Source of the DNA: Candidatus Krumholzibacteriia bacterium
Lineage (GTDB): Bacteria; Krumholzibacteriota; Krumholzibacteriia; JAJRXK01
DNA length: 64,000 nucleotides
Reading direction: 5' to 3'
Assembly (NCBI GenBank): GCA_041484665.1
Contig: JBGPIA010000001.1
Coordinates: 256,001-320,000 of the forward strand
Shown piece after piece: positions 1-64,000 of the stretch. A program made the position numbers and the translations under genes. Numbering within the stretch: position 1 is the first letter of the stretch; the number at the start of each line of letters is the position of its first letter. The notes under the pieces are model-generated. The model was not told the DNA's origin. It ran no database searches and saw only the letters and a program-made list of their open reading frames with translations.

Positions 1-3000
1 CATGCCGCCGCGGCCGCATAGTGGTCGAGGGCACGCCGGAAGTCGTTCAAGTGGGCGGCCGCCTCGCCGGCATAGAAGTGGAAGCGGGGCGCCTCGGGAT
101 CGGTGGGCCAGCGCGCGAGCAGGGTCTGGTAAAGCTCCAGGGCCTTCTCCCAGTGCGGACCTGCGGCCCCGTCGCGGGCCTGATGATGGTGATAGAGTGC
201 CACGGACTTGTACGATTCGAGGGCGTAGCGCCGCCCCGCCTGGCGCAGCGAGTCGGCCGCGTTGGCCGTGAACCATGGGCTGCCCTCCACGAAGCGAGGC
301 GCGGTCGCCAGGCGCGCGGCCCGGGCCTGCTCCGGCTTGTTCGAGCGCTCGTAGGTGTCGACCAGCCGCTGCGCCACGTCCAGCGCCTGCGCCTCGTTCG
401 GATAGCGCGCCAGCCACAGCTCATCGACTTTGGCCGCATCGCCGTAGAGGCTGAACTTGCGCAGCAGGGTGCCCATGCCCTGCAGGATGCGCGCTTCGTA
501 GGGGCGAGGACCGACGCCCTTGAAGTAGTCGGCAAACGGCTGTGCCCCGCCCGCGCGGCAGAGGGCGTGGATCAGGTAGTCCTGCGCCTCGGCCCGCAAG
601 TCGGTGCTGGTGCGCACCGCAGCGCCGGACTCGTAGAGGTCGAACAGGCGGCGGAACGCGTCGGCCGAATCGAGGAAGCGGTCCTGGTTGAAGTGGGCCC
701 ACCCCATCTTGTAGAGGGCGATCGCCGTGAGCTCGTTGTCCGTGCCCGCGGCGGCCCGCGCGTAGAGCGGCACGCACGCTTCGTAGTCCTTCTGGTCGAA
801 GCGGTTGTCACCCATGCGCAGCCAGGCCTCCTGGCAGAACTCCGACTGCGGATGGGTCGATACCAGCCGCTCGAGCACACCCTGGGCCTCTTCGCTGCCG
901 GCGTCGGAGAGGATCATGCCGATGTTGAACAGGACGGCGTCCTGATGGGGGAAGCCCGGGTCCTCGGCGAGGATCCGCCGGTACAGGCGCAACGCGGGCT
1001 CGTAGTCCACGAACGGTGCCATCGCGCGCGCGTCCAGGCTGCCCTGCGCCTGGGCGGCGCTGAGGAACTGCGCCATTTTGCCATTGAAGTCCTCTTTGGC
1101 GGACAGCATGAGCAGATCGGCCAGGCGGAAGCGCACCTCGCCGCGTGCGGGTGATCCTGGATAGCTCGTGAGGAATGCGTCCAGCTGGGCGATCGCCTCC
1201 TGCCGCGCGGCGGCGAGCTCGGCGCGCACGGTCGGATCGTCGTGGTCGCGCCCGCGGCCGACGGCGAGCTCGTGGGCGCTCACGCCGAGTCCGTAGTCGA
1301 TTCCCTCGCGTTCGCCGGCCAGCGCGTCGAGGGCGCGCTGCACCGCCGCACTGGCCACCGCGGTGCGCAGCTGCGCTGTCGCCGATCGCGCCGAGTCGGC
1401 CGCGGCCTGGCGAACGGCTAGCCCGGCCCGTAGCGCCCGCAACTCTGCGCTGTCGAAGCCCGCCGTGCGCGTCGAGTCGATCCCGGAGTGCAGCCGGTTC
1501 GCCCAGGCAATCCGGCGGCGCGCCTGCTCGGCGAGCCCGCGGGTTCCCAAGGTCACCCGTGGCTCCCAGACCTCGGCGTATGACCGCTGCACGATGCGCG
1601 GGGCGCGCACTGCAAACGTGTCGAGGAAGGCGGCCACCTGCAGCGAGAGCGCCTCCTCCCGCTGCAGGAGTGCCTCGGGGCTGGGCACGCCCTCCGGCAG
1701 CGGGTCCGGCCGCTGGCGGTTCGGCCCATCGACGTAGAAGTGGCGAAGGAAGAGCAGATGGTCCAGCTCCAGCTGCTGGTGCTGCACCAACGCCCGCGTG
1801 CGCACCGCGGCGCTGCGCAGGAACTCGCTCTTGACGCCGGCCAGCTGGCCAGCGATGCCGTCGACGACGGCCAACAGCGAATCCAGCCGCTGACTCGTGC
1901 TCACGAGGGCGCGGGTGGTGGAGCCCAGCGACTGCAGCCCGCGGTCGAGGTATGCGCGGCGGCGCGCCAGCCGGGCACGCTCCTCGTCCACCGCGCGACG
2001 GGCGCGCTCCAGCTCGGACGCCGCCTGCTCCTCGCGCCGTAGCGACTGCTGGACGGCGTCCCATTCCTGCGCGGTCGGCGCCGGCGCGTCGGGCATCCGC
2101 TGGTCGGTCGTCTGCCACAGCGACGCGCTGGCAGGCGCGCCGGCGAACGCGCTCTCCTCCAGCGGCGCGCGTAGGTCCAGCGACGCCTCGACCAGCGCCG
2201 CTGCTTCCCGGTCAAGCGGCGCCGTCTCCAGGACCAGCGCGCAGGACGCCATCGACTCCGTCGACCAGTGGTCCCACAGCAGCGGGGCGGCCGCGGGATC
2301 CAACAGGGACGTGAGCGTGTCATGCTGGGCGTCCCAGCCCTTCGCCAGGGCGCGATTGAGCTCGTGGGCGTCCTGCCAGTCCTCGGCCTCCAGCGCCAGC
2401 GCCGCCAGCTCCCGTTGGGCGTCGCGGCGGCGGCGCGGGCTTGGGTCGTCCTGGGCGATCGACGCCAGCAGCGCGCGGGCGTGCTGCGCCTCGCCGGAGG
2501 CGCCGGCCTCCAACAGGGTGAGGGCCAGCATCAGCCGCGCGTCGGCCGCGTAGCGGCTGGCCTTTGGAACGGCCTCTAGCTGCGCGATGGCGTCCTGGCC
2601 GCGGCGCAGCGCGAGCGAGGCGAGCCGCAGGTGGGCTGCGCCGACGAGATCCAGATCGAGAGGGGTCTTGGGCTCCGCCGCCACGAGCTCCTGGAGCGTG
2701 CGCTCCCAGTCCGCTCTGGCGTCCTGGGCGCGCGCCGGCGGCGGCGCCGGCGACACCGCAAGTGGCGCCGCTGCGGACACGGAGTCGGGCGCCGCGGCGC
2801 TCTGCGCGGGGAGCCCTTCGGCAAGCGCCTGCACGTAGAGCCGCAGCACGGGCGAGGCGGCGTCGGCAGCGCCGCGCTGCAGCGCTGCCTTGGCCTGCTC
2901 TGTCTCCCCCGCTCGAACGAGCAGGGCCGCGACCAGCACGTCGGCGGCGGGCAGACGCGCTGGCGCCGCGTTGGCGGCGGCAGCGAGCGTTGCGCTGTCG

Positions 3001-3479
3001 GCCGCTGCGGCGTCCGTCGTGGCCGTCAGGAACCGGTACCGCAGCCACAGATCCCAGGGCGAGCCGGTTGGGTGTGCCGCTTTAGCACGCGCAAGCGCCA
3101 GGAAGCGCTGCGGCTCCCCCAGCCGCAGGTAGGCTTCCGCGAGCAGGAACGCCGCGCGGTCCGCGCCGGCGAAGCCGGGCGTCGAGGGAGCGATCTGCTC
3201 CAGTTGCGCCGCAGCCTCGCGCAGGTCGCCCATGCTCCAGGCGTAGGCCGCTTGACGCAAGCGCAGCTCGGCGAGCGGCGCGCCGGCCAGCTCGAAGGCA
3301 GGCTGCGGCTGCGCCGCGCGCTGCTGCTGCGAGCCGGGTGCGCTTGCGTGATCCGCGCTCGGCGTGGTCTGCCCGCCCTTGACCGGGAGGGCCGGGTCTG
3401 ACGCCGCACGCGCCCGCGCCGGCGCGATGGACAGCGCCAGCACGGCCGGTGCGAGCAGTACCCCAAGGATGCGTTGCAT
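1..3479 (-). CDS. Large secreted tetratricopeptide-repeat protein (>1159 aa, runs off window start)
   Basis: Not in the ORF track because no stop falls inside the window. ATG at 3479 gives MQRILGVLLAPAVLALSIAPARA (signal peptide). The same frame gives TPR-like segments such as DAVLFNIGMIL, ALYKMGWAHFNQDRF and DLRAEAQDYL near the left end. Confidence 0.85.
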   Translation of the reverse strand, partial: MQRILGVLLAPAVLALSIAPARARAASDPALPVKGGQTTPSADHASAPGSQQQRAAQPQPAFELAGAPLAELRLRQAAYAWSMGDLREAAAQLEQIAPSTPGFAGADRAAFLLAEAYLRLGEPQRFLALARAKAAHPTGSPWDLWLRYRFLTATTDAAAADSATLAAAANAAPARLPAADVLVAALLVRAGETEQAKAALQRGAADAASPVLRLYVQALAEGLPAQSAAAPDSVSAAAPLAVSPAPPPARAQDARADWERTLQELVAAEPKTPLDLDLVGAAHLRLASLALRRGQDAIAQLEAVPKASRYAADARLMLALTLLEAGASGEAQHARALLASIAQDDPSPRRRRDAQRELAALALEAEDWQDAHELNRALAKGWDAQHDTLTSLLDPAAAPLLWDHWSTESMASCALVLETAPLDREAAALVEASLDLRAPLEESAFAGAPASASLWQTTDQRMPDAPAPTAQEWDAVQQSLRREEQAASELERARRAVDEERARLARRRAYLDRGLQSLGSTTRALVSTSQRLDSLLAVVDGIAGQLAGVKSEFLRSAAVRTRALVQHQQLELDHLLFLRHFYVDGPNRQRPDPLPEGVPSPEALLQREEALSLQVAAFLDTFAVRAPRIVQRSYAEVWEPRVTLGTRGLAEQARRRIAWANRLHSGIDSTRTAGFDSAELRALRAGLAVRQAAADSARSATAQLRTAVASAAVQRALDALAGEREGIDYGLGVSAHELAVGRGRDHDDPTVRAELAAARQEAIAQLDAFLTSYPGSPARGEVRFRLADLLMLSAKEDFNGKMAQFLSAAQAQGSLDARAMAPFVDYEPALRLYRRILAEDPGFPHQDAVLFNIGMILSDAGSEEAQGVLERLVSTHPQSEFCQEAWLRMGDNRFDQKDYEACVPLYARAAAGTDNELTAIALYKMGWAHFNQDRFLDSADAFRRLFDLYESGAAVRTSTDLRAEAQDYLIHALCRAGGAQPFADYFKGVGPRPYEARILQGMGTLLRKFSLYGDAAKVDELWLARYPNEAQALDVAQRLVDTYERSNKPEQARAARLATAPRFVEGSPWFTANAADSLRQAGRRYALESYKSVALYHHHQARDGAAGPHWEKALELYQTLLARWPTDPEAPRFHFYAGEAAAHLNDFRRALDHYAAAAA

Positions 3480-3531
3480 GGGTCTTCGCGGGGCGGCGCG
3501 CCGCAGTGGCTTCTCCACGGGCACGGCGGGG

Positions 3532-4476
3532 CTACTTCACCCAGAGGCTCGAACGGATGTCGGGGCTCGGCTGCGCCGGACTCGCCGCCGCGAGGTCGAG
3601 CTCCAGGAACGTGAGCCGGTCGCGGCTCGGTTCGAGGCTGAGGCTGTGCGCGGTACGGGCCGGCCAGCCCTCTCCAGACAGCGCCACCTCCAGCACGTGC
3701 TCCCGGGGCTCGATGAAGGCGTGGTAGATCTGAGCGATGCCACCCTTGCGCAGCGCGGCCCACTGGTCGGCGGACATGGGCACGCGTACGGTCTGCCCCT
3801 CCTCGGTGAGCAGCAGCTCGGCGGGCGTGGCGCCCGCCGGGCATCCCCGCACCAGCACGACCAGAGCCGTCTGCTGGCGGCCGACGAAGTCCGCTTCCAG
3901 CCGGGCGAGCCGAGCGCTCTCATCGGCCAGCAGCTTCTCCATGAGATCCAGCTGTGCCTCCAGGCCTCCCAGCTCGGTCACGCTCTGCAACACCTCCCGG
4001 CGCTGCAGGCTCTCCTGCTCGGCGCGCACGGTGTCGCGTGCGGCATTCAGCTGCTGCAGCATTTCGCGGTACATGGCAAAGCGTGGATCGAGCAAGCCAG
4101 CCTCCCCCTCGAGGTCGTCGCGGCGCACCAGCCGCAGCTGGTCCAGCTGCGCGCGGAGGAACTCGCGGTTCTCGCGCAGGAAGCGCAGCGTCACCAGCTT
4201 GGGCTTCTTGGCCTGCACCCGCTCCACCTCGAGCTGCTCGGGAGGGAGATCCTGCAGCTCCACGGGCTCTCCCAACACCGGCGTCGCCGGCAGGGGCGCG
4301 AGCGGCTGCGCGGGCGATGGCGCCTGCGCCGGCTTAGGCGGCTGCTCTGGGGCGGATGCCTGCGCCGCCGGCGGTGCCTGCGCCGTCGAGGGGTCCTGCG
4401 CCCGCGCCGGTGCTCCACTTTGCACCAGAACGGCGGCTGCCAGCAGGGCCAGCGGGCCCGCCACCGCACACGCCAT
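3532..4476 (-). CDS. Secreted coiled-coil hypothetical protein with C-terminal beta domain
   Basis: Within ORF 3532..4710. Likely start ATG 4476 just after the upstream stop. Signal peptide, Pro-rich linker, coiled coil, then ALRKGGIAQIYHAFIEPREHVLEV. Confidence 0.7.
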   Translation of the reverse strand: MACAVAGPLALLAAAVLVQSGAPARAQDPSTAQAPPAAQASAPEQPPKPAQAPSPAQPLAPLPATPVLGEPVELQDLPPEQLEVERVQAKKPKLVTLRFLRENREFLRAQLDQLRLVRRDDLEGEAGLLDPRFAMYREMLQQLNAARDTVRAEQESLQRREVLQSVTELGGLEAQLDLMEKLLADESARLARLEADFVGRQQTALVVLVRGCPAGATPAELLLTEEGQTVRVPMSADQWAALRKGGIAQIYHAFIEPREHVLEVALSGEGWPARTAHSLSLEPSRDRLTFLELDLAAASPAQPSPDIRSSLWVK

Positions 4477-4478
4477 GC

Positions 4479-5102
4479 TCAGCCTTGCCACGTGCGCACG
4501 ACCTTTCCAGTGCCGGCATCCACCACCACGAAGAGCGTCGGGGCTCCCTGCGACGTATAGACCAGGGCCCAGGTGGTGCGATCGGGGTCGTCGGGCCGGA
4601 AGGCACCGCGCAGCAGCAGCATGGTGGCGAGCTGGCCGCCGTGCTCCGCCCGGTACCGCGCACCCTCCTTCTCCTCCGCAGCGGCGAGCGCCTGCGCGCT
4701 GTCGACCCATCCGGCAGGTAGCGGCGGCGCTTGCAGGTCGAAGCCCAGATCGGCGGCCGCGGCGATGCGGCCGTCGCGCACCGAGTAGCCGCGCGCAGCG
4801 TTGCGCGTGCGTGAGAAGAACAGGTAGCCCCAGCGTGGCGCGGCGCCGCCTTCGCCCACGGGCTCATCGTTCTCCAGGTAGATCAGGCGCGCGTCGGCGG
4901 CCCAGTTCTGCGCCGCGTCGACTGCCAGCGCCAGCCCTTCGTGGGCAGTGAAGGGGACCGGATCGCGGGCGTGGCCAAAGGCCGGCGCCAGGGCCAAGGC
5001 CAGAGCGAACGCAGCGACGGCCGCGGCGCGCGGGCGCACGCGGTGGTGCGGCGCCCGTGCAGGCCAAGGCTTTGGCGCGCGCGGGAGTCGGCGAGCGGGC
5101 AT
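4479..5102 (-). CDS. Secreted hypothetical protein
   Basis: GAGGAGGAG SD before ATG 5102. Signal peptide ending in AFG/HA. C-terminal W.LVY...FVVVDAGTGKVV resembles a PepSY-like motif. Confidence 0.75.
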   Translation of the reverse strand: MPARRLPRAPKPWPARAPHHRVRPRAAAVAAFALALALAPAFGHARDPVPFTAHEGLALAVDAAQNWAADARLIYLENDEPVGEGGAAPRWGYLFFSRTRNAARGYSVRDGRIAAAADLGFDLQAPPLPAGWVDSAQALAAAEEKEGARYRAEHGGQLATMLLLRGAFRPDDPDRTTWALVYTSQGAPTLFVVVDAGTGKVVRTWQG

Positions 5103-5113
5103 GGCGCTCCTCC

Positions 5114-6142
5114 TCAGAACAGCAGCGTGGTGCCGATGCTGAATTCGATGTTGTTGTCGGTGCGGCGCGAGCTCTCGCTGCCCATGGAGAACCGGTAGTT
5201 GCGCACTTCCCAACGCACGGCCACCGTCTTGGACACGTACATGGAGACGCCCGCGCCATAATTCGCCGACGCTTCGCTCTTGCCCTGCGCGATGGTCGAT
5301 CCGACGCCGCCGGTCAGGAAGGGCACCATCTGGCGTCCGGGCAGCAAGTGGAGATTGCCGTTGAGCTCGTAGTAGAGCATGTGGAACTCCTCGGCCTCGA
5401 GCGTGAGGCCGAAGAGCGTCTCCACGATCTCCGCGGGGCGGTGGATGTGGGTCCAGGAGATGCCACCCTCCACCTCGAGGAACTCCAGCACGTAGTAGCC
5501 CAAGCGTCCGCCCAGGGCCAGCGAATTGGACTTGCGGTCGAAGGCGTAGCCGCCAGCGTACCCCGTCAGCGCGAAACTCCCGATGCGGGAGAAGAGCCGG
5601 GGGTTGGGCCGGAACTCCAGGTCCGACATGTCGTCGAACTCGTGGCACAGGGACGCATGCACCCAGCCCGTTTGCACGTCGGACAGGCGCACGTTGTACC
5701 AGTCGGCCTTCTTGGCGATCACCGTGAACTCGGCGCCCTTGGGGTAGACCCCGACGATGGCGAACGTGTTCCCTGGACCGCTGCGCACGACGTTGTCGTC
5801 GCCACGGTCGAGACGGACCCTCTTCTCTTTGAGGACGTGGGCGCCATTGAGATTGTCCACCGCGGGCGGCGCAAGCGTGCCCGCCGCCATCGGTACGGGT
5901 GGCGGCAGCGCGGAGGGCGCGGCAGCGTCGGCGGCGACGGGCGCCGCCACGGCGGCTGCGCCGGCCGCTTCGGGCGCGGTTGACGTGGCAGGGTCGATGG
6001 CGGCGGCGGCTGGCGGCGGCGGAGCGTGGCGATCCGCCGGCTCCTGTGCCTGCGCCGCAGCGGGGCCCGGCAACAGAGCGCTCCAGAGTAGCGCTGCCGC
6101 CAACGCGGGCGGCGTCCTGCACAGTGTGCGTGCTTGCATCAT
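5114..6142 (-). CDS. SH3b domain + outer-membrane beta-barrel protein
   Basis: Signal peptide; NVVRSGPG...WYNVRL..QTGWV is an SH3b signature; amphipathic beta strands end in a terminal Phe (IGTTLLF). Confidence 0.85.
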   Translation of the reverse strand: MMQARTLCRTPPALAAALLWSALLPGPAAAQAQEPADRHAPPPPAAAAIDPATSTAPEAAGAAAVAAPVAADAAAPSALPPPVPMAAGTLAPPAVDNLNGAHVLKEKRVRLDRGDDNVVRSGPGNTFAIVGVYPKGAEFTVIAKKADWYNVRLSDVQTGWVHASLCHEFDDMSDLEFRPNPRLFSRIGSFALTGYAGGYAFDRKSNSLALGGRLGYYVLEFLEVEGGISWTHIHRPAEIVETLFGLTLEAEEFHMLYYELNGNLHLLPGRQMVPFLTGGVGSTIAQGKSEASANYGAGVSMYVSKTVAVRWEVRNYRFSMGSESSRRTDNNIEFSIGTTLLF

Positions 6143-6164
6143 CGGATCTCTCCCGTTGAGCCCA

Positions 6165-6872
6165 TCAAAGGCCGGCGGCCGTCCAGGACAGCAGCAAGTG
6201 CGCTCCCCAGCTTCCGAAGGTCTCTCTCTGCTCGGTGATGGCGGCCCCGGCGCGGTGTGCCGTGTCCAGGGCGAAGTACGTTCGCTCGAGGTGCAAGCCC
6301 AGGGCCAGACGCGATGTCACGGCCCGGCGCAGCAGCAGCCCCGCACCGGCCGTCCAGGTGTCGACCGGCGCGTAGTCGACAACGATCTCCGGGCCGCCGC
6401 CCAGCGGAACGTACGACGCGCGGTCGGGGTCGTAACCCAGATGGAGCAGCCCGCCGCTGGCCAAGGCGCAGACGTCGACCGAGAGCAGCGAGAGCGCCCG
6501 CGCACCCGCCACCAGCTCGAACGCAGTCAGGTGCGCCTTCACAGCGCGCGTCTCGCCCGGGATCCCGCTGGCCTGCGTCGTCTGCATACGGCTGGCACGC
6601 ACGCCCGCCAGCAGGCGCCCGCGCTCGACGAAGACCTGCGCCCCCAGGCGGGCGGTGGTGGCGGTATCCCAGCGGTAGTCGGACAGGTGCGGGTCGAGCT
6701 GGGCCGCGCCCACCAGCGCGGAGACGGACACCCGCAGCGCCGACGCGTCACCGGCGGCGGCTACGGCGGGCAGCGCGACCAAGAGCGCCATGGCGTACGT
6801 CGCCGCCCGCGCCCACCGGCGCAACGCGGACGCGTCGTGTCCGCGCAAACCCAGTGCTGATCCTCGTGCCAC
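6165..6872 (-). CDS. Outer-membrane beta-barrel-like protein
   Basis: GTG 6872 with GGAGG SD; signal peptide; alternating beta strands with an aromatic near the C-terminus (HLLLSW). Confidence 0.65.
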   Translation of the reverse strand: MARGSALGLRGHDASALRRWARAATYAMALLVALPAVAAAGDASALRVSVSALVGAAQLDPHLSDYRWDTATTARLGAQVFVERGRLLAGVRASRMQTTQASGIPGETRAVKAHLTAFELVAGARALSLLSVDVCALASGGLLHLGYDPDRASYVPLGGGPEIVVDYAPVDTWTAGAGLLLRRAVTSRLALGLHLERTYFALDTAHRAGAAITEQRETFGSWGAHLLLSWTAAGL

Positions 6873-6894
6873 GGCCTCCCCCCCGCTGGATGCG

Positions 6895-7503
6895 CTACTG
6901 CGCGGCCGGTAGGATCTCCACGCCTGTCGAGAGCACGTCCAGATCGGTGGACAAGACCGGATCGAGCAGCAGCGTATCGCGTCCGGAGGGCAGCTCGACC
7001 TTGTCGCCGTGGGCCAGGTAGAGCAGCAGGAAGAACGTCCCATTGCTGCCCACCGGTCCATACCCCGGCAGCGCCCGGCCTCGCGGGTCGAACGCGGTGA
7101 AGGAAAGATCGGCTTGCTGCATGAGGTGGTCGAACCCGACCACGGCCTTGGCGTTACGCCCCGCGGTCACCGAGCTCTGCAGGACCCGGTCGACGGCGCG
7201 TGCCACGTCGAGGTGCTTGTCCTTGGTGTGTGGATCCAGGAAGACGTCGCCCACGGCGAGCGAATCGCTGTAGCGCAGCTCGGCGACCAGGAATCCGGAG
7301 AAGATCTCGCGGTAGGTCGCCTTGGCCTGCACCGTGAACTGCGGCGCGCCGCCGGCGGCGAAGGGATCGCCCATGGTCGGCGCGGCCGCCTGCAGCTCGA
7401 GCAGCGTCCAACGCTTCTCGACAGGCGGCTCGCCCAGGCAGCCGGCGTAGGTGAAGGCGGCGCCGAGGATGATCACCAGGGTTCGCACGGATGAAGCACG
7501 CAT
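6895..7503 (-). CDS. Hypothetical lipoprotein
   Basis: GAGGA SD, ATG 7503; lipobox-like YAGC after a hydrophobic stretch. Confidence 0.7.
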   Translation of the reverse strand: MRASSVRTLVIILGAAFTYAGCLGEPPVEKRWTLLELQAAAPTMGDPFAAGGAPQFTVQAKATYREIFSGFLVAELRYSDSLAVGDVFLDPHTKDKHLDVARAVDRVLQSSVTAGRNAKAVVGFDHLMQQADLSFTAFDPRGRALPGYGPVGSNGTFFLLLYLAHGDKVELPSGRDTLLLDPVLSTDLDVLSTGVEILPAAQ

Positions 7504-7597
7504 GGGCAATTCCTCTTGGAGCCAGCCGGTACGCGCCGGGCCCCGGATCCGCGTCAAGCGGCTTCCGGGGCCCAGGGAGCTGCCGGTGCGCGGGCCC

Positions 7598-9244
7598 CTA
7601 CTTGACGAGCACCATCTTGTCGGTGAGCTCCTCGTTGCCCACGCTCAGCCGGTAGTGGTAGACGCCCGAGGACACACTGCGGCCGCCGCTGTCGCGACCG
7701 TCCCAGACGACGTCGTGCGGCCCGGGAGCGGCGTCACCAGCAGCCAGCGTTGTCACCAGACGCCCCCGGTTGTCGTAGATGCGGAGGCTGAAGGAGCGAG
7801 CCGGACCGGCGGGGACGACGAACGCAATCGTCGTCGACGGGTTGAACGGATTGGGGTGGTTACCCAGCAGCGCCAGGCGCGTAGGGAGCGCGTCGCCGCC
7901 GCCGGCCAGAGTGAACCGCACCTCGGACTGGTCGCGCAGCGCGCCGCTATAGTGCGAGGTGGCCGCGACCCGCAGAGTGACCTCGCCGCCTCGGGCACCG
8001 CCCAGGGCCCGTGCAAGGTCCAGGCGCACGGCCTGCGGGCCCGACGCCAGCGCAGGCACGTCCTGGCGGCCCAGCGTGCGTCCGCTGGCGGGGTCGATGG
8101 CCTCGATCGTGACGTCGGCGTGGTCGGTGAGCGTGAAGCGAACCGTCACGCCGTCGTCGTAGACCACGTGGAGATCCTGCAGCGCGACACCCAGATCCAT
8201 CAGGCGCAGCCCGCTCTGATCGCTCCACTCCTCCACCAGCACGCCGTATCCCTGACCGGCGCGGACGACGCTGCCGTCGCGGTGGTCATGGATGTTGACG
8301 AACGGAATGTGGAAGCTGCGCGGGCGCATGATGCCGGCGCCGAGCTCGGCCACCGGGTAGAGCTGTGGCGTGAGCTTCTGGACCACGCCGGCGTTGGGGG
8401 CTGCAGCGTAGAGGTTCCCGTAGTGGTCGCTCTCCAGCGAGGTGACGATGCCGATATCGTGCGGCAGGGAGCCGACCCATTCCAGGGCGCTGCCCGTGTC
8501 GCGCAGATGGACGATGCGTCCGTTGTGGGCGTCGGCGACGTAGACGTCGGAGGTGCAGCGCCCATCCTGCCGGCCGACGGTGATCGCCATCGGCCCGGCG
8601 AAGAAGCCCGTGCCGCTACCCAGGTCGCCGATCTGCGAAACCAGCTCGGCGCGATCGTCGGCCAGGCGGTAGCCCAGCACGCGATTGCGCCCAGAGTCGG
8701 CCACGTAGAGGCGGTCGTCACCGGGATCCAGCGGCGTCCCGTTGTCGGAGACCGCCACGTCGAACGGGGAGCTGAGCCCGGCGATGGCGAAGCGCGGCGA
8801 TAGCGTCAGCTGGTCATACTCGCCCGCGGTGGTGAAGACCAGCACGCGGTCATTGCCCGAATCCGCCACGAACAGGCGGCCGTCCGCGTCCACAGCCATG
8901 CCGTGGGGCGCGCGGAGCTCTCCGAATGCGGACCCCTTGCCGTCGAATCCCTGGAGGTCCTTGCCGACCTCACCGTAGAGCAGGCGGCCCCACGACGGAT
9001 CCGACACGACCTGGAAGTAGCGTGCCTCCAGGTAGGGGAAGCGGTCGTACACGTCAACGTTGCCGATCACGACCGTACGGTATGGATCGCCGAACAAACG
9101 GCGTCCGACCAGCTCCTGCGCGACCGCTCGCGTGACGATTTGCACGCCCGCCTGGGGGAGGATCGGGGTCGGCACGAACGTCTCGGCCAGCGCCGGGCCG
9201 CTCCCGAGCAGGAGGATGAAGGTGAACAGGCTTGTCCGGGTCAT
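7598..9244 (-). CDS. NHL-repeat (beta-propeller) protein with C-terminal FlgD-Ig / T9SS-CTD-like domain
   Basis: NHL repeats (PHGMAVD..GRLFVADSGNDRV; LYVADSGRNRV); tail NHPNPFNPSTTI...VWDGRD..G.SV.SGVY.YRL...KMVLVK. Confidence 0.85.
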   Translation of the reverse strand: MTRTSLFTFILLLGSGPALAETFVPTPILPQAGVQIVTRAVAQELVGRRLFGDPYRTVVIGNVDVYDRFPYLEARYFQVVSDPSWGRLLYGEVGKDLQGFDGKGSAFGELRAPHGMAVDADGRLFVADSGNDRVLVFTTAGEYDQLTLSPRFAIAGLSSPFDVAVSDNGTPLDPGDDRLYVADSGRNRVLGYRLADDRAELVSQIGDLGSGTGFFAGPMAITVGRQDGRCTSDVYVADAHNGRIVHLRDTGSALEWVGSLPHDIGIVTSLESDHYGNLYAAAPNAGVVQKLTPQLYPVAELGAGIMRPRSFHIPFVNIHDHRDGSVVRAGQGYGVLVEEWSDQSGLRLMDLGVALQDLHVVYDDGVTVRFTLTDHADVTIEAIDPASGRTLGRQDVPALASGPQAVRLDLARALGGARGGEVTLRVAATSHYSGALRDQSEVRFTLAGGGDALPTRLALLGNHPNPFNPSTTIAFVVPAGPARSFSLRIYDNRGRLVTTLAAGDAAPGPHDVVWDGRDSGGRSVSSGVYHYRLSVGNEELTDKMVLVK

Positions 9245-9270
9245 GGCAGGGCTCCTTTGGTGCTCCCGGG

Positions 9271-10419
9271 TCAGAACGCCAGGGAGAGTCCGCTCTCGAA
9301 GATGTTTGCCGAGAAGTTGTTGGTGTTGAAGTACCGCTCGTAGTTCAGGCTCAGCCTGACCCCCCTCAGGAAGTCCAATCGTCCACCCATGCCCCCCAGG
9401 TCCCAGTCCAGCCGCCCGCCGAACAGGTGCGCGTTGAAGGCCCCCAACCGGTAGTCGCCAGTGCGCAGACCATCCACGCCGCCGGGGTCGGTATACTCCG
9501 TCCGGTAGAACGCCGCCGCCCCTTGCGTGTAGTAGCGGTAGCGGTAGCGCACGACCAGGTCGTGGGTGATGTACTGGCTCAGGCGGGCGCCGACGGTATG
9601 CGAGCTCACGCCCCAGTCGTCGGTGTAGTACGTGTACGCCAGCTTGAGGCTCGACTGGTTCTTCAGGTACTGGTTGAGCTTGACGTAATAGTCATTGCGC
9701 CGGCGGTGGGTGGGGTGCACCTCGGGCAGATCGCTGCCGGCCACGTAGACGTTCCGATAGGGGTTGTGCTGAAGCCCGTCCACCAGGTTCAGCTCGGCGC
9801 CCGCCTGCATCACCGTCGAGGCGGTCAGTACCTGGCTGGCCACCAGGCTCCAGTGCCAGTTGTCCTTTTGATCGGGCACGGTATGCGTGTCGGCGTCCTC
9901 GGCCGGATCGATCTTGTCCCAGCCATAGCTCGTCCCCGCCGACAGATTGAGGTTCTGCCCGAAGAAGTCGTGATCCACCTCGGCGCGCAGTTGCTGGGCG
10001 AAGTAGTCGGCCTCCGACGAGACGTAATAGCCGCCCTTCAGGCGCCGCCACGTCATATCTCCCTGCAGCTCGTTGCGTGTCTTGGTGAAATCGGAGTACG
10101 CATCAGCCCCGCTACGGATCGGGCGGCTGGCCGTGGTGATGGCGTCGACGGCCTCCTGGCTGCCCGCCGGGGCCTTGATGCCCGGTACCATCACGACCTG
10201 GTGGGTCCACTGCAGGTCGAGCTTCGGCCCCCGCTCGAGCTCCAGCAGGTAGTCTGTGTAGCTGGAGTACACGTGCACATCGTCGGAGTCGGCGAAGTAG
10301 TTGAACGAGTACGTCGCGGTCTGGTCGGTGACCCCCGCTCCGGCAGCCGGCGCCAGCATCAGGCACGCCGCCGCCGTGGCCATCCATGGCCGCGTAGACT
10401 TGTCTGCGCTCAATTGCAC
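9271..10419 (-). CDS. DUF3570 family outer-membrane beta-barrel protein
   Basis: VDAITTAS, SSEADY, NPYRNV, PEVHP..R.R, YYTDDWGVSSHT, RYRYYTQ motifs; terminal Phe; start overlaps the DUF4266 stop (GTG 10419 or 10425). Confidence 0.85.
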   Translation of the reverse strand: MQLSADKSTRPWMATAAACLMLAPAAGAGVTDQTATYSFNYFADSDDVHVYSSYTDYLLELERGPKLDLQWTHQVVMVPGIKAPAGSQEAVDAITTASRPIRSGADAYSDFTKTRNELQGDMTWRRLKGGYYVSSEADYFAQQLRAEVDHDFFGQNLNLSAGTSYGWDKIDPAEDADTHTVPDQKDNWHWSLVASQVLTASTVMQAGAELNLVDGLQHNPYRNVYVAGSDLPEVHPTHRRRNDYYVKLNQYLKNQSSLKLAYTYYTDDWGVSSHTVGARLSQYITHDLVVRYRYRYYTQGAAAFYRTEYTDPGGVDGLRTGDYRLGAFNAHLFGGRLDWDLGGMGGRLDFLRGVRLSLNYERYFNTNNFSANIFESGLSLAF

Positions 10420-10670
10420 GCGCACCCTCCGCCGGCGACGCCGATTCCGCCCGTGGAGCCTTCGCGCGCCTCGCGCCAGTGCAGCTCGCGGCGCTCCTCG
10501 CGGGCATCGCGGTCGAAGGCCATGATCGGGTCGGCGAGGAACTCACGCTGGTAGCCCTTGACCGTCGCGCATCCGGACACCGTCAGCAGCAGCAGCAGTG
10601 CCGACGCCGCCCGCACCAAGCGGCTGCGTGGCCCCACGCGGACGGCCCGAACTTGCGTCCCTGGTCTCAT
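10410..10670 (-). CDS. DUF4266 family small lipoprotein
   Basis: SGC lipobox, VKGYQREFLADPIM, and C-terminal AREGSTGG.G..GGGCACN; sits between TlpA and DUF3570. Confidence 0.88.
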   Translation of the reverse strand: MRPGTQVRAVRVGPRSRLVRAASALLLLLTVSGCATVKGYQREFLADPIMAFDRDAREERRELHWREAREGSTGGIGVAGGGCACN

Positions 10671-11287
10671 TGCGCACCTCCCGTTGCGCCGGCCATGGCC
10701 GCGGCGGGAGCGGACAGCAGTCCCTCCACGATGCGCCGCAGCGAAGCCAGCACCTCGTCGCCACCGCCACCGGAGACGCTCACGACCTTGCCACCGCGGT
10801 CCAGCACGTAGGTGCAGGGCAGGTGCGGCAGGTCGAGCTGGGCGGCCAGCCCCTGCGCCCCATCGTGGTAGAGCGGCAGCTGCAGGTGCTGTGCTTGAGC
10901 GAAGTGCTTCGCACGCGACCGGTCCCGGTCGATGGAGATGGCGACCACGCGCGCTCCGCGGCCGGCCAGGTCGGCGTGCAGGCGCGCCAGGTAGGCGAGC
11001 TCCTTGCGGCACGGCGCGCACCAGCTGGCCCAGAAGCTCACCACGACCACCTGCCCACCCAGCGGGCCCAGGCGGGCCGCCCCGCCGTCGAGCGTCGCGA
11101 AACTGTGGCGCTCCAACGCCGCGCGTAGGTCGGCCGCCGCGAGCGCCGGCGCGGCGGGCGCGGCGGATGCCGACGCGCGCTGCGGCGATGCTCCGGCGGC
11201 GGCCAGCAGCGCGCCGATCGCCGCGAGTGCCAGCACCCGGCAACGCCGCCCGCCGGGCGCAGGAAGAGAATTCACGCCCACGCTCAT
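10667..11287 (-). CDS. TlpA/ResA family thiol-disulfide reductase
   Basis: VVVSFWASWCAPCRKE; LP.TYVLDR.G; N-terminal signal or anchor. Confidence 0.9.
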   Translation of the reverse strand: MSVGVNSLPAPGGRRCRVLALAAIGALLAAAGASPQRASASAAPAAPALAAADLRAALERHSFATLDGGAARLGPLGGQVVVVSFWASWCAPCRKELAYLARLHADLAGRGARVVAISIDRDRSRAKHFAQAQHLQLPLYHDGAQGLAAQLDLPHLPCTYVLDRGGKVVSVSGGGGDEVLASLRRIVEGLLSAPAAAMAGATGGAQ

Positions 11288-11300
11288 GCCCTCCTGCGGC

Positions 11301-13340
11301 TCACTTGTACTGGGCGCCCAGAAGCACCCAGAGGTTGAACAGCTCGACCTCGGCCGGAGTGAGCGCGTACTGCCCCTGCGGGTGCACCGCCTTCCCCTGC
11401 TGGGTGCCCAGGCCCTTCAGGTAGTCGATGAGCAGCGACCGCCGCGGGAAGGCGGGCTCCACCACGTTGTGGTCCATCCGACGTGTCTCGCCCGAGAGGT
11501 TGATGTAGCCGCGGGGGAAGATCCGGTTCTCACGCATGGTCGTATCGGGCACGGCGGTGAGATCCAGGTTCCCCGGCGCGGGGATCGTGTCGGTCACGGC
11601 CACGTGGGTCGTGTCGGTTCCGTTGACGATCGTCGAATCGCGCTGAACGTAGGTCGGGTAGTGGCACGTCGCACACTTGCTCTGTACGATCGGGCCGATG
11701 TTCGTTTCGTAGTTGATGATCTGGAACTGCGACGAATCGAGGTCCAGATCGGTCGGCGGCATGGTTGCGGCGATCGGGTTGAGGTTGGTGGGCACGGGGC
11801 CTCCGGCAGCGCGGTCCTCGTGGCAGCCCACGCACTTGTTGAACTCCTCGCCGGGTCGCAAGTAGATCCAGGTGCGCTTGACGACGATGCCGCGCCCGTA
11901 CTCATCCAGCGTCGCAAACCCGATGGGCGTGTCGGCCGGCACCTTGATGCGAAACGATCCGTCGGCGTACACCGGCGCGAAACCGATCAGGGCGCGCTTC
12001 TCGAACTCGTTGGCCGAGAAGTCGTTCATGTCGCCAGGGCGCGTGGCCCGGGCGGTGTAGACCGCGATGCGGTCGATGGGCTGCGTGCCCTTGACCGGCC
12101 GCTCCTGCCCGTCGTTGGTGCCGCGATTGAAAACGTCCTGTGCCAGGAAGACTCCGTAGTTCTTCGTGGGATCCACCGTGCTTTGGATCACCGGCGGCTT
12201 CGGGTGCGCCGCGAGCACCTGGGCGTCGAACTCGTTGGCGGCGGGATCGTTGTAGAGGAACGTGAGATCCTTGATGGCAATGGTGGCCGGATCGGCGGTA
12301 GTGCCGGCGCCGGTCTGCTCCAGCGTGAAGGTGTAGAGGCCGTAATCCGCGTCTTCTTCCGTGGCGGCCGGCAGCGTGTACGAGGCCACGAACTTGTTGC
12401 CGCCCAGTGGGAACGGGTACTTGAAGGCGCCGTAGACCCACGGCGCGCCATCGGTGTTGATGTTCGCGTTGAGGGCGTCCCAGTGCAGGCTCGTGCTTCC
12501 GGTCGCCGGGTCGGCCGGCCCCTGCTCGGGCTTCAGCACCGCCAGCGGGCCGGCGTCCCCCTCCACCATCGTCGACTCGATGGCGACGATGCGGCCATCC
12601 GGCGTCGGCTGGGCGTGGAAGAAGTTGCGCTCGTGGGGTCCGAAATGATGGAAGGTCCCGCTCCCGTCCGGATTGGTGGCGAACAGCGGGAAGCGGTTCA
12701 TCGTCCCGAAGTGCTCCCAGCGCGTATACATGACGCGCCCGTCGGGCAAGAGCGTAGGATCGAAGTCGTTGCTCTGGTTGAAGCTGATGCGCTCCAGGTT
12801 CGACCCGTCGGCGTTGCAGCGATAGAGGTGCTCCGCGAGCGAGTGGTTGTACTCATCCATCTCGCTGTCGCGGGAGCTCGTGAAGAGGATCTGGCCGTCG
12901 GGCAGGTATAGGGGGTCGAAGTCGTGCCCGCCGCCCCTGGTGATCTGGCGCAACCCGCTCCCGTCGGCGTTGATCTCCCAGATGTTCTTCCAGGTCGCGC
13001 CGGGCGGCCGCAGCGCGAACAGGATCGTCTTGCCATCGAACGAGACACACGGGTCCGAGACGCTCGCCCCGACGAAGTTCGTCACCGCTGTGACGATGCC
13101 GTCGGGCGAGATCGGCGACAGCTTGTACAGGTTGCTCTCGGCCCAGCTGCGGTTGAGGGTCTCCGCGTCCTGGGACTTGATGAAGACGAGAGCCGCGGTG
13201 GTCTGCTCGGCCACGAAGAGATCGTCCGGCGCGCTCTTCTTGCACCCAGCCAGCGCGGCCGCGCCAGCAGCCGCGGCCAGGATGGCCGTGCGCAGGGGCC
13301 GCGAAGAGACGAGCGCCCAGAGTAGGTGTTCGCGTCGCAT
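11301..13340 (-). CDS. Hydrazine synthase alpha-subunit-like lipoprotein (PD40 propeller + HzsA middle domain + two CXXCH)
   Basis: LAGC lipobox; DPCVSFDG, DFDPLYLPDG and YTRWEH repeats; DGSFRIKVPADTPI...LRPGE...CVGCHE; second motif CATCH. Confidence 0.85.
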   Translation of the reverse strand: MRREHLLWALVSSRPLRTAILAAAAGAAALAGCKKSAPDDLFVAEQTTAALVFIKSQDAETLNRSWAESNLYKLSPISPDGIVTAVTNFVGASVSDPCVSFDGKTILFALRPPGATWKNIWEINADGSGLRQITRGGGHDFDPLYLPDGQILFTSSRDSEMDEYNHSLAEHLYRCNADGSNLERISFNQSNDFDPTLLPDGRVMYTRWEHFGTMNRFPLFATNPDGSGTFHHFGPHERNFFHAQPTPDGRIVAIESTMVEGDAGPLAVLKPEQGPADPATGSTSLHWDALNANINTDGAPWVYGAFKYPFPLGGNKFVASYTLPAATEEDADYGLYTFTLEQTGAGTTADPATIAIKDLTFLYNDPAANEFDAQVLAAHPKPPVIQSTVDPTKNYGVFLAQDVFNRGTNDGQERPVKGTQPIDRIAVYTARATRPGDMNDFSANEFEKRALIGFAPVYADGSFRIKVPADTPIGFATLDEYGRGIVVKRTWIYLRPGEEFNKCVGCHEDRAAGGPVPTNLNPIAATMPPTDLDLDSSQFQIINYETNIGPIVQSKCATCHYPTYVQRDSTIVNGTDTTHVAVTDTIPAPGNLDLTAVPDTTMRENRIFPRGYINLSGETRRMDHNVVEPAFPRRSLLIDYLKGLGTQQGKAVHPQGQYALTPAEVELFNLWVLLGAQYK

Positions 13341-13383
13341 CATGATCTCCTTTAAGGCTCCTGCCGCCCGCGCGCCGTGGCGC

Positions 13384-14109
13384 CTAGCGCCCCAGCGTGC
13401 GGTAGAAGGAGAGACCGATCGTCGCCTCGCCGTACTGGTAGGCGATCGTGTCCCCCGAGTTGCGTTCTCCGCCGATTACGGTGGTCTCCCGCAGCTCCAC
13501 GCGCAGCGCGACGTCGTTGCGAACGTAGAGCTCCAGCCCGCCACCGAACGCCAATGCGTTCTTGGTCACCGGGTCGGCGTTGAAGGCCCTCCCGGGAAAA
13601 ACGAGCATCATCCCGTAGCCGAGGCTGCCGTAGGGTTGCACGCGCCACGGCAGCGGATAGCGCAGCAGGACGTTGAAGGTGTTGAATAGGGCGTGCACGG
13701 AGGCGCCGGGGTTGTGCCCGATCGCCGCCTCGTATCCCAGCCACCGGTTGGGGTTGTAGGCCAGGCGGAAGGCGAACAGGCGCTCGTTGCCGAGCTTGCC
13801 GAAGCCGGGGCTGAAGGCGAGGCGGTGCAGGAACGGCCGCTTGCCGGGCGCGAGCGCGAACGGCGCGCTGGCCACCTCGGGCACCAGCGGCGTGAGCGCG
13901 CGTGCGGCGCCCGGGACCGGTGCACCCCGCGGCGGCGCGCTCACGGCGGTCGCATCGCCCTGCGCGGCTCGCGCAAAGGGCAGCGCCGTCAGCCACGCCG
14001 CAGCGCACACGATTGCGCTCGCCATCCATGGCGCCCGCGGCCGCGCCCATGCGCCGTCGCCGCTGCGGGCGGCTCTGCGCTGAGTGCGGTTGCGGCTGTG
14101 GCCGTTCAT
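13384..14109 (-). CDS. Outer-membrane beta-barrel protein
   Basis: Signal peptide; QPYGSLGYG, FGGGLELY, ALRVELRE strands; IGLSFY near the C-terminus; start overlaps the upstream stop (ATGA). Confidence 0.75.
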   Translation of the reverse strand: MNGHSRNRTQRRAARSGDGAWARPRAPWMASAIVCAAAWLTALPFARAAQGDATAVSAPPRGAPVPGAARALTPLVPEVASAPFALAPGKRPFLHRLAFSPGFGKLGNERLFAFRLAYNPNRWLGYEAAIGHNPGASVHALFNTFNVLLRYPLPWRVQPYGSLGYGMMLVFPGRAFNADPVTKNALAFGGGLELYVRNDVALRVELRETTVIGGERNSGDTIAYQYGEATIGLSFYRTLGR

Positions 14110-14528
14110 TGCAGCACCCCGGCCTGGATCCAGGCGCGGATCGCTTGATAGCCCGGGTCGTCCGTGCTGGCGAACGGCTTGAAGCTGTGGGGCACGCCGC
14201 CGGCGGCCACCGCCAGCGGCTTGGTCAGCAAGGTGCTCGCGTCGCGGTCGTACGCGTTGACCTGCAAGCTCGCCTGCTCGAAGTCGAATGGGTCGCTCTT
14301 GGCAGCGACCGGAGAGAGGGCGAACGTCCCGCGGATGCCCCCGCCGTGGCAGTCCCCCCCGGCGTCGCACCCCTGCGTGCTGAGCACCGGCGCGACCGTC
14401 TGCTGGTACTGCGCGAAGCTCAACACCAGGCGCTGCCCGCCTCCGGGCGGGAGCGGCGGAGCATCCGGCGAGGAGCACGCTGTCAGCAGCAGCGGCACGA
14501 CCCATAGGATTCCAGCTCTATTGGTCAT
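14106..14528 (-). CDS. Lipoprotein with atypical cytochrome c-like CX5CH motif
   Basis: GGAG SD; LTAC lipobox; VAPVLSTQGCDAGGDCHGG...SLLTKP-like..H...YQAIRAWIQAG (planctomycete-cytochrome-like layout). Confidence 0.7.
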   Translation of the reverse strand: MTNRAGILWVVPLLLTACSSPDAPPLPPGGGQRLVLSFAQYQQTVAPVLSTQGCDAGGDCHGGGIRGTFALSPVAAKSDPFDFEQASLQVNAYDRDASTLLTKPLAVAAGGVPHSFKPFASTDDPGYQAIRAWIQAGVLQ

Positions 14529-14782
14529 CTCCACACGGCGCGCCGGCCGCCGGCGTCGTGCAGGATGCACGCGCGCGGTGGCGTTGCGCTCTGCCCGCGC
14601 CTGCAGGATTCTTCCCTTAGGGGGTCGTCCTTGCCGGGCGACGGCTCGCCCCGGACCACTCTGGGATTGTGATCTCGGGTGTGCCTCGGGGGAGCAATGT
14701 TCGAACCAACGCCGGGGCGCGTGCGGCAGGGATTACGGCACCCCCGCGGCGCCGCGGCGGCGCGTCGCGCTACCGCAGGCAA

Positions 14783-16114
14783 CTAGAAGGGGCGCACGTG
14801 GAAGAGCGACCGTCCCTCCGCCGTCATGTGGAAGTCTCTGACCAGCGAGCGCTTCACCCAGACCGTATCGGGAGCGCTGACGGACGATGCAGGCTGCACG
14901 AGGACGACCTGGAGCTCCGGGCGCTGCTGTGCCAGAGCGGCGGCCGCGCGTGGGCCGAGCACCAGCAGGCCCGTATCCCACGCGTCGGCCTCCAGCGCCG
15001 TTGGCGCCACGACCGTGGCCGACAACAACCCGTCGACCGGCCAGCCCGTGCGCGGATCGAGCACGTGGCCGAAGCGTCTGCCGTCCTGCATGACAAACTG
15101 CTCGTAGTTGCCCGATGTGGCGATCGACCGGCCGCGCAGCTGCACCGTCGCGAAAAAGGGCACCCGGCCGCGCGGGTCGCGCACCCCCACCGTCCAGCTG
15201 TCGCGCTGCGGGGGTTGCCCCAGCGGCCGCATGTTGCCCGACAGATCCACCAGCGCGTCGCGCACGCCTGCGGCCGACAGCTGCGCGACCGCACGGTCCA
15301 CCGCATAGCCCTTGGCGATACCGCCCAGGTCGACCTGCACGCCGTTGGATGCGAAGCGCACCGTCGCCGACGCGCGCTCCACGCTCACCTGGCGGTAGCC
15401 CACCCGGGGCAGGAGCGCCTCGATTTCCGCTTGGGGGGGCACGTGGGGGATCCCTCCCAGGAAACCCCACAGCCGCACCAGCGGCTCGATGGTGACGTCG
15501 TAGGCCCCGCCCGTAACGGCCGCCACACGCAGCGCCTCGTCGAGCACCAGGGCAACCTCGGGATCGGTCACGACGGCCCGTTGCGCAGCCTCCCGGTTCA
15601 GCCGCGCGACCGCGCTGGTCTGAGTCCAGTTGCTCATCAGCGAGTCGACGTGCTGGAAGGCGCGCAGCGCCGCCTGCGCTGCTGGGGTTGTGGCCGCGGA
15701 GTCGGCCGTGACGACGGTGACCTGTCCGACCGTTCCCATCGTCCTCGCGCGCCAGGCCACCGAGCGCGGGGCTGGCGCCGCCGTCGGCGCACCGGCCGGA
15801 GTGCCCGGCTGCGGACGGGGCGACGGGGCAGGCGTTGCGGGTGGCGTCGGGGTTGGCGTCAGCGGCGGCGTGCCGACAGCCGACGGGCAGGCGTGCACGG
15901 GCCAGGGCACGCAGCCCAGCATCACGAGCAGCGCCGCTCCGACGGCGGCCCGCTGCGCGCTTAGCAGGTGAAGTGCGCGCTGTCCGCTGCGGGCGGGCGG
16001 CGGCCGGTCTGCACGCAGCAGACGGCGCGCGCGTGGCGCGCCGCTGGGCGAGCTCGCGGGCGCAGGCGCGTGCGGACCGCCGGGCTGCGGCATGCCGGTG
16101 CGCGGCTTTGGCAT
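14783..16114 (-). CDS. apbE: FAD:protein FMN transferase (ApbE family)
   Basis: TMGT, GAYDVT..PL..LWGF, DLGGIAKGYAVD, ATSGNYE, HVLDPRTG, ADAWDT motifs. Confidence 0.93.
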   Translation of the reverse strand: MPKPRTGMPQPGGPHAPAPASSPSGAPRARRLLRADRPPPARSGQRALHLLSAQRAAVGAALLVMLGCVPWPVHACPSAVGTPPLTPTPTPPATPAPSPRPQPGTPAGAPTAAPAPRSVAWRARTMGTVGQVTVVTADSAATTPAAQAALRAFQHVDSLMSNWTQTSAVARLNREAAQRAVVTDPEVALVLDEALRVAAVTGGAYDVTIEPLVRLWGFLGGIPHVPPQAEIEALLPRVGYRQVSVERASATVRFASNGVQVDLGGIAKGYAVDRAVAQLSAAGVRDALVDLSGNMRPLGQPPQRDSWTVGVRDPRGRVPFFATVQLRGRSIATSGNYEQFVMQDGRRFGHVLDPRTGWPVDGLLSATVVAPTALEADAWDTGLLVLGPRAAAALAQQRPELQVVLVQPASSVSAPDTVWVKRSLVRDFHMTAEGRSLFHVRPF

Positions 16115-16167
16115 GGAGCGTCCTCTCTGTCCAGAGGCCCTGGATGATGGCGGTGGCGGGCCCGCGC

Positions 16168-19100
16168 TCAGCGCACCAGGGCGATCGGGCGGTGCAGCAG
16201 CGTGGCTCCGCGGCGCACGAGCACGTAATAGACCCCGCTCGCCACGGTCCGCCCGCGCCCGTCTCGCCCGTCCCAGACGAGCTCGGCGGGTCCGGCCGGC
16301 AGCACGCCGTCAAGCAGGGATCGCACCAGCCGGCCGCGTGCGTCCACGATGGTGACCTCGACTTCGGATTCCCGGTCCAGCTCCAGGCGGATCGCCGTGC
16401 GCGGATTGAAGGGATTGGGAACGTTGGGCAGAAGCGCAAGCGTGGTTCTCGTCGGCACGCCAGGCACCAGGGTGGCAGTGGCGCACCCGACTCCCAGCGC
16501 CCCGAGCGGGCCGCAGCCGGCCAGGTCGGCCGCCGGCGAGCCGGCGGCCAGCCGGTAGTCACCGCCCGCCTCGTTGCAGAAGTACGGCTCGAACGAGAAG
16601 TTGCCGGCCATCGCCAGTGAGTCGGTCACGCCGGGGCCGTCGAAGCGCCGCCCGGCCCCGAAGAAATCGTTGCACCGCATGCGGAGGACCGCCTGCGGCG
16701 CCTGGACGGTGAGCAGGACCCCAGGGACGTGGGTGAGGATGCAGCGCGTGAGGGCCAGGGAGTCCGCCACGGCCTCGAGCACGATCCCGCCCGCGAGGCC
16801 CGCCAGGGTGCAACGCTCGGCGCGCAAGGCCCCCCTGCGCACCAGGATTCCGGAGCCGCCGCCGGCGATCAGCACCCGGCGCATCCGGGGGAGCCCACCG
16901 CGGATCACCACCCCGATGGCGCAACCTCGCAGCTCCACATCCTCCAGCGCGGCGGAGCACGAGTCCAACAGCGCCCCGACGACGGGACCGCTGATGGTCA
17001 ACCCGCGCACGCGCGCGGTGGTGTCCTGTGGCGACAGTTCGCCGGGCCCGCCGGACGCCACGGCCCAGGTCAGCGCGCTCGCGTTCAGGAGGGTCACACC
17101 CGTCCCCCGCCCCAGCACGGTGATCCCCGACTTCAGGGGGATGAGCGCGCGACCGGGGAGCCCGTCCACGACTACCGGCGACGGCGCGGTGAACGTGCCG
17201 GCCGAGAGCGCGATGGTGTCCCCGGGCGCGGCAGCGCTCGACGCCGCGCCCACGGTGGCGAAGGGGCGCTCCGCGGGCCCACACCCGAATACGTCGCTGC
17301 CCGAGGGCGCCACCCAGCGCACGCGCGAGCCTGCCGGCGGGCCGAACTCGAGGTCGTCGATCGTCCATCCATAGGACTGGCCCGACGCGTCGCTGACGCG
17401 GCGCAGCCGCACGCGCGCCCGCTGGCCGGCGTAGGTTGAGACGTCGAGCGACTCGTGGACCCAATCGGCGGGCGTCAGCAAGCCGTCGAGCCAGTTGGCC
17501 GGATCGCCCGCGAGCTCCTGGTGGTCCGCGCCCCGGTAGCGCGCGAGCTCGATCCAGTGCCCACCATCGTCGACGCTGATCTCCGCCAGCGCCACGTCCC
17601 CGTCATCGGCCAGGTGCGCGGCGTGCACGAAGCGCAGCCGGCTATCGCTGGTGAGGTCGATCGGGTCGTTGAGAGTGAGCGTTGCCTCGCTGCTCGGCGC
17701 GTAGCTGGGTGCGGAGAGCGGCCCATCGCGGAAATTCAGCGGGCCATCGAAGCCTGGGGGCCCGGTCGCGAAGCCCTGCAGGGTCACTGCGGAGAGGATG
17801 CCCGACACGTCAGGACCGTCCAAGCGGGCCTCGAAGCGGCACGCGGTCGGGCCCACGAACACGCTGGCTACGGCGCTCGCGCCCGCCACACCGAGCGTGA
17901 CCGGGCGCACGCTGACACTGTGGTGTCCCTGCTGCATCCCGATCGTGGTCTGCGTGGCCGAGCCGGGCAGGAGCGTCGCGACCGCCCCGTCGACCACCAC
18001 GCGCAGCGAGTCGTACGCCCCCGCGTTGGTCCAGCGCGCTTCAACCTGGTCGAAGGACGGATCGAGATTGCGCGGGTGGACGCTGAGGGCGAGCGGCGCC
18101 AGCAGGCTCGCCGCAGACGCCGGACGCCACACGAGCAGCGCCGCTCCCCCGGCGGCAAGGGTCGCCGCCTGCTGCTGCAGCCGGATCGTGAGCACGGTGT
18201 CGGTCGGAGCGTAGAGTACGAGCGCGGCCGACCGTTCGAGCGCATTGAGCGGGTCGGCCTGGGAGAGGACCGCGCCAAGGTCGGAGAGCCAGGCGAGCTG
18301 CGGGCGCGCGTCGTCCACCGGCCGGTCGGCGTGGACCTGCACCAGAGCGCCCGCGGCCATCGGAATCCGTACCAGGTCCACGTCACCCGTCGGATAGAGC
18401 GTGCGCGGGGCAAAGCGCTCCACGTTTGGAAGACGCGGCGTGGGGAGGCGCGGCGTGAAATCGGCGGCGGAATCCGTGTCCGTCGCCAGGCTGTCGCGTG
18501 CCAGCGAGAAGCCCAACCCCGGCGCCAGCAGGGTCCCGGTGAATACCTGCCCGGCGGGCACGGGCTCCTGCGAGGGCACCGAGCCGCCGCCTCCCGACCA
18601 ACGCACGAAGTCCACGGCAACGCCCGCGGCGTTGCGCAGGATGCAGGCGCCGTCGTCCTGCTCCCGCCACGGGATGCTCCACGCGGGATCGTAGAGGTCG
18701 CTGGCTCGGTTCTGCGCCGGGTTGCCGCCTTCGTGCAGCACCAGGCTGCGTCCGGGCGCCAGGCGGACGCCGGCGGGCAGCGTCGTCGTGCGCGTGGCGC
18801 CCGCGCCGAAGCCGTTGCGCCGCACGGCTACGCTCCAGCTCGAGAGGTCGGCGGTGGACGCTCCACTGTTGGTGAGCTCGACCGCATCGCGCTCGCCCAG
18901 CAGCAGCTCGCCCAGGACGACGCGGCCGCCCGGGTTCAGGGGCGGCTGCGCCCATGGCAAGAGCAACGGCGCGGCGGCCGCCAGGTTGTCGGGCTCGGCC
19001 GCATCCACGAAGAGCGCGGTGCCGCCTTGCTCGACGCTGATCGTGCGCAGTGCGGCGGCGTCGCCGTAGGCCGCCAGCCACAGTGCGTGCAGGTCCTGGT

Positions 19101-20622
19101 AGGTGAGCGGGTCGGCGGCCGGCCGCCCGACCGCCCCGGCCGTCGCCTGCGCAAACCAGCGCGTGCCATCCGCCTCCAGCGGGTCGTCGTCCCCCGGCGC
19201 GCCGTCGGCCGTCGACGCGCCGTCGATCAGGTCCCACAGCATCGCCGCGACGTTGACGACCCCCAGCTGACCGCGGGCGGCAGCCACCTCACCCGTGGTG
19301 AGTGCCCGCGTCTCGAGGTCGACACCGCCCTGCGCCAGAGCCGAGAAGCCCAGCGGCGGCGGAAAGCCCAGGTCCACGATCTGAGAGACCGCGCTGTCGG
19401 CCGGCGCGCCCCCCTCCGCTTGCCGCGCACCGGCGCGCCACGCGCGAACCGCGCAGGCGAAGGCGAGCGCGCTGCCGTCGCCATAGGCGAGCCGCGGGTC
19501 GACGTCGGCCTCGGCTAGATCCAGGGTGCCGGTGAGATCGAGGCGGCCGAAGCGTTGCAGCGCCCACTGGCCCATCACTGCCAGCAGCAGCGCGTCCGCC
19601 CACCCGTCGGTGTCGCCCGAGCCCGGCGAGGCCACGCGGAAAGCGCCGTCGGCGTACGCCGTCCGGGCGATCGTGCCGGCCGGGTCCCACACGATGGGGG
19701 GCACCGAGCCTGGAACGGGCGGAGCACCCAGCGCGTAAGGCGACGCGAGGAAGTCGACACAATCCTCGGCGCAATCCAGCAGGTTGAGGGCCTGGACTGG
19801 GCCTTGGCCCGTGGCGTCGTGGAGTGCAATCGTGCCCAAGGACACGGTCGCCCCGGGCGCCACGCTGGCGACGATCGCCGCCGTGACGGATTCGGAGTGC
19901 GCTCCGGTCAGGTCGCCTGCGGGCCCCGCCCGATCGACCACGCGCAGCTCGACCCCCAAGCGCACGGCCTGGGCCAGCACGCGCAGGCGCACCGTCGTCG
20001 TGTCGGACAGCACAGCGGTCAGCGCAAAGCTGCCATCCGCGCTGGTCGTGCCGGAAGCGAGCAGCGAGTCGTCGGGGAGACGCGCCAGCTCGAGCGCGCA
20101 CGCGCGCACCGGTAGCAGTCGGCTCGTGGTGAGATACCCGGACAGCCCGTAGGCACGATCGCGGTACAAGAGGCGCCCTTGTACGACCGTCGAGCCGTCC
20201 GCGCGGCGCTTGGCCGCGACGGGCGCCGCGCGGCGCACCGGGTCGCTACCGGAGTCGCGTCCGGCCGCCGGGGAACGCCAGAGAGCGGAGCGCCGCAGCA
20301 GTCCATCCTCCAGCACGGCTTCCCAGACCGCCTCGACCGCGCGGGCGCCCGGCGGAGGCGCCAGGGGATGCAACGAAGGCTCGGGCGCGGACCATTCCGA
20401 CCAGCCCGCTGCGGTGAGTGTCCTCCAGCGCCAGGCCGTACGCCCGGCGTCGCCGGGCAACGGCTGCAGGACGGGGACCAGTGATCCATCCGAACGCGGC
20501 TGCAGTACGAGCGCGGCGGCGGGCCGGGCCCGGGCACTCCACGGCGCGGACGCTCCGAGCGCTGCGAGCACGGCGGGCAGCAGGACGAGCCTCAGGAAGC
20601 GGGGGCGTGGGTGGCGGGGCAT
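16168..20622 (-). CDS. Large secreted multidomain protein (degenerate peptidase-like N-region, lamin-tail-like domain, beta-helix, FlgD-Ig tail)
   Basis: Signal peptide; DAVELTN....ADLSSW (LTD-like); GWTIDD; PFATV..A beta-helix start; tail PNPFNPRT...WDGRD..G..VASGVY. Confidence 0.8.
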   Translation of the reverse strand: MPRHPRPRFLRLVLLPAVLAALGASAPWSARARPAAALVLQPRSDGSLVPVLQPLPGDAGRTAWRWRTLTAAGWSEWSAPEPSLHPLAPPPGARAVEAVWEAVLEDGLLRRSALWRSPAAGRDSGSDPVRRAAPVAAKRRADGSTVVQGRLLYRDRAYGLSGYLTTSRLLPVRACALELARLPDDSLLASGTTSADGSFALTAVLSDTTTVRLRVLAQAVRLGVELRVVDRAGPAGDLTGAHSESVTAAIVASVAPGATVSLGTIALHDATGQGPVQALNLLDCAEDCVDFLASPYALGAPPVPGSVPPIVWDPAGTIARTAYADGAFRVASPGSGDTDGWADALLLAVMGQWALQRFGRLDLTGTLDLAEADVDPRLAYGDGSALAFACAVRAWRAGARQAEGGAPADSAVSQIVDLGFPPPLGFSALAQGGVDLETRALTTGEVAAARGQLGVVNVAAMLWDLIDGASTADGAPGDDDPLEADGTRWFAQATAGAVGRPAADPLTYQDLHALWLAAYGDAAALRTISVEQGGTALFVDAAEPDNLAAAAPLLLPWAQPPLNPGGRVVLGELLLGERDAVELTNSGASTADLSSWSVAVRRNGFGAGATRTTTLPAGVRLAPGRSLVLHEGGNPAQNRASDLYDPAWSIPWREQDDGACILRNAAGVAVDFVRWSGGGGSVPSQEPVPAGQVFTGTLLAPGLGFSLARDSLATDTDSAADFTPRLPTPRLPNVERFAPRTLYPTGDVDLVRIPMAAGALVQVHADRPVDDARPQLAWLSDLGAVLSQADPLNALERSAALVLYAPTDTVLTIRLQQQAATLAAGGAALLVWRPASAASLLAPLALSVHPRNLDPSFDQVEARWTNAGAYDSLRVVVDGAVATLLPGSATQTTIGMQQGHHSVSVRPVTLGVAGASAVASVFVGPTACRFEARLDGPDVSGILSAVTLQGFATGPPGFDGPLNFRDGPLSAPSYAPSSEATLTLNDPIDLTSDSRLRFVHAAHLADDGDVALAEISVDDGGHWIELARYRGADHQELAGDPANWLDGLLTPADWVHESLDVSTYAGQRARVRLRRVSDASGQSYGWTIDDLEFGPPAGSRVRWVAPSGSDVFGCGPAERPFATVGAASSAAAPGDTIALSAGTFTAPSPVVVDGLPGRALIPLKSGITVLGRGTGVTLLNASALTWAVASGGPGELSPQDTTARVRGLTISGPVVGALLDSCSAALEDVELRGCAIGVVIRGGLPRMRRVLIAGGGSGILVRRGALRAERCTLAGLAGGIVLEAVADSLALTRCILTHVPGVLLTVQAPQAVLRMRCNDFFGAGRRFDGPGVTDSLAMAGNFSFEPYFCNEAGGDYRLAAGSPAADLAGCGPLGALGVGCATATLVPGVPTRTTLALLPNVPNPFNPRTAIRLELDRESEVEVTIVDARGRLVRSLLDGVLPAGPAELVWDGRDGRGRTVASGVYYVLVRRGATLLHRPIALVR

Positions 20623-20787
20623 CGGTTGCTCGAATCAAGTCGCTGCATCGAGTCTAGCCGGCGCGGGTGGTGTCGGGCAACCCACACAACCCAAGCCTCG
20701 GCCGCCGTTGCGGCGGCTCCCGGCGCAAACACGACGGCGCAGACGCCGTGGCCGCAGGGCCGCGCGTCCAGGCGCAGCGCCGAGCGC

Positions 20788-20815
20788 GCCCGCGGGAGTC
20801 CTCGCTCCCGCGGGC
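20788..20815 (-). terminator. GC-rich hairpin after the 1500-aa gene
   Basis: GCCCGCGGGAG-N6-CTCCCGCGGGC, 11-bp stem just after the stop at 20827; no U-tract. Confidence 0.4.
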
Positions 20816-20826
20816 GGCCCGATCCT

Positions 20827-23800
20827 CTATTTGACCAGCGTGATCTTGCGTTGGTCGCTGGCGCTCGCGGACTCCAGCCGCACGATGTAGACGCCGCTGG
20901 CCACCTGCTGGCCCGCGTCGTCGTGGCCATCCCAGGTGATCTCGTAGCGGCCCGCCGGGCGTGTCTCGCTGACCAGCGTACGCACCATGCGGCCCGCAGC
21001 GTCGTAGACAACGACCCGTACGTCCCCCTCCCGCGCCAGATCGAACGAGACCGCCGTGCGCGGGTTGAATGGGTTGGGGTGCACGTCGGACAGCGCCGTG
21101 ACGTTGGGCAGATTCGGACTCGACGCCACGTCGGTGGCCGGCTGCAGGATGCTCAGGCGGTAGGTTCCCGATTTCGTCAGGTCCGCCGACGACGTCTTCC
21201 ACACGCCCACGCCGTAGAAGCCGGCCGTCGTGATGTTGACGGTGACCCACTCGTTGAAGCCGGGGCCGTTCAGGAACGAGGTTCCGTTCGTCACCGATCC
21301 CGACCGGTTGTCGTAGACCGCAGCCTGGTCGTGCATCGTCAGACCCCAGTCCACGCTGCCCGACAGGTTCTCCAGGCGCACATTGTAGGTGCCCACGGCC
21401 AGGAACACCTCGTAGAGGTGCATGATATGACCCGGGCCCAGGAGTACCGGCCCGTAGGACACCGGCGTACCGCCCAGGTAGAGCGACGTGACGGCTTCCG
21501 CGGTGTAGCCCTGCGCGCTGGCCCAGTTGACGATCCCCGCGTCGAGCCGACGGAACGCCGTCCGATTGAAGTTGGCCACGACGTAGTCGGACGCGGCGGT
21601 ACCCCAGGTGGAGGACGCCAGCACGATGTCGAAGCCGGTCTTGGCGTTGGGGGCAACCTCGTGGTAGCGCACGTCCACATCGCTCGTGGGTCCGGGCATC
21701 ACCGCCACGCCGCCCCAGTACCCCGTCCCGGGCGAGAACAAAGGTGTCCGCAGCCCATCACAATTGACGTAGTACGGCTCGCCGGTGGTGACGTCCGTCA
21801 GCCCGCCGAGCCTGTCCGGCGGGTTGTTGCGCGACACCGGAGTCGCCAGCGCCAGCGCGGAGGGTTGCCACACCCACTGCTGGCCATTGATGTTGTTGTT
21901 CTCGTAGATCTCCTCGACGCTGTTGTCCGGATCCAGGTGCACCGACAGCGTGTGGCGACCACCACCGATCGTCCACGCCGCGTTCCAGTTCCACACCGCG
22001 GATGTGTAGGGGCCGTACGGCCAGCTGTCGAAGTACCAGTAGGCGGTCCCGTCGAGATAGGTCAGCGTGTGCAGGAACGGATCGCCGGTCGGGCTGATGT
22101 TGGCGAATCCGTAGTTGAAGTAGGTCGACGCGACGTCGCCCCACAGCACTGCCGGCGCCGGCGCCGAGCCGGGGGTGCCATCGTTGGCCGGTCTGGGCAC
22201 CAGCGGCGCGTACCAGCCCGCGGCCAGGTATGGCGTGTAGTCCGGCGGCGTCGTGCTCTCCTCGATCGTCACATTGATGGGAGCGGTGCCGTCCTTGGGA
22301 TCCCGGTACACCACCAGCCCATAGTACCCGGACGATCCGATGTTCATGTCGAGCCGCGCACGGCCCGTCGTCGCGTCGGTCACGCTGGTGTAGCTGTAGG
22401 TAAAGAGGCTCCCCTGGGTGAAGGTCCGGTCCAACCAGTTTACGTGGACCGGCCCCTGGGACGGATCCGCAAGGTCCACGGTCACGCTCACCGGTCCTAC
22501 GTTGGCCACAGGGATAAAGCACTCCCACATCTTCAGCATCTCGCCGGCGCCGAACGACACGGGGATGGAATCCTGGAAGGCGAGGTAGCTGTTGGTCGCC
22601 TGCATCGCCCGGTAGTTGCTCGTTCCCAGATGGAACAGGTCGTAGTTGACGACCCCCACGTCGTACTGCTGGTAGGCCGTGGTGTTGCGGTTGACGAACA
22701 CCGCGTCCAGGCACCCTTCCAGACGGCCGGAGTACGCCAGCGACGAAGCGAACCCGTCGTAGGCGCCGCTCGAAGGGTTGTGCAGCGTGAGGTCGTAGTC
22801 CTCGCCCAGGTTCAGGGCGTACCCGTAGACCGCCGTCCACCACAAGTTCGGGCTGGCGCGCAGACCGTCGCAGTTCACGTAGTAACCCGATCCGTCCACG
22901 ATCGAGCCCGTTCCGCCGTAGCGGCTCGGCGGCGCGGTCCGAACGACCTCCACGCCGTCGGCGATGTTCAGCGGCGTCCATATCCACTGCCGCGCCCACC
23001 GGTTGTCGAACTCGTTGGTCTCGGCGATGTTGTCCACTGCGTCGTGGATGAACTCGTAGGTGTGCCGGCCGCCGCGCACGGTGCTCGGGCCCCAGTTCGG
23101 CGCGTAGTACGCCCCACTCGCGCCGATCGACCCCCAGGACACCCACAGCTGGTGCTCGTTGTCGACTCTCAGCTCACCCCAGAACCCCGTGGAGGTCGCC
23201 GACTCGCCGTTGTTGATCCCGTAGATGTTCATGTAGGTACTGGCCGCGTTGCCCGGCAGCGTGACCGGCGCGGGGACGCTGTTCAGGTTCGCGTCCGCCG
23301 CCCCGCGCGGCACCACGGGGTGCGCCCAGCCCGCGCGCAGGGCGTAGACCAGATTCGCCGGCTCCGGTGCGCGGATCGTGAACGGTCCGTAGGCGGCGTA
23401 GGTTGCGCTCCAGCGCCCAGCGTAGTCCACCGAGCGGATATTGAAGTAGTAGGTGCCCGGGGACAGGATCCCGGTGGTGTAGCTCGTGACGTTGCCCAGC
23501 TCCGCGATCGCGTCGGGGAATACGAACCCGCTTGCGATCACGATGCTGTAGCCGGCCGTCCCCGAGCAATCGTCCAGGGCCCGCGCCCACGTGAAGTCCA
23601 CCGTGGGGTCCGGCGAGCTGGTGAACGGGGCGTGGCTGGGTGACGTCAGGCCCGTGACCGCGCTCGGAGGAGCGCCGTCGAGCTCGTAGCCGTTGTTCTT
23701 GGCCGTCTGCCACAAGGGCTCGCACCAGCCCGGGTAGCGCGCCTTGAACTTGTTGAGGAAGTCATACGGGTTGAGCGGGTTGTCGAGGTCGATGGTGGTC

Positions 23801-25329
23801 AGGATCGGCCCTGGCCCAACGCTGAGCTGGTCGATGCCCGCAGCGAAGCTCGGATCGTTGTCGTTGGTCGAGTCCTCGATGTCCCGCAGCGCCGCAGCGA
23901 TGAAGCCCTCCGTGCGCTGCACGTCGTCGAGCGCCCCGCCGCAAGTGGCCACCGATTCGAAGTTGTAGATGGCCGTCGCCGCCAGGCCGTACGTGCCGGC
24001 GTACGACCGCGGGATGATGTCCCCTAGCCAGTCCGGCGCGCCCTCATTCCACGCGTCGTGGTCCGTCTCGCGGCACCACAGGCAGTGCCCACACGGGGGC
24101 GGAGTGTCGCAGATGCTGTTGCAGTAGTCGGGGGTCTGCCCGGTCGCGAAGTTGTAGATGAAGTGGTGCCCATACTCGTGGGACTGGGTATTCTCGTTCC
24201 ACTGCTCCCCGCTGCTCATGTGGATCGAGCCGTTGTAATAGGCGCCATCGGTCCCGTCGGGCCAGTAGCCGCGCAGCCCCGGGCAGTCGTACCCGCGGTT
24301 CTGCAGCCAGCGCCAGGTGCGGGTCAGGTCGGTCAGCAGGTGCAGCGACGGGAAATCCGCCGGATTACCCGGCTCGAGCCACCCGAAGTCGAGGTCGGTG
24401 CCGGTGTAATTGCCGACCGTCCCGGTGCGCCAGCTATAGCGCGAGCCGCCGGTATTGGTGATCTCGACCTTGGTGTTGGCGCAGTCGAAGACGATGTAGA
24501 TGTCCGGCTCGCTGCCGCACCAGAGAAAGCAGCCGCTCCAGAAGAACGTGACGTCGTAGTAGCCGAACGCGTCGGTTGCGACATCGGCGAGGCCGTAGTC
24601 CACGACTGAGTTCTGGTCGTAGATGTGCGCCGTGACGCCATCGGCCCCGATCGTCTGTCCGTCCCACCGCTGGTAGACGAAGCGGCCGTGCACCCGGATA
24701 TTGCGGTTGGCCGCAGGCTGGGCCTGCCCCGGGTTGCCGCCACTCTTCTGCAGCTCTTCCGCCTGGGGTGACAAGGGCCGCTGGACCGGCGGCAGGGGTG
24801 CGGGCCGCGCCAGCGTGTTGTCGATCCCGGGGAACGGGGTGACCTGCGCGTCGGGGATGCGTTGCGTTGGCATCGGTCCCTGGGCAACCTCATAGGCGTG
24901 CGCGGAGACGTCCAGGTGCGCCTGGTAGGGCATTCCGTCGACCTCGAACGTCACCGTCAGCGGCATGGCCGGGTCCGACGGCGTGGCCGAGAACGGCACC
25001 CGCACGTTCTGGCGGGCGCCGATCTTCCCCAGGGCAGCGATCTGCAGCGGCGCGACGGACCAGCCATCGCCCTCTACGCGCAGACCGGTGATGGTGGACT
25101 CGTAGGTCGGCGTGATCACTAAGACGTCCTGGAACTGCTGGCCCGCTTGTGCAGCGTGCGGGGGGTTGCCTAGACGCACCTCCACGAACGGGCGCACGGT
25201 GGCCCAGGCCTCCGGCGCGGCCACCAGCGCGGTCACTGCCAGCGCGAGCAGGCAGGTGAGCAGGGCCTTCGATCCGGTGACCGGCAGAGCAGTCCGCTGC
25301 CGGACACCTGCGCGGTGTCGGGTTGTCAT
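20827..25329 (-). CDS. Large secreted zinc-metallopeptidase-like protein with duplicated CARDB-like module and FlgD-Ig tail
   Basis: Signal peptide; HEYGHH followed by AWNEG; two ~370-aa repeats; tail HPNPFNPRT...WDG.DD.G.QVASGVY...KITLVK. Confidence 0.85.
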   Translation of the reverse strand: MTTRHRAGVRQRTALPVTGSKALLTCLLALAVTALVAAPEAWATVRPFVEVRLGNPPHAAQAGQQFQDVLVITPTYESTITGLRVEGDGWSVAPLQIAALGKIGARQNVRVPFSATPSDPAMPLTVTFEVDGMPYQAHLDVSAHAYEVAQGPMPTQRIPDAQVTPFPGIDNTLARPAPLPPVQRPLSPQAEELQKSGGNPGQAQPAANRNIRVHGRFVYQRWDGQTIGADGVTAHIYDQNSVVDYGLADVATDAFGYYDVTFFWSGCFLWCGSEPDIYIVFDCANTKVEITNTGGSRYSWRTGTVGNYTGTDLDFGWLEPGNPADFPSLHLLTDLTRTWRWLQNRGYDCPGLRGYWPDGTDGAYYNGSIHMSSGEQWNENTQSHEYGHHFIYNFATGQTPDYCNSICDTPPPCGHCLWCRETDHDAWNEGAPDWLGDIIPRSYAGTYGLAATAIYNFESVATCGGALDDVQRTEGFIAAALRDIEDSTNDNDPSFAAGIDQLSVGPGPILTTIDLDNPLNPYDFLNKFKARYPGWCEPLWQTAKNNGYELDGAPPSAVTGLTSPSHAPFTSSPDPTVDFTWARALDDCSGTAGYSIVIASGFVFPDAIAELGNVTSYTTGILSPGTYYFNIRSVDYAGRWSATYAAYGPFTIRAPEPANLVYALRAGWAHPVVPRGAADANLNSVPAPVTLPGNAASTYMNIYGINNGESATSTGFWGELRVDNEHQLWVSWGSIGASGAYYAPNWGPSTVRGGRHTYEFIHDAVDNIAETNEFDNRWARQWIWTPLNIADGVEVVRTAPPSRYGGTGSIVDGSGYYVNCDGLRASPNLWWTAVYGYALNLGEDYDLTLHNPSSGAYDGFASSLAYSGRLEGCLDAVFVNRNTTAYQQYDVGVVNYDLFHLGTSNYRAMQATNSYLAFQDSIPVSFGAGEMLKMWECFIPVANVGPVSVTVDLADPSQGPVHVNWLDRTFTQGSLFTYSYTSVTDATTGRARLDMNIGSSGYYGLVVYRDPKDGTAPINVTIEESTTPPDYTPYLAAGWYAPLVPRPANDGTPGSAPAPAVLWGDVASTYFNYGFANISPTGDPFLHTLTYLDGTAYWYFDSWPYGPYTSAVWNWNAAWTIGGGRHTLSVHLDPDNSVEEIYENNNINGQQWVWQPSALALATPVSRNNPPDRLGGLTDVTTGEPYYVNCDGLRTPLFSPGTGYWGGVAVMPGPTSDVDVRYHEVAPNAKTGFDIVLASSTWGTAASDYVVANFNRTAFRRLDAGIVNWASAQGYTAEAVTSLYLGGTPVSYGPVLLGPGHIMHLYEVFLAVGTYNVRLENLSGSVDWGLTMHDQAAVYDNRSGSVTNGTSFLNGPGFNEWVTVNITTAGFYGVGVWKTSSADLTKSGTYRLSILQPATDVASSPNLPNVTALSDVHPNPFNPRTAVSFDLAREGDVRVVVYDAAGRMVRTLVSETRPAGRYEITWDGHDDAGQQVASGVYIVRLESASASDQRKITLVK

Positions 25330-25350
25330 GATGGGCTTCTCCCGGTCCTG

Positions 25351-25926
25351 CTACTGGTTTCCGCTCTTGGGCGCGGCCTGCGGCACGGGACGCTCGACGG
25401 GCTGGCCGGGGGCCTTGGGAGTGGTCATCTCGCGGATGGCAGCCTCGAGTTGCTCGGCCACGGCCGTGCGGCCCTCCGCGCGGGCGAAGCCGGCTTGGAT
25501 CCCCAGGACCTTCAGCTCGGTCCCCAGCTTCGTCTCCTGGATCTTCTTCTGGATCTCCAGCGCCGCCGCCTGGTCGGTGGTCTGTGTGAAGCGGGTCTCG
25601 AGCTCGGCCACGGCCGTCTTCTCATCCTCGAGGACCTGCTTGATCTCGGCCTGCATCGGCGTCAGCGGGCGCTCCGCCGGCGGCGCGCTCGCCGTGGGAT
25701 TCTGGACCGGTTGGCCTGGCTGCGTGCCCTGCGGCTGGGCGGCCTGGCCGCCCTGGGCGTGCACCTCGCCAGCGCCGCTGCTGGCCGGGCTGGCGGCCGG
25801 CTCGGCCGCGCTGGACGCCTGCGGGCCGGATGCAGGTTGCGGGTTGACCTTGTTGGACGCGAGCGCGGACGCCGCGCAGGCAAACGAGAGAGCAAGGGCC
25901 AGCAACGAAAGAGCGCGTCGGTTCAT
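25351..25926 (-). CDS. Secreted coiled-coil hypothetical protein
   Basis: GGAGG SD; signal peptide ending in ASALA; helical, charged core. Confidence 0.8.
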   Translation of the reverse strand: MNRRALSLLALALSFACAASALASNKVNPQPASGPQASSAAEPAASPASSGAGEVHAQGGQAAQPQGTQPGQPVQNPTASAPPAERPLTPMQAEIKQVLEDEKTAVAELETRFTQTTDQAAALEIQKKIQETKLGTELKVLGIQAGFARAEGRTAVAEQLEAAIREMTTPKAPGQPVERPVPQAAPKSGNQ

Positions 25927-26079
25927 GCTTGGACACCTCCGTCAGAGTGGGTCCTGGGGGCGGGAGGTCGTAGCGCCTGCGAGGGACCGGCGCCGGGTGC
26001 AGCCGCAGGGCGCAGGCGCGTGGCAGCGCGTGGGATCTGCCCGGCGCCGTGCCTGTCGAGCCATCCGCCCTGAGGCAGA

Positions 26080-26103
26080 ACGTCTCGTCGGCTGACGAGA
26101 CGT
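26080..26103. promoter_or_regulatory. Perfect inverted repeat just downstream of promoter (operator or 5' hairpin)
   Basis: ACGTCTCGTC-GGCT-GACGAGACGT. Confidence 0.5.
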
Positions 26104-26119
26104 CTTGCTCAACTGGACG

Positions 26120-26149
26120 ATTGTACGCTGCACGGAGAACGGGTGTCAA
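26120..26149 (-). promoter_or_regulatory. Sigma70-type promoter
   Basis: Minus strand TTGACA-N18-TACAAT upstream of the 25926 start. Confidence 0.7.
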
Positions 26150-26177
26150 ACGCACCGGCGCACGCGGGGCGTGGCGC

Positions 26178-28061
26178 TCAGCGGTCCATCGCGGCGCTAC
26201 GCTGCGGTTGGCGCGCTTGCAGGCGCCGGTGAACGTCCCGCACGCGCGCAGCGCCGGGCTCGTCACCGAAGGTTCCGTGGATGCGCGCGAGGCGCGCGAG
26301 CTGTTCGGCGGCGGTTGCGTCGTCCTCTTGCGCGAGCAGCGCCTCCACGAGCATCAGCCGGGCATCCGAGTCGAGGGGGCGCACCTCCAGATGGCGCCGC
26401 AGCACGGCAACGGCGTCGACCCAGCGGTGCAGCGTGGCCAGCAGCCGCGCGAGCAACGGCGCCGCCAGCGAGGCGGCAGGGTAGGCCGCCAGCGCGCGAG
26501 CGAGCGCATCGGCGGCCGCCTCGTTGCGCCCGAGCTTGATCAGCGTCTCACCCCGCCAGCGGTACGCGCGGTCCAGCAGCAGGGGGTGCAGCGCCGCTCC
26601 CGGGGCGAGCCCGCGCTCGACGGCCTCCCACGCGACGCGCTCGAATCGCCGACGTAGGTCCTCGTTGGGCTCCATGGCATAGAAGGCAGTGCCTCCGTAC
26701 GGCACGGGCGCCCCGCCCTCCAACAAGGCGATCAGGTGGTCGATCAGTCGCAACGCAGCCTCGGGCCGGGCATGGTGCCCGCTGTAGGCGGCCAACGCGT
26801 AGGCGATCGACACGTCGCACGGAGCCTCCCGCGCGGCCCGCATGATCCCGCGCAGCGCGTGCTCGAGCTGTGCGCTCTGCACGGGCCGGCTCTGCTGCTC
26901 GCGCCAGCGGTCGACCGCCAGCGTGTAGTCCACCACCGAGATCAACAGCCGGTCGCGCGGTGTGGCGGCATCCTCCAGCGGGCGGAGCATCTCGCGCAGC
27001 ACGGTGTTGTCACCAGCGGAATAGCGGAGGTTGGGGGCCACGAAGTGGCGGATGCGGTCCCGGGTGCCGGCGCGGTTGATCTCGCGCCCCATGGACGACA
27101 GTCGCACGCGCCCCAGCTCCTGCAGAGCGCGCACGATCGCGCCCATGTTGGCGCGATAGGTCGTGCCCCGCAGGGTGCGCTGGCCGAAGGCGGCGATGCG
27201 CGCGCGCTCCTCCTCATGCTCCAGATAGTAGAGGACCCGCTCCAGCAGGTTGTCCTCGCGATAGTAGACGGCCCCCACGCCGTCGGGGAGCAGGGCGGGG
27301 ACGTCGAGGTTGTCCTCCTCCACGAACAGGCACGCGCCGGCTGCGCCCGTCTCGTAGACGCGCATGTTGATCTCACCCACGACGGTGGGATTCACCACGA
27401 TGCGCGCGCGGGAGAGCAGAGTGCTGTACTCGGCGCGGGTGATGCGCGTGCGGTAGGCGACCTCCACCGCCGCAGGCAGGTCCAGCAGGCGCGCCAGCAC
27501 CCGCTCGCGCCGCGGGTGGGCCGACCAGTTCGTGCTGCCGGCGTACAGGACGTCGATGTCGCGGGTCTGGCTGGGAAAGGCGCCGTCGACGCCCGGCTCG
27601 TAGCCCAGCATGGGGAGGCGGATCGTATGGGTGAAGCCCGCCGCCGCGAAGACGCGCAGGCCGCGGCTGCCCGTGACCACGGCGTTGACGAAACGCGCCG
27701 TCTCGACGCAGTCGTGGAACTCCAGGTACCAATCGCTGGTGAGCATCACGACCGGGAAGGGAGCCTCCTCTAGGCCCCAGGGCACCGCACCATACTCGGG
27801 ACGCCACAGCAGCAGCAGGTCCGGCCCCCAGCCCTCCGGCAGACGCGCCAGGAGGTCGTCCAGGCGCTCGATGGGCCGGGTGGAGAGGTTGACGCCCTTG
27901 CCCGTCCCGAAGGTGAGCGCGTCGTGGTCGTCGAAGGCCCCCTGCATGTAGGCCCAGTGCTCCGGGTCGTGGAAGGGCCCCACCAGCAGGCGCATCCGCT
28001 CGCCGGGGGTCCAGGGATCGCGCGGCGTGGTGGCCCCGCCCTTGTCATGCGTCGTGTCCAT
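26178..28061 (-). CDS. Glycosyltransferase (CgeB / Glyco_trans_1_2-like) with C-terminal TPRs
   Basis: RDIDVLYAG; INMRVYETGAAG.CLF; YYLEHEEERARIA..G; TPR-like C-terminus. Confidence 0.8.
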   Translation of the reverse strand: MDTTHDKGGATTPRDPWTPGERMRLLVGPFHDPEHWAYMQGAFDDHDALTFGTGKGVNLSTRPIERLDDLLARLPEGWGPDLLLLWRPEYGAVPWGLEEAPFPVVMLTSDWYLEFHDCVETARFVNAVVTGSRGLRVFAAAGFTHTIRLPMLGYEPGVDGAFPSQTRDIDVLYAGSTNWSAHPRRERVLARLLDLPAAVEVAYRTRITRAEYSTLLSRARIVVNPTVVGEINMRVYETGAAGACLFVEEDNLDVPALLPDGVGAVYYREDNLLERVLYYLEHEEERARIAAFGQRTLRGTTYRANMGAIVRALQELGRVRLSSMGREINRAGTRDRIRHFVAPNLRYSAGDNTVLREMLRPLEDAATPRDRLLISVVDYTLAVDRWREQQSRPVQSAQLEHALRGIMRAAREAPCDVSIAYALAAYSGHHARPEAALRLIDHLIALLEGGAPVPYGGTAFYAMEPNEDLRRRFERVAWEAVERGLAPGAALHPLLLDRAYRWRGETLIKLGRNEAAADALARALAAYPAASLAAPLLARLLATLHRWVDAVAVLRRHLEVRPLDSDARLMLVEALLAQEDDATAAEQLARLARIHGTFGDEPGAARVRDVHRRLQARQPQRSAAMDR

Positions 28062-28069
28062 GTGCTTTA

Positions 28070-29716
28070 GTGACCCCCACCGTGCGCGGCAACCGCCCGC
28101 ACCGGCATTCCCCCGTTGCGGTACGAAGGCGCATGCGATCGATCGCCCCGCAGGTCCGGTTGGAGAACGCGTTCGCCCGGCCCTACGAGAACGCGATCGC
28201 CACGGCGCGCACCTGCTACAGCAGCGCCGGCATCTTGACGGCCGCCGACGTCTCGGGCGACGCGCTGGCGGACCCCGGCCGCCGGCGGAAGCGCGCCGAG
28301 CAGCGGGACCGCATCGCGCGCAGCATCTACGAAGCGGGCCATCACACGACCCTCCAGCACGCCCACTTCCAGTTCGCGCTCTCCAATGTGAGCCGGCACT
28401 GCATCTGGTCGTTCCTGCACAGCCACCCGTTCTACAACAGCGAGCAGGTCTCCCAGCGCTACGTGCGCGTGGATCCTTCCCAGGTGGCCGTGCCGGACAT
28501 GCCCGACCGGGCCTTGCCGCTCTATCAAGATCTGATCCAGGCCCAGGCGCGGGAGTACGAGACGCTCATCGCGGTGTTGAGGCCGCAGGCGCGCGCGGCA
28601 TTCCACGAGCGGTTTCTGCCCAGCCCGTCGCAGCAGGCGGCCCACGAGCGGGCCATCGACAAGAAGGCGCAGGAGGTGGCCCGCTACGTCCTGCCTGTGG
28701 CAACTCTTGCCTACCTCTATCACACGGTGAGCGCGCTCACGCTGCTGCGTTACCACCGCCTCTGCGACTTCTACGACGTCCCAGGTGAGACGCGCTTGCT
28801 GGTGACGGCCATGGTCGACGCCGTCCTGGCTCACGACCCGCTGTTCGCGCAGCTCCTGGAGGAGGAGATTGCGCTGGAGGCGACCCCGGAAGCGGCCCTG
28901 ATGGAGCGCTTCCACGGTGACCGGCCGGCCTCGGCGACGCGGGCGTTCTGCGCGGAGTTCGATGCCTCGCTGGAGGGCCGGGTCAGCCGGCTGGTCGACC
29001 GCAAGACCGACAACGAGGGGACCATCGCGGCGGCGGCGCGGGAGGTGCTCGGGCTCGCGCGGGCTGAGCTCCACGACGACGAAGCGATCGCGCTGCTGCT
29101 GGATCCGGCGCGCAACGCGTACCTCGGCCACAGCCTCAACGTCGGCACGCTCAGCAAGCTGCTGCGCTGCCTGGTCCATGCCCATTACACGTTCCGCAAG
29201 AAGCTGAGCCACACCGCCGACAGTCAGGACCAGCGCCACCGCATGACGCCCGCCAGCCGGCCCATCCTGGTGGGGCACCTCCATGACCGGCCGGACGTCG
29301 TCGTGCCGGAGCTGATCCGCCGCAGCCCCGAGGCGCTGGAGCGCTGCGAGGCGCTCATGGAACGGACGTGGCGTACGCTGGCCCAGCTGCGTGACGCGGG
29401 GGCGAGCGCCGAGGCGGCAAGCTACGCGCTGCCCAACGCGGTGGCGGTGCGCTTCACCGAGAGCGCCGACCTCCTGCATCTGCACCACAAGTTGACCACC
29501 CGCCTGTGCTACAACGCCCAGGAGGAGATCTGGCGCGCGTGTCTGGATGAGGCCGAGCAGATCCGAGCGGTGGAGCCGCGCATCGGGGCCCACCTGCTGC
29601 CGCCGTGCGGACTGCGCAAGGCTGCCCGCATGAAGCCCGTCTGCCCAGAAGGGGACCGCTACTGTGGAATCCCGGTGTGGAAACTCGATCTATCGGAGTA
29701 TCAACGCGCCATCTGA
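28070..29716 (+). CDS. thyX: Tandem (double-domain) FAD-dependent thymidylate synthase ThyX-like protein
   Basis: ARTCYS, GHHTTLQH, VSR, SQRY and ARYVLP in the N-half; RHR, YALPNA and RLC..AQ.EI in the C-half. Start may be ATG 28133. Confidence 0.75.
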   Translation: MTPTVRGNRPHRHSPVAVRRRMRSIAPQVRLENAFARPYENAIATARTCYSSAGILTAADVSGDALADPGRRRKRAEQRDRIARSIYEAGHHTTLQHAHFQFALSNVSRHCIWSFLHSHPFYNSEQVSQRYVRVDPSQVAVPDMPDRALPLYQDLIQAQAREYETLIAVLRPQARAAFHERFLPSPSQQAAHERAIDKKAQEVARYVLPVATLAYLYHTVSALTLLRYHRLCDFYDVPGETRLLVTAMVDAVLAHDPLFAQLLEEEIALEATPEAALMERFHGDRPASATRAFCAEFDASLEGRVSRLVDRKTDNEGTIAAAAREVLGLARAELHDDEAIALLLDPARNAYLGHSLNVGTLSKLLRCLVHAHYTFRKKLSHTADSQDQRHRMTPASRPILVGHLHDRPDVVVPELIRRSPEALERCEALMERTWRTLAQLRDAGASAEAASYALPNAVAVRFTESADLLHLHHKLTTRLCYNAQEEIWRACLDEAEQIRAVEPRIGAHLLPPCGLRKAARMKPVCPEGDRYCGIPVWKLDLSEYQRAI

Positions 29717-29911
29717 CTCCTGCGCCGCCCGGCCCGAGGGCGATCGACCGGGCGGCGCGGAGCGTGCTACGGGATCTGAGCCGGAGAGGCCGACTTGGAC
29801 TTGGATTCCCTCCCGGTACGGCTATATTGAATCCGTGATCTGGGGTTGCGGGGGCAGCCGCGCCCACGACCGCCCTCCGCGAGGAAGGTAGAGCCAAGAA
29901 GGGGACGTCCG

Positions 29912-30331
29912 ATGAAGATCAGGTTCGTGTTTGGCATCGCCCTCGTGCTCGCCGCCGTCGTCTGGCTCGCCGTCACCGGCTTCGAGCAGGGCAAGGCCTA
30001 CTACCACACCTGCAACGAGGTTGCGGCCATGGGCCGCACCGCCTTCGGCTCGAAGATGCGGATGGCGGGCAACGTCGTGGCGGGCTCCATCCATCGCGAA
30101 GGGGACGTGCTGACGTTCGCCCTGGAGTACGAGGGCGCGCGCTTCCCCGTGCGTTATGTCGGCCGCGATCCGGTTCCCGACACCTTCAAGGACGGCGCCC
30201 AGACCGTCGTCGATGGCTCGCTGTCGGCCGACGGAGTCTTCGTCGGGCACAAGATCCAAGCCAAGTGCGCCTCGAAGTACGAGGCCGATTTCAAGCAGGA
30301 AGGCGCGAAGGCCCCCCGTTCTTCCGCCTGA
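29912..30331 (+). CDS. ccmE: Heme chaperone CcmE, CxxxY variant
   Basis: N-terminal TM; V.Y.G..PDTFK; AKCASKY. Confidence 0.9.
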   Translation: MKIRFVFGIALVLAAVVWLAVTGFEQGKAYYHTCNEVAAMGRTAFGSKMRMAGNVVAGSIHREGDVLTFALEYEGARFPVRYVGRDPVPDTFKDGAQTVVDGSLSADGVFVGHKIQAKCASKYEADFKQEGAKAPRSSA

Positions 30332-30388
30332 CGCGCGCGACGCGAGCGCCCGGTCCCGGCCCCATCCCCCCCGACGGAGCGTGTCCCC

Positions 30389-32365
30389 ATGTTGGCCGAC
30401 CTCGGCAACTTCGCTCTGCTGGCCGCGCTGGTCATGGCGTTCTACGCACTCGCGGCCTCCGCGCTGGGCGCCCGACGGCACGACTTCCGGCTGGTGGAGA
30501 GCGGCCAGCGCGCGGTGGTCGCCCTCTTCCTCCTGGTGGCGATCGCCGTCGGTGCGCTGTGGACCCTGCTCCTGAGGAGCGATTTCCACTACGAGTACGT
30601 GGCGGGGTACAGCAACCGCGATCTGCCCCTGATGTACAAGATCGGCTCGCTGTGGGCGGGCCAGTCCGGGTCGCTCCTGCTGTGGACGTGGATCCTCACC
30701 GCCTACTCGGTGGCGGCAGTGCTGGCCCAGCGCGGCCGCCACAACCGACTGCTGCCCTACGCCACAACCGTCATGATGGGGACCGCCTTTTTCTTCCTGC
30801 TGCTGAACAACTTCGCCAGCAACCCCTTCCGGCATCTGGTGCAGGTGGCCGGCTCGGGGAGCGCAACGGCGTGGGCGGCGGCGGACGGCAAGGGGCTCAA
30901 CCCCCTGCTGCAGCACCCCGCGATGGTCATCCACCCGCCGATCCTCTATACGGGCTACGTCGGCTTCGTGGTCCCCTTCGCCTTCGGGATCGCGGCGCTC
31001 TGGACGCGGCAGCTGGGCAGCGCCTGGGTGATGACGATCCGGCGCTGGACGCTGTTCGCGTGGATGTTCCTGGGCACGGGGATCCTGCTGGGAGCGCGCT
31101 GGGCATACGTGGAGTTGGGCTGGGGCGGTTACTGGGCCTGGGATCCCGTGGAGAACGCGTCGCTGATGCCCTGGCTCGCGGGCACGGCGTTCCTGCACTC
31201 GGTGATCGTCCAGGAGAAGCGCGGGATGCTCAAGGTGTGGAACGTGGCGCTGGTGTGCCTGACGTACATCCTCTGCATCCTGGGCACCTTCCTCACGCGC
31301 AGCGGAGTGGTGAGCAGCGTCCACTCCTTCGCTCAGAGCGACATCGGTATCCCGTTCGCCATCTTCCTGGTGCTGGCGCTGGCGGGGTGCGCCGCGCTGA
31401 TCATCTCAAGGCTCCCCTATCTGCGCAGCGAAAGCCGCCTGGACAGCCTGCTCAGCCGCGAGAGCGGCTTCTTGTTCAACAACCTGCTGCTCTTGGCCGC
31501 GACCTTCAGCGTGCTGTTCGGCACGGTCTTCCCCATCTTCAGCGAGCTGATCACCGGCCGTAACGTCACCGTCGGACAGGCCTACTTCAATCGCATCGAG
31601 GTGCCCCTGGGGTTGCTGCTGCTCATGCTCACCGGTGTAGGCCCGCTCCTGGCCTACCGCAAGACGAGCGGCAAGAGCCTGCGCAAGAACTTCACCATCC
31701 CCGTGGGGCTCGCCGTGGTGTGCGCGCCGCTCTTGTTCGCGCTGGGCGTGCGCACGCTGTGGCCGCTGCTGTCGCTCACGCTGTGTCTGTTCGTCACGCT
31801 GACCGTCGTCCAGGAGTTCCACAAGGGAGCCCTGGCACGCGTGCGCACCCTCCACGAGAACTACGCCTTCGCCCTGGTGGCGTTGACGCGGCGCAATAAC
31901 CGCCGCTACGGCGGCTACATCGTCCACTTCGGGATCGTGTTGGTCTTCGTGGGCATCACCGGCTCGGCGTTCACCCGCGAGAACCGCCAGACCATGGGCG
32001 AGGGTGACAAGGTGTCGGTCGGCCCCTATACGCTGCAGGTCGAAGAAATCTCGGAGTTCCAGACCGCCAACTACTTTGCCGGCAAGGTCACCCTGGATGT
32101 CTTCGAGAACGGCCGCAAGATCCGCACTCTGAATCCCGAGAAGCGCTTCTACTTCGCCAGCGAGCAACCCTCCACCGAGGTCGCCATCCGCAAGGGGCTG
32201 CGCGACGACCTCTACGTCGTCTACCAGGGGATGAACGAGGACCAGACCAAGGCCATCGTGCAGGTCTACCTCAACCCCCTGGTCGCCTGGATCTGGATCG
32301 GCGGATTGACCATCTTCCTGGGGACCTTCCTGTGCATGGTCCCGCCGCTGAAGCAGGCTTCCTGA
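30389..32365 (+). CDS. ccmF: Cytochrome c heme lyase CcmF
   Basis: GLNPLLQH..M.IHPP; WAYVELGWGGYWAWDPVENASLMPW; GTFLTRSG. Confidence 0.96.
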   Translation: MLADLGNFALLAALVMAFYALAASALGARRHDFRLVESGQRAVVALFLLVAIAVGALWTLLLRSDFHYEYVAGYSNRDLPLMYKIGSLWAGQSGSLLLWTWILTAYSVAAVLAQRGRHNRLLPYATTVMMGTAFFFLLLNNFASNPFRHLVQVAGSGSATAWAAADGKGLNPLLQHPAMVIHPPILYTGYVGFVVPFAFGIAALWTRQLGSAWVMTIRRWTLFAWMFLGTGILLGARWAYVELGWGGYWAWDPVENASLMPWLAGTAFLHSVIVQEKRGMLKVWNVALVCLTYILCILGTFLTRSGVVSSVHSFAQSDIGIPFAIFLVLALAGCAALIISRLPYLRSESRLDSLLSRESGFLFNNLLLLAATFSVLFGTVFPIFSELITGRNVTVGQAYFNRIEVPLGLLLLMLTGVGPLLAYRKTSGKSLRKNFTIPVGLAVVCAPLLFALGVRTLWPLLSLTLCLFVTLTVVQEFHKGALARVRTLHENYAFALVALTRRNNRRYGGYIVHFGIVLVFVGITGSAFTRENRQTMGEGDKVSVGPYTLQVEEISEFQTANYFAGKVTLDVFENGRKIRTLNPEKRFYFASEQPSTEVAIRKGLRDDLYVVYQGMNEDQTKAIVQVYLNPLVAWIWIGGLTIFLGTFLCMVPPLKQAS

Positions 32366-32859
32366 TGCTCGAGCTGGTGCTGCTCGCCGTCATCGCCGTG
32401 GCCATCGGCGGGTACACGCTGTGGCCGGTGCTCGCCGGCCACCGCATGCGCCCGCCCACCAGCCGCACGGACACGCCGCTGGGGCGCCAGGAGCTGCGCA
32501 AGGACCTGATCCTCGGCAACATCGCCGACCTCGATTTCGAGTACGCCATGGGCAAGCTCTCCGACCCTGACTACCGGGAGCTGCGCGACGCGCTCAAGGC
32601 GCAGGCGGCGGCGGTGATGGAGCAGATCGGCGTGCTGGAGGCCGATTCGGATCTGGGCGGCTCTGCTGCTCGGTCGGCAGCGGCGGGTGCCAGCGCCGCC
32701 CTCGGCGCGACCGCCGTGGCGGGCGAGGTGGCGCGCCCGGGCGGCAACGGCCACGAGCCCCGGCGCGCGACCGCGCGGCGCTTCTGCATCGCCTGCGGCG
32801 GCGGCCTGCCCCCCAGCGCGCGCTTCTGCCCTTCGTGCGGTGCGCAGGTGCAGGCATGA
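32365..32859 (+). CDS. Membrane-anchored protein with CcmI-N-like region and C-terminal double zinc ribbon
   Basis: TM helix; DLDFEYAMGKLS..DY..LR; FCIACG...ARFCPSCG; TGATG overlap with ccmF. Confidence 0.75.
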   Translation: MLELVLLAVIAVAIGGYTLWPVLAGHRMRPPTSRTDTPLGRQELRKDLILGNIADLDFEYAMGKLSDPDYRELRDALKAQAAAVMEQIGVLEADSDLGGSAARSAAAGASAALGATAVAGEVARPGGNGHEPRRATARRFCIACGGGLPPSARFCPSCGAQVQA

Positions 32860-34082
32860 TCCTCCGCGGGCGCCTCCTCGTTGCGCCGGCCGCGACGCTG
32901 GCGGCGGCGGCTCTGTGGGCCGCGGGGGCCCAGGCGGCCAGCATCCGGGGGACCCTCACCAACAAGACGACCGGACGCCCGGGGGAAGCGACCCTCGTGC
33001 GCCTGCTGGACGTGGCCAAGGGGATGGACCAGATCGCCACGCTCACGAACGTGCACGGTGAGTTCGTCTTCCAGAACGTTCCGGCGGTGGCCATGCCACC
33101 GTACCTGATCCAGGTGCAGGCCGCGGGCGTGATCTACAGCGAGCGCGTGCCGGTCCCGGCCGACCAGGAGGTCCAGGTCGCCGTCGACGTGTACGACGCG
33201 ACCGACTCGATGCGCGACGTCAGCGTCGACATCTTCCACGTAGTGTTCCAGCGCTCCGGGGACCACGTCGAGGTCGCCGAGCTGATCGAGCTGCAGAACA
33301 ACAGCACTCCGCCCAAGGCGGTCTGGCGCGACCCCGGTCCGGTGCGGCTGACGGTGCCCGCCGACGTCCATGGCGAGCCCGAGGTCACCGCGGGCTCGGG
33401 CCCCATGCCGCTCAAGCTCGAGCTGGTGGAGACCGACAGCGCCGGCGTCTTCGCCATACCCTACGCAATCAAGCCGGGCCAGACCCGGCTGTTCGTGCGC
33501 TACCTCATGGGCTACAACGACGAGCGGCTCACGTGGTCCTCGTCGCTCGATCTTCCGGCGGCGGACGTCAACGTGATGGTCTCCCCGGCCGACATCGCCG
33601 TGACCGGGGCGGGCCTGGCGCCGGCGCAAGGCGCCGCTCCAATGCAGGGCTTCGCCATCTACAAGGGATCGGCGCTGGCGGCGGGCCAAGTCTTCGCGGT
33701 GAGCCTGGCGGGAGGCATGGCGGTCGCCGCGAGCGAGCAGTCTGGCAGCGCGGGTAGCATCCAGGTCCGACCCAACCGATTCAGCCAGGGCGCTGTGCCG
33801 GTCATGATCCTCGCCGGGCTGGCGGCGCTGATGCTGGTGGGGTTGGCCTACGGCCTGTCCCGCACCCCGGCCGTGGCCGCCGTCGACGGCGTGAGCTCCC
33901 GTGCCGCCGCCCTGGAGGCACTGGGCCGCCTGGAGGATCGCTACGTCAGCGGTGAGATCGACCGCTCCACCTTCGAGCACCAGCGCGAGCAGCTTCACGA
34001 GCGCCTCCTGCACCCCCACGCGGAGCCCGGCTCCCACGGGCGTCCCGCCCACGGCCGCTCCAAGGCAGCGCGCAAGGGTTGA
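32856..34082 (+). CDS. Periplasmic membrane-anchored protein (carboxypeptidase-regulatory-like N-domain, C-terminal TM + SHOCT-like tail)
   Basis: Signal peptide; SIRGTLTNKTT..GEFVF.NV; TM helix; LEDRYVSGEID..F. Confidence 0.7.
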   Translation: MILRGRLLVAPAATLAAAALWAAGAQAASIRGTLTNKTTGRPGEATLVRLLDVAKGMDQIATLTNVHGEFVFQNVPAVAMPPYLIQVQAAGVIYSERVPVPADQEVQVAVDVYDATDSMRDVSVDIFHVVFQRSGDHVEVAELIELQNNSTPPKAVWRDPGPVRLTVPADVHGEPEVTAGSGPMPLKLELVETDSAGVFAIPYAIKPGQTRLFVRYLMGYNDERLTWSSSLDLPAADVNVMVSPADIAVTGAGLAPAQGAAPMQGFAIYKGSALAAGQVFAVSLAGGMAVAASEQSGSAGSIQVRPNRFSQGAVPVMILAGLAALMLVGLAYGLSRTPAVAAVDGVSSRAAALEALGRLEDRYVSGEIDRSTFEHQREQLHERLLHPHAEPGSHGRPAHGRSKAARKG

Positions 34083-34083
34083 C

Positions 34084-34797
34084 GTGACCGCCGTCGTGGT
34101 CGCGCGCGCGCTGTCCCGCCGCTTCGGGCGCAGCTGGGCGCTCACCGATGTCGATCTGGAGGTCGCGGAGGGTGAGGCCGTGGCGCTGGTGGGCGCCAAC
34201 GGCGCGGGCAAGTCCACTCTGCTCTCGCTCTTGGCCACGATCCGGCGCCCGAGCCGAGGCGAGCTGAGGCTGTTCGAGCAGCCCGCACACAAGGCGCAGG
34301 AGAAGATCCGCGCGCGGCTGGGGTTCGTCGGCCATGCGACGTTTCTGGACGACGCCCTGACCGCCCGCGAGAACCTGCGCTTCCATGCGGCGCTGTTCTG
34401 TGTCGCCGACAGCGCGCGCAAGGTCGACGCGGCGCTCGCCGCGGCGGGCCTGGGCGGGCGGGCCCACGACCGGGTGGAGGGGTACTCCCGTGGGATGCGC
34501 CAACGCCTGAGCCTCGCCCGCGCGCTGCTGCACGACCCGCAGCTGTTGCTGCTGGATGAGCCCTTCAGCGGTCTGGATCCGCGCGCTTGCGTCTGGCTGG
34601 CGGAGCGGCTACGCGCGGAGAAGGCCAAGGGCCGCTCGCTGGTGGTGGCCACCCACCAGTTCGAGCACGTGTTGCCGTGGTGCGACCGGGTGGTCGTTCT
34701 CCACATGGGCGCAGTGGTGGAAGTGGCCGCTGCGCGCAGCCGCGACGCGGGCGGCTGGGCGTTGCGGTTGGCGGCGGTCGCGGAGGGACGGGCGTGA
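34084..34797 (+). CDS. ccmA: Heme ABC exporter ATPase CcmA
   Basis: GANGAGKS Walker A; YSRGMRQR; LLLDEPF; operon position. Confidence 0.88.
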   Translation: MTAVVVARALSRRFGRSWALTDVDLEVAEGEAVALVGANGAGKSTLLSLLATIRRPSRGELRLFEQPAHKAQEKIRARLGFVGHATFLDDALTARENLRFHAALFCVADSARKVDAALAAAGLGGRAHDRVEGYSRGMRQRLSLARALLHDPQLLLLDEPFSGLDPRACVWLAERLRAEKAKGRSLVVATHQFEHVLPWCDRVVVLHMGAVVEVAAARSRDAGGWALRLAAVAEGRA

Positions 34798-35471
34798 GCT
34801 TCTGGCGCGTCGCGCACGCGGTGCTGCGCAAGGACCTCAGCGCTGAGTGGCGGCGCAAGGAGGTCCTCACCTCCATCGTGATGTTCGGCCTGCTGACGGT
34901 CGTGACGTTCGTCTTCGCGTTCGACCCGTCGCGCCACGCCCGGGAGGACGTGGTGCCTGGATGCCTGTGGACCGCATACCTGTTCGCGGGGATGCTCGGG
35001 CTGTCGCGGTCGGCGGCCAAGGACAGCCAGGACGGCGGTATGCAGGCCCTGTTGGTCAGCCCGGCTGACCGCGGGGCCATCTATCTGGGCAAGCTGCTCA
35101 GTCACGCGATCTTCATGGTCGTGGGCGAGGTGATCGTCCTGCTGTTCGCCGTCCTCTGGTTCGACCTGGGCAGCCGCCAGCTCACCCCGGCGTTCTTCGC
35201 CTTCATCGTGCTGGGCACGCTGGGGTTCGTGGCGGTGGGCACCGTGTTCGCGGCGGTGAGCCAGAAGACGCGCCTCAAGGAGGTCATGCTGCCGCTGCTG
35301 TTACTGCCGGTGCTGAGCCCAATCGTCATGGCGGCGGTGGAGGGGACGGCGCTGGTCATGTCACCCGAGGGGCCGCGCGGCATGAAGTCCTGGCTGCAGA
35401 TCCTGGTCGCCTTCGACATCGTCTTTACCACGCTGGGCTTCCTCGTCTACGGTTACGTCCTCGAGGAATGA
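34794..35471 (+). CDS. ccmB: Heme exporter permease CcmB
   Basis: KDL.AE.R; IYLGK; EVMLPLLLLP; six TM helices. Confidence 0.9.
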   Translation: MSFWRVAHAVLRKDLSAEWRRKEVLTSIVMFGLLTVVTFVFAFDPSRHAREDVVPGCLWTAYLFAGMLGLSRSAAKDSQDGGMQALLVSPADRGAIYLGKLLSHAIFMVVGEVIVLLFAVLWFDLGSRQLTPAFFAFIVLGTLGFVAVGTVFAAVSQKTRLKEVMLPLLLLPVLSPIVMAAVEGTALVMSPEGPRGMKSWLQILVAFDIVFTTLGFLVYGYVLEE

Positions 35472-35484
35472 CAGGAGGAGTGCA

Positions 35485-36180
35485 ATGACCAGCGTCGATC
35501 GCTTCCTGCTGGCGCTGAGCGCCGCCGGCATGGTTGCGCTGCTCTACCTCATCTTCATGGTGGTCCCCAACGAGAAGACGATGGGGTTCGTGCAGCGGAT
35601 CTTCTACTTCCACGTCCCGCTGGCTTGGGTGAGCTTCCTGGCGTTCGCGATCACGTGCTGGGAGGGGATCCGCTACCTGGCCACGCGCGATCATGACCAC
35701 GACCGCGTCGCCGCCGCCAGCGCCGAGGTGGGCCTGTTGTGCGTGAGCCTGGTGCTCATCACCGGCCCGATCTGGGCGCGGCCGGTGTGGGGCATCTGGT
35801 GGACGTGGGATCTGCGCCTGACCACGACGCTGGTGCTGTGGCTGATCTTCCTGGGCTACGCCATCCTGCGGCGCAGCATCCCGGAGGCGGACCGGCGCGC
35901 CGTCCTCTCCTCGGTGGTGGGGATCTGCGGCTTCGCGGCGGTCCCGCTCGTCTACCTGGCGAATCGGGTGAAGGCCACGCAGCATCCGGCGCCCGTCGTG
36001 GGCGGCGGGCAGGGGAGCGGCCTGGCCGGCATCATGCTCTTCACGCTGATGTTCGGGTTCGCAGTGTTCACGCTGCTGTTCGTCATGCTGCTGCGCGCTC
36101 GTACCGCCGTGGCGCGCCTGGAGGACGCGGTGGAGGAGATCACGATGCAGCCTTCGGGTCCGGAGGTCGGCCATGCCTAG
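35485..36180 (+). CDS. ccmC: Heme exporter CcmC
   Basis: QRIFYFHVP; WWD motif WARPVWGIWWTWDLRLT; QHP. Confidence 0.93.
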   Translation: MTSVDRFLLALSAAGMVALLYLIFMVVPNEKTMGFVQRIFYFHVPLAWVSFLAFAITCWEGIRYLATRDHDHDRVAAASAEVGLLCVSLVLITGPIWARPVWGIWWTWDLRLTTTLVLWLIFLGYAILRRSIPEADRRAVLSSVVGICGFAAVPLVYLANRVKATQHPAPVVGGGQGSGLAGIMLFTLMFGFAVFTLLFVMLLRARTAVARLEDAVEEITMQPSGPEVGHA

Positions 36181-36316
36181 CAAGTTCTGGTGGGTCTTCG
36201 CCGCCTACGTCATCGTCTGGCTGGGGATCTTCGGGTACCTGGGCAGCCTATTGGGCCGCGCGCGCACCCTCGAGCGCGAGGTCCAGCGTCTCAAGGACGA
36301 GACCGCCCGCCGCTAG
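36173..36316 (+). CDS. ccmD: CcmD (47 aa, absent from ORF track)
   Basis: MPSKFWWVFAAYVIVWLGIFGYLGSLLGRARTLEREVQRLKDETARR; GGAGG SD; AY motif; overlaps the ccmC end. Confidence 0.85.
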   Translation: MPSKFWWVFAAYVIVWLGIFGYLGSLLGRARTLEREVQRLKDETARR

Positions 36317-36396
36317 ACCGGCCAAGGCGGTGCGGATCGCCACGCTGGCGCGCCGGCGCGGGGACGGCCGTGCGGGTGCGCCTGCGGCGGTGCGCT

Positions 36397-36684
36397 CTAC
36401 GGCTCCCAGCGGACGGCGAGGTTCTCGGCGCGCAGGATGATCTGGCATCCCAGTCGGGCGCAGGGGTCGGTCGCGCCGATCAGCCCGAGGGTGTCCTGCT
36501 CCACGAACCCCAGTGCGTCGAGGGACTCGTAGCCCTCCTCCACCGCCAGCACGCAGGTTCCGCACGTACCCGCACGGCAGCCAAAGGGCAGGCTGGCCTC
36601 CGCGGCGGTCGCGGCGCGCGACAGCGTCGTCCCGCACGGAGCGACGATGCTGGTTCCGTCATTGAGGAACGTGATGCGGGGCAT
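36397..36684 (-). CDS. 2Fe-2S ferredoxin
   Basis: FGCRAGTCGTC...RLGCQ; GGAGG SD before ATG 36684. Confidence 0.9.
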   Translation of the reverse strand: MPRITFLNDGTSIVAPCGTTLSRAATAAEASLPFGCRAGTCGTCVLAVEEGYESLDALGFVEQDTLGLIGATDPCARLGCQIILRAENLAVRWEP

Positions 36685-36936
36685 GTTGCCTCCGGGCCGC
36701 CCGACCGCGCTGCTGACCGGTGCCGGCCCCGGCCCGCGACCGGCTGCCACGACCGGCCATCGCCGGGCGCGGCCAGCCGCAATCCGTCACCTTCGGCCAC
36801 CGCCGGCCACCTTTGGTCGTCGGGGAGAATCGCAAGATTTGCGCCGCGGGGCCAGGGCACACCTGCGAGCGCGCCTGCGCGTGGCGGCAGCCGGGTCCCT
36901 TGCCGCCGCGCGCGGCCGTCTGCTAGGGTGGCCACC

Positions 36937-37776
36937 ATGCGCAAACATCTGCTGCTGGGGCACAGCCCCGATCCCGACGACGCGTTCATGTTCTGGGCCC
37001 TGGCGACCGGCCGGGTCGGCAGCGGAGCCTACGAGTTCGAGCACGTCCTCCAGGACATCCAGACGCTGAACGAGCGAGCGACCCGTGGCGAGCTCCACAT
37101 CACTGCCGTGTCGATCCACGCCTACGCCCACGTCCTGGACCGCTACGCGCTCCTCTCGACGGGCAGCAGCATGGGCGACGGCTACGGACCGATGGTCGTG
37201 GCGCGCCACGGCAGCGGCCTGCGCACGGGCGACCTGCGCGGTGTGCGCATCGCCGTGCCGGGCACGATGACCACTGCGTTTCTGGCGCTGCGCCTGCTCC
37301 TGGGCGAGTTCGATCACGGCACCGAGCCCTTCGACACCATCGAGGCCCAGGTAGCCTGCGGGAACTACGACGCCGGGCTGCTCATCCACGAAGGGCAGCT
37401 CACCTACCACAACAAGGGGCTGGAGTTGATCGTCGATCTGGGCCAATGGTGGAAGGAGCTGACGGGATTGCCGCTGCCGTTGGGCGGAAACGTCATCCGC
37501 CGCGACATCGCCCGCGACGAGATGGAGCGCATCAACGTTATCCTGCGCCAGAGCATCGCCTACGGGCTGGCCCACCGCGCGGAGGCGGTCCGCCACGCGC
37601 TGCGCTGGGCGCGTGACATGCACGAGGACGAGGCCGATCGCTTCGTCGGCATGTACGTCAATCACTTCACGCTGGATTACGGCGAGGTGGGACGCCGGGC
37701 GGTGGCGGAGCTGCTGCGGCGCGGCAGCCAGGCGGGCTTGCTCCCGCCCGTGCGCGCCCTGGAATTCGTGGCCTGA
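36937..37776 (+). CDS. mqnD: 1,4-dihydroxy-6-naphthoate synthase (futalosine menaquinone pathway)
   Basis: GHSPDPDDAFMF; DIQTLN; GDGYGP; LIHEGQLTY; LPLPLG; MYVN. Confidence 0.9.
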   Translation: MRKHLLLGHSPDPDDAFMFWALATGRVGSGAYEFEHVLQDIQTLNERATRGELHITAVSIHAYAHVLDRYALLSTGSSMGDGYGPMVVARHGSGLRTGDLRGVRIAVPGTMTTAFLALRLLLGEFDHGTEPFDTIEAQVACGNYDAGLLIHEGQLTYHNKGLELIVDLGQWWKELTGLPLPLGGNVIRRDIARDEMERINVILRQSIAYGLAHRAEAVRHALRWARDMHEDEADRFVGMYVNHFTLDYGEVGRRAVAELLRRGSQAGLLPPVRALEFVA

Positions 37777-37847
37777 TCGCAGCGCCACGCGCACGCGGGC
37801 GACCCCCTCGGAAAGACTGGCTCGTTCACTCGGGAAGACCAGCTCGT

Positions 37848-38435
37848 TCAGAAGTAATAGAACGCGGCGATCTGCGGTAGCGGGTAGATGTCGCCGGTGT
37901 CGCCCTTACGCGTGAAGCCCACGTCCGCCTTGAGCGCCATCCGCCGCGCGATCAGGTGCTCGAAGCCGACGCCCGCCGAGACATTCCAATTGCTCCCGCC
38001 GCCGTTGCCGTCGTGGTAGACGGCTAGCGCCGGGCCCACGAACAGACGCGTCCGCACGGCCTGGCGCAATACGAGATGCAGCTCTAGCCCGAGGTTCCAG
38101 TCCGATTTGCCGTTCTGCCGCCAGATCCCTCCGGCGAGCGTGGCCATCGTCTGCGGCAGCGCCGGCCACCGCATCGCCAATCCGGTCCCGCTGGTGAGGC
38201 CGGCTGCCAGCCCGACCGCCGCCACGTACGGATCGTGGTCCTGGTTCCAGTTGGGGGAGCGCTGGGCCGACGCGGCGGCGGGCGCCAGCAGCAGCGCCAC
38301 CGTGGCCAAGACGGCCGAGACAGCGCGGACCGCCGCGGTCGCGGCTGCGATCGCACTGGTTGCGGTGGCGAGTATGGCCGCGGCGCGCTGCGCCTCTTCC
38401 GACAGGATCGCGCACCGATGCGCAGGCGAGACCAT
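37848..38435 (-). CDS. Small outer-membrane beta-barrel-like protein
   Basis: GGAGG SD; long Ala-rich signal; beta strands ending AAFYYF. Confidence 0.6.
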   Translation of the reverse strand: MVSPAHRCAILSEEAQRAAAILATATSAIAAATAAVRAVSAVLATVALLLAPAAASAQRSPNWNQDHDPYVAAVGLAAGLTSGTGLAMRWPALPQTMATLAGGIWRQNGKSDWNLGLELHLVLRQAVRTRLFVGPALAVYHDGNGGGSNWNVSAGVGFEHLIARRMALKADVGFTRKGDTGDIYPLPQIAAFYYF

Positions 38436-38485
38436 GGAGCACACCTCCCCCCTGCCGCGCAGCCTAGCGACGGTCGCTCGAGCGA

Positions 38486-39427
38486 TCAACCAGGGGCCTG
38501 GGTGGCGGCACCGCCGCCAGCCTCCTCCTCGTCAAGCAGCGCCATGCCGCGCAGCCGCGGAAGGTCCACCAGCCACGGCGTACGAGGCCGCGGCCCCTGC
38601 AGGGGCAGCCGCCACAGCTCCCCCGCGTGGGTGGCCAGTAGGAGATGGGTGCCGTCGAACTCCACACCGGCTGCCTCCTGCCACAGCGGTCCTGCAACGG
38701 CGCTCCCGGCGGCCGCCAGGGCCGCCGCGGGCAAGCCGCGCTGTCCGGTCCGCAGGGAGAGGACCGCCGCTGCAGCGGGCACCTGACGGCGCGCTGCCGG
38801 CCCGTCCGGGCTGGCAAGGTGGAAGGGACCCTCCCCGGTGGCGACCCAGAATCCGCCCTCCAGACCCGGATCCCGACCGACGGCCTGGACGTCCCGGGGC
38901 AGCCCTCCGGGCTCGCCGGCCGGTGCCACGCCTCGCCACTCATGGCCGTCCCATCGCCACAGCCCGCCTGGCGTCACAGCCGCCAGCAGGCCACCCTCCC
39001 CATCCTCGCAGAGAGAGCTCACGCGGCTCGCGCTCTCGCCGTCGAGTGCCGGCCCCGCGGCAGCCGCGGGCCCGGGGCCGAGCCGGCCGAGTTCGCCCCA
39101 CGCCTCGCCGGCGGCCAGCATCCACACCGCCGCTGGCCGTGTCCCCACCAAGACGCGGCCATCGGCCAGCGGCAGGACCGTGACCGGCTCTCGATCGGGC
39201 ACGGGCCAGCGTGCCGTCTCGCGCCACATCATGGCGCCGCCGTCCCAGATGAAAACTCGTCCAGCCTCGGCCAGCGCGCAGGCGAAGTTGCCCGCGGCGC
39301 CCAGCGCCGCGATGGACTCGCGGGGTGCGTCCACGGTCAGCGCGCTCATCGCGGCCTCGCCGGCCGGCGGCGGCCACGCGGTGCGCCAGATGCCCCGCGC
39401 GGTGGCCAGCACCAGATTCCCGTTCAT
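38486..39427 (-). CDS. Beta-propeller (BNR/WD40-like) hypothetical protein
   Basis: LVLATARGIW, VLVGTRPAAVW, FWVATGEG and LLLATHAGELW repeats. Confidence 0.6.
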   Translation of the reverse strand: MNGNLVLATARGIWRTAWPPPAGEAAMSALTVDAPRESIAALGAAGNFACALAEAGRVFIWDGGAMMWRETARWPVPDREPVTVLPLADGRVLVGTRPAAVWMLAAGEAWGELGRLGPGPAAAAGPALDGESASRVSSLCEDGEGGLLAAVTPGGLWRWDGHEWRGVAPAGEPGGLPRDVQAVGRDPGLEGGFWVATGEGPFHLASPDGPAARRQVPAAAAVLSLRTGQRGLPAAALAAAGSAVAGPLWQEAAGVEFDGTHLLLATHAGELWRLPLQGPRPRTPWLVDLPRLRGMALLDEEEAGGGAATQAPG

Positions 39428-39501
39428 CGAGCCCCTCCCCTGCCTCGCGGCCGCCGCACCCACGCACCTCGCCGGCCCCGCAGCGTATGCCCTGCCTCGC
39501 C

Positions 39502-40032
39502 CTAGGTGGACCGCTCCCCCTGCGGCGCGCCGCCCGCCTGCCGCGCCTGGACCACCAGATCGTCGAGATGGTCGAAGAGGCGCACATTGGCGTGGATGGC
39601 GAGGACGGCCCTGAGCGCGGTCACGTAATTGAGCACGCACGCGCCCAGGGCCAGGATCAGATGGATCCAGCCGGGGAGCTTCCCGGTGTCGACGCCTCCG
39701 CCGACGATGAACGTCACCATGGTCACGAGCAGCGCCATGGTGGCCCACGGGAAGACCCTGGCCTTGAAACGGCGCGTGGGCGTGATCAGGTCCTCCCGCA
39801 CCCGGTGCTCGGCCACCAGCTCTTTCATCCGGACACCGGTCCCGATGAAGTAGAACATGGTCATCGAATGGGCGAACAGGATCACGATCGCGCCCGACAG
39901 CGCCAGCACGACGTGGGTCCGCGGCGAGACGGCGACGGGGAGCAGAGCATGGGCTGCAACGAGCCCTGCGACGGACGCCACGACGATGGCCACCACCGAC
40001 AATCCCTCGAGGACGATCAGGGCCAGGGCCAT
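39502..40032 (-). CDS. Four-TM membrane hypothetical protein
   Basis: Four hydrophobic helices containing His residues (HVVL, AHSM, IHLI). Confidence 0.7.
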   Translation of the reverse strand: MALALIVLEGLSVVAIVVASVAGLVAAHALLPVAVSPRTHVVLALSGAIVILFAHSMTMFYFIGTGVRMKELVAEHRVREDLITPTRRFKARVFPWATMALLVTMVTFIVGGGVDTGKLPGWIHLILALGACVLNYVTALRAVLAIHANVRLFDHLDDLVVQARQAGGAPQGERST

Positions 40033-40080
40033 GGCCGGACACTACGGCTGCGCGACCGGGTTGTCGAGCGGTCTGATGCG

Positions 40081-40485
40081 CTACTGCGAGCTCCCCGGCG
40101 CCGGTCCCGCCACCCCCAGCATGCCCAGCCCGAGCCGCCGGACATAGGTCAAGATCGAGTCGAGCTCGGCATCCGAGAGCCCAGGCACTCCCATCATCTT
40201 GCCCTTGCCGTGCACGACCACCTCGCGCAGCTGCGCATCACGGTTGAGCTGCTGGAAGATCGGATCGCGGAAGTCGATGCGCCGCTGCGCCTTCTCGCTG
40301 GCCGTACGGGAGCCGCCGTCGGCGTCGTGGCAGCGAGCGCACCGTACGAGGTAGATCCGTTCCGCGCTGGCCTTCGACAGATCCTCCCCATGACAGCCGT
40401 TGGTCAGAATACATCCACCGGCCAGGAGCGCGGCGAGGGCTCGCAGCGAAGCGAATGGGCGGCCGTTGCGTCGTCCCCCACTCAC
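40081..40485 (-). CDS. Class I monoheme cytochrome c (probable lipoprotein)
   Basis: IYLVRCARCH; distal GKGKMM; GTG 40485 with GGAGG. Confidence 0.8.
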   Translation of the reverse strand: MSGGRRNGRPFASLRALAALLAGGCILTNGCHGEDLSKASAERIYLVRCARCHDADGGSRTASEKAQRRIDFRDPIFQQLNRDAQLREVVVHGKGKMMGVPGLSDAELDSILTYVRRLGLGMLGVAGPAPGSSQ

Positions 40486-40507
40486 GAGCGCGCCCTCCGC
40501 GGGGCAC

Positions 40508-41947
40508 TCACGCCGCCGCTTCCAGGCGGCGCAGCTGCACCATGTTGGTCGCGCCGGCGAGCTGCATCGTGCCGCCCAACACCACCACCGTCTCGCCCGG
40601 CTGGGCCAGGCCACGCCGCAGCAGCTCGAGGTCGCCCAGCCGCAGCATGTCGTCGGTCGTCGGCGAGAAGCTCGTCTGGAACGGAATGACCCCGTGCAGC
40701 AGCGCCATGCGCCGGCACACCGCCGGGTCGGGGCACAACGCCACGATTGAGCAGCGCGGGTGGAGCTTGCTCATGATGCGCGCGGTGTTGCCGCTCAGCG
40801 TGTAGACCACGATGCGCCGCACTGCGGTCTGGGCCGCGACGCGCGCGGCCGCGGCGGCCATGGCGAACACGGCGGCATGATCCCCGCCGGGCTCGCGGTG
40901 GCGCGTGGGCAGGTAGAAGGGCGAGCCCTCCGCCTCGCGGGCGATCCGCGCCATCATCTCCACCGCCTTACGCGGGTACCTGCCCGAGGCCGTCTCGGCC
41001 GAGAGCATGACCGCGTCGGTCCCATCGAAGATGGCGTTGGCCACGTCGCTGGCCTCCGCGCGCGTGGGGCGCACGTTGTGCACCATCGACTCCAGCATCT
41101 GTGTGGCCGTGATCACCGGCAGGGCGCGCTCGCCCGCCTCGTGGATGAGGGCCTTCTGGACGCTGGGCACCCGCTCCGGGGGGATCTCCACACCCAGGTC
41201 GCCGCGCGCCACCATGATGCCGTCGGACTGCTCCAGGATCGCCGGCAGCGCGTCGAGCGCCTGCGGCTTCTCGATCTTGGCGATGATGGGCAGGTTGCCC
41301 CCCAGGCGGCGGATTTCACGCCGCAGCGCCGCCACGTCCTCGCCACTACGCACGAAGGAGAGCGCCACGTAATCCACTCCCAACCGCAGCCCGGCCGCTA
41401 GGTCGTCGAGATCCTTGGCGTCGTAGGCCGCCGCCGAGAGCGCGCGGCCCGGAACGTTGATACCCTTGCCGGGCAGGAGCGATCCGCCGGCCACGACGAC
41501 GCAGACGACCTCCCGTGTCGAAGGCACCGCGGTCACGCGCAGCTCCATCAGGCCGTCGTCCAGCAGCACCACGTCGCCTTGGAGCACGTCGCGCGGCAGG
41601 CCCTCGTAGGTGCAGGGGATGCGGCCGGCCACGCCCTCCACGTCGTCGGTGGTCAGGGTCAGCCGCTCGCCCTCACGCAGCACCAGCGGCCCACCACCCG
41701 CCAGGCGCCCGACGCGGATCTTGGGACCGCGCAAGTCCAAGAGCGTCGCCACCGACCGCCCGGCGGCCGCGCTCGCCGCGCGCACGCCGGCGATCGAGCG
41801 CTCGAAGAAGTCGTGATCGCCATGGCTGGCGTTGAGGCGTGCCACGTCCATGCCCGCCTCGACCAACGCGGCGATCTGGTCCGGGGTGGCACTCGCCGGC
41901 CCGAGCGTGGCAACGATCTTGGTGAAGCGCGGTGCGTCGGGTGTCAT
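40508..41947 (-). CDS. pyk: Pyruvate kinase
   Basis: TKIVATLGPAS; ARLNASHG; IIAKIE; MVARGDLGVE; ATQMLESM; PTRAEASDVAN. Confidence 0.97.
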   Translation of the reverse strand: MTPDAPRFTKIVATLGPASATPDQIAALVEAGMDVARLNASHGDHDFFERSIAGVRAASAAAGRSVATLLDLRGPKIRVGRLAGGGPLVLREGERLTLTTDDVEGVAGRIPCTYEGLPRDVLQGDVVLLDDGLMELRVTAVPSTREVVCVVVAGGSLLPGKGINVPGRALSAAAYDAKDLDDLAAGLRLGVDYVALSFVRSGEDVAALRREIRRLGGNLPIIAKIEKPQALDALPAILEQSDGIMVARGDLGVEIPPERVPSVQKALIHEAGERALPVITATQMLESMVHNVRPTRAEASDVANAIFDGTDAVMLSAETASGRYPRKAVEMMARIAREAEGSPFYLPTRHREPGGDHAAVFAMAAAAARVAAQTAVRRIVVYTLSGNTARIMSKLHPRCSIVALCPDPAVCRRMALLHGVIPFQTSFSPTTDDMLRLGDLELLRRGLAQPGETVVVLGGTMQLAGATNMVQLRRLEAAA

Positions 41948-41963
41948 GGGGCGGCGGCAGGCC

Positions 41964-42293
41964 TCAGTAGCGGGGCACCGCGGGGTCGATCTCGGCGGAC
42001 CAGCGGTCGATCCCGCCGGCGAGATTGCGCGCTGCGGCGAACCCGGCGGCGCGCAGCAGTTCGACGGCGAAGGAGCTGCGGCCGCCCAGATGGCAGAGCA
42101 CGACGATCTCGCGCCCACGGTCGAGCTGCTGCAGCCGTGCCGGCAACAGATGGAGCGGGATGTGCACCGACCCGGGCAGCGAGGCGATGCGCAGCTCCCT
42201 GCTCGTACGCACGTCGAGCAGCAGCGGCGCGTTTTCACTTCGCAAGCGCCGGGCCAGCTCGACCGGGGTGATGTCGAAGGGCACGTCGGTCAT
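41964..42293 (-). CDS. Rhodanese-like sulfurtransferase
   Basis: LLDVR; CHLGGRS; NLAGGIDRW...IDP.VPRY. Confidence 0.9.
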   Translation of the reverse strand: MTDVPFDITPVELARRLRSENAPLLLDVRTSRELRIASLPGSVHIPLHLLPARLQQLDRGREIVVLCHLGGRSSFAVELLRAAGFAAARNLAGGIDRWSAEIDPAVPRY

Positions 42294-42323
42294 GGCGCGG
42301 CGACAGTATGCCAGAAGAAGGCT

Positions 42324-42350
42324 ACGGGCGCCCCCGGCAAGGGCGCCCGT
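42324..42350 (-). terminator. Hairpin after nrdJ
   Basis: ACGGGCGCCC-N7-GGGCGCCCGT; pyrimidine-rich tail on the minus strand. Confidence 0.45.
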
Positions 42351-42374
42351 CCACTTCGCAGACTCGCGTTGGCC

Positions 42375-45179
42375 TCAGCTGCAGCCGCTGGTCACGCCGC
42401 AGTTGAGGCAGCGGTAGCAGCTCCCGTTGCGCACCATCACCGACCCGCACTCGTGGCAGGGCGGCGCGTCGCTCTGGAGCTGGAAGACCATCTTCTCGCG
42501 GGCCTTCACATGGCCTGCCTCCTTGGCCTGCTGTGCCGCCCCGTTGCCGTTGCCGGGCTTGGGCGTCGCGGGGGGCGGAGCGCCCGCGGGCGAGCCCTCC
42601 AACGACCCCCCGGGCAGGTCCCCGAAGGCCGCCGACGCCGCGGGCGGGGCAACGCTGGCCGGGAACTTCATGGCCAGCCAGCGGAAGATGTAGTCCATGA
42701 TGCTCTTGGCGATGGGGATCTTCGAGTTGCTGGTATAGCCGCTGGGCTCGAAGCGCGAGTGGCTGAACTTGTGCACGAGCACGTCCAGCGGCACGCCGTA
42801 CTGCAGCATGATGGACACGGCCGTGGCGAAGCTGTCCATCAAGCCGGAGATCGTGGATCCCTCCTTCGCCATGCGCACGAACAGCTCTCCAGGGCTGCCG
42901 TCCTCGTAGAGGCCCACGGTGATGTAGCCCTCGTGGCCGGCAATGGAGAACTTGTGCGTGATCGCCCGGCGCTCGTCGGGGAGATGGCGCCTGTAGGGCG
43001 CGATCGGATCGTCGCCTGCACGCCCCTTGCGCACCGCGTCGTCGGTCTTGCTGCGACCGGTGTTGAGCGGCTGCGTCCGCTTGCTGCCGTCGCGGTAGAT
43101 GGCGATGGACTTCAGCCCCAGCTTCCACGCCTCGACGTAGATCTCCGTGATGTCCTCGACGCTGGCGCCCTCTGGGACGTTCACCGTCTTGCTGATGGCA
43201 CCGCACAGGAACGGCTGGCAGGCCGCCATCATGCGCACGTGGCCCATGTGCTGGATGCTGCGCTTGCCGCTGACCGGCTTGAACGCGCAGTCGAAGACAT
43301 CCAGGTGCTCGGGCCTAAGGTCGGGAGCGCCCTCGATCGTCTCGTGGTCGTTGATCCAGGCTTCGGTGCGCTCGGCCTGCTCGCGGGTGTAGCCCAGCCG
43401 GGCGAGCGCCTCGGGCACGGTCCGGTTGACGATCTTGAGCAGCCCGCCCCCCACCAGCTTCTTGTACTTGATCAGGGCGATGTCCGGTTCGATGCCGGTG
43501 GTGTCGCAGTCCATCATGAAGCCGATGGTCCCCGTCGGCGCCAGCACCGTGACCTGGCTGTTGCGGTAGCCGTAGTCGACGCCCAGCGTGTAGGCCTCCT
43601 TCCAGGCCTCGCGCGCCGCGGACAAAAGCCGCGCCGGGACGCGGTGCGGGTTGATCTTCTCCAGGGCGTTCTTGTGCTTGCCGATCACGCCCAGCATCGA
43701 GTCGCGATTCTCCGGGTAGGCGGCGAACGGTCCGCTGCGGCCGGCGATCGTCGCGCTCTGACGGTAGGCCTCACCGCACATGAGGGCGGTGATGGCCGCG
43801 GCATAGTCGCGCCCCTCGTCGGAGTCGTAGGGCAGCCCCCGGCTCATGAGCAAGGCCCCCAGGTTGGCGTAGCCAAGCCCCAGCGGGCGGAAGCGGTGGC
43901 TGTTGTCGGCAATCTTCTCCCGCGGGTAGCTGGCGTTGTCGACGATGATCTCCTGCGCCAGGATGGCAACCGAGACGGCGTGGCGGAAGCCCTCCGGGTC
44001 GAACTCCAACTCGGCATCGCGAAACTTCATCAGATTCAAAGACGCCAGGTTGCACGCCGTGTCGTTGAGGAACATGTACTCGCTGCACGGATTGCTGGCG
44101 TAGATGCGGTCGGTGGCCTTGCAGGTGTGCCAGTCGTTGATCGTGGTGTCGTACTGCATGCCGGGGTCGCCGCAGACGTGGGCGCTGTCGGCGATCATCC
44201 GCATCAGGTCGCGGGCGCGATAGGTATCCACCACCTTGCCGCTGGTGACGGCTCGCGTCTGCCACTCCTTGTCCTCGATCACGGCGCGCATGAACTCGTC
44301 GGTGACGCGCACCGAGTTGTTGCCGTTCTGGAAGAAGACCGAGTTGTAGGCCGTCCCCAGGAAGCTGCCGTCGTAGCCCGCCTCGATGAGCGTCCAGGCC
44401 TTGCGCTCCTCCTCGACCTTGCAGTTGATGAAATCGACGACGTCGGGATGGTCGATGTTGAGGATCACCATCTTCGCCGCGCGGCGGGTCTTGCCCCCGC
44501 TCTTGATCACGCCGGCAAAGGCGTCGTAGCCCTTCATGAAGCTCACCGGGCCGCTGGCGATGCCGCCGGTGGAGAGCATCTCGCGGCTGCTGCGGATGGG
44601 CGACAGGTTCGTGCCCGTGCCCGAGCCCCACTTGAACAGCAGACCCTCCGTCTTGGCCAGATCAATGATCGACTCCATGGTGTCGCTCACGGAGTTGATG
44701 AAGCAGGCCGAGCACTGGGGCCGCTGCTCGACGCCCACGTTGAACCAGACGGGGCTGTTGAAGCTGAGCTTCTGGTGCAACAGCAGGTGGGAGAGCTCGT
44801 CGCGGAAGGCATCGCGGTCCTCGGGCGCGGCGAAGTAGCCGCCCTGCTCGCCCCACAGCACGATCGTGTCGATGACACGGCCGATCAGCTGGCGCGCGCT
44901 GGTCTCGCGGCCTGGCCGGCCCAGCCCGCCGCGGAAGTACTTGCTCACGACCACATTGGTCGCCAGCTGGCTCCAGGTCGAAGGGACCTCCACGTCCTTC
45001 TGCTCGAAGAGCACCTCACCCTTCTCGTCAGCGATCGTCGCCGTCCGTAGCTCCCACTCGACCGTATCGAACGGAGGCACTCCCGGCCGGGTGAATCGCC
45101 GCGCCACCCGGATCCCCTTCCCGTAGACAGCCGTGCTCGCGGCCGGAGGCGCCGCCGAAGTCATCTCACGCTGGGTCAT
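42375..45179 (-). CDS. nrdJ: Class II (B12-dependent) ribonucleotide reductase with TSCPD and Zn-ribbon C-terminus
   Basis: FNSPVWFN; SACFI; GGKTRRAAKM; SNPCSEY; APTGTI; C-terminal CHECG...CLNCG.TSGCS. Confidence 0.96.
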   Translation of the reverse strand: MTQREMTSAAPPAASTAVYGKGIRVARRFTRPGVPPFDTVEWELRTATIADEKGEVLFEQKDVEVPSTWSQLATNVVVSKYFRGGLGRPGRETSARQLIGRVIDTIVLWGEQGGYFAAPEDRDAFRDELSHLLLHQKLSFNSPVWFNVGVEQRPQCSACFINSVSDTMESIIDLAKTEGLLFKWGSGTGTNLSPIRSSREMLSTGGIASGPVSFMKGYDAFAGVIKSGGKTRRAAKMVILNIDHPDVVDFINCKVEEERKAWTLIEAGYDGSFLGTAYNSVFFQNGNNSVRVTDEFMRAVIEDKEWQTRAVTSGKVVDTYRARDLMRMIADSAHVCGDPGMQYDTTINDWHTCKATDRIYASNPCSEYMFLNDTACNLASLNLMKFRDAELEFDPEGFRHAVSVAILAQEIIVDNASYPREKIADNSHRFRPLGLGYANLGALLMSRGLPYDSDEGRDYAAAITALMCGEAYRQSATIAGRSGPFAAYPENRDSMLGVIGKHKNALEKINPHRVPARLLSAAREAWKEAYTLGVDYGYRNSQVTVLAPTGTIGFMMDCDTTGIEPDIALIKYKKLVGGGLLKIVNRTVPEALARLGYTREQAERTEAWINDHETIEGAPDLRPEHLDVFDCAFKPVSGKRSIQHMGHVRMMAACQPFLCGAISKTVNVPEGASVEDITEIYVEAWKLGLKSIAIYRDGSKRTQPLNTGRSKTDDAVRKGRAGDDPIAPYRRHLPDERRAITHKFSIAGHEGYITVGLYEDGSPGELFVRMAKEGSTISGLMDSFATAVSIMLQYGVPLDVLVHKFSHSRFEPSGYTSNSKIPIAKSIMDYIFRWLAMKFPASVAPPAASAAFGDLPGGSLEGSPAGAPPPATPKPGNGNGAAQQAKEAGHVKAREKMVFQLQSDAPPCHECGSVMVRNGSCYRCLNCGVTSGCS

Positions 45180-45443
45180 CCTCGCTCCCCTTCCTCGTGC
45201 TCGGATCCCGGGCGTCCGCGCCCTGAGTGACTCGCGATGTCCTCCCCCGGAACCCGCCCTGGAACACGGGCGGCTGGCTGCCCCGGCGTGGGGCTCTGGC
45301 CCTTGCCTCTCCTGCGGTGCAGGCGCCCCCCTGGGGTGAGGCGCCTGCACGGCGGGAGGTTGCTGCGAGCCAGGGCTGTTGACCAGGAGGGCGAAGGCGC
45401 GGGCGAGCTGGGATCCTGGTGGGACAGCTTTTCGTTCCGAGGG

Positions 45444-45491
45444 CCCCAAGATCTTGGGCCTGGGCGCGCAACCTACCACAAGGGGTAGGGG
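45444..45491. promoter_or_regulatory. Tandem NrdR boxes overlapping the nrdJ promoter
   Basis: CCCCAAGATCTTGGGC (45444) and CCACAAGGGGTAGGGG (45476), starts 32 bp apart. The second box fills the spacer of minus-strand TTGACG-N16-TAGGTT (45497-45470). Confidence 0.65.
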
Positions 45492-45598
45492 CGTCAATCC
45501 GAAAAAGAGGAAGCCCAGCAAGTAGCGCAGGGGGAAGGAGATCCCGCGTTTCGGGTGGTTCGGGGGGCGGGCGCCGGCGCAATCGCGGGCGGCGCGCT

Positions 45599-46045
45599 CT
45601 AGCGCGACGGCGGCAGCGCGGCCAGTCGCGCGGCGCCGAAACGCTCGGCCAGGAACGCATCGACGCGCGCCATGATGTCGTCGCGCGTCATGGCGAAGAT
45701 CTCATCGAGCTCCTCGCTCCTGGCGCGCACGCCCACCGGATCGAGGATCGGCCAATGGAGGTGCTCCGCCGCCGGCGCGAAGGCCGCGCACGGCCTGCGG
45801 GCGCGATCGCTGAGGCTCACCACCACCTCGAACCCGGCCGGATCCAGTTCTGCCAGCGTCTTGCTCCACTGTCCCGTGATATCGACGCCGATGGCCGCCA
45901 TGGCCCTGACCGCGCGGGGATGGAGCCCCACCGCGATCAGGCCTGCGCTGTGCACGTCCACCCCGCGCGGTGCCCGTGCGCGGGCATAGCCCTCGGCCAT
46001 CTGGCTGCGGACGGCATTGGCGTAGCAGACGAACACGAGCTTCAT
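45599..46045 (-). CDS. arsC: Arsenate reductase / LMW-PTP family protein
   Basis: FVCYANAVRSQMAEG; HSAG; HWPILDP. Confidence 0.75.
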   Translation of the reverse strand: MKLVFVCYANAVRSQMAEGYARARAPRGVDVHSAGLIAVGLHPRAVRAMAAIGVDITGQWSKTLAELDPAGFEVVVSLSDRARRPCAAFAPAAEHLHWPILDPVGVRARSEELDEIFAMTRDDIMARVDAFLAERFGAARLAALPPSR

Positions 46046-46878
46046 GCGCGCCCCTGAGCCTGCAGCTCGCTGAGATGCTCCCGGATGCGCGCCGCGTCGG
46101 GCGCGTCGGGCCAGCGGTCGAGGTAGTCGCGCAGGTCCGCGATGGCGGCTTCACGCCGCCCAGTGAGGCTGTAGAGCAGGCCCCGATCGCGCAGCTCGTC
46201 GGGCAGGTGCGGGTTGAGCAGCACGATGCGCTCAACGGCGGCGAGCGTGCGCTGGAAGTCGCCGCGGTGGTAGTACATCCCCTTCAGGTTGTGGAGCACG
46301 CGGGTCAGGATCGCCTTGTTGCCGACCGGCGCGATGTGCGCCGGCAGCAATTGCGCAGATGGGCCCTGCAGGCGCCGCAGGAGCTCCTCCAGATCGGAGC
46401 GCAGGAGCAGCTTGCCCTCGTGGAACGGATCGAGGAACACCGTGCCGAAGACGTCCTGGCAACGCACGAGGAAGTGGCCCGGGAAGCCCACGCCGCGCAC
46501 GCGCAGCGAGAGTCGTCGCGCGACCTCCATGTAGAGGATCGAGAGCGTGATGGGGATTCCCACGCGGCGCTGCAGCACCAGGTGCATCATGCAGTTGTCC
46601 GGATCATCGTAGTGCTCGCTGTCGCCGCGGAAGCCCAGCTCGTCGAACAGGATCCTGTTGATGGCGTAGACCGCGTTGTGGGAACCGCCGCCGGGCGTGA
46701 TGCGGCCGCGCAGGCGCGCCGCGATTGCGTCCACCGCGTGCACCCAATGCGCGACGGAGAGCGCCGGATGGTCCTCCTTGGCCAGGAGCAGGCAGGCGGC
46801 GAGCAGGTCGATGTCCTTGTCGGCCAGCTGCACCATCGCAGTGAAGCGGATCCGGGCGTCGTTGGTCGGCACGGTCAC
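46042..46878 (-). CDS. SirB1-like transglutaminase-core + TPR protein
   Basis: LGFRGD...Y.DP.N; GIPITLS; GVGFPGHF; ELRDRGL. Confidence 0.88.
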   Translation of the reverse strand: MTVPTNDARIRFTAMVQLADKDIDLLAACLLLAKEDHPALSVAHWVHAVDAIAARLRGRITPGGGSHNAVYAINRILFDELGFRGDSEHYDDPDNCMMHLVLQRRVGIPITLSILYMEVARRLSLRVRGVGFPGHFLVRCQDVFGTVFLDPFHEGKLLLRSDLEELLRRLQGPSAQLLPAHIAPVGNKAILTRVLHNLKGMYYHRGDFQRTLAAVERIVLLNPHLPDELRDRGLLYSLTGRREAAIADLRDYLDRWPDAPDAARIREHLSELQAQGRA

Positions 46879-46950
46879 GCGTCCCTTTGTCGCACTGTCG
46901 CAGCCGCCGCGCCGCTCGCGCGCCGGCGATCACCGCGAGCTAATCTTATT

Positions 46951-47895
46951 CTACCGCGCCGGCCGCCCTGCGTCTGCCGCCGCCTGTGCCGCGGAAGGAG
47001 CCGCCGGCGACGTCCGCCACAGCTCCACCAGCAGGATCGCCGCGAGGATGATCGCCGCGCCCAGCGTTTGCCTTGCCGTGAGCGTCTCGCGCAGGATGGC
47101 GAATGCGAACGCGGTGGCGAAGACAGGCTCCAGCGCGAAGATCAGCGCGGCCCGCTGGGGCGTGGTCTGCCCTTGGTAGCGGGTCTGCAACCAGAAGGTG
47201 CCCACCGTGGCCGGCACCGCGCACACCAGCACCGCGACCCACAGCGCCGCGCTCCAGCTCCCCGGGGGCCGCCAGTGGTCGCTGCGCCCTGTCAGCACCG
47301 GCGCCAGCGCGCACAGCCCAACGCCCAGCACCTGCAGGAACGCCAAGGCGTCGACATCGGGGCCGCGACGCAGCGTCCGTTGCAACAGGTGGATGTAGAC
47401 GGCGAACGTGACAGCGCAGGACAGGATCCAGAGGTCGCCCGTCTGCAGACGGCCTGCAGCGCCCGGCTGCTGGGGCTGCGTCAGCACGAACATCCCCACG
47501 GTGGCCAGGGCCGCCCCGGCGATGTCCAGGCGCGAGGGCCGCCCGGCGCGGAACAACGGCGCGAGTACGGGCACCAGGATCACGTTGAGGCCGGTGAGGA
47601 ACGCCGCCCGGCCGGCCGGGACCGTCTGCAGGCCGATGGTCTGGGCCAGATAGCACAGGTAGCTCAGAGCTCCCAGCCAAAGGCCGCTCCATAGGACCGC
47701 CCGCAGCGCGCGGCGGGCGCGGGCGCGCAGGAACACGATCGGCAGGAACGCCAGCGTGGCGGCGCAGAAGCGCGCGGCCACGAACTGCAGGGGCGCGACC
47801 TCCCGCAGGGCCAGGCGCAGCAGTGGAAACGTGAGCCCCCAGACCAGGGTCACCAGGACCAGCGCGAGGTCGGCGCGGCGTTGGCGGTCCGGCAG
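46951..47895 (-). CDS. DMT/EamA family transporter
   Basis: LVWGLTF; QTIGLQ...AAFLTGL; LIFALEPVFA. Probable CTG start at 47895 (GTG 47853 is the alternative). Confidence 0.85.
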   Translation of the reverse strand: MPDRQRRADLALVLVTLVWGLTFPLLRLALREVAPLQFVAARFCAATLAFLPIVFLRARARRALRAVLWSGLWLGALSYLCYLAQTIGLQTVPAGRAAFLTGLNVILVPVLAPLFRAGRPSRLDIAGAALATVGMFVLTQPQQPGAAGRLQTGDLWILSCAVTFAVYIHLLQRTLRRGPDVDALAFLQVLGVGLCALAPVLTGRSDHWRPPGSWSAALWVAVLVCAVPATVGTFWLQTRYQGQTTPQRAALIFALEPVFATAFAFAILRETLTARQTLGAAIILAAILLVELWRTSPAAPSAAQAAADAGRPAR

Positions 47896-48020
47896 GGCGT
47901 TTCCTTCCTTAGCGGGGCGCCCCCGGTGGTAGAGTCTCGCCCCGGCCGCGCAACTCTAGTCGCGAGCGGGCGGCGACGCCAGGCTCCGCGCGGGGCTTTC
48001 CAGCACGGGGGTGCCGGACC

Positions 48021-48419
48021 ATGGGCGCACGTCACTTCACGACGCACTTCACCCCGGAGGCCGCGGACCGGTGGGTTCCCCGGCTGCGCGAGCTTTTCGC
48101 TCGCATCCACGCCATCCTCGACTCCGTGGAGGACGAGATCTCCGTGATCCAGGAGCAGGCGCACCGGGTGGGTGGCAACGGCGGCGGGTTCGACTCCCGC
48201 CACTACTTCTCCAGCGACCGGGAGCTGGGGGACGCGCTGCGGGAGATCCAGAGCGCCGGGATCCTCATCCAGGACATCCGGCGGGGGCTGGTGGATTTTC
48301 CCCACGTGCGCGAGGGCCGCGAGGTGTTCCTGTGCTGGGAGCTGGCCGACGGGGACCGCATCCAGTGGTTCCACGAGCTCCAGGCCGGCTTCGCAGGCCG
48401 GGCGGCGCTGCCGCGCTGA
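48021..48419 (+). CDS. DUF2203 family protein
   Basis: FTPEAA..VP; GLVDFP....GREVFLCW..G..I..FHE...GFAGR. Confidence 0.85.
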   Translation: MGARHFTTHFTPEAADRWVPRLRELFARIHAILDSVEDEISVIQEQAHRVGGNGGGFDSRHYFSSDRELGDALREIQSAGILIQDIRRGLVDFPHVREGREVFLCWELADGDRIQWFHELQAGFAGRAALPR

Positions 48420-48525
48420 CGGGGGAGCCCCCGGCGGCCCACCGCGGCGCGCGCCGCTGATGCTTTGGCCGTCGACGCCGCTCACGGCGCCGTCGTCAGC
48501 GTTGCTGCCGATGCCATGGCCGCGC

Positions 48526-49812
48526 TCAGCGTCGCGCTGCTGCTCGCACGTCGTCGATCCGCTCCCGGACCCATCGCAACTCCGCCGCGAGTCCGGCGCA
48601 CAGCGCGGGCTCGTCGAGCTGCTCCTGAGGCAACACGCCCCACGTGTAGGTCTCGACTTCCAGATGGCGAGTGCGGTCGTGCGCGAGCACGTGCCGCAGG
48701 CAGCGCAGGAGCTCGGCCTGGGTGGTGCCCAGGCCCGAGACCGTGGCGCGGTGGATGGGCACGTGGAAGTGCACGCGCCAGCGGTCGGCTGCCAGCCATG
48801 CGGAGTCGGGTCTCGCGAGCAGTGTCTCCAGATCGGTCGCGATGACCGCGGCACCCGACGCCGTGGGCGCTGCGCGCGAACCGGACGATGCGTCTCTGGG
48901 CGGCCTTCCCACCTGATGCAGGTAGCGTGGCTCGGCAAACCGCGCCAGGGTCGCCAGCAACTCCGACGAGGCCCCGGGCCGCTCGATGTCGAGCGCGCTG
49001 CTTATCTGCAGCTTGGCGATGGTGATCCCAGCGCGGTCGATGTGGTCGAGCGACTCCTCCATCGCCTCGAATTCGACGGCCTGGTGGCAGGCGTCGAAGC
49101 ACAGCCCCAGGTGCCCGCGCACGACGTCTTCGGCGCGCGCGTAACCGACGCCGAAGGAGTGGAGCGTGCGCATCGCCGCGGCCGAGAGCAGGTAGCGCTG
49201 GAAGAAGTCGATCGCCTCGGCGGTGGTCTCCAGGGTGCACGCGGGCTCCGGCTCCAGCCCGAGCACCAGATGCCGCCCGGTCTGCCGCCAGAGGCGGTCC
49301 CATTCGGCAGCGAGCTCCAGAAGCTGCCTCGCGCACGCTTCTTTGAAATCAGGGGCCTCGCCCCACGGCTTGTAACCCAGCGGCAGCGTGCTGATGGAGC
49401 CGGTCTCGTCGCTGCCCACCCACGCGGCGAGCAGGCGCCCCAGCGCCAGCGTGTAGCGCAGCCGCTCCGGGTCGGCCCAGGTCGGGCGATAGACCTGCTC
49501 CTTCACGCGCGCCTGGTGGAAATCGCCGAAGGGGAACCCGTTGAGCGTGAACGGCTCCAGACCGCGCTGGGTGAGCGCCTCGCCGAATGCGCGCGCCCGG
49601 CCGCGGTCGCAGTCGAGCTCGAAGGCCGCGCTGGCCGGGATCCAAAGCCCCAGCCCGAACGGCGAGCCGGCCGCGTCGCCAAGGGTCTGCGCCCGCACGG
49701 CCGGCACGATGCGGTCGAGATTGCCCAGGATTGCCGCGACATCGGTGCCGGGCAGGACGTTCGTGCAGAAGGTCAGGCGCAGCTCGCGACCGCAGTGATC
49801 GATGCGGGGCAT
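48526..49812 (-). CDS. eboE: EboE-like xylose-isomerase TIM-barrel protein
   Basis: CTNV.P; FGLGLW; FTLNGFPFGDFH..VKE.VY.P.W; LEPEP; CFDACHQAVEFE; WRVHFHVP; LEVETYTW. Confidence 0.87.
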   Translation of the reverse strand: MPRIDHCGRELRLTFCTNVLPGTDVAAILGNLDRIVPAVRAQTLGDAAGSPFGLGLWIPASAAFELDCDRGRARAFGEALTQRGLEPFTLNGFPFGDFHQARVKEQVYRPTWADPERLRYTLALGRLLAAWVGSDETGSISTLPLGYKPWGEAPDFKEACARQLLELAAEWDRLWRQTGRHLVLGLEPEPACTLETTAEAIDFFQRYLLSAAAMRTLHSFGVGYARAEDVVRGHLGLCFDACHQAVEFEAMEESLDHIDRAGITIAKLQISSALDIERPGASSELLATLARFAEPRYLHQVGRPPRDASSGSRAAPTASGAAVIATDLETLLARPDSAWLAADRWRVHFHVPIHRATVSGLGTTQAELLRCLRHVLAHDRTRHLEVETYTWGVLPQEQLDEPALCAGLAAELRWVRERIDDVRAAARR

Positions 49813-49905
49813 CAGCACCTCGCCGTCCGCCGCGCGAGCGGCGCGCAACCTACGCTGCGCCCCGTGAGGCCGCGAGGCGACGGCCCCGGGCCGCACCTCG
49901 GGCGG

Positions 49906-50406
49906 CTAGGCCGCTCCCAGGGCCAGCGTCACCAGAGCAGCCTCGGGCCCGACCAGCTCTCCGGGCTTCACGTGGATCGACGCGACCGTCCCCGCCGCCG
50001 AGGCGGCCACGTCGACCTCCATCTTCATGGCCTCCATACGCACGACCGGCCGGCCGGCGCTCACCGGCTCATGGAGCTGCACGAGCACCGCCAGGATCTT
50101 GCCCGGCATGGGCGCCCGCACCACGGGACTGCCCGCCGCCGCCTCCTGGTCCTGCTCCTCCTGCTCGTCGACCAGGTGGAAGCGCGCGCCATGACCCTCC
50201 ACCTGGACGTGGAGATCGTGCCCGTCGAACGCGTACCGCGCGCGGCTGAGCCGGCCGTCGACGCGCAGCAAGAGCGTCGAGGCGTCCCGCGCGAGCAGCT
50301 CGACGCGCAGCGGCGACGCGCCGCTGCGCTCCAGCACCAGCCAGGACCCTTCGGTGCGCACCTCCAGCACGTGGCGGAGGTCGCCCTGCTGCAGCAGCAT
50401 CCGCAT
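49906..50406 (-). CDS. Biotin carboxyl carrier protein with BT-like N-domain
   Basis: APMPGKI; EAMKM biotinylation motif; TGATG overlap. Confidence 0.85.
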   Translation of the reverse strand: MRMLLQQGDLRHVLEVRTEGSWLVLERSGASPLRVELLARDASTLLLRVDGRLSRARYAFDGHDLHVQVEGHGARFHLVDEQEEQDQEAAAGSPVVRAPMPGKILAVLVQLHEPVSAGRPVVRMEAMKMEVDVAASAAGTVASIHVKPGELVGPEAALVTLALGAA

Positions 50407-52121
50407 CAATGCGTCTCGCCCTCGCCCAGACGCAGCGGCCCGAGCGACGACCACGCGATCCCCGCCCTGTGGCCAGCATCCGCGGCAGCGTGCCCGGAGC
50501 CTGCGGAGCCGCCCGCACCACCCCCCGGCGCGAACGTGGAGCGCAGGAGCACGGCAGCGGTGGCCAGCAGCGCAACCGCGGGCAACGGCTCGCCCAGGGA
50601 GGCGGTGGCCGGAGCATCCCCAGCGCGCCCGCCGGGCAGGTGCTCGTCGAGAAAACCCGTATGCGTGCGGCCGCCGGCGAACGCGGGGTGCTCCAAGATC
50701 GCGATCAGGTACTGCAGGTTGCTGCGCGGACCGAGCAGCACGGTCTCGCGCAGCGCCGCAACCAGCCGCCGGCGCGCCGCGTCGCGGTCGTGCGCCCAGG
50801 CGCTGACCTTGGCAATCAGCGGGTCGTAGTGCAGCGTGACCTCCGCGCCGCTCACGATCCCCGTGTCGACGCGCACCCCCGGCCCCACCGGTGGCTCGAA
50901 GAGAAGCACCCTCCCCGTCTGCGGCAGGAAGCCCGCAGCTGGATCCTCGGCGTAGAGACGCGCCTCGATGGCATGCCCGCGCGCCGCCGGTGCGGCGCCC
51001 GCGGGGCGCTGGACGCCGCTGCGCGCCCGCTCGGGTGCCTCGGCCCCCGCCGGTGGCGTCAAGACCCAGCTCAGCGGCTCCCCCTGGGCGATGCGGATCT
51101 GCTCGGCCACCATGTCCACGCCGGTCACCCACTCGGTGACGGGGTGCTCCACCTGCAGGCGGGTGTTCATCTCCAGGAAATAGAACTCGCCCGAGGCGTC
51201 CAGCAGCAGCTCGACGGTGCCAGCGTTGACGTAGCCCACGGCCGCCGCCGCCCGCACGGCCGTGTCGCGGATGCTGGCGCTCAATGCGGGCGCCAGTCCC
51301 GCAGCCGGTGACTCCTCGATGATCTTCTGGTGGCGTCTCTGGATCGAGCACTCGCGCTCACCCAGGTGCGCGACGTTGCCGTGCAGGTCGCCGAATACCT
51401 GGACTTCGATGTGGCGCGGGTTGTGCAGCAGCCGCTCCAGGTAGACCGTCGGATCGCCGAAGGCGGACGCCGCCTCCCGGCGCGCCGCGCCGATGGCGGC
51501 CGGTAACTGCGCCTCATCGTCCACACGGCGCATGCCCTTGCCTCCGCCGCCCGCGGCGGCCTTGACCAGCAGGGGATAGCCGACCGCGCGGGCGGCGTGG
51601 CGCCAGGCGGCCTCGTCGTCGCCGTCGGGCAGCAGCCCGCCGGGCACCACCGGCACGCCCGCCTGGCGCATCCGCTCGCGCGCGGCGATCTTGCTGCCCA
51701 TGGCCTCGATGACCTCAGCCGGTGGGCCGATGAAGATCAACCCGGCGTCGCGCACGGCGCGGGCGAAGGTGGCGTTCTCGGCGAGGAATCCGTAGCCGGG
51801 ATGGATGGCGTCGCAGCCGGTGGCCCGCGCGGCGTCGAGGATGCGGTCGATGCACAGGTAGCTCTCCCGGGGCGGCGGCGGGCCGATCTCCACGACCGAG
51901 TCGGCGAGCTGCGCGTGCAGGGCGATGCGGTCGGCCTCGCTGGCCACGGCCACGGACCCGATCCCCAGCTCGCGGCACGCGCGCACGATCCGCACGGCAA
52001 TCTCGCCGCGGTTGGCGATCAGAATGCGGCGCAGCGGGCGCACCGTCGCCGCGCTGGCGCAGTGAGCGTGCGAAGCGGGGCGGCGGCCGGCGGCGCGGGC
52101 ACTGCGGGCGGGCTTGCTCAC
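50406..52121 (-). CDS. Biotin carboxylase subunit (acyl-CoA carboxylase alpha)
   Basis: ILIANRGEIA; HPGYGFLAEN; GGGGKGMR; ERECSIQRRHQK; EMNTRLQVEHPVTE. Confidence 0.93.
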   Translation of the reverse strand: MSKPARSARAAGRRPASHAHCASAATVRPLRRILIANRGEIAVRIVRACRELGIGSVAVASEADRIALHAQLADSVVEIGPPPPRESYLCIDRILDAARATGCDAIHPGYGFLAENATFARAVRDAGLIFIGPPAEVIEAMGSKIAARERMRQAGVPVVPGGLLPDGDDEAAWRHAARAVGYPLLVKAAAGGGGKGMRRVDDEAQLPAAIGAARREAASAFGDPTVYLERLLHNPRHIEVQVFGDLHGNVAHLGERECSIQRRHQKIIEESPAAGLAPALSASIRDTAVRAAAAVGYVNAGTVELLLDASGEFYFLEMNTRLQVEHPVTEWVTGVDMVAEQIRIAQGEPLSWVLTPPAGAEAPERARSGVQRPAGAAPAARGHAIEARLYAEDPAAGFLPQTGRVLLFEPPVGPGVRVDTGIVSGAEVTLHYDPLIAKVSAWAHDRDAARRRLVAALRETVLLGPRSNLQYLIAILEHPAFAGGRTHTGFLDEHLPGGRAGDAPATASLGEPLPAVALLATAAVLLRSTFAPGGGAGGSAGSGHAAADAGHRAGIAWSSLGPLRLGEGETH

Positions 52122-52918
52122 GTCGGCGCGTCCTTGGGGGGATGTGCCCAGCGCGGCGGGCGCTTCTCGAAGAACGCGGCAAACCCCTCCCTGGCCTCTT
52201 CCGTTGCGCGCTGCGCGGCGATGAACGGCGGCGTGCGCTGCGCGGCTTCGCCCAGCGACAGCGGCCCGATCTCGTCCAGCAGTCGCTTGATGGCCGCCTG
52301 CGCGCCGGGGCCCCCCTGGCCCAGCGACGCCACGACTCGCGCGACGGCGGCATCGAGCTCGGCCGCCGGCACGACGATGTCGACGAGCCCCAACGCGAGG
52401 GCGCGGTGGGCGTCGAAGCGATCGCCGGTGAGGAACAACGGCCGCGCCGCGCCCGGGCCGATGCGGCGCACGACGAAGGGCGAGATCACGGCCGGCAGGA
52501 TCCCCAGGCGTACCTCGCTCAAGCCCAGCTTCGTGTCCTCCGCGGCGACGACGATGTCGCACGCGGCCAGCAGGCCGACCCCTCCGCCCAGGGCGACACC
52601 GTGCACCCTGGCCACGACCGGCCGGGGGCACTCCGCCAGCGCCAGGAACAGCTCGCCCAGTGTCCTGGCATCGGCGAGGTTCGCATCGCGATCGTAGGTG
52701 GAGAGGCGCTGCATGTAGCCGATGTCGGCACCGGCGCAGAAGCTCTTGCCCTCGCCGGAGAGCACGACGACGCGCACCGCGGGCTCGCCGGATAACGCGC
52801 GGATCGCCGCGGTCAGCGCGGCGATCAGCTCCTCATCGAGGGCGTTGTGCACGTCGGGGCGGTGGAGGCGAAGCTCGAGGAGCTCGTCGCGGCGCTGGAC
52901 TCGCAGGACCTCCGCCAT
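52118..52918 (-). CDS. Enoyl-CoA hydratase (methylglutaconyl-CoA hydratase-like)
   Basis: FCAGAD; ALGGGVGL; SEVRLGILPAVISPFV; EAREGFAAFFEKR. Confidence 0.88.
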   Translation of the reverse strand: MAEVLRVQRRDELLELRLHRPDVHNALDEELIAALTAAIRALSGEPAVRVVVLSGEGKSFCAGADIGYMQRLSTYDRDANLADARTLGELFLALAECPRPVVARVHGVALGGGVGLLAACDIVVAAEDTKLGLSEVRLGILPAVISPFVVRRIGPGAARPLFLTGDRFDAHRALALGLVDIVVPAAELDAAVARVVASLGQGGPGAQAAIKRLLDEIGPLSLGEAAQRTPPFIAAQRATEEAREGFAAFFEKRPPRWAHPPKDAPT

Positions 52919-54750
52919 CAGTACCTGCCTCCGCCCGCCACTTCGTCGGTGGAGTCCGCCAGCTTCAGCCAGGCCTCGTCCACCTCCACCTCCATCGCCA
53001 AGAGCGCGTGGCTGAGCGTCTTGCCCTGTGGATCGATGCGCAAGGAGAGCGTCCCGCCGCCGCCCAGGCACCCGTGGAGCAGGAAGTTCAGCGCCGAGAG
53101 GTTGTGGACCTCGAAGCGCTCGACCTTGCCCTGGACGAGGCCCGTGAAACGGGCCTTCACCACGTCGGCGGTGAGCGCGTCACGCAGCCACAGGTAGAGC
53201 AGCGGGTGGCGCGCGATCACGCCGATGTTGCAGGTGTCACCTTTGTCGCCCGAGCGGCCATAGGCAAGGCGGCTCAACGGCACCGCAACGGTGTGCCCCG
53301 TGGGGCGCGGCGGGTGCTGCCCCGGTTGCATCAGCTCGTGCACGGACGGCCCCTCGACCGTCCCGCTGCCGGTCGGTCCTTCGAAGGCGACCAGCGCCTC
53401 CTCACGCCGCTCGCCGCACAGCACGACGACCGCTGCCTGGCAGCGCTCGCGCGGGATCAGCGCCGGCCAGTAGGCCACGACGTCCTGGATCTCGGGCCGC
53501 CCGCCCGTGACCGCCACTCCAGGCGGACCGGAGAGGATCAGCGCCGGCAGCGTCTTGCTGAACGCGCGTAGCTTCTCGCGGTCGTGGTCGCGTGCGCCGA
53601 AGCGCAGGTAGATCTCGTTGGCCTCCCGGCCCGGCGAGAGCGGGCCCCACGTGGCGTCGGCGCCCACGTACTCGGTCAGCTGCTCCTCGTAGTGGGGCAG
53701 GCGCTTCCAGAGGATCTCGGCGAACACCTCGCTCTTGGCGCGTGCCTGCGGTCCGCAGACGATCACGGCGCCGCTGGCCTTGTAGCCGTCGGCGTAGCTC
53801 ATGGACACCTTCAGGAAACGGGTCGGCGGCGCGCCGCGGATCCCCCAGACCCGCACGCGGTCGCGGCCGAGCGATTCCAAGCGCACGCTGCTGAAGTCGG
53901 CCACCACGTCGGGCGTGATGTAGGCACGGGGATCGCCCATCTCGTAGACGAGCTGCTCCTTGATCGTCTGCGCCGAGACCAGGCCACCCGAGCCCTTGTG
54001 TTTCGTGATGACGAACGAGCCGTCGGGGGAGACCTCCGCAATCGGATAGCCGATGTTGTGGAACGCGGGCACACGCTCCCAGTCGGTGAGGTTGCCGCCG
54101 GTGCTCTGCGCGCCGCACTCCAGGATGTGGCCGGCGATGATGCCCGCGGCTAGCTGGTCGTAGTCGGTGGGTTTCCAACCGAAGCGGTGGATCATGGGCG
54201 CGAGCGTGATGCCCGTGTCGGTCACGCGCCCGGTCACCACGAAACGCGCCCCCAACTGCAGCGCTTCCACCACCGGCGCGGCGCCGAAGTAGGCGTTGGC
54301 CGACGTCACCCGCCCGGCGATCGCGGCGAACGGCCGCCCGTCGTCCATGTTGTCCAGGCGAACGCCCTCCTTCGTCCACGCCTCGATGCGCCCCAGGATG
54401 TCATCGCCGGCCACTAGGCCAACCGACGCCTCCAGCTTGAGTTCCACGGCGAGCCGCACCAGTGCCTGCGCGCAGCCGTCGGGGTTGACGCCCCCGGCAT
54501 TGGTGATGATCGTGACGCCGCGAGCGACCGCCTCTCGCATCACCTCGCGCATCTGGTCGACGAAGTCGCGGGCGTACCCAGCCTGCGGATCGCGGGCGCG
54601 CTGTTTCTGCAGGATCGACATGGTGATCTCGGCCAGGAAGTCGAGGGTCACGACGTCGATGGGGCCGCCCTCGATCTGGCGGCGCAGCGCGGTCAGATCG
54701 TCGCCCCAGTAGCCGCCGGCGTTGCCGATGCGCAGGACGTCCCCCGCCAT
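52918..54750 (-). CDS. AtuA / DUF1446 acyclic terpene utilisation family protein
   Basis: RIGNAGGYWGD; DFLAEITMS; TGRVTD; GHILECGAQ.TGGN; RSGDKGD. Confidence 0.9.
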   Translation of the reverse strand: MAGDVLRIGNAGGYWGDDLTALRRQIEGGPIDVVTLDFLAEITMSILQKQRARDPQAGYARDFVDQMREVMREAVARGVTIITNAGGVNPDGCAQALVRLAVELKLEASVGLVAGDDILGRIEAWTKEGVRLDNMDDGRPFAAIAGRVTSANAYFGAAPVVEALQLGARFVVTGRVTDTGITLAPMIHRFGWKPTDYDQLAAGIIAGHILECGAQSTGGNLTDWERVPAFHNIGYPIAEVSPDGSFVITKHKGSGGLVSAQTIKEQLVYEMGDPRAYITPDVVADFSSVRLESLGRDRVRVWGIRGAPPTRFLKVSMSYADGYKASGAVIVCGPQARAKSEVFAEILWKRLPHYEEQLTEYVGADATWGPLSPGREANEIYLRFGARDHDREKLRAFSKTLPALILSGPPGVAVTGGRPEIQDVVAYWPALIPRERCQAAVVVLCGERREEALVAFEGPTGSGTVEGPSVHELMQPGQHPPRPTGHTVAVPLSRLAYGRSGDKGDTCNIGVIARHPLLYLWLRDALTADVVKARFTGLVQGKVERFEVHNLSALNFLLHGCLGGGGTLSLRIDPQGKTLSHALLAMEVEVDEAWLKLADSTDEVAGGGRY

Positions 54751-54858
54751 GAGCCCTTCCCTTCTGTGATCCCGGCTTCACGCCGGGCCCGTCCTTCGTC
54801 GGCGCACCCGGAGCGCCCCGAGCGCCGGCTGCTCGGCAAGCCGGCGATCGCGCCGCCG

Positions 54859-56208
54859 TCAGCCTTCCAGGTGCCCCGGAATCAGCGGCCGGGTAAGGTC
54901 CTCGCGGCCCGTCGGGGTGACGAGCACGTCGTCCTCCACACGGATGCCGCCCATGGGGAGAAGCGCGTCGATGAGCCGCCAGTCGAGGTCGCGGGCGTCG
55001 GGACCGTCGCGCAAGGGCGCGAGCAGCATCGGGATGAAGTAGAGACCGGGCTCGATGGTCACGACGTGCCCCGGCGCGAGCGCCCGTGTGGTCCTCAGGT
55101 AGGGATACTCGGCGGGAGGCGGCAGCGTGCCACCCGCGCGCGTGGCCTGGCGCCCGCCGATGTCGTGGACCTGCAGCCCCAGATGATGTCCCAGGCCGTG
55201 CGGGAGGAACGGGCGCGTGTGGCCCTTGGCAAGCGCCGTGTCCGCATCCACCTTCACGATCCCCAGCTCGCTGAGGATGCGGGCGGTACCACGGTGCGCC
55301 TGGACGTGCAGCTCGAGGTACGGCTTGCCGGCCGCCACGGCCGCCACCAGCTCGCGCTGCATCGCCTCGACGCGATCCAGCGCCGCACGGAAGACCGGAT
55401 GCACGCCGTTGCGAGCGTAGGTGCGCGTGACGTCGCTGGCGTAGCCGAAGCACATCGCGCCGGCGTCGATCAGGAACGCCGCGCCCGGCCGCGGTGGCGT
55501 CGTGCGCTTGCTCTGGTAGTGGAGGATGGCCGAGCGGTCGTCCCAGGCGATGATATTGCCGTAGGGGCTCTCCAGCTCGGTCATCCCGGCAGCCTCCAGA
55601 TACGCGGCGTGCAGCGCCCGCTCGCTTTCCCCCTGCGCCATCAGGCGGCGCACCGCAGCGTGTCCGCGAGCGGCGATGCGCGCCGCCTCGCGGATGCACT
55701 CCACCTCGTACGGCGTCTTCTGCCCGCGGCTCCAGTCCAGTGCCGCCACCAGCACCGCCGGCTGCACGGCGCCGGCGCCGATCCCCAGGCGCGCGGCCAG
55801 CGTGGGCGAGCTGCCAACGTACCCACAGTCGGCGACGTCGCCCGCGGCCTCGCACGCCTGCTCGGCGGACTCCACCGGGACGACGTCCATGCACGCTGCG
55901 TAGGGATGGTCCACATCGGCGGGGGGCTCGTACCAGTAGTCGCGCGGAACCACGCGGTAGAGCGTGAAGCGGTGCCCGGGACGCATCACGACCAGATGGT
56001 CGGGCCCCGGCACCGGCGCCAAGCGCGCGAAATGCGGGACGGTGTGGAAGGAGACGTCCTGATCGTCGGCGTGGTAGGCCACGGCGGATCCGGCATGGAA
56101 GACGATTCCGCCGAAGGGGGCTTTGTGCTGGGCGCTCAGCTCGAGCGCGCCCGCACACTCGCCGAGCAGGTGCTCGAGGTGATCGGCGAACAGGGTCTTG
56201 GAGATCAT
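54859..56208 (-). CDS. pepQ: Xaa-Pro dipeptidase (M24B)
   Basis: KTPYE; PYGNI; LIDAGA...GYASDVTRT; PHGLGH.LGLQVHD; TIEPGLYFI; GGIRVED. Confidence 0.9.
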   Translation of the reverse strand: MISKTLFADHLEHLLGECAGALELSAQHKAPFGGIVFHAGSAVAYHADDQDVSFHTVPHFARLAPVPGPDHLVVMRPGHRFTLYRVVPRDYWYEPPADVDHPYAACMDVVPVESAEQACEAAGDVADCGYVGSSPTLAARLGIGAGAVQPAVLVAALDWSRGQKTPYEVECIREAARIAARGHAAVRRLMAQGESERALHAAYLEAAGMTELESPYGNIIAWDDRSAILHYQSKRTTPPRPGAAFLIDAGAMCFGYASDVTRTYARNGVHPVFRAALDRVEAMQRELVAAVAAGKPYLELHVQAHRGTARILSELGIVKVDADTALAKGHTRPFLPHGLGHHLGLQVHDIGGRQATRAGGTLPPPAEYPYLRTTRALAPGHVVTIEPGLYFIPMLLAPLRDGPDARDLDWRLIDALLPMGGIRVEDDVLVTPTGREDLTRPLIPGHLEG

Positions 56209-56428
56209 CGGCTTGGACCTTCCGCTGTGGGGCCGATCGGGGGGCGCTGCTGGGCTGTCCCCAGCGGCGAGCGCTCAGTGTAGCCCGCCGCGCGCAGCCG
56301 CCTCAAGGCCGCTCGCGGGCGCGTGCCCCCTGCCCCCTCGTTTGCAGCGAGGCGCGGCGGCGGGCCAGGGGCGCCGGCGTGACCGCGCACGGCGTCGCAG
56401 GGCGGGCGGGGCGGGCCGCGCCGCGCGG

Positions 56429-57436
56429 TCACGCCGTGCGGCTCGCGCGCGAGCGCTGCTCGATGGAGCGCGCGAGGCTGCGGGCGATCTGCGAGAGCGG
56501 TACCACGGTGCAGGGGACCCCCATCTGGATCACCGTGCTGGGCATCGTCGGCGCGACGGCGGTCTCGGGATCCTGCACGATCACGACGCCGCCGGCGCCG
56601 GACACCTGCTCGGCCCCCAGCGCCCCATCGCGGCCCATGCCGGTGAGCACGACCGCCACCGCGCTGGACCCGAACGCCTTCGCCGCGCTGCGCAGCAGCA
56701 GGTCCCCTGAAGGACGCACGTAGTTCTCGGGCGGGGAGTCCACGAGGCGCAGCGTCAGCGTGCGCGGCTCGATCGTCAGGTGGTGTCCCCCCGGCGCGAT
56801 GTACAGCTCGCCGGCCACCGCGTTCAAGCCGTCCTGCGCGATGCGTACACGCATGGGGGTGTCGCGCTCCAGGGCGCGAGCGAACGTAGCCACCATCCAG
56901 TTGGGGCCATGGAGCACGACGAAGAAGGCGGCCGGGGAGTCGACGGTGAGCCCGCGCAGGATCTCGCTGATGGCGGTGGGCCCGCCGGTGCTGGCGACCA
57001 GGAAAACCCCCACGAACGGAGCGGGCGCCGCGGGCGGGGTGATCCGCGCGCCGGTGCTCGCCGGCGCCGGCTGCTCCCGGCGCGCCGACAGGGTATGGAG
57101 CCGCTCGACGCATTCCTGCGGGTCATAGGGCTTGGCTAGGTAGTCGTCGGCGCCCGCCTCCAGGGCGCGCGCCCGGGCCGTGGGAGAATCCAGCGCTGTG
57201 ATCATCATCAGGATGGGCGGCGGGTCGAATGCGGCGCGCACGCGGCGGATGAGCTCGATCCCGTCCATCGACGGCATCATCCAGTCGGTGAGCACGGCGT
57301 CGAAGCGCTCACGCGCAAGCGCGTCAAGGGCCTGCTGGCCGTCCGTAGCCCTCCGGACGTGGTGACCCTTGCGGGTGAGGATGCGTTCGAGCAGGAGCGC
57401 GCTGGCCGGATCGTCCTCGGCGACGAGGATGTTCAC
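56429..57436 (-). CDS. cheB: Receiver + CheB methylesterase protein
   Basis: Receiver (AEDD, DWMMP, KP); ASTGG, VLH and LTGMGRDG catalytic motifs. Confidence 0.8.
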   Translation of the reverse strand: MNILVAEDDPASALLLERILTRKGHHVRRATDGQQALDALARERFDAVLTDWMMPSMDGIELIRRVRAAFDPPPILMMITALDSPTARARALEAGADDYLAKPYDPQECVERLHTLSARREQPAPASTGARITPPAAPAPFVGVFLVASTGGPTAISEILRGLTVDSPAAFFVVLHGPNWMVATFARALERDTPMRVRIAQDGLNAVAGELYIAPGGHHLTIEPRTLTLRLVDSPPENYVRPSGDLLLRSAAKAFGSSAVAVVLTGMGRDGALGAEQVSGAGGVVIVQDPETAVAPTMPSTVIQMGVPCTVVPLSQIARSLARSIEQRSRASRTA

Positions 57437-57808
57437 GGTCTCCCCCTGGTTGGCGAAGCCTCAGGTGTCCGGCAGTGTGGCCGCTGCGGGCGAGCCGGCA
57501 GGGGCGGCGTGCCGCGCGAGCGATCATGTCAGACTGGGGGCCTCCCGATTCGGCCGCCAGGGGACCGACGACCCCTACAGTAACCGCCAGTATCGGGCCA
57601 GCCTGCGACGCGGCGCAACGGCGTTCTGCGCCCTCCCATCGACACGCCGCCGCCGCCGTGGCAACGTCAGCCAGGTCGGGCGGCTCGGCGGATCTCCGTC
57701 GCACGCCCCATTGGGAGCGCCCCTCCACTCGCGCGCACGCGGCTGGCCGAGCGCCGATCAGCATCACGCTCCAAGGCGACGGCTGAGCCCGCTCGCCGAA
57801 AGGCCGCA

Positions 57809-59029
57809 ATGAAGGTCCGCTCGGTCACCTGTTTCATGGACGCCGACCCGGCCCGGCCCGGCGAGGCGGCCGCGCGGGCCGGGGTATCGCTGGCAGCAGC
57901 CCGCTCGGCACTCACCCGCGAGGGCTGGGAGGTCCAGACGACCCGGCTGGCGCTGCCCCCCTGTCCAACATTGCCCGGGATCGAGCCCGCCGGGCTGGCG
58001 CCGCTCGCGCGCCGGCTCGAGGAGGAGGCCGCTGCCCACAACATCGACTTCGTGACGCTGGGTCCGGTGCGCCTGGCCGATCCGCAAGCCTGGAGCGAGG
58101 CCATCCCCGACGTGCTGGCCGGGACCCGGTCGGTGTTCGCCGCCGCCGAGATCGCCACCGCGGCGGGCGGGCTGTCGCTGGGCGCTGTGCGGCGTGCCGC
58201 CCGGGTGATTCACCGCTGCGCACCGTTGGGTGGCGACGGCTTCGCCAATCTGCGCTTCGCCGCGCTGGCCAACGTCACGGCCGGCGTTCCGTTCCTGCCG
58301 GCTGCCTACCACGGCGGCGGACCGCCCTGCTTCGCGCTGGCGACGGAGGCCGCCGACCTGGCCGTGACGGCGTTTCTGGGCGCGGACTCGCTGGCTGCGG
58401 CGCGGGCCCGCTTGCTGCAACTGCTGGAGTCCCGCGCGCGCGACCTGCAGCGCATCTGCACCGCGGTAGCGCGCGACTGCGCCATTGCTTTCAGCGGGAT
58501 CGACCTGTCCCTGGCGCCCTACCCCGAGCAGGCGCGCTCGATCGGCGCCGCCCTGGAGAGTCTGGGCCTGCCGGCGCTGGGGCTGCACGGCAGCGCGGCC
58601 GCCGCGGCGTTTTTGACCGACACGCTGGACCGCGCGCGCTTCCAGCGCGTGGGCTTCTCGGGGCTCTTCCTGCCCGTCCTGGAGGATGACGTACTGGCAC
58701 GCCGCGCCGGCGAGGGGACGCTGACACTCTCGGAGCTGCTCTTGTACTCGGCGGTGTGCGGCACGGGCCTGGACACCGTCCCTTTGCCCGGCGATCTTCA
58801 CGCTGAGCAGATCGCCGCGGTGCTGCTCGATGTCGGCGCGCTCGCGCTGCGCCTGGGCAAGCCGCTGACGGCGCGCCTGATGCCGTTGCCCGGCAAGCGC
58901 GCGGGCGATCCCATCCGCTTCGACTTTCCCTACTTCGCGCCGGGACGCGTGCTGGACTGCAAGGCGCTCCCGCTGACAGGTCTGCTCGCGGGATCGGAAG
59001 CGGTGCCACTGGGCCGCTACGCCCGGTAG
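57809..59029 (+). CDS. DUF711 family protein
   Basis: VQTTRLA; PFLPAAYH; GIDLSLAP; YSAVCGTGLDTVPLPGD; KPLTARLMP. Confidence 0.85.
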   Translation: MKVRSVTCFMDADPARPGEAAARAGVSLAAARSALTREGWEVQTTRLALPPCPTLPGIEPAGLAPLARRLEEEAAAHNIDFVTLGPVRLADPQAWSEAIPDVLAGTRSVFAAAEIATAAGGLSLGAVRRAARVIHRCAPLGGDGFANLRFAALANVTAGVPFLPAAYHGGGPPCFALATEAADLAVTAFLGADSLAAARARLLQLLESRARDLQRICTAVARDCAIAFSGIDLSLAPYPEQARSIGAALESLGLPALGLHGSAAAAAFLTDTLDRARFQRVGFSGLFLPVLEDDVLARRAGEGTLTLSELLLYSAVCGTGLDTVPLPGDLHAEQIAAVLLDVGALALRLGKPLTARLMPLPGKRAGDPIRFDFPYFAPGRVLDCKALPLTGLLAGSEAVPLGRYAR

Positions 59030-59079
59030 CGGCCGTACCGCCTGCGGTCGACGCACAGCTCCACGCGGCAGACGCCCGA

Positions 59080-60687
59080 CTACATACGATAGATGCCGTA
59101 CTCGCTGCGCGGAATGGGCGCGTTCAGCGACATCTCCAGCCCGAGGGCCAGCGCATCGCGGGTCTGCAGCGGGTCGAGCACGCCGTCGTCCCACAGCCGC
59201 GCCGAGGAATAGTATGGGCTGCCTTCCTGCTCGTACTTTTCGAGGATCGGCCGCTTGAACTCCGCCTCCTCCGACGCCGACAGCGCCTTGCCCTCGCGGG
59301 CGAGCTGCTCCTGCTTCACCGTCGCCAGCACGTTGGCCGCCTGCTCGCCGCCCATGACGCTGATGCGCGCGCCAGGCCACATGAGCAAGAGCCGCGGCTG
59401 ATAGGCCCGCCCACACATGCCGTAATTGCCCGCGCCGTGGCTGCCGCCAACGATCAGGGTGAACTTGGGCACCGCCACGTTGGCCACGGCGTTGACCATC
59501 TTGGCGCCGTCCTTGGCGATACCGCCCTGCTCGTACTGCTTGCCCACGATGAAGCCCGTAATGTTCTGCAGGAAGAGCAGCGGAATCCCCCGCGAGCCGC
59601 ACAGCTCGATGAAGTGGGTGGCCTTCAGCGCGCTCTCGCTGAACAGCACGCCGTTGTTGGCGACGATCCCCAGCTGGTAGCCGTACAGGTGTGCGAAGCC
59701 ACAGACCAGCGTGGTCCCGTAGCGCTCCTTGAACTCATGCAGACGCGAGCCGTCCACCAGCCGGGCGATCACCTCGCGCATGTCGAAGCCGCGCCGCGTG
59801 TCCTCGGGCAGGATGCCGTAGAGCTCGTGCGGGTCGTAGTAGGGCGGCTCGGGCGCGGCGGCGGGCGCCACGGCCTTGGTCTGAGGCGGCAGGTTCTCCA
59901 CGATGTTGCGCACCAGCTGCAGCGCCTGCTCGTCGTCTTTGGCCAGGTGGTCGGCCACTCCGCTCACGCGCGTGTGCACGTCGCCGCCGCCGAGCTCCTC
60001 GGCGGTGACTTCCTCGCCGGTGGCCGCCTTCACCAGCGGCGGCCCACCGAGGAAGATCGTCCCCTGCTCCTTGACGATCACGACCTCGTCACTCATGGCC
60101 GGGACGTAGGCGCCCCCCGCCGTGCAGCTGCCCAGCACCGCGCTGATCTGGGGGATGCGGGTCGCGCTCATGCGCGCCTGGTTGTAGAAGATGCGGCCGA
60201 AATGGTCGCGGTCGGGGAAGACTTCGGCCTGCAGCGGCAGGAACGCCCCACCGCTGTCCACCAGGTAGACGCATGGCAGGCGGTTTTCCAGAGCGATCTC
60301 CTGCGCGCGCAGGTGTTTCTTGACGGTCAGCGGGTGGTACGTTCCGCCTTTGACCGTGGCGTCGTTCGCGATGACCATCACCTGGCGGCCGTGGACGCTG
60401 CCGATGCCGGTGACGATCCCAGCGGCCGGCAGGGGGCCGTCGTAGACGCCGTGGGCCGCCAGCGGCGAGAGCTCCAGGAAGGGGCTGCCCGGATCGAGCA
60501 GGCGCTCGATGCGGTCGCGCGGGAGGAGTTTACCGCGCTCGGTGTGAAGCTTGCGCGCCTTCTCGCCCCCGCCCTGACGGATCTCCGCCAGCCGCGCGTG
60601 CAGCTGCGCCACGCGCTGGCGGTTCACCTCGGCGTTGCGCTGGAACTCCGCGGACTTGGGATCGATCGACGTTGGGAGCCTGCGCAC
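59080..60687 (-). CDS. mccB: Methylcrotonyl-CoA carboxylase carboxyltransferase (beta) subunit
   Basis: [46 protein letters not shown]. Confidence 0.9.
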
Positions 60688-60911
60688 CGCGAACCTCCCC
60701 TCCCTGCAATGCGTACTTGCTCACGAGGACGGGCCGAAGCGTAGCATGCGCTCGCATCCCCCTCAACGGAGGCGCCGGGCGCGGGCTCTGGGGCGGGGCA
60801 CGGCCAGCAGCCCACCTGAACCGGCGCTGCGCGCGGCCGGCGGGAATTGGCGCTGCGCGCGGGCGCATGCTAGGCTGCCTGCGCCCGCTTGCCGCCGTGG
60901 AGGACGCCGCG

Positions 60912-62846
60912 TTGGCCTCCCAGGAAGACGATCTCCCGTTTGCCGGCGAATACGTCGACTTCGCCCAGCTCAGCAAGGACGAGCTGCAGGCGAAGATGTT
61001 CGAGTTGCTCACGCTGGTGGAGACCAGCCGTGAGCTGCTGCGCGCACGCGACCCCGAGGAGGTGGCGCGCAGCGTGCTCCTCTCGGTGATCGGAGTGCTG
61101 GGCGCGGGATCGGCATGCGTGCTGCGCTTCGATCCGTCCACCGAGCGCCTGGAGCTGCTGCAACAATTCGGTCTGGACGTCTCCGGGCCGGTCGAGGCGC
61201 ACCTCCCGGTGACGGTGGCGGAGGAGTTCGTCGAGGCGGAGGTGCCGCTGCCATTCCGCGCCGACGAGGATCTCGCGAGCGGTCCCGCGCGCACGTTCCT
61301 GCGGCGCTGCGGCGACGCGCTAGCGCCGCTGGGCGCGGAAGTGATCTGCCCGCTTCCCGGGCGCCGCGGGCTCTTCGGCTTCCTGGTGCTCGGCCATCGG
61401 CTGCTCGCCGCCGGCTACTCGGCGCGCGACCTCGAGATGTTCGCCAATCTGGCCGAGCTCTACGTACTGGCGCTGGAGCGCGCCGCCGTGCCGTTCGCCG
61501 CGCCCGAGGCCGCGCGGCCGGAGCCGCCCCAGGTCCAGATGGCCCTGGCCGAGCTGCGCGAGCGCTACCCACCGCTGCAGCAGATCCTGGGCGACTCCAA
61601 CGCCATCTACCAGCTCTTCCGCGACATGGTGGAGCTGGCCGACAGCCGCGCCACCGTCCTGATCCAGGGCGAGAGCGGTACGGGCAAGGAGCTCGTCGCG
61701 CGCGCGATCCACGCCTCGAGCCCCCGGCGCAACGGGCCCTTCGAGGTCGTGGATTGCTCGTCGATCCCCCGCGAGCTGATCGAGAGCGAGCTGTTCGGCC
61801 ACGTGCGCGGCGCCTTCACCGGGGCCGTGCGCGATCGTCGCGGGGCCTTCGACCTCGCCCATCACGGCACGATCTTCCTCGACGAGATCGGCGAGATGAC
61901 CCTCGCCAGCCAGACGCGACTGCTGCGCGTGCTGCAGGAGGGGAAGTTCCGGCCGGTGGGCGGCGAGACCGTGCACAGCGTGGACGTGCGCGTGATCGCC
62001 GCAACCAATGTGGACCTACGTGAGGCGGTGGCGCGCGGCGAGTTCCGCATCGACCTCTTCTATCGGATCTGCGTCTATCCGCTGCGCCTGCCGCCGCTGC
62101 GGGCGCGCGCGGGCGATATCCGGCTGCTCAGCGCTGCGTTCCTGAAGCGCTTCTACGCGGACTACGGCCTCCGGGAACCCGCCATCGACCCCCGTGTGAT
62201 CGAGGCGCTCGAGCTCCACCCGTTCCCAGGCAACGTGCGCGAGCTGCAGAACATCGTGGAGGCGCTGGCCATCCGCAGCCGAGGCCACCAGCGCGTCACG
62301 ATGAGTCAGCTCAACGAAGTGTTCCGCAGCCAGCGCATCCACGCCGAGCCGCTCAAGGCACCCCCCGAGGCCGGGCCCGGCCCCGGGCTCGAGGAGGTCC
62401 CTGCCGCCCCCGGCCGGGCCGGTGCGGGATCTCCCGCCACAGGTGGGGCTGCGCCGTCCGTCGGTGAGCGCCTGCTCGCCGCGTGGCGCAGCACACGCTT
62501 CAACCTGTTGGAGGCCAGCCGGCTGCTGAGTGCCGGCCGGAAGGAAGGCGAGGGTGTGGCTGTCGCGGACCGCGCGCAGCTGACCCACTATCTCGACGGC
62601 GAGATCCTGAAGGCGTTCGTGCACTCCGGCAGCTTGGAAGCGACCGTGGACGCGCTGGCGGCCGGAGCCAAACCCCGCGAGCGGGCGGAGCGCAAGGTCG
62701 CGCGGGTGGTCGGCCGGCTGCTGGCCACGCTGGAGTCGGCGGAGCCAGGCCAAGGGTTCCCGCGGCTGCCACGCGAGTACCGCGGCGCACTGGATGCGCT
62801 GGAGAACAAGGGGGCCGACTGGGTCCGCGCGTCGATGCGGCGCTGA
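60912..62846 (+). CDS. Sigma54-dependent enhancer-binding protein with N-terminal GAF-like domain
   Basis: [47 protein letters not shown] 60912 follows GGAGG (ATG 60867 and GTG 60897 are alternatives). Confidence 0.92.
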
Positions 62847-62854
62847 GCCGTCCG

Positions 62855-63259
62855 GAAAAAATAGAGAAGGGGCGCCTCTCGCCAAGGCGCCCCCATCAGT
62901 TCTGGCAACCGAAAGGTATTGGGGACCCTTCGATCAGCAAGCGGCCTCTCGCCAAAGCCGCTCGCCTTCGTTGCCAGAGAGGGTTCCTGCGCCCCTGGCG
63001 GGGCGCGTGCGAGAGCTCTCGCCAAACTCCCGGGAACCCAAGCCTTGTGAAGGACCGTCCCTGATCGCCTTTTGCACCGCGCCCGTGTGGGGCACTCTCC
63101 ACGGCCTCGAAGACGTCGCAGTGAGGCGACCGTGGGAGCGCGCGACCCAGAATGGCGCTCAGGTCCGATCTCTCTACCCGCCGGGCGGCCCCCGCTGGGT
63201 CCGGCCGGCTTCGCCGACGAGCGCCGCGACCTTGGATCGCGCTCTCGACAGCGTGGCAG
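62855..63259 (-). ncRNA. Candidate sigma54-dependent structured small RNA with three UGGCGAG-loop hairpins
   Basis: Sigma54 promoter upstream; hairpins at 63011-63031, 62941-62961 and 62869-62893 share loop UGGCGAG; G-U pairs form only on the minus strand; ends in a U-tract. Confidence 0.7.
62856..62893 (-). terminator. Intrinsic terminator (third UGGCGAG hairpin)
   Basis: Minus strand GGGGCGCCT-TGGCGAG-AGGCGCCCC followed by TTCTCTATTTTTT. Confidence 0.7.
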
Positions 63260-63270
63260 TCTTGGCCAAG

Positions 63271-63285
63271 GCAAGCATGGTGCCA
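63271..63285 (-). promoter_or_regulatory. Sigma54 -24/-12 promoter
   Basis: Minus strand TGGCACCATGCTTGC matches TGGCAC-N5-TTGC with exact GG-N10-GC spacing. Confidence 0.8.
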
Positions 63286-63313
63286 GCGGCGACGTCCGGG
63301 GGACGAATCGATA

Positions 63314-63326
63314 TAACATATTGAAA
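63314..63326. promoter_or_regulatory. IHF-like binding site
   Basis: Minus strand TTTCAATATGTTA (consensus WATCAANNNNTTR) in an AT-rich patch about 60 bp upstream of the predicted +1. Confidence 0.6.
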
Positions 63327-63529
63327 ATAAAAGAGTTGATTGTTTCTCGACTGCGCCGCTCCCGTTGATTTTGTTGTCTGTCTTTGTTGTTATGACCACA
63401 CTATCTGACTCGAATATGCTGTATGACAACAATTAGTGTTGCTCGAGGGTGCACCCCACCGTTTCCAAGCAAATGCCGAGATCACCCGGTCATCGCCCGA
63501 ACTCTCGGTCCCTGGTAGACTCCCGCGCG

Positions 63530-64000
63530 ATGTCGGCGGTCCGCACGCTCTGGGTCGGTGCCGAGGCGCTCGTCACGATGGCGCCGGCGGGCACCGTGAT
63601 CCGCGGGGGTTACCTGCGGACCGAGGGGCACCGCGTCGTCGAAACCGGCCCGGGCACCCCGGCCCCCGCGCGCGACGAGGTCGTGCGCCGCCTCGATGGG
63701 TGCGTCGTGGTGCCGGGCCTCGTCAACACGCACCACCACCTCTGCCAGAACCTGACGCGCGCCTACGGGCCGGCCGCCAACGCGAAGCTGTTCGACTGGC
63801 TCGTCGCCCTGTACCCGGTGTGGGCCGGATTCGATCCGCAGAACCTCGCGCTGGCGGCACAGGTGGGCTTTGCGGAGCTGCTGCTGTCGGGCTGCACGAC
63901 GACCAGCGACCATCACTATCTCTTCCCCCGCGGCGCTCCCCCGGATCTGCTGGACGCCACCATCCACGCGGCGCGCGATCTGGGCATCCGTTTCCACGTT
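63530..64000 (+). CDS. Amidohydrolase, 8-oxoguanine deaminase / AtzB-like (partial)
   Basis: ATG 63530 in frame with PGLVNTHHHLCQNLTRA, LFDWL..LYPVW, ELLLSGCTTTSDHHYLFP; runs off the window end. Confidence 0.88.
   Translation, partial: MSAVRTLWVGAEALVTMAPAGTVIRGGYLRTEGHRVVETGPGTPAPARDEVVRRLDGCVVVPGLVNTHHHLCQNLTRAYGPAANAKLFDWLVALYPVWAGFDPQNLALAAQVGFAELLLSGCTTTSDHHYLFPRGAPPDLLDATIHAARDLGIRFHV

Follow-up and report, generated by a model that had tools for sequence, protein, structure and literature searches.

The core complex of the Agl/Glt machinery was described by Luciano et al. 2011 (PMC3169522) as comprising gltC, D, E and G, aglR, Q and S, and one extra gene. A second set of genes, the DUF3570 "DsbD systems", was described by Meheust et al. 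2021 (PMC8238504); there, the DUF3570 protein of C. luteolum is flavinylated by its own ApbE, 25 DUF3570 clusters include a VIT1 iron transporter, and 316 clusters have dsbD elsewhere in the genome. Both sets, the first as a likely relative, are represented at a single locus that starts in a 64,000-nucleotide stretch of DNA (the window, within which positions are counted) from a Candidatus Krumholzibacteriia bacterium. Each half has already been published; no paper joining a flavinylation module and a Glt core was found in the text searched, though the large supplementary table of PMC8238504 may already contain neighbourhoods of this kind.

An initial annotation of the window described 14 co-oriented genes, some with overlapping junctions and all with export signals. 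ORF calling and family searches found all 14 on the minus strand in the order described, with overlaps at three junctions (-4, -4 and -16 bases); the other junctions are mostly 2-40 bases, with the NHL-FlgD gene 94 bases from its neighbour and apbE 254 bases from the next gene. An N-terminal hydrophobic stretch was seen on every one of the 14 proteins in a simple hydropathy scan (not SignalP), the lipobox pattern of which fits four of them, namely ApbE, the CX5CH protein, the HzsA-like lipoprotein and DUF4266. These genes are the opening stretch of a 20-gene co-oriented cell-envelope cluster, whose six further genes lie on the same strand beyond the left edge of the window (contig G000:C1). 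Relatives were collected by a scan with an alignment of the SH3-barrel protein; a scan of the genome collection with the single DUF3570 protein as query gave no match. Synteny across relatives is strong: 80 related loci, many of them in uncultured bacteria, show the identical gene order, far more than chance could account for. Among loci with room, meaning related loci whose flank extends far enough for the gene in question, eleven of the other cluster genes are present in every case (57/57 to 75/75), the TPR lipoprotein in 41 of 43 and the GltF-like gene in 42 of 43. By hand count over 151 genomes, markers of both halves occur together in 31 of the 34 marker-positive genomes (one half in 33, the other in 32). 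Plasmid searches revealed no cluster comparable to the 20-gene one.

As in the DUF3570 systems of PMC8238504, ApbE, DUF3570, a thioredoxin-like protein and DUF4266 are encoded together here, all over their Pfam cut-offs. The ApbE flavin transferase (14783..16114; PF02424, 277 bits; lipobox MLGC) is the first gene of the cluster, and, of the 53 related loci that extend far enough to show it, 42 have apbE upstream. The TlpA-type thioredoxin (10667..11287; AhpC-TSA/TlpA match) has C90-x-x-C93 within WCAPC, and this CXXC is kept in 63/63. The DUF4266 lipoprotein (10410..10670; PF14086, 63 bits) ends in GGGCACN, its C-A-C being invariant in 61, and a C-terminal CXC is likewise a feature of DUF4266 in PMC8238504. 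DsbD is encoded outside the cluster (DsbD_TM, 69 bits, on contig C4), as for the published clusters with a distant dsbD. The DUF3570 protein (9271..10425; PF12094, 140 bits) is of a divergent subtype, with Pfam scores of 104-159 bits in the subtype versus 280-440 for full-length canonical copies. Whereas two [S/T]GA[S/T] motifs are described for the published clusters, a long loop of this protein carries a single, non-canonical flavinylation-type motif, DAITTAS (10126-10146). Its gene also differs in its surroundings, which include those for haem lipoproteins, three small barrels and a Glt-like core. At a Vibrio locus, a DUF3570 match adjoins a gene that by eye looks like dsbD, with no haem or Glt-like neighbour.

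The motif is conserved as D-x-[IV]-[ST]-x-A-[ST] in 65/65 DUF3570 orthologs, with the D, the A and the acceptor S invariant in 65; the Gly position is Thr in 46 of the 65, and the canonical SGAS stands at the same site in 6. In a model substrate, replacement of this Gly by Ala already halves flavinylation (PMC12052999). SGAS is seen solely in loci without a local apbE (6/11, versus 0/42), a pattern given little weight because such loci represent one or two lineages; apbE is found elsewhere in the genome for 5/5 tested genomes lacking it locally.

Modeling of DUF3570 gave a predicted barrel of 16 long strands (pLDDT 90) with a C-terminal Phe. It has the features of an outer-membrane beta-barrel, namely an even strand number, one-sided long loops and a C-terminal aromatic residue, and its fold is matched by CdiB (Z 18.8, rmsd 3.6, 270 aligned) and BcsC (Z 18.1, rmsd 4.3, 310 aligned), with chain B of 6R2Q, a porin-cytochrome conduit of the MtrAB kind, matching only as a general barrel (Z 15). 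The motif loop is on the same side of the model as the other long loops and is predicted to face outward, the inside/outside orientation being taken from the general barrel rule. Modeling of DUF3570 with DUF4266, proposed earlier as a check, gave a complex score of 0.64, the best of three controls reaching 0.01; the mark used is reached by 116/157 solved complexes and 2/215 mismatches, counts that are approximate for alignments made here. At least 69% of the contacts are shared between runs, the partner pLDDT is at least 63, and no solved relative was found by sequence for either chain. The DUF4266 lipoprotein is predicted to sit in the DUF3570 lumen as a plug that enters at the periplasmic end and extends in the direction of the long loops, with its C-A-C tail (residues 45-53) outside the confident contacts. 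The accessible portion of PMC8238504 has no such description of DUF3570 as a plugged barrel.

The HzsA-like lipoprotein (11301..13343; HZS_alpha and PD40 matches) is laid out like hydrazine synthase HzsA (PDB 5C2V; E 1e-20 against chain A), with a beta-propeller followed by the HZS middle domain and a pair of CXXCH (11820-11834 and 11661-11675), and both CXXCH are present in 57/57. It differs in being a lipoprotein, in having no equivalent of Tyr591 (Tyr at His+4 in 0/59) and in having no beta or gamma subunit encoded in the cluster. Hydrazine synthesis was given a low rank among the possible functions. The 140-aa lipoprotein (14106..14528) has CX5CH at 14346-14369 and a second invariant His; CX3-5CH is found in 58/58 orthologs and both Cys and both His are invariant in 59, and it is a candidate one-haem cytochrome. 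Its model (pLDDT 87) has FoxE as best fold at only Z 4.4 (rmsd 3.3, 80 aligned). Comparison with the HzsA-like haem domain gave no link (hhalign 1.4%). The NHL beta-propeller protein (7598..9244; NHL and FlgD_ig matches), whose gene is present in 68/68 loci with room, has a C-terminal FlgD-Ig domain resembling a T9SS tail and is likely surface-exported. SprA and ccm genes are both present in this genome.

Four barrels had been proposed. Three of these are DUF3570, small outer-membrane beta-barrel A (13384..14109; OMP_b-brl E 1e-4, TIGR04565 E 4e-5) and a protein that combines an SH3 domain with a TIGR04565-like barrel and ends in Phe (5114..6142; SH3_3 39 bits, TIGR04565 56.5 bits against a cut-off of 60), of which barrel A is a paralog (hhalign 83%, E 9e-6). 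The fourth, at 6165..6872, is only probably a small beta-barrel (B), with 1/10 orthologs matching OMP_b-brl (E 0.0098) and no link found on comparison with the other barrels of the cluster; its gene is present in 74/74 loci. Among the exported proteins without a clear family, a 202-aa lipoprotein (6895..7503; 72/72 loci with room) has a YAGC that lies outside the lipobox pattern of the scan, with its Cys invariant in 10/10 aligned; it was sought in genomes G011, G016, G021 and G031 and not found. A 207-aa protein (4479..5102; 75/75 loci) has a weak likeness to PepSY (E 0.003) and falls in Atlas clusters without a name. A 314-aa protein (3532..4476; 71/71 loci), probably a coiled coil with a beta-rich domain, has distant relatives of about 190 aa, all unnamed or hypothetical, and searches with it reached no named Glt protein. 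It may represent the extra gene counted in the core complex, possibly as a match to the gammaproteobacterial one.

The initial annotation had predicted TPR, ExbB/ExbD and TonB-like genes to the left of the window, and these were found. A giant TPR protein of 1695 aa (1..3524, on to G000:C1:254437; TPR matches) extends about 1.56 kb beyond the left edge and is followed on contig G000:C1 by a GltE-like TPR lipoprotein (253400-254338), a GltF-like gene (252877-253392), ExbB (252126-252824), ExbD-1 (251691-252116), ExbD-2 (251275-251688) and a TonB-like gene with an AgmX/PglI tail (250229-251278; NF033768, 86 bits against a cut-off of 40). Close homologs of the giant TPR protein are mostly 1500-1750 aa, and by length it would be a fusion of GltC (570-660 aa) and GltD (about 955 aa), a single protein standing where two genes are expected. 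Glt-named models gave no match to it and searches with it reached no named Glt protein; the GltE model scores 19-26 bits (cut-off 225), and every full-length Glt model is far below cut-off. Large TPR protein(s), TPR lipoprotein, small gene, ExbB, two ExbD and AgmX/PglI-tailed TonB-like protein are an order held in common with the Agl/Glt core, and if the giant protein is counted as GltC plus GltD, the order is the same as, and the sizes are similar to, those of CJA_3319-3312 of Cellvibrio and Sde_2961-2954 of Saccharophagus. This likeness is one of order, sizes (Table S3 rows) and the NF033768 match of the TonB-like protein. In contrast to that core, the scaffold here is fused to a redox module and the motor is absent or replaced in some lineages; in contrast to the Myxococcus gliding machine, no GltI/GltJ-type gene is among the 20, and the TonB-like protein (349 aa, with a TM near its N-terminus) has no N-terminal cytoplasmic domain.

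The motor is the least fixed part of the cluster. One conserved type is present in 33 of 40 loci and missing in 7 of 40; it is also missing from G011, and in five motor-less genomes it was sought elsewhere and not found. ExbB of the present cluster is 66% identical to a paralog on contig C17 versus 27-32% to the cluster ExbB of its relatives, which form one motor clade (16 rows, 100/100). It lies outside that clade and is therefore unlikely to be the ancestral motor of the cluster; the motor here is a replacement by a paralog of another ExbBD set, of a different family from that of the relatives. The junction of ExbD-2 and the TonB-like gene at the replaced motor is unbridged among the matches listed (32 of 1500 contig pieces).

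Beyond gene content and order, the motifs and the different motor family, which were observed directly, we favor, at somewhat less than an even chance, a reading in which the 20 genes form one envelope machine, with an outer-membrane electron route from thiol to flavin to haem on a scaffold like the Agl/Glt core. ApbE would add FMN to the DAITTAS serine, Ser100, during passage of the still unfolded barrel through the periplasm, so that the flavin ends up on an outer loop. DsbD would reduce TlpA and TlpA the C-A-C tail of DUF4266, the dithiol of which would reduce the FMN, a cofactor able to split a two-electron transfer into single-electron ones. At the cell surface, the electrons would be accepted by the two haem lipoproteins (one-haem and two-haem) together with the NHL-FlgD propeller, which would then act on an external substrate, most probably as reductants. 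The three small barrels may serve as a platform like GltABH, coupled by the TPR, GltF-like and TonB-like proteins to a proton motor in the inner membrane, whose task would be the placing, exposure or gating of surface parts; seemingly, any compatible ExbB/ExbD set could drive the scaffold. The MtrAB porin-cytochrome conduit has a 26-strand barrel and a multihaem wire. The two would have in common a barrel that encloses a redox protein and has haem partners on the cell surface, whereas here 16 strands are predicted, and a dithiol lipoprotein and covalent flavin would replace the wire. A bolder and distinctly doubtful extension is that a conduit of this kind, a new class with no need of a multihaem wire, passing electrons from the dithiol lipoprotein in the barrel to the covalent surface flavin and on to haem lipoproteins, and gated or positioned by a proton-driven Glt-type scaffold with interchangeable ExbBD, was the ancestral job of the Myxococcus gliding core. 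The trans-outer-membrane redox machine suggested earlier is retained in its route, for which the barrel model, the plug prediction and motif conservation argue; its dependence on a dedicated motor of its own is too strong a claim, because the motor is so little fixed and the redox half occurs without a Glt half found in G031.

The same plugged 16-strand barrel beside ExbB, ExbD and a TonB-C domain could be read as reductive energised uptake, in which flavin and haems would either donate electrons to a bound metal (Fe or Cu) or cleave a surface substrate, with the TonB-like protein pulling on the DUF4266-plugged barrel so that the product is imported. The VIT1 genes of the 25 published clusters noted above agree with this, as does locus L216, where the HzsA-like gene adjoins imelysin, porin and DUF4266. 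However, an inner-membrane transporter or binding protein is absent among the 20 genes, the TonB-like domain of GltG in the Agl-Glt model binds GltD and GltF and not a barrel plug (PMC11761067), and DUF3570-DUF4266 modules are mostly without such a motor in the available flanks, which leaves uptake unlikely though not negligible. A point against the single machine is that, among 120 unselected DUF4266 loci (up to 10 kb, mostly short), an HzsA-like gene is present in 9 and a GltG-like gene in only 1. The separate publication of each half, the absence of a Glt half from the 26 kb after the redox half of G031, and four loci (L149, L159, L171 and L182) with an HzsA-barrel-TlpA-DUF4266-DUF3570 block and no Glt gene within the available flank give some small probability to a pair of co-regulated systems, the redox module and the Glt-like scaffold, that serve one physiology but form no complex. 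Against separation, the halves adjoin closely, most junctions having gaps of 2-26 bases, their markers keep company in nearly all marker-positive genomes (the 31 of 34 above), the SH3-barrel accompanies both, and in the distant locus L176 they are joined in a different order, GltE-, GltF- and GltG-like genes being co-oriented with a CX4CH lipoprotein, SH3-barrel, DUF4266 and DUF3570.

Lipoproteins face the periplasm by default, and this, with the enzyme-like propeller and haem layout of the HzsA-like protein, would suit a periplasm-facing redox enzyme: the haem lipoproteins would occupy the inner leaflet, the barrel would admit a small molecule for them to act on, and no electrons would be exported. 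Such an arrangement is quite improbable given that the motif loop lies together with the long loops in the barrel model, and the HzsA catalytic Tyr is missing in 59/59 with no beta/gamma partner in the cluster. Likeness to Agl-Glt, a proposal that the core is possibly sufficient for secretion (10.1101/2020.07.22.216333) and 154 tblastn matches of a tailed protein in this genome speak for a gliding motor, or for a system that secretes the many proteins with FlgD-Ig tails in the lineage. We regard both as very improbable: SprA is present in 4/4 tested genomes in which the cluster DUF3570 was not found, the TonB-like protein lacks a cytoplasmic FHA region and a GltI/GltJ-type partner in the cluster, PMC3169522 considers the core by itself unlikely to power motility, and neither idea explains the conserved redox genes.

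Returning to the single machine with an outer-membrane electron route, the Agl/Glt core (2011) and the DUF3570 flavinylation cluster (2021) were both published without a function, and their stable association supplies each with a partner that can be tested. The barrel-and-plug model points to specific residues for experiments and suggests that outer-membrane electron transfer may proceed without multihaem cytochromes. Loss or replacement of the motor while the TonB-like protein is kept suggests, in turn, that Glt-type scaffolds may be driven by borrowed ExbBD motors.

Open-reading-frame analysis and family-profile matches bore out the 14 minus-strand genes of the window and the families expected for them, with barrel B the weakest call; export signals of the 14 proteins were taken from hydropathy and a lipobox scan. 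The 14 genes follow one another closely, the wider gaps being those downstream of apbE (254 bases) and of the NHL-FlgD gene (94 bases), and the GC content of the cluster, about 70%, resembles that of the remaining window. Two exported proteins of about 1500 aa with FlgD-Ig tails, one having lamin-tail and MAM-like domains (window 16168-20622, minus strand) and the other CARDB (20827-25329, minus strand), are encoded upstream of apbE, co-oriented with the cluster; they are not part of it and do not adjoin it in relatives. The initial annotation had further predicted TPR, ExbB/ExbD and TonB-like genes left of position 1, and on inspection of the contig, on which the window covers C1:256001-320000, all were present. 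The TPR gene (1695 codons) is followed by genes for a TPR lipoprotein, a small protein, ExbB, two ExbD and a TonB-like protein with an AgmX/PglI C-terminal domain (86 bits against a cut-off of 40); this last gene of the cluster ends at C1:250229, and the neighbour beyond lies on the opposite strand.

An excerpt of the Cellvibrio listing (PMC3169522, Table S3) gives the order GltC (660 aa), GltD (964), GltE (244), one skipped locus tag, AglR (231), AglQ (181), AglS (173) and GltG (323). The giant TPR protein would match in length GltC and GltD of the Agl/Glt core complex combined. It matched no Glt-named model, and the GltE and GltG models scored far below cut-off on cluster proteins; the labels GltF-like and AglRQS-type are our assumption from gene position and known motifs. 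An Eisenbacteria protein record of 445 aa (P0284) appears by eye to fuse the 207-aa and 314-aa gene products, which suggests, on that visual judgement, that the two proteins act together.

In a gene-neighbourhood comparison, nine of ten same-class relatives, picked by DUF3570 match, keep the cluster order as far as their contigs extend. The stretch fetched from genome G031 contains the CX5CH through the 207-aa genes without apbE or the 202-aa lipoprotein, and the Glt half was not found within it. The 80 best of 84 loci obtained in a scan with the SH3-barrel alignment were analysed further; they were chosen by similarity, are kin to each other and possibly include some of the same genomes as the ten relatives. 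Where a group is given in their titles, it is mainly Eisenbacteria or Krumholzibacteriota and less often Latescibacterota or Gemmatimonadota. Among these best 80 of 84, and counting loci with room, 11 genes are present in every locus (57/57 to 75/75), the TPR lipoprotein in 41/43, the GltF-like gene in 42/43 and apbE in 41/50; tblastn often failed to detect DUF4266 (43/63 positive), which an HMM located in 65 loci. In the 151 genomes of the window's phylum, by hand count, divergent DUF3570 (at most 160 bits, our own threshold, with one ambiguous G126 fragment left out) occurs in 33, the 314-aa gene in 32 and both in 31, and a close HzsA-like ortholog occurs in 24 of 81 genomes of the phylum of genome G156; the cluster is therefore patchy in distribution yet nearly all-or-none. 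Genome G112 carries two copies of divergent DUF3570 and of the 314-aa gene (contigs C102 and C86; C272 and C66), and a variant cluster in genome G011 (L278:3-2837) has apbE at the far end on the opposite strand and is missing the 202-aa lipoprotein.

In the part of PMC8238504 available, C. luteolum DUF3570 carries FMN on two [S/T]GA[S/T] motifs, and ApbE-DUF3570-thioredoxin-DUF4266 clusters are described with function uncertain. Cluster DUF3570 differs in having a single variant motif, D-x-[IV]-[ST]-x-A-[ST], in 65/65 near-complete orthologs (TTAS 46, TSAS 10, SGAS 6, TAAS 3). All six canonical SGAS motifs are confined to the 11 loci in which apbE is missing upstream of the cluster (L066, L071, L073, L074, L088, L089, L091, L092, L098, L103, L130), representing one or two lineages. 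The ApbE consensus is D-x-x-[S/T]-G-A-[S/T], in which Gly-to-Ala halves labelling (PMC12052999, in the portion available), so flavinylation of cluster DUF3570 is likely but not sure. The AlphaFold2 model (pLDDT 90) is a 16-strand barrel nearest to generic 16-strand channels (CdiB, Z 18.8; BcsC, Z 18.1), with the motif in a long loop after strand 3 that shares a side with the other long loops; following the general rule for barrels of the outer membrane, this loop is predicted to face outside. Modelling of the DUF3570-DUF4266 pair gave a complex that passed, scoring 0.64 against 0.01 for the best control, by a mark reached by 116/157 solved complexes and 2/215 mismatches and roughly applicable here; contact agreement was at least 69% and partner pLDDT at least 63. 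The predicted DUF3570 contacts alternate along strands, a pattern of lumen-facing residues, with DUF4266 residues 14-19 at the short-turn end and 28-32 further towards the long-loop end, and no confident contact for the DUF4266 C-A-C tail. A sequence search found no solved relative of either protein, and the accessible text of 10.1101/2023.06.07.544157 makes passing mention of the DUF3570-DUF4266-TlpA trio. A second, canonical TlpA-DUF3570 (DVITGAS)-ApbE module of the genome lies at C10:39685-42483 (minus strand), and a third ApbE is on contig C9.

A match to 5C2V chain A (E 1e-20) was obtained for the HzsA-like lipoprotein, whose two CXXCH motifs are kept in 57/57 orthologs. Hydrazine synthase identity was rejected, since the HzsA proximal ligand Tyr591, four residues past His587 (PMC12607021, seen in extract), has a Tyr equivalent in 0/59 orthologs and no beta/gamma partner was found in the cluster, whereas the non-anammox homologs in an extract of PMC12758564 have such partners co-localised. 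The small lipoprotein has CX3-5CH in 58/58 and a second invariant His; a fold search gave weak top matches only, among them the cytochromes FoxE and PccH. The genome encodes DsbD and SprA, and a System I cytochrome c maturation operon (ccmE, ccmF, two genes without Ccm match, an ABC subunit, ccmB, ccmC-like) occupies window 29846-36177 on the plus strand, 14 kb from the cluster and followed by a menaquinone biosynthesis gene. Many multihaem ORFs, with up to 42, 31, 23 and 19 CXXCH motifs, occur at C2:704653-732523, C11:110098-115064 and C10:101871-104057; the organism appears to possess ample means of electron transfer by other routes.

Outside this lineage, searching metagenomes by pattern for the canonical DUF4266 terminus yielded 120 loci, mostly short; an HzsA-like gene is present in 9 of them, an SH3-barrel-like gene in 14 and a GltG-like gene in 1. 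The order HzsA-like, barrel, barrel, TlpA, DUF4266, DUF3570 is found in L149, L159, L167, L171 and L182. In the myxobacterium-like contig L176, GltE-like (100 bits), GltF-like and GltG-like (178 bits) genes are co-oriented with a CX4CH lipoprotein, SH3-barrel, DUF4266 and DUF3570, with HzsA-like genes in convergent orientation to this block; from this predicted gene content, the union of both halves recurs there in another order. Beside an HzsA-like gene, L176 also encodes (3174-6122, plus strand) a 983-aa protein, possibly a flavinylated cytochrome, in which a canonical DALTGAS motif is combined with a PD40 repeat and three haem-type motifs. A divergent trio recurs next to the HzsA-like block (L149:3-4795, L159:15037-20022, L171:15339-20024); its members are a protein with one haem, a two-haem lipoprotein carrying a LamG domain and a third protein, without family assignment, that is probably exported by Tat. 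In L216 (230-5949, minus strand) an HzsA-like multihaem gene adjoins imelysin and porin genes, with apbE and DUF4266 divergent, a neighbourhood that hints at a link to iron.

The motor is the labile part of the cluster. A conserved ExbB-ExbD-ExbD type was present in 33/40 related loci with a GltF-like match in the search used; in the other 7 the GltF-like gene directly adjoins the TonB-like gene, and G011 is likewise without motor genes before the latter. The conserved ExbB was not found elsewhere in the 5 of these 7 motorless genomes that were searched, of completeness not given (best matches 29-32% identity). In the conserved type the transmembrane Asp, whose role is known from ExbD/TolR, is absent from the first ExbD in 36/36 (Asn in 34) and present in the second in 35/36, unlike the cluster studied here, where both ExbD have it. 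A 32-row ExbB tree groups 16 cluster ExbBs in one clade (100/100) and leaves this cluster's ExbB outside it, as sister (98/99) to a copy on contig C17; the three motor proteins share 66, 56 and 53% identity with the C17 set. That set belongs to a separate cluster (C17:12913-23970, minus strand) of a large Ig-like gene and a barrel-like gene, both judged by eye, a 1056-aa TPR-like gene, ExbB and two ExbD. G002 and G006, relatives in the family, carry the two motor types at separate places. Misassembly of the motor junction is unlikely because the GltF-like/ExbB junction is spanned, free of differences, by a contig (X5, 2580-3910 of L002) whose run was not flagged as source, and because the stop codon of ExbD-2 overlaps the start of the next gene. 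The simplest reading is that the motor was replaced in place, and the C17 motor would represent the family from which the replacement derives.

In the Agl-Glt model, as outlined in the part of PMC11761067 available, GltC is bound beneath the GltABH barrels, which keep the lipoproteins GltK and CglB at the surface, and GltF bridges GltC to GltD and the TonB-like domain of GltG. On the same pattern, the haem lipoproteins would be held and placed by the TPR scaffold with the three small barrels, and the plugged flavin barrel, DUF3570-DUF4266, would feed them. Such an outer-membrane electron route on a Glt-like scaffold is the preferred reading, tentatively held at somewhat less than an even chance. 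Reductive uptake is unlikely, and it is more doubtful that the redox module and the Glt-like scaffold are separate systems; a periplasmic enzyme is improbable, and gliding or secretion slightly more so.

A literature search, with coverage mostly outside subscription journals, found no report joining the redox and Glt halves. The cluster is a real, conserved and new combination of two known modules.

Follow-up and report, generated by a model that had tools for sequence, protein, structure and literature searches.

A predicted sigma-54-driven RNA with GGCGA-tipped hairpins, and a candidate partner RNA, in one family of Candidatus Krumholzibacteriota

CrcZ is driven by sigma-54 and is encoded beside its activator, and loops rich in C or in G are common in bacteria that lack Hfq. 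Another sigma-54-driven RNA that is encoded beside an activator gene is Pxr from Myxococcus xanthus, a host without Hfq; excerpts from three papers describe an essential C in its first loop (PMC5568312, PMC5684412, PMC11928866), and one of these excerpts states that the targets of Pxr are unknown (PMC11928866). In Bacillus subtilis (RosA with RoxS and FsrA) and in Staphylococcus aureus (RsaI with RsaE and RsaG), G-rich and C-rich tracts pair between stand-alone RNAs (PMC8216469, in part). In NfeR1, three identical loops lie on divergent stems and are described as redundant seeds (PMC10746234, in part). And work on RbpB and FopS in Bacteroides describes an RRM protein that acts on sRNAs in a lineage without Hfq (portions of PMC11697453 and PMC13370968).

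Here we analyze a predicted RNA gene, which we call RNA1, at 62856..63259 on the minus strand of a window of 64,000 nt of DNA from a Candidatus Krumholzibacteriia bacterium. The genome (G000) is 5.45 Mb and is 93.65% complete. We are nearly certain that the locus is a real RNA gene. Judging from its sequence and its relatives, RNA1 is an uncatalogued non-coding RNA gene of one family, and it is of a kind (the sigma-54 regulatory RNA) that is already known. As with Pxr, the sigma-54 promoter of RNA1 lies beside the gene of its probable activator. But Pxr is about 108 nt, has three stems, and lies directly downstream of pxrR, while RNA1 is 343-405 nt, faces its activator gene, and carries hairpins with GGCGA at their tips. 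The Pxr model (RF01812) gave no match to RNA1 or its relatives with cmscan; genome searches with this model matched nowhere and are uninformative. RNA1 and its loop would be a new RNA family and a new motif for a phylum for which we found no papers on non-coding RNAs (in open-licence PMC and bioRxiv). The GGCGA loop motif had no match in catalogues or papers from the same sources, although supplements of large screens beyond that of PMC2864571 could hold it.

The RNA1 locus and its activator gene

The locus contains these features:

60867..62846, plus strand: gene for a sigma-54 enhancer-binding protein, convergent with RNA1 and probably its dedicated activator (Pfam, alignment)
62856..63259, minus strand: predicted RNA1 gene, about 404 nt, with ends placed by promoter geometry and the terminator
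62856..62894, minus strand: terminator hairpin, capped by the third GGCGA tip (62868-62894), and a pyrimidine/U tail; the stem is kept in 10/10 copies and the motif is in the loop in 7/10
62901..62978, minus strand: domain B, with a closing helix and two hairpins, one tipped with GGCGA (62936-62966) and one variable (fold and alignment)
62981..63039, minus strand: domain A, a three-way junction with two hairpins, one tipped with GGCGA (63011-63031) and one with a GCCA/GCCC/GCUC loop (62989-63006) (covariation)
63081..63093, minus strand: another C-rich tract (GCCCCAC), part of which pairs in the predicted fold (unpaired probability 0.39)
63115..63130, minus strand: C-rich loop hairpin, CCUCAC in the window (CCCCAC in 7/10 copies), a candidate for the seed that pairs with RNA2's GGUGGGG loop (see below)
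63271..63285, minus strand: sigma-54 -24/-12 promoter, TGGCACCATGCTTGC, with TGG and TGC invariant in 15/15 loci
63313..63341, minus strand: AT-rich tract between the promoter and the palindrome (GC 0.30, versus 0.70 genome-wide), IHF-site-like
63385..63431, no strand: upstream palindromes; TGTTGT-N3-ACAGCA at 63417-63431 is a candidate activator site

Much of this was described in a first-pass annotation of the window. CTCTCGCCAA does occur at 62876, 62946, and 63016 (the chance mean is 0.12 matches, and 0/100 shuffles reach 3). The three stems, the helices GGGUUCC/GGAACCC (62981-63039) and UCUGGCAAC/GUUGCCAGA (62901-62978), the U-rich tail, and a sigma-54 promoter (TGGCAC-N5-TTGC) at 63271-63285 are as first described. 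The structure was assigned to the minus strand, and we agree: the minus strand's predicted fold is -222.7, with 20 G-U pairs, and the plus strand's is -185.6, with 4. The fold z score of the region is -4.18. Three details need revision. The loop was given as UGGCGAG closed by U-A, but in the predicted fold it is a pentaloop, GGCGA, with U-G as the closing pair. The exact spacing of 70 and 70 nt is due to chance and is not a feature, since the spacing is 63-72 nt in relatives. A terminator hairpin with the motif in its loop was also described; the stem holds across the family but 3/10 copies have a different loop.

We found 10 copies of RNA1 in 9/10 genomes of one family of Candidatus Krumholzibacteriota. 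All 10 have the same layout facing the activator gene: the promoter, the RNA (343-405 nt), and the terminator hairpin. The copy in the window is 44-51% identical to the others. In G004 (93% complete), we found neither the activator gene nor RNA1. G009 has the whole locus twice (G009:C8 and G009:C9), with RNAs that are 86% identical; one of these copies may be foreign, because this genome is 7% contaminated.

Across these copies, 23/52 consensus pairs changed on both sides while the loop motif was kept, as the first-pass annotation's picture of a conserved loop on variable stems would have it (shuffles, 11.8, with 0/500 reaching 23; slid controls, 5-11). This figure is somewhat overstated because this alignment also supplied the structure and the relatives are not independent. 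In the helices of domain A (helices 2-4 of the alignment), 9/19 pairs changed on both sides. Fold z scores are -3.1 to -6.5 in 10/10 copies (30 shuffles each), and the predicted strand folds better than the opposite strand in 9/10. The terminator tail is U-poor in 2/10 copies.

RNA1 lies outside every Rfam 15 family. None of the covariance models matched it at E<=10, let alone met a gathering threshold; these include Acido-Lenti-1, Bacteroidales-1, Pxr, CrcZ, CsrB, RsmZ, and GlmY. Twelve orthologous or syntenic RNAs had chance-level matches alone (13-21 bits). Acido-Lenti-1 RNAs are about 46 nt and have two short hairpins whose loops are of the CUCAC/CUUCG type; their seed rows in the supplement of PMC2864571 do not resemble RNA1. 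A search of the family for Acido-Lenti-1 gave 0/10, with no control matching.

The distribution of RNA1 is narrow, namely one family. We scanned 185,579 species for the three-copy pattern and obtained 66 stretches, of which 8 were flagged by stem length and 9 were read by eye (one flagged cyanobacterial locus excepted). Four were true, all of them known loci of the family, and none was outside it. Among viral contigs, the pattern gave 119 stretches; in the 80 examined, stem pairs never exceeded 6 bp (2 borderline ones were unread). A covariance model of RNA1 (R1), searched over 151 genomes of the phylum, had strong matches confined to the family. It also had three weak matches: RNA2 and two plain terminators. 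Diverged forms of RNA1 would escape both the pattern scan and the covariance search.

The gene that faces RNA1 is probably its dedicated activator. The protein has a weak GAF domain, an AAA+ domain with an intact GAFTGA motif, and an atypical helical C-terminus. As defined by the C-terminus, this subfamily is found in 14/208 genomes of the class and in two families only: 9/10 genomes of the window's family and 5/7 genomes of a sister family. A sigma-54 RNA gene faces the activator in each of the 15 orthologous copies that we examined. In 8/10 copies of RNA1, the centre of a TGTTGT-N3-ACAACA-like palindrome lies at -162 to -165 (the background is 0.06 per 260 nt), and among 106 intergenic candidate sigma-54 promoters in G000, RNA1's alone carries such a palindrome. 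The conserved promoter and the fixed position of this palindrome argue for the earlier claim that RNA1 is sigma-54-driven.

We also considered feedback on the activator's mRNA through UUCGCC in its early codons. But this motif is explained by a conserved Phe-Ala, and it is absent in 3/9.

Some other observations concern the activator itself. A metagenome scan with the whole protein found 80 generic sigma-54 activators and no near relatives. The C-terminal 129 amino acids (window 62457-62843) have an HTH-like part and a helical extension in a confident model (pLDDT 92), which had no clear structural match (best Z 4.3). A paralog (L319:6340-9335, on G000:C26) faces a GG-N10-GC promoter that drives a 202-amino-acid protein, not an RNA. 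That protein has short L(S/A)P(K/R)Q(I/V)A repeats.

It is very improbable that the locus is something other than an RNA gene, whether a DNA repeat of the REP type, a terminator region, a gene for a small protein, or a set of loops that catch the CCA ends of tRNAs. In a planctomycete record (L122, L167), REP-like palindromes in tandem do have UUGGCGAGAG in their loops as well; these are probably unrelated. But unlike REP/BIME dispersed repeats, RNA1 is at a single locus in G000, and just 5 of the 62 other TTGGCGAGAG sites that we examined in relatives (of 70) form tips. The strand-specific folding and the conserved promoter and palindrome also speak against this explanation. As for a protein, the first-pass annotation saw no credible ORF, and coding scores are indeed negative in all six frames of all 10 copies, with no shared ORF; a 243-amino-acid frame in the RNA1 region scores -0.53, versus +0.54 for the real gene. 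UGGC can pair with the GCCA of tRNAs (7 tRNA genes among those listed end so), but the U before GG is absent in 6/33 tips.

The GGCGA tips and their candidate partners

The 10 copies of RNA1 contain 33 GGCGA-tipped hairpins, or 2-6 per RNA, with the motif (U)UGGCGA(G). (Our tip filter missed one evident tip in G002 and let in two weak ones.) Of the 33 tips, 30 have U at -2, 27 have U at -1, and 30 have G at +1. The stems vary freely and the loop register ranges from 4 to 8 nt across relatives, with a contiguous 8-mer kept. The number of tips changes as well: tips at the 5' end were gained in two genomes, and the tip on the terminator was lost in three copies.

Like CsrB/CsrC, RsmX/Y/Z, and CrcZ, RNA1 shows a short motif repeatedly. 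One idea, that of the first-pass annotation, is a pure sponge like CsrB or RsmZ, whose tips would titrate a translational regulator off mRNAs, with the C-rich loop being incidental or separate. The identical tips on variable stems, and their changes in number, fit this idea. So does the tendency of TTGGCGAG to lie at hairpin tips: it does so at 8/37 intergenic sites (3 of which are RNA1), as compared to 0-3 of 28-43 for four control 8-mers. But the regulon of such a protein is not apparent. The first-pass annotation had proposed scanning the genome for these hairpins in leaders, and GGCGAG is not enriched in mRNA leaders (104, versus 94.5 expected). At 16 of the 62 other sites in relatives, we read the adjacent genes, and none recurs. 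Also, the motif is GGCGA instead of the GGA of CsrB and RsmZ, with 0-2 unpaired GGA per RNA, and CsrA is missing from part of the family: we found it in 5/10 genomes family-wide and in 0/5 genomes of the genus g2 (88-98% complete), where 4/5 carry RNA1. Overall, we consider a pure sponge to be somewhat unlikely.

Which protein might bind the tips? Hfq was not found in G000, to which this search was confined (controls matched). CsrA and Hfq are poor candidates, because CsrA is absent from g2 genomes with RNA1 and Hfq was not found in G000. Unlike CrcZ and CrcY, the 10 RNAs contain 0 AANAANAA motifs, again in a setting where Hfq was not found (G000). ProQ was found in 0/5 genomes. RapZ, too, was found in 0/5 (controls matched in 7), and this sets RNA1 apart from the GlmY/GlmZ decoy. 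A search for an ANTAR protein in G000 gave no match, nor did any control match; and the hairpins of RNA1 are 63-72 nt apart, as opposed to the tandem hexaloop hairpins of the ANTAR sponges EutX and Rli55. RRM genes are present in 10/10 genomes of the family and cold-shock genes in 5/5. By their presence, RRM proteins might be the first candidates for binding the tips, which is the least certain of our proposals. In comparison to RbpB and FopS, RNA1 has no established common motif, and RRM binding is a candidate by presence.

Autoregulation of the RRM genes through the tip motif was rejected: in 26 RRM leaders there is no consistent GGCGAG. Four RRM paralogs in G000 (C1:1023958, C23:26537, C12:108448, and C18:2531) do have in common a conserved and structured-looking type of 5' leader, and most relatives (L335-L355) have another structured-looking type in common. 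These leaders are candidate cis-regulatory RNAs.

In the alpha-r14/cuckoo sRNAs, identical loops are reportedly also found on divergent stems. The GGCGA loops could, like those of these RNAs or of NfeR1 (PMC10746234, in part), act redundantly as seeds, pairing with CUCGCCAA in the mRNAs that they target. Consistent with this, the conserved unit is a contiguous 8-mer in a variable register, and an exact 8-nt complement is found in a sigma-54 leader of G000 (C17:104918, minus strand; L506), where the leader of a histidine-kinase operon carries CUCGCCAA and then CCCCCACC. But this leader had no match in 5 relatives, and the pattern of a sigma-54 promoter plus the tip complement had 5 matches, versus 6 in controls. 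The complement is found near start codons 25 times, versus 25.8 expected, and a BLAST search for antisense matches of RNA1 to leaders found no long match (best E 0.52). No mRNA targets emerged from start-codon profiles, leader BLAST, or SD-anchored patterns. (The counts for leaders and starts rest on our own simple gene calls.) Also, NfeR1 and the cuckoo RNAs have anti-SD CCUCCUCCC seeds, while the repeated loop of RNA1 is purine-rich (UUGGCGAG) and its C-rich loop is a separate module. We regard seed pairing by the tips as quite unlikely.

The C-rich loop and RNA2

The 5' half of RNA1 contains a conserved and mostly unpaired C-rich loop, CC(C/U)CA(C/U), with the variants CCUCAC or CCUCAU in G000 and G007. 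In leaders, CCCCACC is found 58 times, versus 40.6 expected from an order 3 model (z 2.7) but 48.4 from an order 4 model (z 1.4); because z falls to 1.4, this enrichment is weak at best.

The weak R1 match in G003 led to RNA2, a second uncatalogued sigma-54 RNA of 371-385 nt, which we have seen in two genomes:

G000, C3:252551-252935 (L514), minus strand: RNA2, directly downstream of a gene for a TPR-AAA+-HTH activator (C3:253165-256269)
G003, contig C2 (L304:1286-1656), plus strand: RNA2, downstream of a gene for a TPR-AAA+-HTH activator

In lying directly downstream of its activator gene, RNA2 resembles Pxr. Its GGUGGGG loop is invariant. RNA2 also carries a GGCGAG tip and a terminator, and nothing in Rfam came near a threshold. 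The two RNA2s have few long identical blocks. Two blocks of 11 nt are GAGGUGGGGUC and UGGCGAGAUCC. GAGGUGGGGUC contains the GGUGGGG loop, which is unpaired (0.86) in both RNAs, on a stem that changed on both sides (GUGA/UCAC versus AGGA/UCCU). UGGCGAGAUCC is the GGCGAG hairpin tip.

The GGUGGGG loop complements CCCCACC. In 9/10 copies of RNA1, the C-rich loop is the best accessible partner of the GAGGUGGGGUC block (-10.0 to -18.2 kcal/mol), and in G006 the match is a perfect 9 bp. In G005, an accessible partner was not found in RNA1 (-4.1). When the block was shuffled and scored over 15 RNAs, 2/150 shuffles did as well; the complementarity was spotted by eye before this test, and the relatives are not independent. 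Because it was spotted by eye first and RNA2 is from two genomes only, we view the complementarity as a strong lead and not as proof. The C-rich loop of RNA1 would pair with a G-rich RNA, most likely RNA2. Like RosA and RoxS, RNA1 and RNA2 have accessible and complementary C-rich and G-rich tracts, which are computed, with RNA2 from two genomes. Unlike RosA/RoxS and RsaI, both RNAs appear to be sigma-54-driven, under separate activators; they are about 370-400 nt, have a GGCGA-tipped hairpin in common, and have no match in Rfam.

The sister family (f3) retains the activator and the promoter, with a different sigma-54 RNA of 231-249 nt that faces the activator (L016:1228-1458, L017, L018, L019, and L020). 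This RNA has three C-rich loops (CUCCCCUC, CCCCC, and UCCCCAC) and no GGCGA tips. Because the activator and an RNA with C-rich loops are kept without them, the tips are dispensable in the sister family. (In this family, a GNAT-like gene precedes the activator.)

The tips of RNA1 might also be structural or nuclease-related (tertiary contacts, processing, or protection). RNA1 would then act on ribosome-binding sites that are rich in G, solely by means of its C-rich loop and in the manner of Pxr or RoxS; the sister family's C-rich loops fit this. One tip does cap the terminator, and a conserved GC(C/U)(C/A) loop beside the first tip could form a loop contact of 3-4 bp in 9/10 copies. GGCGAA also occurs three times in the 16S rRNA of G000. 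(In our look for rRNA mimicry, the 5' part of the 23S rRNA was not found in the G000 assembly.) But the remaining tips have no nearby complementary loop, and GCGA lacks the closure of a standard GNRA tetraloop. Along with the gain of 5' tips and the loss of terminator tips, this makes a purely structural role highly doubtful.

The proposed pairing also bears on Pxr. CCCCAC, which is found in the sister family's RNA as well, resembles the first loop of Pxr, and the published Pxr probe includes the tract CCCCCCAC (from the excerpts cited above). By eye, and unfolded, part of the CCAC of Pxr is probably in a stem. Pairing between C-rich and G-rich loops is a testable lead for Pxr and suggests a partner with a G-rich loop.

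Proposed roles of RNA1 and RNA2

The C-rich loop and its candidate partner RNA, both of which escaped the first-pass annotation, suggest pairing between RNA1 and RNA2 beside the docking of a protein. Our preferred reading is that RNA1 is a stand-alone RNA with two modules: the C-rich loop would pair with a G-rich RNA, probably RNA2, and the GGCGA tips would dock a shared protein. We give this a probability of roughly 45%. Because the tips are on both RNAs, they are more simply read as the sites of one protein than as target-specific seeds.

Based on the conserved DNA signals, the GAF-AAA+ activator would bind the palindrome at about -165, respond to a ligand of its GAF domain, and open the sigma-54 promoter of RNA1. 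Transcription would end at the last hairpin. The exposed CC(C/U)CAC loop would then base-pair with a G-rich RNA, most plausibly with the GGUGGGG loop of RNA2, which would be under a different (TPR-AAA+) activator. One RNA would neutralise the other, as RosA does RoxS and FsrA; either could be the regulator or the decoy. In this way, two signals might be weighed against each other. The 2-6 GGCGA tips, also on RNA2, may dock one shared RNA-binding protein (the least certain step), which would stabilise the RNAs, process them, or bring them together, and the multivalent RNA1 may titrate it. In short, these sequences suggest a two-RNA control switch that is served by an RNA-binding protein.

Several observations weigh against the two-module reading. 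The C-rich and G-rich loops may each address mRNAs instead. RNA2 is known from only two genomes, G000 and G007 have variants of the C-rich loop, and in G005 no accessible partner was found. Neither RRM leaders nor leaders in general point to GGCGAG, and the RNA of the sister family has no tips. As for the first-pass proposal that RNA1 is a multivalent RNA that binds a protein, a multivalent, non-coding, and apparently sigma-54-driven RNA is what we see, and protein binding through the loops gains indirect support because a second sigma-54 RNA has the same tip; the part that fails is the leader enrichment expected of a CsrA-like regulon.

A more ambitious version is that this lineage lacks Hfq and has two sigma-54 RNAs with their own sensor-activators, which annul each other through CCCCAC/GUGGGG loops, and that both are tagged with GGCGA for a new sequence-specific matchmaker protein that replaces Hfq. 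We think that this is unlikely. If true, the protein would take over the function of Hfq but would recognise a tag and not U-tails. More generally, if different RNAs are tagged for a protein by their GGCGA tips, that protein would help explain how sRNAs are handled without Hfq or ProQ. Because a probable activator, operator, and partner RNA come along with RNA1, the circuit is testable in vitro without culture.

Two observations concern the setting of these RNAs. In the window (54859-64000) and at the loci of relatives, there is a conserved block of genes for acyl-CoA carboxylase, peptidase, and fatty-acid oxidation, along with a FadR-like repressor. This neighbourhood of fatty-acid and amino-acid catabolism hints that the signal for RNA1 is a carbon source or amino-acid catabolism. 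And at G000:C54:884-1600, the RNA2 activator has a second paralog, behind which a sigma-54 promoter precedes a stretch without genes that closes with a hairpin and a U-tract; this may be a third sigma-54 RNA.
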